Notes: generated from the sequence alone by a model not told the origin. 23,256 bases of DNA from a virus (IMGVR_UViG_3300025316_001100); one strand, 5' to 3'. Positions 1-23,256 are shown, counted from the first letter of the stretch. Translations and numbers: made by a program.

Positions 1-114
1 TCATTAGTGAAAATTAGTGGTGTAAATGTAAGTAAGTTGGAATCGTTGAGCCAAGAAGCCCCTACTCGCTTGCGAGTTAGTTGCGGTACTCCGCAACTAA
101 CCTCTTTAGGGTAG
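1..114 (+). CDS. Partial C-terminus of a probable TnpB-like RNA-guided nuclease
   Basis: Open frame from base 1: SLVKISGVNVSKLESLSQEAPTRLRVSCGTPQLTSLG*. SLSQEAP resembles TnpB C-terminal tails and overlaps the hairpins. No catalytic motif is visible. Confidence 0.45.
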   Translation, partial: SLVKISGVNVSKLESLSQEAPTRLRVSCGTPQLTSLG

Positions 115-125
115 GGGTAATTCAC
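1..125 (+). mobile_element. Probable right end of an IS200/IS605-family (tnpB) element with omegaRNA-like structure
   Basis: Nested hairpins: outer cccctac (59-65)/gtagggg (111-117), ctcg-cttg-cgag (65-76), perfect 11-bp gttagttgcgg-tact-ccgcaactaac (76-101). Ends in TTCAC (121-125), a typical IS200/IS605 right-end motif. Left part is outside the window. Confidence 0.6.
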
Positions 126-225
126 AAGCGTGTTTAGTGGTACATAAACGCACGTTACTAGACCACGCAATTGTCCTGTGCCCCGGAGCCCAAAGCTGTG
201 GGGTAAAACGTAGTGTGAATTTCAT
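106..225 (-). CDS. Array peptide 80 (truncated by IS end)
   Basis: 39 aa MKFTLRFTPQLWAPG..., hand-translated. ATGA overlap. Last codons run into the element end. Confidence 0.65.
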   Translation of the reverse strand: MKFTLRFTPQLWAPGHRTIAWSSNVRLCTTKHACELPLP

Positions 226-386
226 TTCTCACAATTTTCCTTTGATGATTTGAATCCCATGCTTATATTTTGTATGCGTTGGCATTCTGACATAAAGGAC
301 CGATTTGCGACACTGTACTCAAAATAATGGTTTGGTTTCTTGGCCGATCTATCTTCAGAGTGAATTGTTATCAGTATCATCTTCAT
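222..386 (-). CDS. Array peptide 79
   Basis: 54 aa MKMILITIHSEDRS..., hand-translated; ATGA overlap. Confidence 0.75.
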   Translation of the reverse strand: MKMILITIHSEDRSAKKPNHYFEYSVANRSFMSECQRIQNISMGFKSSKENCEK

Positions 387-583
387 GGATTATGACCTCC
401 GAAATGACCAAGGCTTCTTATTTGGTTTTGGTTGAAACCATAGCTTACATACTGAACTCTATCACCCCAGTATTTAAGTCCCATAGCAAAATCATTATAT
501 CTGCTAAGTGCGAGATCGCCCAGCAGTGTGTGTTTTTTCACACAATAAGGTTTCGCACAAAATAGAATTGCTGATCGTTTCAC
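383..583 (-). CDS. Array peptide 78
   Basis: 66 aa (GTG) MKRSAILFCAKPY...; GTGA overlap. Confidence 0.75.
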   Translation of the reverse strand: MKRSAILFCAKPYCVKKHTLLGDLALSRYNDFAMGLKYWGDRVQYVSYGFNQNQIRSLGHFGGHNP

Positions 584-780
584 CACATCCTCCCTCTTCT
601 TACACTGACCGATCCTCCGTTACCTCGTTTAAGCGATACGACTGCGATCCCGCCAAATGACAGGCACCGACCCAAATGATCGAACATCCACTGGGATCGC
701 AGTGGACGCTGGCGTGAATGAATACCCCAACAACGACTGCTACCTGTTGCCATTACCGTTCTACGAATGAATTTTTTCAC
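580..780 (-). CDS. Array peptide 77
   Basis: 66 aa (GTG) MKKFIRRTVMATG...; GTGA overlap. Confidence 0.75.
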   Translation of the reverse strand: MKKFIRRTVMATGSSRCWGIHSRQRPLRSQWMFDHLGRCLSFGGIAVVSLKRGNGGSVSVRRGRMW

Positions 781-968
781 CAGCGATCCCATCTTCCTTT
801 TTTACTTACGCTGTCTGCAAGCCACAATGAACAGGCCCACTTGCCGCCTCTGGTTCCTGTGAATCTTGTGGCAGATCGAGTCTGTTCTTTCCAAATGGAT
901 CGCAATGGGCCGATGCGTGACCACAAACATCCTTTTCTTATTTGCAATGATGGGCGGAATATTTTCAT
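777..968 (-). CDS. Array peptide 76
   Basis: 63 aa MKIFRPSLQIRKG...; ATGA overlap. Confidence 0.8.
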   Translation of the reverse strand: MKIFRPSLQIRKGCLWSRIGPLRSIWKEQTRSATRFTGTRGGKWACSLWLADSVSKKGRWDRW

Positions 969-1138
969 CTTCTGCTTCTGCCCCAATCAAATCTACTTCG
1001 CTGGGAAAACCACCAGTAGCCCCACATGATGCCAGGATGTCTATTGTGCCAACGAAACATTCCGTATTTAGGAATCATGATCCCATGTAATGTCGAAAGG
1101 CTTTGTCGCAAAGATATTGCTTTGAAATGTATTTTCAT
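965..1138 (-). CDS. Array peptide 75
   Basis: 57 aa MKIHFKAISLRQS...DWGRSRR; ATGA overlap; paralog of unit 73. Confidence 0.8.
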   Translation of the reverse strand: MKIHFKAISLRQSLSTLHGIMIPKYGMFRWHNRHPGIMWGYWWFSQRSRFDWGRSRR

Positions 1139-1293
1139 TTGGTGCTTATCCCCCAATCCCCATAATACCATTGAGAGAATGTCCACCGATTAAAACAAGT
1201 GGGAATACTGCATGGTTCCCACCACGATCCCATTTTGAATTGGAATGTTGAACTTATATTTCTCATTAACGGTACGGTTCTAAAACGTTTCAT
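1135..1293 (-). CDS. Array peptide 74
   Basis: 52 aa MKRFRTVPLMRN..., hand-translated; ATGA overlap. Confidence 0.75.
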   Translation of the reverse strand: MKRFRTVPLMRNISSTFQFKMGSWWEPCSIPTCFNRWTFSQWYYGDWGISTK

Positions 1294-1451
1294 CTTTTTT
1301 CACTCCTGCCCCAATCAGCTTCTCCATGTTGCGATGCATTCCAATCTCCCCATCGACTACGACTTCTGGGCACATTCCAATAAGACATTTTTCTTAGCAA
1401 GAGACGAGATGCCCCATGCGATAAAGATACTGCTTTGAAGTTTGTTTTCAT
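1290..1451 (-). CDS. Array peptide 73
   Basis: 53 aa MKTNFKAVSLSHG...DWGRSEKR; ATGA overlap. Confidence 0.8.
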   Translation of the reverse strand: MKTNFKAVSLSHGASRLLLRKMSYWNVPRSRSRWGDWNASQHGEADWGRSEKR

Positions 1452-1648
1452 GCTCGTCTCGATCTTCCTTGTACTTCCCACAGTCTTACATATATTTTAC
1501 TATTAAACAGTCTCAAACCAAAACATTGACAATGCCAGCGATTGCCACTGAAGCCGTCTGCCAATTGAAATGCTAGACCAAATTCGTCATGCCAACTACT
1601 GTAGGTCAAAGTGTTGTGCGTATACGGCAACATACGAAACATTCTCAT
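1448..1648 (-). CDS. Array peptide 72
   Basis: 66 aa MRMFRMLPYTHN...; ATGA overlap. Confidence 0.8.
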   Translation of the reverse strand: MRMFRMLPYTHNTLTYSSWHDEFGLAFQLADGFSGNRWHCQCFGLRLFNSKIYVRLWEVQGRSRRA

Positions 1649-1800
1649 CTGAGACTGAAACCTCTGCGACTTAACGTGCTATGAAAAAAGTTCATATGGA
1701 AGCCAACACACAATGGCAAACTCTTATTGTTATATGAATACGTGCCATGTATTGTAAAAGCACAACTTTTTTTATTATATTGTCTATACAAGAATTTCAT
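1645..1800 (-). CDS. Array peptide 71
   Basis: 51 aa MKFLYRQYNKKSCAF..., hand-translated; ATGA overlaps at both ends. Confidence 0.75.
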   Translation of the reverse strand: MKFLYRQYNKKSCAFTIHGTYSYNNKSLPLCVGFHMNFFHSTLSRRGFSLR

Positions 1801-2048
1801 GCCAACTCTCTCTTGTGATGCGGTTTTTTGCGAAAACTAACATGTGTGAAAGCATCAATTGTAGATGGAGGATCTATTGTCTTGTCTGAAAAAGATGTAT
1901 TGCCAGTGAAACAAAGCGAACGATCCTGCCACCCACCAACCCATTTAGAAAAAAATCCATGATGTTGTGCAAATTCATTGATTAACGAAACCTGTCTGGG
2001 AAACAATCCAGAACATCCAACAAACGGTCTTACTCTTATGATTTTCAT
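1797..2048 (-). CDS. Array peptide 70
   Basis: 83 aa MKIIRVRPFVGCS...; ATGA overlap; paralog of unit 69. Confidence 0.8.
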   Translation of the reverse strand: MKIIRVRPFVGCSGLFPRQVSLINEFAQHHGFFSKWVGGWQDRSLCFTGNTSFSDKTIDPPSTIDAFTHVSFRKKPHHKRELA

Positions 2049-2296
2049 GCGTGGTTTCCATCTTCGTGTGGTCGTCTTCTCCAACTGATGTGAGTCATGC
2101 CATCTATTGATCCATAGATTTCATCTTCATCAGCCCAAGAAGAATACAATTCGCCATCATTGAAGCAAAGGGAATTATCTACGTCTAATTCATCATTTTC
2201 CCATGATGATATTATCATATAACTACGCCTTGACGACACCTGCCGACCATGTGCGCTCGAACAACCAAGAAACGGTCTAGTGAATACGAGTTTCAT
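2045..2296 (-). CDS. Array peptide 69
   Basis: 83 aa MKLVFTRPFLGCS...; ATGA overlap. Confidence 0.8.
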   Translation of the reverse strand: MKLVFTRPFLGCSSAHGRQVSSRRSYMIISSWENDELDVDNSLCFNDGELYSSWADEDEIYGSIDGMTHISWRRRPHEDGNHA

Positions 2297-2508
2297 TCTC
2301 CAAATCCTAATCCGTGTAGTATCTTACTCCAAGGCCAACCTTGAGTGAACCCTCTACTTTCAGACCATCCTGGGTAGGTGTCTTGAACTCTACTTGATCT
2401 CTTGCAATGTGTGTGTGGTCTATTGAACGCAAAAGTATGTTGATATGCCTGCCAATGACTGGCCTGTGTATTAGCTCCGTAGCTTTGCGTATAATGCTTA
2501 AATGTCAT
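2293..2508 (-). CDS. Array peptide 68
   Basis: 71 aa MTFKHYTQSYG...; ATGA overlap. Confidence 0.75.
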   Translation of the reverse strand: MTFKHYTQSYGANTQASHWQAYQHTFAFNRPHTHCKRSSRVQDTYPGWSESRGFTQGWPWSKILHGLGFGE

Positions 2509-2702
2509 ACTAGCCATTGAAATTCTCCTCTTTCAATAAACAAGTCTGTACTTCTACATTCGTAGTAACATATTTTCCCTTCTGTGCTTTGATATGAAAT
2601 GGGAAATGTCAGTCCAGTAAGGTCAAAACAAGAGTAAAATCGCAAAAGGCTAAACCCACCGATGACTCTTTCATTTCTGATGGTTCTAAACGATATTTTC
2701 AC
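2505..2702 (-). CDS. Array peptide 67
   Basis: 65 aa (GTG) MKISFRTIRNERV...; GGAGG RBS upstream; overlaps unit 66 by 17 nt. Confidence 0.75.
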   Translation of the reverse strand: MKISFRTIRNERVIGGFSLLRFYSCFDLTGLTFPISYQSTEGKICYYECRSTDLFIERGEFQWLV

Positions 2703-2883
2703 GTTGCCTCCATCTACCATGTTGTTGTATTTCTGAAAACACCCATGACCTATAACATCTATTGCTCCAAATGGAATATACCCGTCCATGAAGAGTGCGA
2801 AAGAATTGAAATTTCTCCGTGCCACACAATGACATGCCTATGTCTGGCCATTTTAACAATTGCGGTCTGTGGTGAAATTTCAA
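2686..2883 (-). CDS. Array peptide 66
   Basis: 65 aa (TTG) MKFHHRPQLLKW...; TTGA overlap. Confidence 0.75.
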   Translation of the reverse strand: MKFHHRPQLLKWPDIGMSLCGTEKFQFFRTLHGRVYSIWSNRCYRSWVFSEIQQHGRWRQRENIV

Positions 2884-3029
2884 TTTACCCTCTCCCTAAT
2901 TGCCCAAGACCAAATACGCCACCAGGACCAAAATGTTCTTCTTACGTTCTTAGATGACCATTCTATACGAGTTGACCAATAAGTGGATTCTCTTCTGTGG
3001 AAGATATTTGATCTAGTAATGTGCTTCAT
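2880..3029 (-). CDS. Array peptide 65
   Basis: 49 aa MKHITRSNIF...FWSWWRIWSW, hand-translated; ATGA overlap. Confidence 0.75.
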   Translation of the reverse strand: MKHITRSNIFHRRESTYWSTRIEWSSKNVRRTFWSWWRIWSWAIRERVN

Positions 3030-3154
3030 GTAATCCACTTTACATAATACATGTTGTCAGCAAAACAAATGGAAGCTCCGAAGCGTTTGAAACCAATCTG
3101 CATGCCTCGACTAAAACAATTTCCATACCACACGTGATTAAACACAATTTTCAT
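3026..3154 (-). CDS. Array peptide 64
   Basis: 42 aa MKIVFNHVWYG..., hand-translated; ATGA overlap. Confidence 0.75.
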   Translation of the reverse strand: MKIVFNHVWYGNCFSRGMQIGFKRFGASICFADNMYYVKWIT

Positions 3155-3321
3155 TTGTTTTTACTGAAGAATTTATGGTGTCGAAATAAATGCGACCGGC
3201 CTTCTCCTATGTGCCAACGAGAACGAGCAAATGTGCCAGAGACTCCACGCACACTAAACTTGCGCTGAAATCCTGTGGATGAAAGAAGTTTGGCAATTTG
3301 TATTGTAAGAATTATTTTCAT
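3151..3321 (-). CDS. Array peptide 63
   Basis: 56 aa MKIILTIQIAKLL..., hand-translated; ATGA overlap. Confidence 0.75.
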   Translation of the reverse strand: MKIILTIQIAKLLSSTGFQRKFSVRGVSGTFARSRWHIGEGRSHLFRHHKFFSKNK

Positions 3322-3563
3322 CTACGGATGCTTTCCCACTGACTATTCCATGTGACCTTCCAGCTTGAATAGAAGGTTTCTCTTGTACCTAATTCAACCT
3401 TTGATTTCAAGTGTGCGCCGAGAGACATTTCCAAATTCATGTTTATAAAAACAAACCTACCAAATCTATTCACAAAACGCTCAGGCGAACTAGCTTGCGA
3501 ACTGGCATACTGCCGCCTGAACGCTTTGGACAATCCTACAAACGACCTGTCAAAGACTCTCAT
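3318..3563 (-). CDS. Array peptide 62
   Basis: 81 aa MRVFDRSFVGLS...; start 6 nt downstream of a TATAAT. Confidence 0.8.
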   Translation of the reverse strand: MRVFDRSFVGLSKAFRRQYASSQASSPERFVNRFGRFVFINMNLEMSLGAHLKSKVELGTRETFYSSWKVTWNSQWESIRR

Positions 3564-3569
3564 ATTCTT

Positions 3570-3598
3570 ATTATACCACGATTGGGAGGGGACGTAAA
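3570..3598 (-). promoter_or_regulatory. Internal sigma70-like promoter, probably leaderless
   Basis: TTTACG (3598-3593) - 17 nt - TATAAT (3575-3570) with extended -10 TG. ATG follows after 6 nt, with no RBS. Confidence 0.65.
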
Positions 3599-3599
3599 C

Positions 3600-3815
3600 C
3601 TATAAGATTCTTCTTGCATTGCTATTGAGCCTGCTATAACCCATGCCTCTCTGCCGAGAAAAACATGTGGAATAGCAATGTAGGTCACTATGCCCTCTAA
3701 ACCATCTGGAAGCCCCTTGGTAGTGTTCGTGGATGCCGCATGAACTGCAAGTCCAATAATGCGGCCCATTAAGAGATCGGCCGTGGAAATGAATATAGAA
3801 GCGTTGAAGCATCAT
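3600..3815 (-). CDS. Array peptide 61
   Basis: 71 aa MMLQRFYIHFHG...; start abuts previous TAA. Confidence 0.75.
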   Translation of the reverse strand: MMLQRFYIHFHGRSLNGPHYWTCSSCGIHEHYQGASRWFRGHSDLHCYSTCFSRQRGMGYSRLNSNARRIL

Positions 3816-4001
3816 TTAATATGGTTCCTTATGTCTTCTAACACTTCTTGTGCTTTCCGTTCTTCGATCTTTATAAGAACATCCTCGGCGCTGCTCAAAA
3901 TCCACACTCATGCCACGTAAATTGTGTTTTGAACACAGGTGATGACCCGACCAATAACCTGCTTTACTTGTGGCATAATACCACGTGTGAATTATTTTCA
4001 T
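3816..4001 (-). CDS. Array peptide 60
   Basis: 61 aa MKIIHTWYYATS...; ATGA overlap. Confidence 0.8.
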   Translation of the reverse strand: MKIIHTWYYATSKAGYWSGHHLCSKHNLRGMSVDFEQRRGCSYKDRRTESTRSVRRHKEPY

Positions 4002-4222
4002 TTTCGACTCATACCACTTAAACCATCATTGTGCAAACCGCCTGCATATGAATTACATGATCTGGTAGACCATGATTCACTACGACTTGCGGCCGATCCA
4101 CTTCTAGGACCATTATAGAACGAACGCTGCCGACCATCGGTGGTAATGCATCCAAATCGCTTTTGACCTATTATCGGGAAAATCGCCAAGTTAATAGCAT
4201 GTGTCATAGAGAAAATTTTCAT
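3998..4222 (-). CDS. Array peptide 59
   Basis: 74 aa MKIFSMTHAINL...; TAATG overlap. Confidence 0.8.
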   Translation of the reverse strand: MKIFSMTHAINLAIFPIIGQKRFGCITTDGRQRSFYNGPRSGSAASRSESWSTRSCNSYAGGLHNDGLSGMSRK

Positions 4223-4413
4223 TACTTTCTACTCATCATCAATGTGTGTGTCTTACCAGAACAATAGTATCTTGTACTGAAACATCCTGATTTCCAATGA
4301 AGCCGTTCTCGGTGAGCCGAGAACGGCCCTTCATTACTAAGCATTCCACAAGAGTAAAAACGCCATGTCGAAGTGGAAATGCGACTACGTATTGGCCTTA
4401 TTAAAATTCTCAT
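4222..4413 (-). CDS. Array peptide 58
   Basis: 63 aa MRILIRPIRSRIS...; ATGA overlap. Confidence 0.8.
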   Translation of the reverse strand: MRILIRPIRSRISTSTWRFYSCGMLSNEGPFSAHRERLHWKSGCFSTRYYCSGKTHTLMMSRK

Positions 4414-4619
4414 TTTCTGCTCGCCCATATTCTTTCGTTCACAACGCCATGCATAAGTGATCGAGAGAATGCATATGATCCCGACCGTGTTTGCAATGGA
4501 GGAAAGCTTTTCGCTGATCTGATATGAAACCCCGAAATAGATACGCCCTGTTCAAACCTGCCACGACCACCAGCCGATCCAATGTATAAACCCGGCCATA
4601 ACTTTGCAAAAATTCTCAT
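4410..4619 (-). CDS. Array peptide 57
   Basis: 69 aa MRIFAKLWPG...; start abuts previous TAG. Confidence 0.8.
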   Translation of the reverse strand: MRIFAKLWPGLYIGSAGGRGRFEQGVSISGFHIRSAKSFPPLQTRSGSYAFSRSLMHGVVNERIWASRK

Positions 4620-4841
4620 CTATTTCCGACTGGATACCCAATGCGTGTTTTTGGCAGAAGAAAACAATCGCAATGAAGCGGGCGCACTTCTAAAATAATG
4701 ATTGTCGGCCCACTTGCTCATGGGAGCAGTTGATGGGGCCATAGTTGACCAAAATCTTCTTAGTCCAGTGGATGCCGAATATCCAGGGTCTACAAATGGT
4801 AATCTTTGAAATGGACTCATTTGTGACTTGCCACCTTTCAT
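4620..4841 (-). CDS. Array peptide 56
   Basis: 73 aa MKGGKSQMSPFQR...; ATGA overlap. Confidence 0.75.
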   Translation of the reverse strand: MKGGKSQMSPFQRLPFVDPGYSASTGLRRFWSTMAPSTAPMSKWADNHYFRSAPASLRLFSSAKNTHWVSSRK

Positions 4842-5017
4842 CTGTTCGTACCTACTGCATAAAAATTAATTGCCGTGCTGTGTGTTGTAATGGCTCTGAA
4901 ACCAAACATCATTGGCAGGCGAGTCCAAAGGCAATAAGCTATTTCAGGCCGACCAATGGACGATACATAGCTTCTGCCCCACACTGATGCCGGGTGTGTT
5001 CTTAGTATTCTTTTCAT
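4838..5017 (-). CDS. Array peptide 55
   Basis: 59 aa MKRILRTHPASVWG...; start 4 nt after previous stop. Confidence 0.75.
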   Translation of the reverse strand: MKRILRTHPASVWGRSYVSSIGRPEIAYCLWTRLPMMFGFRAITTHSTAINFYAVGTNR

Positions 5018-5021
5018 CTTC

Positions 5022-5327
5022 TTACCCTTCGCCTTGGAATCGCATTCCATGTATCCACCTTCTTGGAATGGTATTCCATGTATCCACTATTTCTCTAACA
5101 TAACGACCCTTGCCCTCACCAGAAGATTGCCACGGTGGAGGAACTTTATACACAAAGTCTATTTGAAGAATGGAATATTTTCTACGCAGATTAAAACATG
5201 CACCTTGAACAATATTGAATTTCCATCTGGATCGTAGTCTACGAGAGGTATGTACAGATTGGTACACCCCTCGATGTGATTGCGAAATTGACGGATCGGT
5301 TCGGTTTGTACGATTAAAAAACATCAT
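5022..5327 (-). CDS. Array peptide 54 (extended by a 29-bp duplication)
   Basis: 101 aa MMFFNRTNRTDPS..., the longest unit; ATGA overlap. Confidence 0.7.
   Translation of the reverse strand: MMFFNRTNRTDPSISQSHRGVYQSVHTSRRLRSRWKFNIVQGACFNLRRKYSILQIDFVYKVPPPWQSSGEGKGRYVREIVDTWNTIPRRWIHGMRFQGEG
5033..5087. repeat. 29-bp-period tandem duplication
   Basis: cttggaatcgcattccatgtatccac (5033-5058) and cttggaatggtattccatgtatccac (5062-5087). Confidence 0.9.
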
Positions 5328-5575
5328 CTTCTTCTCCCCCACACACTAGGAATCCAACGATTTAATCGTCCGAGTGCATTCCAACAAATAGTAATGACTG
5401 CATTGTGTGCAAAGCACATGCTTCGTACATGTTTCTTGTGCCACTTGGATCGAGTAGAAAGATGTCGCCCCACTGACCAACTTCGATTGTGCAACGATCT
5501 GGAAAACCTTGGCAAATTCTCTTGAGGAATCGGCGGCAGGCTTGTAACCAGTTGTAATCTATTGAACATTCTCAC
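5324..5575 (-). CDS. Array peptide 53
   Basis: 83 aa MRMFNRLQLVTS...; ATGA overlap. Confidence 0.8.
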   Translation of the reverse strand: MRMFNRLQLVTSLPPIPQENLPRFSRSLHNRSWSVGRHLSTRSKWHKKHVRSMCFAHNAVITICWNALGRLNRWIPSVWGRRR

Positions 5576-5799
5576 AATACGTCCTCACTATTTCCATATT
5601 TATGACTAACATGACTGCTGTTCGGACGATTGCCAATTTGTCCATGCATAAATGAGCACATGCTGCGACGTGTGAATGATAGCGTGCGTGAATAGTGAAT
5701 TAAAATCGAAAAAACACCATTGTTGTTAAAACAAAAGCTTGTTGATCTAAAACTTCGCATCGACATGCCGGTTCTTGGTCGTGTGTATATTGCTTTCAT
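5572..5799 (-). CDS. Array peptide 52
   Basis: 75 aa MKAIYTRPRTG...; ATGA overlap. Confidence 0.8.
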   Translation of the reverse strand: MKAIYTRPRTGMSMRSFRSTSFCFNNNGVFSILIHYSRTLSFTRRSMCSFMHGQIGNRPNSSHVSHKYGNSEDVL

Positions 5800-6011
5800 A
5801 TTCTTCTGTTTCGTATGCTTTGCCAACTGGTGACTGACTTCATGCCCATAGAACAATGTCTTGTTTTGCTCATGCTAAACATGCTTTCATAAGCTCCCCT
5901 GATCGCAAGACTGTATGCAAGTCCTCGTTGTATCAGTGTGGACCAATGACTAAATCGGTTCATGCCACTAGATCCATCCACTCCCAATTTTATTCTTATA
6001 ATCATCTTCAT
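5796..6011 (-). CDS. Array peptide 51
   Basis: 71 aa MKMIIRIKLG...; ATGA overlap. Confidence 0.8.
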   Translation of the reverse strand: MKMIIRIKLGVDGSSGMNRFSHWSTLIQRGLAYSLAIRGAYESMFSMSKTRHCSMGMKSVTSWQSIRNRRI

Positions 6012-6244
6012 CTTGGTGGCATTCTTACCTCATGCTGCAATTCGTGGTAAAGCCAACTGCTGTGTGTATAATATCCAATGGTTCTTGAATAAGCGTCGTC
6101 TCTAGGAAATGCTATAGAGGCAATATCATGTCCCATTCCACCATACGAAAAATCTCTTGTAATTCGCCAATACGATCTGCGATGCTGTCCGAAACAAGCC
6201 GCTAACGTAGGATGGCACCAATTGTTTTTGTGATGATTTGTCAT
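6008..6244 (-). CDS. Array peptide 50
   Basis: 78 aa MTNHHKNNWCHP...; ATGA overlap. Confidence 0.75.
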   Translation of the reverse strand: MTNHHKNNWCHPTLAACFGQHRRSYWRITRDFSYGGMGHDIASIAFPRDDAYSRTIGYYTHSSWLYHELQHEVRMPPR

Positions 6245-6447
6245 TCTACTCCTGTCCACGATTCGGATCGGTATACGATTCTAAATGCTTGACATTCATA
6301 ATAGGTTGTGTGCCAAGCAGAATAATGCGATGCTCTACAGCGACATAATCCGGCCTCTCCGTGCATGGGTGTTCGTATCGGCCAATATCTTCTTGCCTGT
6401 CTTTGAAACGCACATTCCGATGCCGCTTGTGCTAATGCATGCTTCAT
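6241..6447 (-). CDS. Array peptide 49
   Basis: 68 aa MKHALAQAASEC...; ATGA overlap. Confidence 0.8.
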   Translation of the reverse strand: MKHALAQAASECAFQRQARRYWPIRTPMHGEAGLCRCRASHYSAWHTTYYECQAFRIVYRSESWTGVE

Positions 6448-6647
6448 AATAGTATTTCGGTATGCCTGCTAAATCCCCACTTAGCATATTGGAATGTTAC
6501 ACTGTTCCAATGTCCTTTCCATTCAGAGTGAGAAAAAAGAGATTGCCATGACGACCAACAGAGTCCATTTGATCCTGTACGACAATACATGTCCGTCCTG
6601 TTGTTCCGACTAATCCCTCGGTAAAACTTTTGAAGGGCTATTTTCAT
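6444..6647 (-). CDS. Array peptide 48
   Basis: 67 aa MKIALQKFYRG...; ATGA overlap. Confidence 0.8.
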   Translation of the reverse strand: MKIALQKFYRGISRNNRTDMYCRTGSNGLCWSSWQSLFSHSEWKGHWNSVTFQYAKWGFSRHTEILL

Positions 6648-6844
6648 ATGTTGTGCCTTCCCTTGTGACTGCATGTTTTTTGATATTGGAATGCCACGCA
6701 ATACACCGCCTTTGAAAATGAAATGCTATTCACAAAGTCTCGATTAAATGCAGAACTATAAAACCAGAAACGCAGACAGCTATTCGGCCCCGTGGGGGCC
6801 GAATAGCTCATAGGATGTTGGGAATGGACGGCAAGCATTTTCAT
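6644..6844 (-). CDS. Array peptide 47
   Basis: 66 aa MKMLAVHSQHPM...; start 6 nt downstream of TAGAAT. Confidence 0.8.
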   Translation of the reverse strand: MKMLAVHSQHPMSYSAPTGPNSCLRFWFYSSAFNRDFVNSISFSKAVYCVAFQYQKTCSHKGRHNI

Positions 6845-6850
6845 GCTTAC

Positions 6851-6879
6851 ATTCTACCACAGAAGTGATGGTTAGTAAA
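6851..6879 (-). promoter_or_regulatory. Internal sigma70-like promoter, probably leaderless
   Basis: TTTACT (6879-6874) - 17 nt - TAGAAT (6856-6851) with extended -10 TG. ATG follows after 6 nt. Same layout as 3570-3598. Confidence 0.6.
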
Positions 6880-7098
6880 CTACCCTCCAAATCGCATGAA
6901 TGCAAACGACATCATACAACCTCCTCTGGATTCTGATAACGCATCTCCTCTCGCAAATGCAGCACTAGAAAAGATTGCCATGCTTTTCATGCAGTGGGTA
7001 GATATGGCTCCCCGGCTCATGGGATATCCGTTGCTTACAATATCCCTTGGCCAATGTCTATAAGAACCTGGAATGACATATTTTTTGATTAGTTTCAT
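6880..7098 (-). CDS. Array peptide 46
   Basis: 72 aa MKLIKKYVIPG...; ATGA overlap. Confidence 0.8.
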   Translation of the reverse strand: MKLIKKYVIPGSYRHWPRDIVSNGYPMSRGAISTHCMKSMAIFSSAAFARGDALSESRGGCMMSFAFMRFGG

Positions 7099-7298
7099 CT
7101 CGAATAATCCATTACACCGTCGTTTGAAGATGCAGAGTTAGATGTGCTAAATGCTAATGATTCTTTGTCGCCCCTAAATGTCACACCATTAAACCATCTT
7201 TTGGGATTAAAAATGCCACTATCAGTCATACTGGCAATGAATTCGGTGTTGAATCCAAATGAAAGCACATATAATATGTGTTTATCGAAGATTCTCAT
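7095..7298 (-). CDS. Array peptide 45
   Basis: 67 aa MRIFDKHILYVL...; ATGA overlap. Confidence 0.8.
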   Translation of the reverse strand: MRIFDKHILYVLSFGFNTEFIASMTDSGIFNPKRWFNGVTFRGDKESLAFSTSNSASSNDGVMDYSR

Positions 7299-7483
7299 CG
7301 GTAGCTACACGTTTTATGCGTTTGAAAATTATGACAATTGACGTGTTGCCATGTGCTACGAGAATGATAGTAACCAGGATCGTCATTCTGTTTCGACATA
7401 ATACGGTGTCGTCTCCAAGAAGATATTGCTCCTCTGCTTCCAAGACTAGAGTTTTGACAATGAGCAACACGTATAAGTTTCAT
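7295..7483 (-). CDS. Array peptide 44
   Basis: 62 aa MKLIRVAHCQNS...; ATGA overlap. Confidence 0.8.
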   Translation of the reverse strand: MKLIRVAHCQNSSLGSRGAISSWRRHRIMSKQNDDPGYYHSRSTWQHVNCHNFQTHKTCSYR

Positions 7484-7680
7484 TTTGTTCCGCCACTCAT
7501 CCATCTAGCAAATACCAACGATACATCTCGGCCCCATCTGTTCTCGGAATTAGGCATGTGTTTCGTACCCTGTAGATACCAACAAGATCGAGGGCAGCCA
7601 CGGCCAGTGCCCATCCAGCTTTGACGAAACCTTGTCCAATTGCTTCTAAAACATGAAGTGCTAATAAAAAGAGATTTCAT
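7480..7680 (-). CDS. Array peptide 43
   Basis: 66 aa MKSLFISTSCFR...; ATGA overlap. Confidence 0.8.
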   Translation of the reverse strand: MKSLFISTSCFRSNWTRFRQSWMGTGRGCPRSCWYLQGTKHMPNSENRWGRDVSLVFARWMSGGTK

Positions 7681-7859
7681 TTGTGACCATGAGTGTCATT
7701 TCTTGTAAAATATTTTCCCCAATATCTTGCTTGAGAATACCCCAAACTCAGCGGCAACGAGGCGGGTAAGCGTTTGAATGAAATACTTCGATCTCTAGTA
7801 TGCGATGAATAAACACGGCACTTCCATATGCTGTATGACCTACCATTCCAAAGTATCAT
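7677..7859 (-). CDS. Array peptide 42
   Basis: 60 aa MILWNGRSYSIW...; ATGA overlap. Confidence 0.75.
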   Translation of the reverse strand: MILWNGRSYSIWKCRVYSSHTRDRSISFKRLPASLPLSLGYSQARYWGKYFTRNDTHGHK

Positions 7860-8053
7860 CTAAGACTCCCTGGAAGATCTCTTTCTCCCAAACAAGAAAC
7901 TGATCGTCTATTCCATATCGAATAGGTTAGACAGCCTAATGCGTGATTTTCAAACCAATAGAACAATTTTGATCCCAATCCACTCCACCGAAAGTAATCG
8001 TTTTTACGTGTGTGGCTAATGCCCCACGAACGATATCGTTGCATGTATTTCAT
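7856..8053 (-). CDS. Array peptide 41
   Basis: 65 aa MKYMQRYRSWG...; ATGA overlap. Confidence 0.8.
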   Translation of the reverse strand: MKYMQRYRSWGISHTRKNDYFRWSGLGSKLFYWFENHALGCLTYSIWNRRSVSCLGERDLPGSLR

Positions 8054-8277
8054 ATAATCACCGGGATTTGAAATGCACCAGGAGTGCGTTCTGGCACCTT
8101 GGCTTCACTATACCGTCGTCTGCGACCAAAACATACACTTCTAAATCTCATACTGTGTCTTGTGGCAGATCGGAAAAGGGATGCTCTAGTAAGCGGCATG
8201 AGTCGATGACCAGACCACGGTTCTGTACGCCAGTGGCTCATATCGTCATCATACGGTGTTTTTACGTGCATGTTCAT
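8050..8277 (-). CDS. Array peptide 40
   Basis: 75 aa MNMHVKTPYDDD...; ATGA overlap. Confidence 0.8.
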   Translation of the reverse strand: MNMHVKTPYDDDMSHWRTEPWSGHRLMPLTRASLFRSATRHSMRFRSVCFGRRRRYSEAKVPERTPGAFQIPVII

Positions 8278-8450
8278 AGTAGCATTGCCTTGTAAGAAAT
8301 TATTTCACTACATTGAAAACAACTGTTTATGGCTATCCAATTATGGAATCCCCAAGATACAGAATTTCGCATTCCAAAACTGCCTCTCATACCCTCACTA
8401 AATCCACCGCTTGAACTAAACTCTTGCCAGATCACAAAATGAATTTTCAT
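8274..8450 (-). CDS. Array peptide 39
   Basis: 58 aa MKIHFVIWQEF...; ATGA overlap. Confidence 0.8.
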   Translation of the reverse strand: MKIHFVIWQEFSSSGGFSEGMRGSFGMRNSVSWGFHNWIAINSCFQCSEIISYKAMLL

Positions 8451-8605
8451 CCAAACCTCCAAGCGAATGATCGCCACCGCATTCCACTGAAATGACAACT
8501 ATCTCTAAAGGCATTTGAACAAACCTCAAACCTCCAATAGCTAGTTCTCGCTCCCGCAAAGAAGTAGTGACCAGGAACCGAACATTTTTTGAACAACATG
8601 TTCAT
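8447..8605 (-). CDS. Array peptide 38
   Basis: 52 aa MNMLFKKCSVPG...; ATGA overlap. Confidence 0.8.
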   Translation of the reverse strand: MNMLFKKCSVPGHYFFAGARTSYWRFEVCSNAFRDSCHFSGMRWRSFAWRFG

Positions 8606-8790
8606 TGTGATCGTATGGAAATCATGTCCATTTTCCACATTCCCCAATTGCTTTTTACCCGTGGTATGACACCTCGATAACTGACATCGCACCGACGAGC
8701 AAATGCTTCACAATTCCAATACGATGATTGTCTTATATTGTTGTTCCTAAAACAAAATGCAATCGCCATATCTTGTCTTCTTAAATTCAT
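8602..8790 (-). CDS. Array peptide 37
   Basis: 62 aa MNLRRQDMAIAF...; 9-nt gap to previous stop. Confidence 0.75.
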   Translation of the reverse strand: MNLRRQDMAIAFCFRNNNIRQSSYWNCEAFARRCDVSYRGVIPRVKSNWGMWKMDMISIRSQ

Positions 8791-8799
8791 ATTAAACTA

Positions 8800-8973
8800 T
8801 TAGAATGCCAACCAAGGAATCGCCAACCACCATGATGAAAACAAAAACTGAGCCACGTTCCTTTCCAATATGATGCACCGACTTGGTTGTGATTCCAACT
8901 TCCTTTTTGTTGCCGAAGAGAAAAACCTACTGATAGTGTAGTATACATTATCTTTTCCCAACACATATTTCAT
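8800..8973 (-). CDS. Array peptide 36
   Basis: 57 aa MKYVLGKDNVYY...; overlaps unit 35 by 26 nt. Confidence 0.7.
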   Translation of the reverse strand: MKYVLGKDNVYYTISRFFSSATKRKLESQPSRCIILERNVAQFLFSSWWLAIPWLAF

Positions 8974-9151
8974 TTCGTCTCGAACCAATCAATGACATGC
9001 GACGATTTTCGTTAAATGCACTTGCCTGACCATGATTGGTCGTCAAACAACTACGCAATCCTTCCAAATACATGCGACGATGTTGAGACCACCCTACAAT
9101 CAAAGGTCTGCGATAACCACGAACAAATTGAGGACGTTTGAATATGTTCAT
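8948..9151 (-). CDS. Array peptide 35
   Basis: 67 aa MNIFKRPQFVRG...; ATGA overlap. Confidence 0.8.
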   Translation of the reverse strand: MNIFKRPQFVRGYRRPLIVGWSQHRRMYLEGLRSCLTTNHGQASAFNENRRMSLIGSRRNEICVGKR

Positions 9152-9354
9152 TTTGCCGAGCAGTCATTCAAATCATTGGTTGTTCTTGAATAGCAACGCC
9201 CCATTCTGTTCCGTTGAGAATTGTACTGACACCTGTCTTCGTTTTTCTGACTCTTGTACCAAAATGCCATACTAAAAGGTGACGATGCATGGGCGTTGTT
9301 GAAACATGCGCTTTCACCTTCTACTGCAAACACCAATCGTTGCTGCATGTTCAT
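9148..9354 (-). CDS. Array peptide 34
   Basis: 68 aa MNMQQRLVFAVEG...; ATGA overlap. Confidence 0.8.
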   Translation of the reverse strand: MNMQQRLVFAVEGESACFNNAHASSPFSMAFWYKSQKNEDRCQYNSQRNRMGRCYSRTTNDLNDCSAK

Positions 9355-9545
9355 TTGCTTAATGTCCATTTGGAATAACTACTGTTATGATGCCATCCGT
9401 CACTCCAATACCGACGACAGCTTGAATAAGCACCCATATTACTGCTGTCCTTATGCGAACGAACCGTTCTCGCAATCATACTTGAATGCGACCGATTTAC
9501 TCTAATTTTAGAACCGGGCCATGAGTAACGTAACAAGATTCTCAT
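9351..9545 (-). CDS. Array peptide 33
   Basis: 64 aa MRILLRYSWPG...; ATGA overlap. Confidence 0.8.
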   Translation of the reverse strand: MRILLRYSWPGSKIRVNRSHSSMIARTVRSHKDSSNMGAYSSCRRYWSDGWHHNSSYSKWTLSK

Positions 9546-9748
9546 TCTGATGTATCCCAAATCGAACAATAGCTATCTGTTGACCAAGCGTTAATCCACG
9601 CTTCCATAGTTCTCCATTGAGAATAAGAAGTCATGGGGAACTGATTTACCCATGATGTAACCCCTACTCGCCATTTAGATCTGCATGTGCGTGACATTGG
9701 ATTTGACCTAGCCCCAGGCCAAGCATGTTGTATCAATAACACTCTCAT
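9542..9748 (-). CDS. Array peptide 32
   Basis: 68 aa MRVLLIQHAWPG...; ATGA overlap. Confidence 0.8.
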   Translation of the reverse strand: MRVLLIQHAWPGARSNPMSRTCRSKWRVGVTSWVNQFPMTSYSQWRTMEAWINAWSTDSYCSIWDTSE

Positions 9749-9951
9749 TTCTGTTCCGATCTTGGCATGCGATAAGCTGAAACGCTCCATTTGCGATGGC
9801 TATTGCTTATTGAGAAATCACTAATGCTACCGAATCTTTCAAAATCATTATGCTTGTGACATCGCCCATACACTGCATTCCATTGGGAATAAAAGTATTC
9901 TGTATTGCCAATCGCATGAACAGCCCAACCGCTTCTTGTAATTAATTTCAT
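9745..9951 (-). CDS. Array peptide 31
   Basis: 68 aa MKLITRSGWAVHAIG...; diverged paralog of units 29/30. Confidence 0.8.
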   Translation of the reverse strand: MKLITRSGWAVHAIGNTEYFYSQWNAVYGRCHKHNDFERFGSISDFSISNSHRKWSVSAYRMPRSEQK

Positions 9952-9963
9952 TGGTTCCGTTTC

Positions 9964-10155
9964 TTATTCATGCACTGATCTTGTGTCGCCATGTGCTGCA
10001 TAGCTCCATGCTCGACTACGTTGCCAACGTGAAAAATCGGTATGTGCGCCTTGACTCTTTTGCGACCATTCATAAATTAGTCCCCAATGGGAATAGATCT
10101 TTTCCATCGTTCCCACGGCTGAGGTGGCCCAACCACATCTGGTTATTAGCTTCAT
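9964..10155 (-). CDS. Array peptide 30
   Basis: 63 aa MKLITRCGWATSAVG...; 41/63 identical to unit 29. Confidence 0.85.
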   Translation of the reverse strand: MKLITRCGWATSAVGTMEKIYSHWGLIYEWSQKSQGAHTDFSRWQRSRAWSYAAHGDTRSVHE

Positions 10156-10167
10156 CGGTTCCGTCTC

Positions 10168-10359
10168 TTATTTATGTACTGATCTTGTGTCACGATGGAC
10201 TGTATGGCCCCATGCTCTACCACTCCGCCAACATGAAAAATCGCTATATATGCGATGGCTCTTTTGTGACCATTCGTAAATCGGTTCCCAATTGGAATAG
10301 GTCTTTTCTGCCATTCCCACGGTTGAGGTGGCCCAACCACATCTGGTTATTAGCTTCAT
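10168..10359 (-). CDS. Array peptide 29
   Basis: 63 aa MKLITRCGWATSTVG...; ATGA overlap. Confidence 0.85.
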   Translation of the reverse strand: MKLITRCGWATSTVGMAEKTYSNWEPIYEWSQKSHRIYSDFSCWRSGRAWGHTVHRDTRSVHK

Positions 10360-10541
10360 CGGTTCCAGCCCTCTTTACGATTTTGCGACCAACATGCTGA
10401 AAACTCATGTCCCATCCAAAACGATTCCATTTCTTCCCACCGAAAGCACCAAGACCAACTCCAATTTTGAATAAAACTATCTCCGTAGGTATCCCTAGAG
10501 ATACAACTACCGCCATGTGTATATCGTTGCATTAGTTTCAT
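10356..10541 (-). CDS. Array peptide 28
   Basis: 61 aa MKLMQRYTHGG...NWSWSWCFRW; ATGA overlap. Confidence 0.8.
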   Translation of the reverse strand: MKLMQRYTHGGSCISRDTYGDSFIQNWSWSWCFRWEEMESFWMGHEFSACWSQNRKEGWNR

Positions 10542-10723
10542 GGTCGTTTCTCCGATTCCAATCGAATACGACTCCAACAAAACGACCAAGGATCTGAACG
10601 ATTTGTAGAATAAATGACGTTTCGATCAGTCATAGATTGTTGTTGCCCCGTATGCAACCAACCACTAAACCATTGGTTCCTTCTAGTAGATCCCGGCCAA
10701 CTGCTTGTCATAATTAGCTTCAT
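10538..10723 (-). CDS. Array peptide 27
   Basis: 61 aa MKLIMTSSWPG...; ATGA overlap. Confidence 0.8.
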   Translation of the reverse strand: MKLIMTSSWPGSTRRNQWFSGWLHTGQQQSMTDRNVIYSTNRSDPWSFCWSRIRLESEKRP

Positions 10724-10920
10724 TCACAACCTCTCTTGTCACGGGTAAAACCCCCACTCCAACCAAGCCTCCCATATTGTTTTGCTGGATACATACTTAC
10801 ATAACTATTACTATTCCACCTAGACCAATAGATATATGCAAAATCTTTGCGAGAGTGCGACTCATGTAATGAAAATCCATTGAATGGCTTGAACGAGAAT
10901 GGCACACATGCTCTTTTCAT
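10720..10920 (-). CDS. Array peptide 26
   Basis: 66 aa MKRACVPFSFKP...; ATGA overlap. Confidence 0.8.
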   Translation of the reverse strand: MKRACVPFSFKPFNGFSLHESHSRKDFAYIYWSRWNSNSYVSMYPAKQYGRLGWSGGFTRDKRGCE

Positions 10921-11096
10921 CGTCTTCTCCACCGGCTGTGATTCAATGATAACATTCTTTCCACATACCAACCAGTCGTACTCCACCATCCAAGTCCCCA
11001 ATACCCTTGCGTTTCATAGGACTTTATAGAGGATTGCATGTGTGTCCACACGCTTTTTGCAACACCAATCTGTAGACTCTTTGCAAAATATTTCAT
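10917..11096 (-). CDS. Array peptide 25
   Basis: 59 aa MKYFAKSLQIG..., hand-translated; ATGA overlap. Confidence 0.75.
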   Translation of the reverse strand: MKYFAKSLQIGVAKSVWTHMQSSIKSYETQGYWGLGWWSTTGWYVERMLSLNHSRWRRR

Positions 11097-11323
11097 GGTC
11101 GGAAATGCCAGTCAACTGCGTTCGTATGACCCTCTCTATACTTTCGACTGCTTACTCTATCGAATTGATTCTGAGAACCACCTGCACCAAATTCAAAACA
11201 CAATCGCTGCCAACGAAACGTCATTCCCAAATGAAGACTAAAGTCTCCTGATATGTTCGGAAAACCCGTCGCTCCCTGTGGCGTCCAACGATCTATAATC
11301 CAAGTTCTATGAAATATTTTCAT
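11093..11323 (-). CDS. Array peptide 24
   Basis: 76 aa MKIFHRTWIIDRW...; TAATG overlap. Confidence 0.8.
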   Translation of the reverse strand: MKIFHRTWIIDRWTPQGATGFPNISGDFSLHLGMTFRWQRLCFEFGAGGSQNQFDRVSSRKYREGHTNAVDWHFRP

Positions 11324-11478
11324 TATTTAGAACAAAAATGCCATCGCCTAGAAAAGCATGCAGAAAACATACGATTGGTACTCACGCTCCAAAAATTAGC
11401 TATTGGAAAATTCGTTGCTCGGACTTGGTATCCTCCATGCGCTCGACACAGACGATGATGGGCAAATACTCGTTTCAT
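11323..11478 (-). CDS. Array peptide 23
   Basis: 51 aa MKRVFAHHRLCR..., hand-translated; ATGA overlap. Confidence 0.75.
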   Translation of the reverse strand: MKRVFAHHRLCRAHGGYQVRATNFPIANFWSVSTNRMFSACFSRRWHFCSK

Positions 11479-11612
11479 CGTGTTTCCGACCATTGATTGA
11501 ACAAAGAAAAACAGTAGCTACAAAACATATCTGTGCTACAAATGTAGCTCATAATGTCATAAGAGCATTGACTGCGAATATCAATATTCGGTCGCCTATT
11601 AAAGAATCTCAT
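11475..11612 (-). CDS. Array peptide 22
   Basis: 45 aa MRFFNRRPNIDIRS..., hand-translated; start 1 nt after previous stop. Confidence 0.7.
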   Translation of the reverse strand: MRFFNRRPNIDIRSQCSYDIMSYICSTDMFCSYCFSLFNQWSETR

Positions 11613-11613
11613 T

Positions 11614-11766
11614 TCATGGTCCCCACCCAAGCCAACTGGATACACACCATCTTTCGGTCCAACAAACAGAGCACATCCTTCTTGATTCTAATACGCTCCA
11701 CTCCCGGCCACGATGTATTATGCTACACCTTTCCTGATTGCCCCATGCTGTAAATGGCATTCTCAT
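11614..11766 (-). CDS. Array peptide 21
   Basis: 50 aa MRMPFTAWGNQ..., hand-translated; ATGA overlap. Confidence 0.75.
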   Translation of the reverse strand: MRMPFTAWGNQERCSIIHRGREWSVLESRRMCSVCWTERWCVSSWLGWGP

Positions 11767-11933
11767 GTATCATTCTCCTGATCTATCCATAACGAACAGG
11801 CTTGTGTTCGGTATTTGGTTGACCAATACCAACCGCCTAATCTCGACCACACGCTAAGTCCATGACTTAACTTACTTCTGCCTCTGGCAGAACCAGTATT
11901 TGGCATCCAGTATGCACACCAAATCATTTTCAT
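11763..11933 (-). CDS. Array peptide 20
   Basis: 56 aa MKMIWCAYWMP..., hand-translated; ATGA overlap. Confidence 0.75.
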   Translation of the reverse strand: MKMIWCAYWMPNTGSARGRSKLSHGLSVWSRLGGWYWSTKYRTQACSLWIDQENDT

Positions 11934-12094
11934 TTGTTCCTATGTCTCCAACAAGTTGATGTAGATGGTTTATCTTCATTTTGCCGTGACCACCCCCAAT
12001 TAATTGTCCATGCTGAATACCATCGTCTCAAACGGCTGCGTTCTTGGCCGTATGCAGCAAAAGGATGGGCAAATGATCGCAAAAGTATTTTCAC
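11930..12094 (-). CDS. Array peptide 19
   Basis: 54 aa (GTG) MKILLRSFAHP..., hand-translated; GTGA overlap. Confidence 0.75.
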   Translation of the reverse strand: MKILLRSFAHPFAAYGQERSRLRRWYSAWTINWGWSRQNEDKPSTSTCWRHRNK

Positions 12095-12282
12095 CAGCCT
12101 TTACTCCAATACCATTCTTGCTCTCGATTGATTGGATAGTATTTCCAAGAAACATGACTAACCCACATTGACCACACCATGCCCTCACTAAAAGGCGAAC
12201 ACCACGACCAACCCAATTTATGTTCTGATGGCAGATACCATCGACTGACATGCCCTTTAGTTGAGAACATTATGAATTTCAT
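12091..12282 (-). CDS. Array peptide 18 (first of block 2)
   Basis: 63 aa MKFIMFSTKG..., 8 Trp; RBS GAGGTGG. Confidence 0.8.
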   Translation of the reverse strand: MKFIMFSTKGHVSRWYLPSEHKLGWSWCSPFSEGMVWSMWVSHVSWKYYPINREQEWYWSKGW

Positions 12283-12363
12283 CGCCACCTCGAAAATCGC
12301 CCGTTATGAGACCAAGCTAAAACATCTTGGAAGCCCATGCGAGAACGGCTTGAAAAAGCGTGC

Positions 12364-12398
12364 AAAAACACTCGCCCTGCCATTGGCAGGGCGAGTGT
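12364..12398 (-). terminator. Intrinsic terminator after the DUF6745-like gene
   Basis: Inverted repeat acactcgccctgcca/tggcagggcgagtgt (12368-12398), followed on the minus strand by a TTTTTG tract. Confidence 0.8.
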
Positions 12399-12453
12399 CC
12401 AAGCATCGCTTAGATGATAAGCCAGGACGTAATGAATCCGCCAACGCATGTGA

Positions 12454-13044
12454 TTAGGTTTCTACGTTAGGATGATAATCGGTAGCATCCCTGCGGAATG
12501 TCCAGGCGATAGCCTCGGCACAGGTCTTCATATTGGGCGGCACTGACAAGAAGTATTTCTTAACCGTACCATCCGGTTCTGGCGTTGAATTGAACACCAT
12601 AACGACTGTAATGGGTTCTTCCAGACCCTCACTCTTAAACTGCAACAGTTTGGCACCGGTCTTTTTATCGTGATGGATGGTTTTGAATTCACCTTCCTCC
12701 AACATCCGATCATAACCATAGATTTCCAAACCGGCGTAACGAACTTCGGTGTTCGGATGGGTTAGGATTTCTTTGATAGCCAATTGTTCAGGATGAGTGG
12801 CATATTTGCTGGGGATCAAAATGCCTCGGAAATAATGAATAACAGTACCCCAAATGTCACAGTATTCACCGTGGCGACGACCCTCAATATAGTGGGCGAT
12901 CACGGTAGGAGAGATATACGCTGGGCCTGTTTCACAATGCAACTTGTCATTGACATCCCGCTTCATTTCCAGAGGACCAAACGGTTTGTTTCGTCGGATT
13001 TCCTCAAGATTGTAAAGCCATTGCGCACGCTTGTTCAAAGCCAT
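12454..13044 (-). CDS. DUF6745-like protein
   Basis: 196 aa. Motifs LHCETGPA, EILTHPNTEVRYAGLEIYGY and NSTPEPDG..YFLSVPP...T...A.AWTF....Y.P..ET recognised from DUF6745-type proteins. AAAGGA RBS. Confidence 0.85.
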   Translation of the reverse strand: MALNKRAQWLYNLEEIRRNKPFGPLEMKRDVNDKLHCETGPAYISPTVIAHYIEGRRHGEYCDIWGTVIHYFRGILIPSKYATHPEQLAIKEILTHPNTEVRYAGLEIYGYDRMLEEGEFKTIHHDKKTGAKLLQFKSEGLEEPITVVMVFNSTPEPDGTVKKYFLSVPPNMKTCAEAIAWTFRRDATDYHPNVET

Positions 13045-13076
13045 GTTAAAACGATCCTTTCTGGTTTTTCAAGAAA

Positions 13077-13253
13077 TTAGTAGCAACTTATGCTCGACTT
13101 ATAAGCTGACCAGAGGCTATGATTATTAAAAAAGCCACCGCAGCCGCTTGCACACATGTTGTTAGTGAAACACTCACACCAATAGAATGTATAATCGGCC
13201 GAACCTTGAATGGATGATTTAGCACCGAATGATGCTGTTGTAAATATTTTCAT
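13077..13253 (-). CDS. Array peptide 17
   Basis: 58 aa MKIFTTASFG...; ATGA overlap. Confidence 0.8.
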   Translation of the reverse strand: MKIFTTASFGAKSSIQGSADYTFYWCECFTNNMCASGCGGFFNNHSLWSAYKSSISCY

Positions 13254-13456
13254 TTTCCCACACAGACCGCTCTGCCCTCGCCCCATGATCGGGACCAATC
13301 GGCACCCAACATGTTACCCCTACCGGATCGCCTATTCATGCGCAACGTCCTAACCGACTGATGAATAGGAAACCGACTACAAGAATAACGGGATGTAAAC
13401 CTATCGTTTCTTTGATGAAGGCCATATTCTGAACTAAATTGTTGTAAATATTTCAT
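13250..13456 (-). CDS. Array peptide 16
   Basis: 68 aa MKYLQQFSSEYG...; ATGA overlap. Confidence 0.8.
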   Translation of the reverse strand: MKYLQQFSSEYGLHQRNDRFTSRYSCSRFPIHQSVRTLRMNRRSGRGNMLGADWSRSWGEGRAVCVGK

Positions 13457-13647
13457 TTTCCCCTGATGGCCTTACAAGGCCGATTATCACTGAATGCTCT
13501 GGACCAATTTTCGGCTGCAAACGCTTGACTTTTGCCAAGCATGTCCCACACACTAAAAGCCCGAAAGGTGTGGATTAGAGAATATCTATGATTTTGGTCC
13601 ACCCACATACTTAAACCATACGTCGTTTGTATTAAAATGTTTTTCAT
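13453..13647 (-). CDS. Array peptide 15
   Basis: 64 aa MKNILIQTTYG...; ATGA overlap. Confidence 0.8.
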   Translation of the reverse strand: MKNILIQTTYGLSMWVDQNHRYSLIHTFRAFSVWDMLGKSQAFAAENWSRAFSDNRPCKAIRGK

Positions 13648-13847
13648 CGGAAATACGCCTGCCCCTTCGACCAACAACACGACCAAGTATAATGATGATC
13701 GTTGCTATGAAAATAAAGTCCACTGCCTGCATTTGGGCCTCTTCTATGTATGCCAGTACGACTAAACACTTTCCAAACAGAGTAACAATATTTCGTATTA
13801 CTGGATGATCCCGCTGGTAATGCGGCTACTCTTATTCCTGTTTTCAT
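13644..13847 (-). CDS. Array peptide 14
   Basis: 67 aa MKTGIRVAALPAG...; ATGA overlap. Confidence 0.8.
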   Translation of the reverse strand: MKTGIRVAALPAGSSSNTKYCYSVWKVFSRTGIHRRGPNAGSGLYFHSNDHHYTWSCCWSKGQAYFR

Positions 13848-14020
13848 AGATGCATTCCTCTAAAACAAGATGAACAAGTGCCCATCCTACTTAAAGAAGC
13901 AAAACTCGTATTCTTTACATATATTGAATGCTGCACCCATACCGATTCTCTTCGTATGGAGACAAATTGCCGTCTGCCTTTCCTTATTTGATACGATCCT
14001 GATTTTTTGAAAATGTTCAT
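13844..14020 (-). CDS. Array peptide 13
   Basis: 58 aa MNIFKKSGSYQIR..., hand-translated; 24-nt gap upstream. Confidence 0.75.
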   Translation of the reverse strand: MNIFKKSGSYQIRKGRRQFVSIRRESVWVQHSIYVKNTSFASLSRMGTCSSCFRGMHL

Positions 14021-14044
14021 TATGCGTTTATAAAACCCATTGCC

Positions 14045-14245
14045 TTACGTGTGTCTCTCGTCTGTAAACCCCACTGATAAGGCCCATCGCCACAAACTCA
14101 CTTGTAGGAATCCATTTGTACAACAGCCACGACCATTCTTATTGACTGAGTTTCGTAAAGGCACCCAACCACTGTCGGTGAATTCAAACATGTGAGACCA
14201 ATAAGAGCGATCAATTTTATTACAATGCCACAACAACATTCTCAT
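14045..14245 (-). CDS. Array peptide 12
   Basis: 66 aa MRMLLWHCNKID...; ATGA overlap. Confidence 0.8.
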   Translation of the reverse strand: MRMLLWHCNKIDRSYWSHMFEFTDSGWVPLRNSVNKNGRGCCTNGFLQVSLWRWALSVGFTDERHT

Positions 14246-14379
14246 TTGCCTAATGTCCAACTTACAGATCGATACACATTCCAAGAAAACGACCAACAAC
14301 AACCAAGTAGTCCCGGAACGCCCCTTACATGTGTCCCTCGTTTTCTTTCCACTTCTAATCTATTGAATAACATTCTCAT
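14242..14379 (-). CDS. Array peptide 11
   Basis: 45 aa MRMLFNRLEVER..., hand-translated; ATGA overlap. Confidence 0.75.
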   Translation of the reverse strand: MRMLFNRLEVERKRGTHVRGVPGLLGCCWSFSWNVYRSVSWTLGK

Positions 14380-14582
14380 TCTTTTGTCCAACACTTAGAA
14401 CATTGAAAAGTCAATTGATCGTAAGGACGAAACCCCATATCTCTTCTACTGCTCCACGCTCCTGGCCATATCCACATGGTAGCATAGGAAGCTGTACGCC
14501 CACAAGAATTTCTTATCCAGCGTTTGGTTACACTGATATGTAACAAATCACTGAATATTTGTGTGCGAAGTATAAACTTCAC
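14376..14582 (-). CDS. Array peptide 10
   Basis: 68 aa MKFILRTQIFSD...; ATGA overlap. Confidence 0.8.
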   Translation of the reverse strand: MKFILRTQIFSDLLHISVTKRWIRNSCGRTASYATMWIWPGAWSSRRDMGFRPYDQLTFQCSKCWTKE

Positions 14583-14794
14583 CGTGCCCTCATTTTGTCT
14601 GGATCATGCTTGAACGACCAACCTCTTAGGAACTGCCATGCCGACCAATGCCCGCCCTCCCAAGAACCCCAAGCAGAAGTATCCCAAAAGAAAGTAAGTC
14701 GAATTACGCTTCGTTGTTTTGCTTTTCGCAACTCGCTATATTTGAAATAACTTAACTGGCTTGCGGCCGATGCGGTAGATAATATAATTTTCAT
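14579..14794 (-). CDS. Array peptide 9
   Basis: 71 aa MKIILSTASAAS...; ATGA overlap. Confidence 0.8.
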   Translation of the reverse strand: MKIILSTASAASQLSYFKYSELRKAKQRSVIRLTFFWDTSAWGSWEGGHWSAWQFLRGWSFKHDPDKMRAR

Positions 14795-14994
14795 AATTTT
14801 CTAAACGACTCCATTTCCATTGCTGCAAAACACGAAGACCAAGCAACTGCATATCTACATGCTGCGCTCCACGTTTGACTCATCCTGGTAGAACACCTCA
14901 TATCGGTAGCCATTGAGTGTGATTGAGAATTGTTGTCCTCGAATGTTATACAATCATTACCGTGCCCGCACGCTATTGATTTGATAATCTTCAT
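14791..14994 (-). CDS. Array peptide 8
   Basis: 67 aa MKIIKSIACGHG...; 3-nt gap. Confidence 0.8.
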   Translation of the reverse strand: MKIIKSIACGHGNDCITFEDNNSQSHSMATDMRCSTRMSQTWSAACRYAVAWSSCFAAMEMESFRKL

Positions 14995-14997
14995 GAA

Positions 14998-15219
14998 TTA
15001 ATTGTGTCCTAGTGGAAAAGAACCGCCATATCGTTGTAAGTTTCTTGATCCCATTTCTGACCACGCATGATGGTACAACGTAGCCCAAATCCGCATCCCA
15101 TCAATGTTATCATTGAATCCACAAAAGTTTTCATAAGAACCCATTCCATATGCCAGATTCAAACCAAAACAACGACAAATCGGATCATGCCCAGTTGCTA
15201 TTTGTCTAATGAGTTTCAT
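14998..15219 (-). CDS. Array peptide 7
   Basis: 73 aa MKLIRQIATGHD...; ATGA overlap. Confidence 0.8.
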   Translation of the reverse strand: MKLIRQIATGHDPICRCFGLNLAYGMGSYENFCGFNDNIDGMRIWATLYHHAWSEMGSRNLQRYGGSFPLGHN

Positions 15220-15383
15220 CTAATTGGTTCCTTGTGTGATCTCGGCAAAATACGCCATCGGCTCCAAAATTGACCAAGTATCAAATCACAAGAGGAATAA
15301 CCAGTCCATGATCCAGACCACGTTCTCCACGCTGATCTGTTCATGTAGTCATAACCCGTAATAGCTGTACGAATGATTTTCAT
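15216..15383 (-). CDS. Array peptide 6
   Basis: 55 aa MKIIRTAITGYD...; ATGA overlap. Confidence 0.8.
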   Translation of the reverse strand: MKIIRTAITGYDYMNRSAWRTWSGSWTGYSSCDLILGQFWSRWRILPRSHKEPIR

Positions 15384-15544
15384 TGGCCCACTTTCTTTAA
15401 CCACCAACTACAGCGATTATGGTCACCCCAACGGCTCCAAAACAATTTATGCACACTCATTGAATGTGTATGCAAATTACCAAGTCGTTGCGGATCTTTG
15501 CAAGACTTCTTAACAAAATGCAATACACGAAACATGTTTTTCAC
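15380..15544 (-). CDS. Array peptide 5
   Basis: 54 aa (GTG) MKNMFRVLHFVK..., hand-translated; GTGA overlap. Confidence 0.75.
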   Translation of the reverse strand: MKNMFRVLHFVKKSCKDPQRLGNLHTHSMSVHKLFWSRWGDHNRCSWWLKKVGQ

Positions 15545-15705
15545 GATCTTTTACTGCTTCTGTAACTAATCCATCTGCTAAAGAAGTGACCGAAATTTGA
15601 TCGCCAGATACAAAATGAACGCCAAATATTACGTCTGTGATTAGCCGACCAAGCAGTCCGATTTTTCCACTTGCGATTGGTGATAATAGACAAAATGATT
15701 TTCAT
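15541..15705 (-). CDS. Array peptide 4
   Basis: 54 aa MKIILSIITNRKW...; GGAG RBS. Confidence 0.8.
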   Translation of the reverse strand: MKIILSIITNRKWKNRTAWSANHRRNIWRSFCIWRSNFGHFFSRWISYRSSKRS

Positions 15706-15829
15706 GACACTGACTCCAAAATTTCCAAATCCACGGAAGCATGTTATTGACCGACATGGTAGACATAATCTAACAAGATCGTTTGACAACCATATCTCTT
15801 CTTCGTAATGCAAATAATGCGATTTTCAT
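15706..15829 (-). pseudogene. Array unit 3, disrupted
   Basis: ATGA-coupled start MKIALFALRRRDMVVKRSC, then TAG at 15772-15770. The same frame continues IMSTMSVNNMLPWIWKFWSQC. Confidence 0.55.
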
Positions 15830-15981
15830 GTTTCGATCCAACAAGAGCGACTAAATGGCCATTCCCACTGACATTGTGTGTAAAAATTTCCGCTTATTGA
15901 ATAACCAAATGCACGCTCAAACGTATGTTTTTTCTGCCATCGCCCAAATCGAACCGTATATGATCTACGAATAACTTTCAT
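15826..15981 (-). CDS. Array peptide 2
   Basis: 51 aa MKVIRRSYTVRFG..., hand-translated; ATGA overlap. Confidence 0.75.
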   Translation of the reverse strand: MKVIRRSYTVRFGRWQKKHTFERAFGYSISGNFYTQCQWEWPFSRSCWIET

Positions 15982-16160
15982 TTTGGTTTTGGCCCATGTT
16001 TGTTACTTTCGTATTCGTCACCTATCCATCGGCTCCAATACTTCCAGCTACCCAACCAACTCATTACATGAAAACCTTCGCCCCAGCCAGAGTGTTTTAA
16101 TTGCCCCGCTTTCGGTCTACGCATTCGGGCATGCATTGTGTTACGAAATATGGTTTTCAT
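15978..16160 (-). CDS. Array peptide 1
   Basis: 60 aa MKTIFRNTMHAR...; GGAG RBS directly after the terminator. Confidence 0.8.
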   Translation of the reverse strand: MKTIFRNTMHARMRRPKAGQLKHSGWGEGFHVMSWLGSWKYWSRWIGDEYESNKHGPKPK

Positions 16161-16173
16161 TTTAATCTCCAAC

Positions 16174-16208
16174 AAAAAACCCGATGTGGGCATGCCCACA
16201 TCGGGTTT
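16174..16208 (-). terminator. Intrinsic terminator after the Sm-like gene
   Basis: Perfect 32-nt palindrome aaacccgatgtgggca/tgcccacatcgggttt (16177-16208); on the minus strand the stem ends in a TTTTTTG tract. Confidence 0.8.
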
Positions 16209-16229
16209 AAGTTCATCACCTTGCCTGGA

Positions 16230-16529
16230 TCACGCACCGGGCAACGCAGCGTTGCACCAATTGGGCTGATACAGAATTTCGATGGCATCGGTCTTGATCG
16301 TGACGCTTCCACCGATGGGATCTTCGGTTTGCGGACGCTCAAGATTGCAGGCACCGGAAACTTCCACGCAGGAAGAATTGGCCAGGGTGATGCAATCGGC
16401 CAAGACTTGGCTCAACTCACCACGGTACTGGTAGCGGGCACAGAGGACAGCCACTTGCTGGCCAATGTACTGCTTCGCTAGGTCCGAGAAATTCCTAGCA
16501 GCATCGGTTGACTTTTCACTCGAATTCAT
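16230..16529 (-). CDS. Sm/LSm-like (SH3-type beta-barrel) protein
   Basis: 99 aa. IGQQVAVLCARYQYRGELSQVLADCITLAN resembles the Sm1 motif; GGSVTIKTDAIE resembles an Sm2-type strand. Confidence 0.65.
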   Translation of the reverse strand: MNSSEKSTDAARNFSDLAKQYIGQQVAVLCARYQYRGELSQVLADCITLANSSCVEVSGACNLERPQTEDPIGGSVTIKTDAIEILYQPNWCNAALPGA

Positions 16530-16576
16530 TTGAAACTCGCTTTCTTATTGGGTAAAACAAACGGGTTAAAACTGGT

Positions 16577-16608
16577 GTCTCTCCTTAACGAAATTGTCAA
16601 GGAGAGAC
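16577..16608 (-). other. Intergenic 13-bp hairpin between the cupin-like and Sm-like genes
   Basis: gtctctccttaac-gaaatt-gtcaaggagagac: 12 Watson-Crick pairs plus one G-U; only a weak U-tract after it. Confidence 0.7.
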
Positions 16609-16625
16609 GGGTAATGTCAAAGACC

Positions 16626-16949
16626 TTAGTCCTTGACCTGACGCTCCTTGATGGCCTCTGCCGGATCGTACTCACGTTGACGAGTGATAACAAACCACTC
16701 GTTGGCAGGCAATGTGACCGCACCGTGCTCTTCATGCTCGATAACGAGCGGCCCGTGCGTGTTCATCACATAAATGTCTCCGTTCTCGTCCACGCAGGAC
16801 TCCAACTCGGACATGGGGGTGGCAATACGGTGAGCATGGCCTGTGACCTCGCCATAAGCAAGGATTGGGCTAATTGGCTTGCGTTTGCCCTTGGGCTTCG
16901 ATACTTGTTGGAAGAAGATGTCTCCCTGACGTGCTTGGTAATCTTTCAC
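16626..16949 (-). CDS. Small His-rich cupin-like protein (RQGD...GEVTGHAH...HEEH...RQREY)
   Basis: 107 aa from GTG after an AAGGAG RBS. The motif set is the one I recall in genes adjacent to DUF6745. The fold call is inference. Confidence 0.8.
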   Translation of the reverse strand: MKDYQARQGDIFFQQVSKPKGKRKPISPILAYGEVTGHAHRIATPMSELESCVDENGDIYVMNTHGPLVIEHEEHGAVTLPANEWFVITRQREYDPAEAIKERQVKD

Positions 16950-17001
16950 AATCGACTCCTTGGTAAAACTGGTGATTTTATTAACTTCACTTGTCTTCAG
17001 T

Positions 17002-17030
17002 ATTATACGCAATACTAGGTCACAAGTCAA
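17002..17030 (-). promoter_or_regulatory. Near-consensus sigma70 promoter for the cupin/Sm/array operon
   Basis: TTGACT (17030-17025) - 17 nt - TATAAT (17007-17002), about 50 nt upstream of the GTG at 16949. Confidence 0.85.
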
Positions 17031-17060
17031 CACCCTAAATATTTTTCCAATCTACTTTCG

Positions 17061-17240
17061 TTAAACGCATCCTTCACTGGTGCCGCTCCGTAGCAACTCA
17101 ATCTCATTCAAAGCAGCAACCAACGAATCCTCCAATTGCTCCCTAGACAACGGTACTGGAATACCGTCTTCAATATAGGCTGGTTTGGGCTTATCTTCTC
17201 CGCACCAACGAGCAACCATTATGTCACTTAGTTCATTCAT
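17061..17240 (-). CDS. Hypothetical protein
   Basis: 59 aa MNELSDIMVARWCGED...AALNEIELLRSG, hand-translated; AAGGAAGAG RBS. Confidence 0.65.
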   Translation of the reverse strand: MNELSDIMVARWCGEDKPKPAYIEDGIPVPLSREQLEDSLVAALNEIELLRSGTSEGCV

Positions 17241-17285
17241 TTCTCTTCCTTACGCACCATTTATTCGCTGGTGCCTCCGTAGAGA

Positions 17286-17672
17286 TTATACTACGGATGG
17301 CAATTCTTGTAAAGTAGCCTCTGCAAAAGCAAATAATTGATGCACTTCATCATCTTTCTCAATTCGCATGGGATTGAGCTTAAACAATCCGCCGCCCGCA
17401 TAATTACATGGGCCTCCCGCAACAACTCGATCTCGTTCAAAGCAGCTTTTTTCAGCAGATTCATCCAAATGTTCCATCCAACGACCAATGCAAGAAAATC
17501 CAATTACTCGTTCGATTTCCTCTAAAGATAAATCGGTTTGAGTTTCAAAATCTCGCATGGATTGAACATAACCGCAAACCGGACAGACAAATTTCCAATC
17601 CTTGGCATTAGGACCAAATCGACGGACAGCCTCCGCAGCCCATTCTTGGTGTGTCATTTTAACCAATTGCAT
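17286..17672 (-). CDS. VVA0879-family-like Zn-binding protein
   Basis: WKFVCPVCGYVQS...IGFSCIGRW...CNYAGGGLFKLNP motifs. Start uncertain (17672 or 17657). Confidence 0.75.
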   Translation of the reverse strand: MQLVKMTHQEWAAEAVRRFGPNAKDWKFVCPVCGYVQSMRDFETQTDLSLEEIERVIGFSCIGRWMEHLDESAEKSCFERDRVVAGGPCNYAGGGLFKLNPMRIEKDDEVHQLFAFAEATLQELPSVV

Positions 17673-17880
17673 GACCTCCCATGTTACCAAGTCCAATACC
17701 ACAAATACCATTTATTCCACATTCGTCCAATTCATCCAGACATTGATGCTTTTCCACCAATGCTATAAGTTCCGGTGAACTGGGAGCATACTTCTCACGT
17801 GCTGGATCTTCAAACTTTTGTCGAAGTAATAGCCAGCAATCGTTTAAGGCGTTAATCAAATCGTCTTGAGGATATGCCAT
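17659..17880 (-). CDS. Hypothetical protein
   Basis: 73 aa MAYPQDDLINAL...; start reassigned from 17949. Confidence 0.6.
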   Translation of the reverse strand: MAYPQDDLINALNDCWLLLRQKFEDPAREKYAPSSPELIALVEKHQCLDELDECGINGICGIGLGNMGGHAIG

Positions 17881-17884
17881 TGGA

Positions 17885-17983
17885 TTATTTGAATATGTGA
17901 AAATACAAATCAAAAGCAAAGAATATAAACCCACACACAAGAAACACAAGCAACAGGAATAATGGTAAAATCTTTTTAATCAT
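17885..17983 (-). CDS. Small membrane peptide
   Basis: 32 aa MIKKILPLFLLLVFLVCGFIFFAFDLYFHIFK; ATGA overlap with upstream gene. Confidence 0.6.
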   Translation of the reverse strand: MIKKILPLFLLLVFLVCGFIFFAFDLYFHIFK

Positions 17984-18189
17984 GGATTTCTTTTCCCGTA
18001 CTCTACACCTTGGTTAAAGGCAATTTGTACATATCGCTCAAAATCTTCTTTGAATTTTTGATAAACTGCTGCTTTCCGCTTTTCTTCATCCAACGGATTG
18101 ACTGGCGGCAAAGCAAGTTCCTTAGCCCAATACCACAGTCTTAACACATCTTCATCTGATAACTCGTATTGGGATTTAATGATAGCCAT
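17980..18189 (-). CDS. Hypothetical protein
   Basis: 69 aa MAIIKSQYELSDED...; ordinary helical composition. Confidence 0.7.
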   Translation of the reverse strand: MAIIKSQYELSDEDVLRLWYWAKELALPPVNPLDEEKRKAAVYQKFKEDFERYVQIAFNQGVEYGKRNP

Positions 18190-18280
18190 TATTTCTTTTT
18201 GGTAAATTGACGAACAATTCGTAACACCACATAACACACCAATGTGGCAATAATCGAATAAATGATTGTATTATGCCAAT

Positions 18281-18736
18281 CTATTTGAGACTGGGTGACA
18301 ACTCTGGTGACTTCTGCAAACATTGCTTCTCCTTTGAACACTTCGGACACTCTGGATCATGAACGGTGGGATAAAAAGGCAGATCAAACTTAATATAGCG
18401 ATGTCCTTCAAATTCGAATTTATCGCATTTTGATACGACTGTGGTAGAAACCTGTTGCGGCATCGCCGCAACAGGTTTATTCACAATGGAAGTATACAAT
18501 ATTGCTGCCAATATACTTCCTATTACCGTACCAATAACCATTCCTGCTAGTTTTACTGGGAAGTGATTTTTAGTTGTCTTTACCCATTTGTTTGCCGATC
18601 CGCCATTACCCTTTATTTTAGTAACAAACAAACCCAACTGACGAATCTTTGTCATGGCGTCTTCTTGACCATCGGCCTCGATCTTGCCTTTGATCTCTTG
18701 GCCAGTCGCATCCATTGCTTCGTATAAATAGATCAT
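18281..18736 (-). CDS. Membrane protein with PilC/GspF-like N-terminal domain and C-terminal Cys/His motif
   Basis: YLYEAMDATGQEIKGKIEADGQEDAMTKIRQLGLFVTKI resembles PilC N-termini. One TM segment (LAGMVIGTVIGSILAAILY). C-terminal GHRYIKF...VHDPECPKC. Confidence 0.75.
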   Translation of the reverse strand: MIYLYEAMDATGQEIKGKIEADGQEDAMTKIRQLGLFVTKIKGNGGSANKWVKTTKNHFPVKLAGMVIGTVIGSILAAILYTSIVNKPVAAMPQQVSTTVVSKCDKFEFEGHRYIKFDLPFYPTVHDPECPKCSKEKQCLQKSPELSPSLK

Positions 18737-18742
18737 GTTTAT

Positions 18743-18985
18743 TTACCGATCAACCACTTGATCTACCAATCTTGCAAGTGGAGATTTTTCTGTAAATTCA
18801 GATTCCGTTTCACTAAATCCATAGAAGGTATCCACTCCTTCATGTTTCACTTCGCAATCATCTATAATGATTGCACTGGAACTCAATCCCGCTTTAGAAA
18901 ATGCTTTTGCCGCTGTATCGACGTTTTCAAAACACATTTCGGTTACACAACAACCGCACGAACTTTTAGCATAGAATTTTTTCAT
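18743..18985 (-). CDS. Hypothetical protein (CGCC motif)
   Basis: 80 aa MKKFYAKSSCGCC...; in tandem with neighbours. Confidence 0.7.
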   Translation of the reverse strand: MKKFYAKSSCGCCVTEMCFENVDTAAKAFSKAGLSSSAIIIDDCEVKHEGVDTFYGFSETESEFTEKSPLARLVDQVVDR

Positions 18986-19004
18986 TTTTCATTCCAATAG
19001 ATCA

Positions 19005-19256
19005 TCAGTTGTAACTTCTGTAACTGGGATAGCCGAAAAACTCCTCCATTTGAGGAATGATCTTATCCCATAGTTCATCTTGTTCGGCATCGGATAAAGC
19101 CACGGTTCCTAAAATCGCATCGATCATATCGGCCATCATTGAATTTACATCTTCGGCCATCACATCACTACGACTTGTGATTTTAATTGTTGGTTCCGGG
19201 TCTTTGACAAACGGCTCCACATTTCCAATTTCTTCATCACGAATTTCTTGTTCCAT
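19005..19256 (-). CDS. Hypothetical acidic protein
   Basis: 83 aa MEQEIRDEE...; GGAG RBS. Confidence 0.7.
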   Translation of the reverse strand: MEQEIRDEEIGNVEPFVKDPEPTIKITSRSDVMAEDVNSMMADMIDAILGTVALSDAEQDELWDKIIPQMEEFFGYPSYRSYN

Positions 19257-19617
19257 AATTTTTCTCCAAATAACGTGCGATGATTTGTCGCACACGTGTA
19301 TAATTTTTTCCATCTTCTGGCCATTCTGCATAGCCTTCGCCGGTTATATCAGCGATAACATCATCGGCAAGTAGCAACGAATACGCCTCTTCTTCTTTGG
19401 CCTTGGCCACCAACTGATCCCATTTGTGCGTCACGTTTTCACAATGCGTATCATTATGCAAAATGAAAAATGAATACTTCCAACCAGCGGCTTCGCTGTA
19501 GAACATCTTTAACGCTGGCAAAGCGTGTTTAATGTCCTCCATGCCACCCAGGACGGAAAACCCATCCTTAGCCGCAAAATTCGGTGCAGTTACGTGGAGT
19601 TGGTAAGTTTCACTCAT
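19237..19617 (-). CDS. Hypothetical protein
   Basis: 126 aa MSETYQLHVTAP... Confidence 0.75.
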   Translation of the reverse strand: MSETYQLHVTAPNFAAKDGFSVLGGMEDIKHALPALKMFYSEAAGWKYSFFILHNDTHCENVTHKWDQLVAKAKEEEAYSLLLADDVIADITGEGYAEWPEDGKNYTRVRQIIARYLEKNYGTRNS

Positions 19618-19849
19618 GTTCTTTATCCACAAAAATATCAAAGGCTTTTTGATGCCAACCTTCTTGTGCGGGAAATGGAATTGCGCCCTCTAATTCCATT
19701 GCCGCTTCTCTCCACCAAAACCTCTTCATTTCCGGGGCGGCAAAAGATACGCTGCGTTGTATTCGCTGCAATGTTTCTTGAAGATCATGGTCTTGTGGTA
19801 CAACCACAAGGATTTGATCCAAAACATCGGTTAATTCACGATCACTCAT
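19610..19849 (-). CDS. Hypothetical protein
   Basis: 79 aa MSDRELTDVLDQ...; overlaps neighbours by a few nt. Confidence 0.7.
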   Translation of the reverse strand: MSDRELTDVLDQILVVVPQDHDLQETLQRIQRSVSFAAPEMKRFWWREAAMELEGAIPFPAQEGWHQKAFDIFVDKEHE

Positions 19850-20027
19850 ATTCATGTACACGGATGTTTTCTAAAGAACCAACATATAAATCTTCAAGGT
19901 ACTGTGGCACTGGAATTCCAGCTAACATCAATCCACGCTTGAACCACATCCGACAACCTTTCCATCCACGACACATTAACACAAGTTGCCATTGAGGATG
20001 TTGGTCAAGCCATTCTCTCGCATTCAT
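19842..20027 (-). CDS. Hypothetical protein
   Basis: 61 aa MNAREWLDQHPQW...; ATGA overlap. Confidence 0.65.
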   Translation of the reverse strand: MNAREWLDQHPQWQLVLMCRGWKGCRMWFKRGLMLAGIPVPQYLEDLYVGSLENIRVHEYE

Positions 20028-20323
20028 TGTTTTTCTTTCATTGCCTGTGCCGTTGCTACCACTTGCTTAATGATTGGGCCTTCAGGCATTGTATCCAATG
20101 GGTTTTCTAATTTCGTCGCCCTAATTCCAGCCACGGTCTTTTCCATTTCTGCCTTGGCTTGCTCGGCCGTATCGTACATGTTTGGGGTACTAAGCAATGG
20201 ATGCCAACTATCAGTCTCTAGCATAATCCAGCCAGAATACTTACCACTACTATCTGGCCCACCAGCATCACATATAACATTTCTGCTCTGGATTGTCAAG
20301 GCCGTTATAAGACTTACACCCAT
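20024..20323 (-). CDS. Hypothetical protein
   Basis: 99 aa MGVSLITALTIQS... Confidence 0.7.
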   Translation of the reverse strand: MGVSLITALTIQSRNVICDAGGPDSSGKYSGWIMLETDSWHPLLSTPNMYDTAEQAKAEMEKTVAGIRATKLENPLDTMPEGPIIKQVVATAQAMKEKQ

Positions 20324-20325
20324 GA

Positions 20326-20772
20326 TTACTTCCCCACGCACTTGAGAACATCTTTATGCATACCAATCACTTCGGTTTTTTGATAAACCGTTTGTTTTAC
20401 AATACGATATTTATGACGTATTGCAGAACAATGATGACCATAGCTGTCTCGATGATCGTGCTTACCCGCAGCGTCATCTTTACGCACCTGTTTCAAAGCT
20501 GCAATGGCAAATTTAAGCGTCCACCATCCGCTATGACTGGTATGTGCCCAAACATCGTGAATTTCATCAGACGCTTCTTTATTGATAGCGTGCCAGTCAT
20601 TACCTGTTCCGGCATGTGGATCGAAAGAAGATCCAAAGTGATCGAAAGAACTAAAATGCCATTCTTGTAGATTTTTGAGCACAGGGATTAAAGGGTCTTT
20701 TGGCTTGAGCCAAGGACTCTCAGCAACTCGCTTGTGCTGAATTGTATAAAAAGTAAATTTGCCGTCTATCAT
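20326..20772 (-). CDS. Hypothetical protein
   Basis: 148 aa MIDGKFTFYTIQHK...; ATGA overlap. Confidence 0.75.
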   Translation of the reverse strand: MIDGKFTFYTIQHKRVAESPWLKPKDPLIPVLKNLQEWHFSSFDHFGSSFDPHAGTGNDWHAINKEASDEIHDVWAHTSHSGWWTLKFAIAALKQVRKDDAAGKHDHRDSYGHHCSAIRHKYRIVKQTVYQKTEVIGMHKDVLKCVGK

Positions 20773-20894
20773 TTCTTCCTACCTCTCCACTTTTCATACA
20801 AAATTTGCATGCCTTCGGCGGCACATGCAAAAGCCCAAACCACTCCCGCAATGAGCAAACAAATCCCTATTGGATAAACATAATCATGAAGCAT
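20769..20894 (-). CDS. Small single-TM protein
   Basis: 41 aa MLHDYVYPIGICLLIAGVVWAFACAA...KWRGRKK; start reassigned. Confidence 0.55.
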   Translation of the reverse strand: MLHDYVYPIGICLLIAGVVWAFACAAEGMQILYEKWRGRKK

Positions 20895-21384
20895 CTTGTA
20901 TTCGTACTGTAGTGTGAAAATGTGCGGCTCGCACATATTCCTCGCTGGGTAAGTACACCTTGGTGAATATTGCAGACAAATATTGCGTGTTCCAATCCAT
21001 CCCTGCCGCCACAAACTCAGGAGCATGGCAAAGCACAGGAACAACTATCGGTTCACATGCAAGCTGTTGAAATCCGGCTGATTTAGCAAAGTCTCTTTGT
21101 TCTTGCCAAGCCAATCGCTTTACAAGATCAGCATTACCTTCAAATAAAAAAACATGAAATCCCGCTTCTTTAGTCGTATCTAATTGCATTGCTTCAAAAA
21201 CAGCATGATACCATCTACGAGCACTACAATTCCAACCGGGTTTCCATTCATGTCCTTGCGATTCACTGCGTAAAATTCCCAGACAATCCCGCATCAACAC
21301 TTTGTAGCCCGTAATGGGGCCTTGTGCTAAACGCCTTTTCATTTGTTCCGTATCGGGAACAGTGGGAATCAAATGCATTATCAC
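20884..21384 (-). CDS. Hypothetical protein
   Basis: 166 aa; ATGA overlap. Confidence 0.75.
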   Translation of the reverse strand: MIMHLIPTVPDTEQMKRRLAQGPITGYKVLMRDCLGILRSESQGHEWKPGWNCSARRWYHAVFEAMQLDTTKEAGFHVFLFEGNADLVKRLAWQEQRDFAKSAGFQQLACEPIVVPVLCHAPEFVAAGMDWNTQYLSAIFTKVYLPSEEYVRAAHFHTTVRIQDAS

Positions 21385-21692
21385 TCATCCTTAATGCCCA
21401 GCACTTTCATCACTGTTACTGGCCCAAATCTTTGTTTTCTCTTTTTGCCATTAGGCATTTCAACTTCAAACCACGGCATCCAATCCCTACACACTTCACC
21501 CAGGTCTATAAATCGTGCCGTAAGCCCTCGGTACGCTCCATCTGGAATAACAATGGCATCACCGGGCTTTAGAGCGGCGTCGAGCAACGCTCGACGCCGC
21601 TTAATGAGATCAGCATAATTAGCTCTTGCTTTTATTTGAGCATTGCTCAAAGGCAATGGGGCGGGTGCTGATGGATCTTCCCAACGACTCAT
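21381..21692 (-). CDS. KOW-motif-like protein
   Basis: 103 aa. LKPGDAIVIPDGAYRGLTARFIDL matches the KOW pattern. No NGN domain. Confidence 0.65.
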   Translation of the reverse strand: MSRWEDPSAPAPLPLSNAQIKARANYADLIKRRRALLDAALKPGDAIVIPDGAYRGLTARFIDLGEVCRDWMPWFEVEMPNGKKRKQRFGPVTVMKVLGIKDE

Positions 21693-21820
21693 TATAGTAT
21701 ATCCTTTACTTCTTGAATGAATTCTTCAACATTTTTACCCGCACCAAACAAGACAACCTTCACCTTGTTGTCTGCTTGCTGATTCACACTCAAAACTACT
21801 CCAATCATGTGATACAGCAT
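21692..21820 (-). CDS. Small hypothetical protein
   Basis: 42 aa MLYHMIGVVLSVNQQ...EEFIQEVKDIL, hand-translated; TAATG overlap. Confidence 0.5.
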   Translation of the reverse strand: MLYHMIGVVLSVNQQADNKVKVVLFGAGKNVEEFIQEVKDIL

Positions 21821-21858
21821 TCAACACATTGGCCATTACATCGTAATGCCAATATGAT

Positions 21859-22134
21859 CTACGCCACGCTTGAATCATTATCATCGACCGGCAATGCCTT
21901 TACATATTCTACCAAAGCTTCTAACTGAGGAATATCCTTTTCGGGATCATTTACCTCATCAGGCTTACCCTCGAAGTCCTTGCTCCAAGCAATATTTTCA
22001 TAAATTTCTTTAAGCAATTGCTGTTGATGCAAACGATCTTCTAATTCGCCACCGTTTGAGGCAAATTGATACGTGGCACTACCACCACCACCATGCCAAA
22101 GAAAACATAAATCAACCGCTTCTTGTTTCGTCAT
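21859..22134 (-). CDS. Hypothetical protein
   Basis: 91 aa MTKQEAVDLCFLWHGGGGS...; ATGA overlap. Confidence 0.75.
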   Translation of the reverse strand: MTKQEAVDLCFLWHGGGGSATYQFASNGGELEDRLHQQQLLKEIYENIAWSKDFEGKPDEVNDPEKDIPQLEALVEYVKALPVDDNDSSVA

Positions 22135-22727
22135 TTTGTTTCTCCCACCTGTTGAGGAGCAGCATTGGCCTTGTCTTTCCAAAAGTCTACAGACTTCTTC
22201 AAGGCATCAACAAATTGCTCTGGGGTCATTTTGGTGTCCGTTCCTCCACTTAGCTTAAAATAATTAGCAATGAGAGTACCAACACCCATAGGGACATCTA
22301 TGTTAGCCGGGAACGGGCTTGCATTTAGGCTTATGATTTCATAATCAGCATTTGATGAACACTCATTATTTTCAAGAAGAACATCGTGACGATAAAGAAC
22401 GGCAAAGGCCGATTCGGCTGGCATCTTCTCACCGTTAATCACGTAAGTCGATTTACGTGGATCTTCACCGGGTTGACGAGCGACAAACTCGCCAGCGAGT
22501 TTGTCGCCTGCCTTCAATTGAACGATGTTGGTATAAATACAGCCAGGATGCTCAGGCACACCAGTCTCAATATTGACCAATACAACGCCATCCCGATAGC
22601 CGGGCCGAACACAACCGGCTTCAAAGTTTCGCATCACTCGCTGTTGTAATTCAAACCATGTGCCATCAAAATGACTGAACTGGGAATCCTTGGTTTGACG
22701 CTTAACGAATTCACTGACTGCAATCAT
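22131..22727 (-). CDS. DUF3228-like protein
   Basis: 198 aa. SEFVKRQT...SHF, PGYRDGV, VLYRHDVLLEN, YEIISLNA and PM.......GGT motifs. Confidence 0.8.
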   Translation of the reverse strand: MIAVSEFVKRQTKDSQFSHFDGTWFELQQRVMRNFEAGCVRPGYRDGVVLVNIETGVPEHPGCIYTNIVQLKAGDKLAGEFVARQPGEDPRKSTYVINGEKMPAESAFAVLYRHDVLLENNECSSNADYEIISLNASPFPANIDVPMGVGTLIANYFKLSGGTDTKMTPEQFVDALKKSVDFWKDKANAAPQQVGETK

Positions 22728-22918
22728 TACCACAATTTATTCCTTTTTCTTGATTTATGAAATCTATCTTTCCAATATCCGAGTTCTCGCCAATCGCCAC
22801 TTTTACTTACCTGATATGTAACGAATCCAAAAGACCATTGTCCCGACCAGCATTTACTCAATACCCTATATCCACCAAAAATTATATGTGCATTTCGGGC
22901 ATTTTGGATCATTTTCAT
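22727..22918 (-). CDS. Array-like peptide (satellite)
   Basis: 63 aa MKMIQNARNAHIIFGG...CWSGQWSFG; ATGA overlap upstream, TAATG overlap with the DUF3228-like gene. Confidence 0.7.
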   Translation of the reverse strand: MKMIQNARNAHIIFGGYRVLSKCWSGQWSFGFVTYQVSKSGDWRELGYWKDRFHKSRKRNKLW

Positions 22919-23163
22919 TGCCAATTCGAGCAATTTCGCCCCCGCAACCAACATTCGCTAAATGGTATATGCTCTTTGCATGATTTACTCCAAACTGTTG
23001 TTGTGCTCAAACAATGCTTGCCTCTTGGCGAAAACGAATAACCAATAGTCTGCGGTTGTGATGTAAAATGAATATTCGAAAACGGCACTGATTGCGACTC
23101 AACAAAACCCACTCTGGGCACCGTCCAATGGGATCGACTGTATAACCGATCAAAATATCGCAT
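22915..23163 (-). CDS. Array-like peptide (satellite)
   Basis: 82 aa MRYFDRLYSRSHW...VWSKSC; Ser/Trp/Cys-rich like array units. Confidence 0.65.
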   Translation of the reverse strand: MRYFDRLYSRSHWTVPRVGFVESQSVPFSNIHFTSQPQTIGYSFSPRGKHCLSTTTVWSKSCKEHIPFSECWLRGRNCSNWQ

Positions 23164-23194
23164 TATTTTGTGACGCCAAAACTATTTCCGGCAT

Positions 23195-23234
23195 CTAAAG
23201 ATTAGAATCGAAATAGTTCGGTTCTAATCTTTAG
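23195..23234. other. Strong hairpin of unknown role
   Basis: ctaaagattagaa (23195-23207)/ttctaatctttag (23222-23234) perfect 13 bp, extendable by tcg/cgg, 8-nt loop. Confidence 0.75.
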
Positions 23235-23256
23235 GAGATTTTGTATGAGTAAGATC

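Follow-up and report, generated by a model that had tools for sequence, protein, structure and literature searches.

The locus analysed here, a window of 23,256 nucleotides from an uncultured phage (IMGVR_UViG_3300025316_001100), raises the question of whether a long run of small open reading frames (ORFs) packed end to end on its minus strand represents genuine genes and, if so, what such a set of proteins would do. The reading favoured here, with a probability of roughly 0.7, is that the ORFs form one polycistronic array, about 80 genuine genes for basic microproteins rich in Trp, Ser and Arg that belong to a family linked to an Sm-like gene; that they would bind nucleic acid together with the Sm-like protein is its most speculative part.

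Organization of the array

Optimal ORF tiling of the minus strand covers 22,740 of the 23,256 nt. Between 106 and 16199 the tiling consists of 81 ORFs, namely 80 small units of 39-101 codons (median 64.5) and a 196-residue DUF6745 gene, the sole interruption of the array (Table 1). Exact 4-nt NTGA overlaps are found at 63 of the 80 junctions (56 ATGA, 6 GTGA and 1 TTGA), a further three are of the TAATG type, and only eight contain gaps of more than 4 nt. Most units begin on the stop codon of the unit before them (ATGA), which allows ribosomes to pass down the transcript from one to the next by termination and re-initiation. These figures agree with an earlier note on this DNA, which had described 80 minus-strand ORFs of 39-101 amino acids with NTGA overlaps at 62 of 78 junctions. 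That note had also proposed simulating random sequence, and in 200 second-order Markov sequences of the array region all three measures fall far below those observed: ORF coverage of 106-16199 is 100%, compared with a simulated mean of 69.5% (maximum 78.6%), the NTGA junctions compare with a mean of 5.1 (maximum 14), and the 40 starts in which ATG is followed by K, R or N and two hydrophobic residues compare with a mean of 0.43 (maximum 4). The plus strand across the same region resembles the simulations, with 63% coverage and 4 junctions. SD-like motifs lie 5' of 28 of the 80 unit starts, an enrichment over the 8.3 seen at random positions.

Two starts can be placed more precisely. The first unit most likely begins at the ATG at 16160, 3' of a terminator-like hairpin, and in the unit at 15541-15813 an internal MKIIL at 15705 is most likely the true start. 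Two promoter-like sites sit in the few intergenic gaps of the array. TRF detects a 204-bp duplication at 9923-10366 as the only repeat in the array, and no microsatellite. Recoding (TGA as W, TAG as Q or TAA as Q) was rejected, as no single stop reassignment produces long ORFs, and hidden frames are excluded, since TAA, TAG and TGA all abound in the five remaining frames (4-7% of codons). Searches for tRNA genes, tmRNA genes and Rfam families found none. Exact unit sequences are present on a contig of 373,808 nt (genome of about 374 kb).

Table 1. Features of the window, with coordinates counted from its first nucleotide
Feature	Position	Strand	Basis or remark
Small-gene array, 80 units	106..16160	-	Tiling, junction counts, simulation, purifying selection in the ORF frame only
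Intergenic gap with extended -10 promoter-like site (TTTACG, 17-nt spacer, TGGTATAAT)	3564..3599	-	
Intergenic gap with extended -10 promoter-like site (TTTACT, 17-nt spacer, TGGTAGAAT)	6845..6879	-	
Three-member local paralog set, including the recent 204-bp duplication	9745..10359	-	Single 63-aa copy in siblings
DUF6745 gene, 196 aa, embedded in the array	12454..13044	-	Pfam PF20530, E 1.8e-31
Terminator-like hairpin (14-bp stem, 8 GC pairs, T-run), between Sm-like gene and first unit	16177..16208	-	
Sm/LSm-fold gene, 99 aa, acidic, directly 5' of the array	16230..16529	-	AF2 pLDDT 90.3, Foldseek
Cupin-like gene, first of the conserved trio	16626..17033	-	PHROG 27831, E 4e-8

Selection and turnover of units

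Sibling strains with 92-97% nucleotide identity provide orthologs for 59 of the 80 units, some close relatives (ENA contigs) being compared through gene maps only. Against L004, the 24 clean units have a dN/dS of 0.21 in the ORF frame and of 1.41 and 0.95 in the +1 and +2 frames (binomial p 2e-23), and against L164/L167, 26 other units give 0.20 in the ORF frame versus 1.28 and 1.29 in the off-frames, with 55, 42 and 136 differences at the three codon positions. Pooled over the 59 units, there are 372 synonymous and 377 non-synonymous differences (pN/pS 0.26). About 30 units are individually significant for purifying selection, none is significantly above 1, and selection acts over the whole length of these 40-100 aa units. 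The units are thereby confirmed as real protein-coding genes under purifying selection, and its restriction to the ORF frame, together with the enrichment of SD-like motifs, upholds their earlier description as real, same-strand, tightly coupled small-protein genes.

The codon-position pattern also largely refutes the notion that translation alone matters, with open, coupled frames holding ribosomes (avoiding Rho termination or soaking up ribosomes) or serving as a functionless nursery of de novo ORFs. This would suit one sibling, in which a 1-nt indel fuses two units and leaves the chain intact, but openness alone would not deplete non-synonymous changes four-fold, and with a dN/dS of 0.2 and so many individually significant units the notion is scarcely credible.

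Comparison of array content across related genomes, a check that the earlier note had suggested, reveals at least six gains, losses or replacements of units between the siblings. In a relative whose DUF6745 protein is 68% identical, no unit orthologs are detectable; together, these observations indicate that turnover is fast. Orthologous units are 55%-100% identical in amino acid sequence, with significant rate heterogeneity, and the recent duplicate pair within the local paralog set has a dN/dS of 0.62. The previous characterization of the array as rapidly diversifying thus stands for unit turnover and for this range of identities, but not for the existing units, which at a mean dN/dS of 0.2-0.26, with no unit significantly above 1, are conserved rather than hypermutated.

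Turnover of this kind could reflect a host-interaction repertoire, in which the units are separate binders, inhibitors or decoys, each directed against a defence or receptor of the host, and diversify under an arms race. The differing unit content of siblings, the heterogeneous rates, the relaxed duplicate pair, the loss of detectable orthology in the more distant relative and the adjoining genes, which are small and mostly uncharacterised, are in keeping with it. The low mean dN/dS is not, and, with the evidence from profile searches and related arrays given below, makes this repertoire unlikely.

Properties of the encoded proteins

The typical unit product is about 65 aa long and begins M-K-hydrophobic-hydrophobic-x-R/K, with conservation confined to residues 1-6 (leader logo: position 2, K52/R14/N6; position 3, I/M/L/F; position 4, I/F/L; position 6, R26/K10). 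An alignment of all 80 units has a mean column identity of 8%, and only about five local sets of paralogs can be aligned. The units contain 5.3% W, 12.4% S and 10.5% R and are depleted in E, D, V, A and L. WS or SW is present in 54 of the 80 units, S-x-W (z = 9.2) and W-S (z = 4.9) are enriched, as is the S-x-W-S motif, and the serines of WS are drawn from both TCN and AGY codons, indicating that the motif is a feature of the protein. The account given before from the sequence alone, of an M-[KRN]-hydrophobic-hydrophobic start, a composition rich in S, R and W and poor in L, A, E and D, WS or SW in two thirds of the units, and bodies that align only among local paralogs, is borne out in each respect.

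In overall composition the units lie nearer to random-codon expectation than the neighbouring genes do, 52 of the 80 are predicted to be disordered (charge-hydropathy rule), and the single unit submitted to structure prediction has no confident fold. Each of these properties would also suit frames kept open for translation only; however, W is about three-fold above random expectation, and S-x-W-S is a feature at the protein level. Profile searches of all 80 units against Pfam and PHROG returned zero matches, anti-defence families included, which speaks against the host-interaction repertoire. For one unit, the best ESM Atlas score was an uninformative 0.77, and an exhaustive phmmer search returned two long low-complexity proteins and zero small-protein relatives; megablast, blastn and tblastn searches of public phage records gave no match.

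The units are strongly basic, with a mean net charge of +6.2 and a pI of 10.1, compared with a pI of 5.5 for the neighbouring genes. Small, strongly basic proteins with a common N-terminal tag, in a phage with a very large genome, could be polycations packaged in the virion, where they would neutralise the charge of about 374 kb of DNA or be co-injected like the internal proteins of T4, the leader acting as a targeting signal. In T4-type internal proteins, the N-terminal targeting peptide ends in a prohead-protease site, L/I-x-E. The leader logo contains no such site and no conserved Glu after the leader, and Pfam and PHROG identify no head or protease genes nearby, so packaging in the virion is highly improbable.

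The adjoining Sm-like, cupin-like and DUF6745 genes

The Sm-like protein has the fold of an RNA chaperone: its top 50 PDB matches in Foldseek are all Sm/LSm proteins, with TM-scores (target length) of 0.6-0.8; its Pfam matches are sub-threshold only, several of them to Sm-type families. The stop codon of its gene lies 70 nt from the start of the first unit, and the terminator-like hairpin between them indicates that the two are not simply co-translated. A complex prediction of the Sm-like protein with one unit, made without controls, gave a score of 0.00 and a unit pLDDT of about 30, values that speak for binding no more than against it.

The Sm-like gene forms a trio with the cupin-like and DUF6745 genes. 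Loci in viral contigs were retrieved only with the DUF6745 alignment, single-protein searches giving no match, and among the 163 loci the cupin-like and DUF6745 genes co-occur in 107 and all three genes in 54. The trio is also widespread in phages without the array. An invariant GHxH...HxEH motif (a His/Glu metal motif) is seen in the cupin-like alignment. The DUF6745 protein has an ordinary composition, 33 homologs and an AF2 pLDDT of 91; comparison of its fold with the PDB by Foldseek and a wide VIA-align search yielded nothing clear (best Z 4.6). PDB profile searches with the Sm-like, DUF6745 and cupin-like profiles gave no significant match, and a literature search on DUF6745, on Sm-like proteins with Ser/Trp repeats and on Trp-rich phage microproteins found nothing relevant. 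The other neighbours in the window are small and mostly uncharacterised by Pfam and PHROG.

Given these neighbours, the units might be RiPP-type precursors, whose leader would direct the cupin-like or DUF6745 protein to modify Ser/Trp/Cys-rich cores and so generate many modified peptides. The constant N-terminus, variable core and many tandem copies have this form, the enriched S-x-W-S could be a modification site, the metal motif of the cupin-like protein belongs to one of several conserved, uncharacterised adjoining genes, and radical SAM genes occur near the trio in one relative. However, the roughly six conserved leader residues are far fewer than in known RiPP leaders, Pfam searches of the larger genes in the window found no maturase (LanM, rSAM or YcaO), protease or exporter, selection is not confined to part of the unit, and the trio is common where there is no array. 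Modification of this type is therefore very unlikely.

Related arrays in other phages

Other uncultured phages have arrays built alike, with the leader, a basic body rich in W, S and R and NTGA coupling. They lie directly 3' of an Sm-like gene in L045 (about 30 units), L047 (about 22), L048, L098/L099, L031/L091 and L052, and in L030 the array follows Sm-DUF6745. Those arrays of relatives for which selection was estimated are likewise under purifying selection (dN/dS 0.56 and 0.32). S-to-W enrichment falls at lag 2 in the window units and at odd lags in L045, L047 and L052; only L030 has the pattern of the window, with the S-x-W signature in common (z = 14.1). A leader PSSM built from other lineages distinguishes the window units from control N-termini (AUC 0.78, p 1e-17), but with HMMs built from units of other lineages the window units score no higher than reversed or shuffled decoys, and BLASTP across lineages gives chance-level matches only, none significant. 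Family membership thus depends on context, architecture and composition rather than on demonstrable sequence homology. A composition-only filter for finding units was dropped because of many false positives in high-GC loci.

Some of the related arrays are near-pure Ser-Trp/Arg/Gly repeats. These Ser-X repeat microproteins resemble the window units in their small size, strong basic charge, short basic-hydrophobic leader and body rich in Ser and Trp/Arg/Gly, and in both cases the genes lie directly after an acidic Sm-fold gene, are often tandem and NTGA-coupled, and vary between strains. The Ser-X microproteins, however, are near-perfect period-2 repeats encoded by hexamer microsatellites and usually present in 1-3 copies, whereas the window contains 80 complex, individually distinct units with S-x-W (lag 2) and only 5% Trp, from which the strict period-2 repeat is absent. 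Near-pure repeats are unlikely to be specific binders, and the constant link to the Sm-like gene points to a single process common to all units, not to 80 separate targets, both of which count further against the host-interaction repertoire. Among the members found of this phage gene family, which is undescribed and begins just after an Sm-like gene, the 80-unit array is the largest expansion.

A possible role in nucleic acid binding

In the coupled, Sm-linked microprotein array, a few of the intergenic gaps carry predicted sigma-70-like promoters. The array probably arose through successive tandem duplications, after which the copies diverged past recognition, with gain and loss of units apparently still ongoing between strains, and it probably represents a higher-complexity branch of the Ser-X (X = W/R/G) repeat microproteins beside Sm-like genes. 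Most speculatively, the microproteins would be polycations with little structure whose ligand is nucleic acid, probably RNA, and in the infected cell the acidic Sm-like protein would be their partner or chaperone. This role is a best guess, made with low confidence. Neither basic charge nor the absence of a confident fold is specific to it. A more specific proposal, that a viral Sm-like ring uses the roughly 80 units as exchangeable partners ("tails in trans"), which would lend this one RNA chaperone many RNA or protein specificities or form an RNA-protein condensate at takeover, is quite unlikely.

About 4% of a phage genome of about 374 kb is thus devoted to 80 distinct microprotein genes, mostly missed by annotation pipelines. 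That their composition looks non-coding while selection on them is purifying calls for caution in gene calling in huge phages. The locus also brings to light a widespread, unpublished phage module, in which cupin-like, Sm-like and DUF6745 genes are followed by Trp/Ser/Arg-rich microproteins with a common leader, in copy numbers from a few units up to 80. Ranging from pure Ser-X repeats to complex units that are individually conserved, such arrays could offer a tractable view of how low-complexity sequence gives rise to new proteins. If the microproteins do act with the Sm-like protein on RNA, they would represent takeover machinery of a type new to phages; if they are a repertoire of partners for an Sm ring, they would constitute an as yet undescribed type of viral RNP system and a natural example of dipeptide-repeat microsatellites becoming complex, selected proteins.

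Comparison with known systems

Termination-reinitiation at overlapping stop and start codons (ATGA, TAATG) is established. The array shares these overlaps (63 NTGA and 3 TAATG among 80 junctions) with translationally coupled operons and differs from them in scale, with about 80 consecutive cistrons, and in combining ATGA with an N-terminal motif common to the whole family. In RiPP precursor arrays, among them that of the prochlorosin ProcA peptides, numerous small ORFs likewise follow one another in tandem, constant at the N-terminus and variable beyond it. The window array is alike in these respects, but its leader comprises only about six residues, no known maturase accompanies it, and its units are basic and long.

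An LSm-like fold has been described for the T4 early proteins GoF, MotB.1 and Frd.2 (Kim et al., 2025, PMC12152347). By fold, the Sm-like protein of the window resembles these, which are likewise small and phage-encoded and are suspected to act on RNA. Nothing like the microprotein array beside the Sm-like gene here is described for T4. The earlier statement that no described phage system has an array of this size requires qualification, since phages G and 121Q are reported to contain tandem arrays of more than 30 genes (Hua et al., PMC5646251) and the relatives found here carry 20-30 similar units. The G and 121Q arrays are also large same-strand tandem expansions in genomes of more than 200 kb and are likewise read as tandem duplication. 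Their copies are described as very similar, whereas few paralog sets can be aligned in the window, where the genes are much smaller and more than twice as numerous.

Organization of the array

No ORF longer than 200 codons occurs anywhere in the window, and an alternative genetic code was rejected, as long frames remain absent after reassignment of TGA, TAG or TAA. Instead, the optimal tiling of minus-strand ORFs spans 22,740 of the 23,256 nt. Within the array, the small ORFs (units) have a median length of 64.5 codons (range 39-101) and are mostly joined by NTGA junctions, 4-nt overlaps of the stop of one unit with the start of the next. These overlaps are found at 63 of the 80 junctions (56 ATGA, 6 GTGA and 1 TTGA) and TAATG at three, with only eight gaps exceeding 4 nt. 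This bears out the earlier note's description of a minus-strand tiling by about 80 overlapping ORFs, and the comparison with random sequence that it proposed is equally clear. Compared with 200 simulations of the region under a second-order Markov model, coverage is 100% (best simulated tiling 69.5% on average, maximum 78.6%), NTGA junctions number 63 (average 5.1, maximum 14), and starts of the form M-[KRN]-hydrophobic-hydrophobic number 40 (average 0.43, maximum 4), all far above the simulated maxima. The plus strand of the region resembles the simulations.

Translational coupling through stop/start overlaps is well established. Shine-Dalgarno-like tetramers precede the starts of 28 of the 80 units, compared with 8.3 ± 2.8 at random positions. 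Together, the overlaps and these motifs indicate, at the level of sequence, a same-strand chain organized for coupled translation along a long transcript. Since the array reaches the window's starting edge, its far end may be cut; L164, a sibling strain of the window phage, has a longer version of the last unit.

Features of the array and of the genes adjoining it
Feature	Position	Strand	Basis or remark
Array with embedded gene	106-16199	minus	80 small units tiled around an ordinary gene (DUF6745)
Predicted extended -10 promoter, TGGTATAAT	3570-3578		Sequence prediction, rated good; in one of the few array gaps
Predicted extended -10 promoter, TGGTAGAAT	6851-6859		Sequence prediction, rated good; in one of the few array gaps
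DUF6745 gene	12454-13044	minus	Embedded in array; Pfam E 1.8e-31
Strong intrinsic-terminator-like hairpin	16177-16208	minus	14-bp stem; between Sm-like gene and first unit
99-aa acidic protein, predicted Sm fold	16230-16529		AF2 and Foldseek
Cupin-like gene	16626-17033		PHROG 27831; invariant GHxH...HxEH

Evidence for translation of the units

The composition of the array resembles that of translated non-coding DNA, making the reality of the ORFs the main doubt. Sibling strains allow this to be addressed, as L004 can be aligned to window positions 8334-14638, and L164 and L167 to 126-7100, at 92-97% nucleotide identity. Across the 24 units with a clean alignment to L004, the annotated frame has a dN/dS of 0.21 and the two shifted frames have values of 1.41 and 0.95 (binomial p 2e-23). 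A further 26 units compared with L164 give 0.20 versus 1.28 and 1.29, with 55, 42 and 136 differences at codon positions 1, 2 and 3. Across the 59 units with an ortholog there are 372 synonymous and 377 non-synonymous differences (pN/pS 0.26), and about 30 of these units are individually significant. Stop codons make up 4-7% of codons in every other frame of both strands, thus no other reading explains the substitution pattern. Additionally, the WS dipeptide is encoded with both TCN and AGY serine codons, marking it as a protein-level feature. The conclusion from these comparisons is that the units undergo translation and that purifying selection acts on their protein sequences. The possibility that the ORFs are merely translated, to which their composition might lend itself, is contradicted by the dN/dS values and is the sole rival explanation that is largely excluded.

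Properties of the unit proteins

The noted richness in W, S and R (5.3%, 12.4% and 10.5%, respectively) and poverty in E, D, A and L hold for the units, with V also depleted. G is frequent at codon position 2 of the units (0.32); in the neighbouring ordinary genes it is position 1 that is G-rich. The proteins are strongly basic, with a mean net charge of +6.2 (at least +3 in 71 of 80) and a median pI of 10.1, compared with 5.5 for neighbouring genes. They share a short N-terminal leader, M-K-(I/M/L/F)-(I/F/L)-x-(R/K), and are enriched in S-x-W (z = 9.2; 82 occurrences in 55 units, often as [Y/R/F]-S-x-W), in W-S (z = 4.9) and in W-to-W at lag 4 (z = 2.7). The charge-hydropathy rule classes 52 of the 80 as disordered, a weak hint of disorder. 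None of the 80 has a match in Pfam or PHROGs, and when one well-conserved unit served as the query in an exhaustive phmmer search of 1.84 billion representatives, no related small protein was recovered. Arginine codon usage also differs from that of ordinary genes, with AGA at 40% versus 17% and CGT at 16% versus 31%, a contrast that fits a separate mutational origin of the array.

Genes adjoining the array

In the direction of transcription, the array is preceded by the cupin-like gene, the gene for the 99-aa acidic protein and the hairpin. An alignment of the cupin-like protein (A5) has the invariant motifs R-Q-G-D, G-E-x-T-G-H-x-H and H-x-E-H, suggesting a metal site. The AF2 model of the 99-aa protein (pLDDT 90.3, from a 34-sequence alignment) matches Sm/LSm structures in all of its top 50 Foldseek matches to the PDB, with TM-scores by target length of 0.6-0.8; the protein as modelled has an Sm fold. 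The hairpin could be an attenuator that governs entry or read-through into the array. DUF6745 is also modelled confidently (pLDDT 91), and neither Foldseek nor VIA-align found a clear PDB match (best Z 4.6), with residues 23-78 showing a weak likeness to the beta-hairpin repeats of radial-spoke proteins; the model may represent an undescribed fold. The family is very widespread in phage contigs, with 492 tblastn-confirmed loci in one metagenome scan. Farther out, the orthologs of 17286-17711 and 18281-18736 on a sibling contig bear the Pfam labels VVA0879 (PF28055) and T2SSF_N (PF28597) in that contig's ENA gene map, and a Pfam scan of these two window proteins gave nothing above threshold.

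Related arrays in other phages

A DUF6745 alignment search of metagenome and viral contigs gave 160 loci, which with three further contigs make 163. The trio of cupin-like, Sm-like and DUF6745 genes is complete in 54 of these, and 53 more contain the cupin-like and DUF6745 genes; these two are thus linked in 107 loci, including many that lack the Sm-like gene or an array. Downstream of the trio, some loci carry arrays built like that of the window: about 30 units each in L045 and L030, about 22 in L047 (every one starting MIRK and ATGA-joined), and others in L048, L098/L099, L031/L091, L025, L010 and L052/L053. In a relative with a DUF6745 of 68% identity, about 30 small genes surround this gene, and the relative's short contigs L001 and L002 encode ATGA-joined, W-rich units with MK leaders. 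The 80 units of the window form the biggest array among the loci seen. In a more distant relative (L003 and a 16,180-nt ENA contig with P0011), the trio adjoins several radical SAM, glycosyltransferase and methyltransferase genes.

Two types of array can be distinguished. Ser and Trp alternate in L045, L047, L048, L098, L025, L031, L010 and L052, where S-to-W is over-represented at lags 1 and 3 and under-represented at lags 2 and 4. The extreme is L052, in which MKLIRRAN is followed by SWS/RSWS repeats and the body is (S-W/R/G)n. Unlike these, the window and L030 favour S-x-W, at lag 2 (z = 9.3 and 14.1, respectively). The two types have in common a W-to-W signal at lag 4, a basic charge, the length of the units and the kind of leader. 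A leader PSSM built from the alternating arrays distinguishes the window units from 2,281 N-termini used as controls (AUC 0.78, p 1e-17). Full-length HMMs of other lineages fail to tell window units apart from reversed or shuffled decoys, and BLASTP against those lineages gives only chance-level matches; relatedness thus draws its support from shared position, architecture, composition and leader rather than from any demonstrable body homology. The most plausible reading of the window array is that of a very large branch, of higher complexity, within a family of Ser-X (X = W, R or G) repeat microproteins that adjoin Sm-like genes. That its units may descend from hexamer-encoded repeats is suggested by the gradation among the arrays and by the richness in G at codon position 2.

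Turnover and selection

The earlier note's proposal of rapid diversification holds for the content of the array, which shifts between siblings, but not for existing units, which are conserved; none of the 59 with an ortholog has dN/dS significantly above 1. Within one strain pair, orthologous units range from 55% to 100% amino acid identity (heterogeneity p 4e-6), and a few (10356-10541, 12279-12449 and 9542-9748) are compatible with neutrality. The units at 4410-4619, 10538-10723, 2686-2883 and 12279-12449 are fast-evolving. A recent 204-bp duplicate pair has a dN/dS of 0.62 and older paralog pairs about 0.3, while arrays of other lineages are likewise under purifying selection (0.56 for L047/L048, 0.32 for L031/L091).

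Comparing related genomes, as the earlier note advised, reveals gains and losses alongside the 59 shared units. L004 has an additional unit ahead of DUF6745 and lacks the window's duplicate; L164 has four units without a window counterpart, and other window units are missing from it. In L004 (260-589, against window 14045-14379), a 1-nt indel fuses two units into a 109-aa ORF by bringing the second half of one into the reading frame of its successor. Each ATGA junction shifts the frame by -1, so that reading after a +1 indel passes directly into the following unit. An opposite-strand TnpB gene (Pfam Cas12f1-like_TNB; L164:1-1145, L167:9-1136) lies exactly at the junction of units 6880-7098 and 7095-7298 (window ~7100), where the window array is uninterrupted, and looks like an IS200/IS605-type insertion or replacement. 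No unit orthology is recognizable at 68% DUF6745 identity. The array evolves by fast turnover of its content, while the units already present are conserved.

Possible function and comparison with known systems

The array probably grew by tandem duplication followed by divergence. Its products, as polycationic, Trp-rich and mostly unstructured microproteins, might bind nucleic acid and might cooperate with, or stay soluble through, the acidic Sm-like protein. This functional proposal, though favoured over the alternatives, is speculative and of low probability. Less probably, the same basic proteins might be packaged polycations, RiPP precursors, or a repertoire of binders or decoys for host interaction, as the earlier note had suggested.

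No paper on DUF6745, the trio-array module or these microproteins was found in the literature. Early proteins with an LSm-like fold are reported for T4 (PMC12152347), and phages G and 121Q are reported to contain arrays in which more than 30 similar genes stand in tandem (PMC5646251). In light of such expansions and of known coupling, the array is a tandem multigene expansion in a huge phage, involving an unpublished family.
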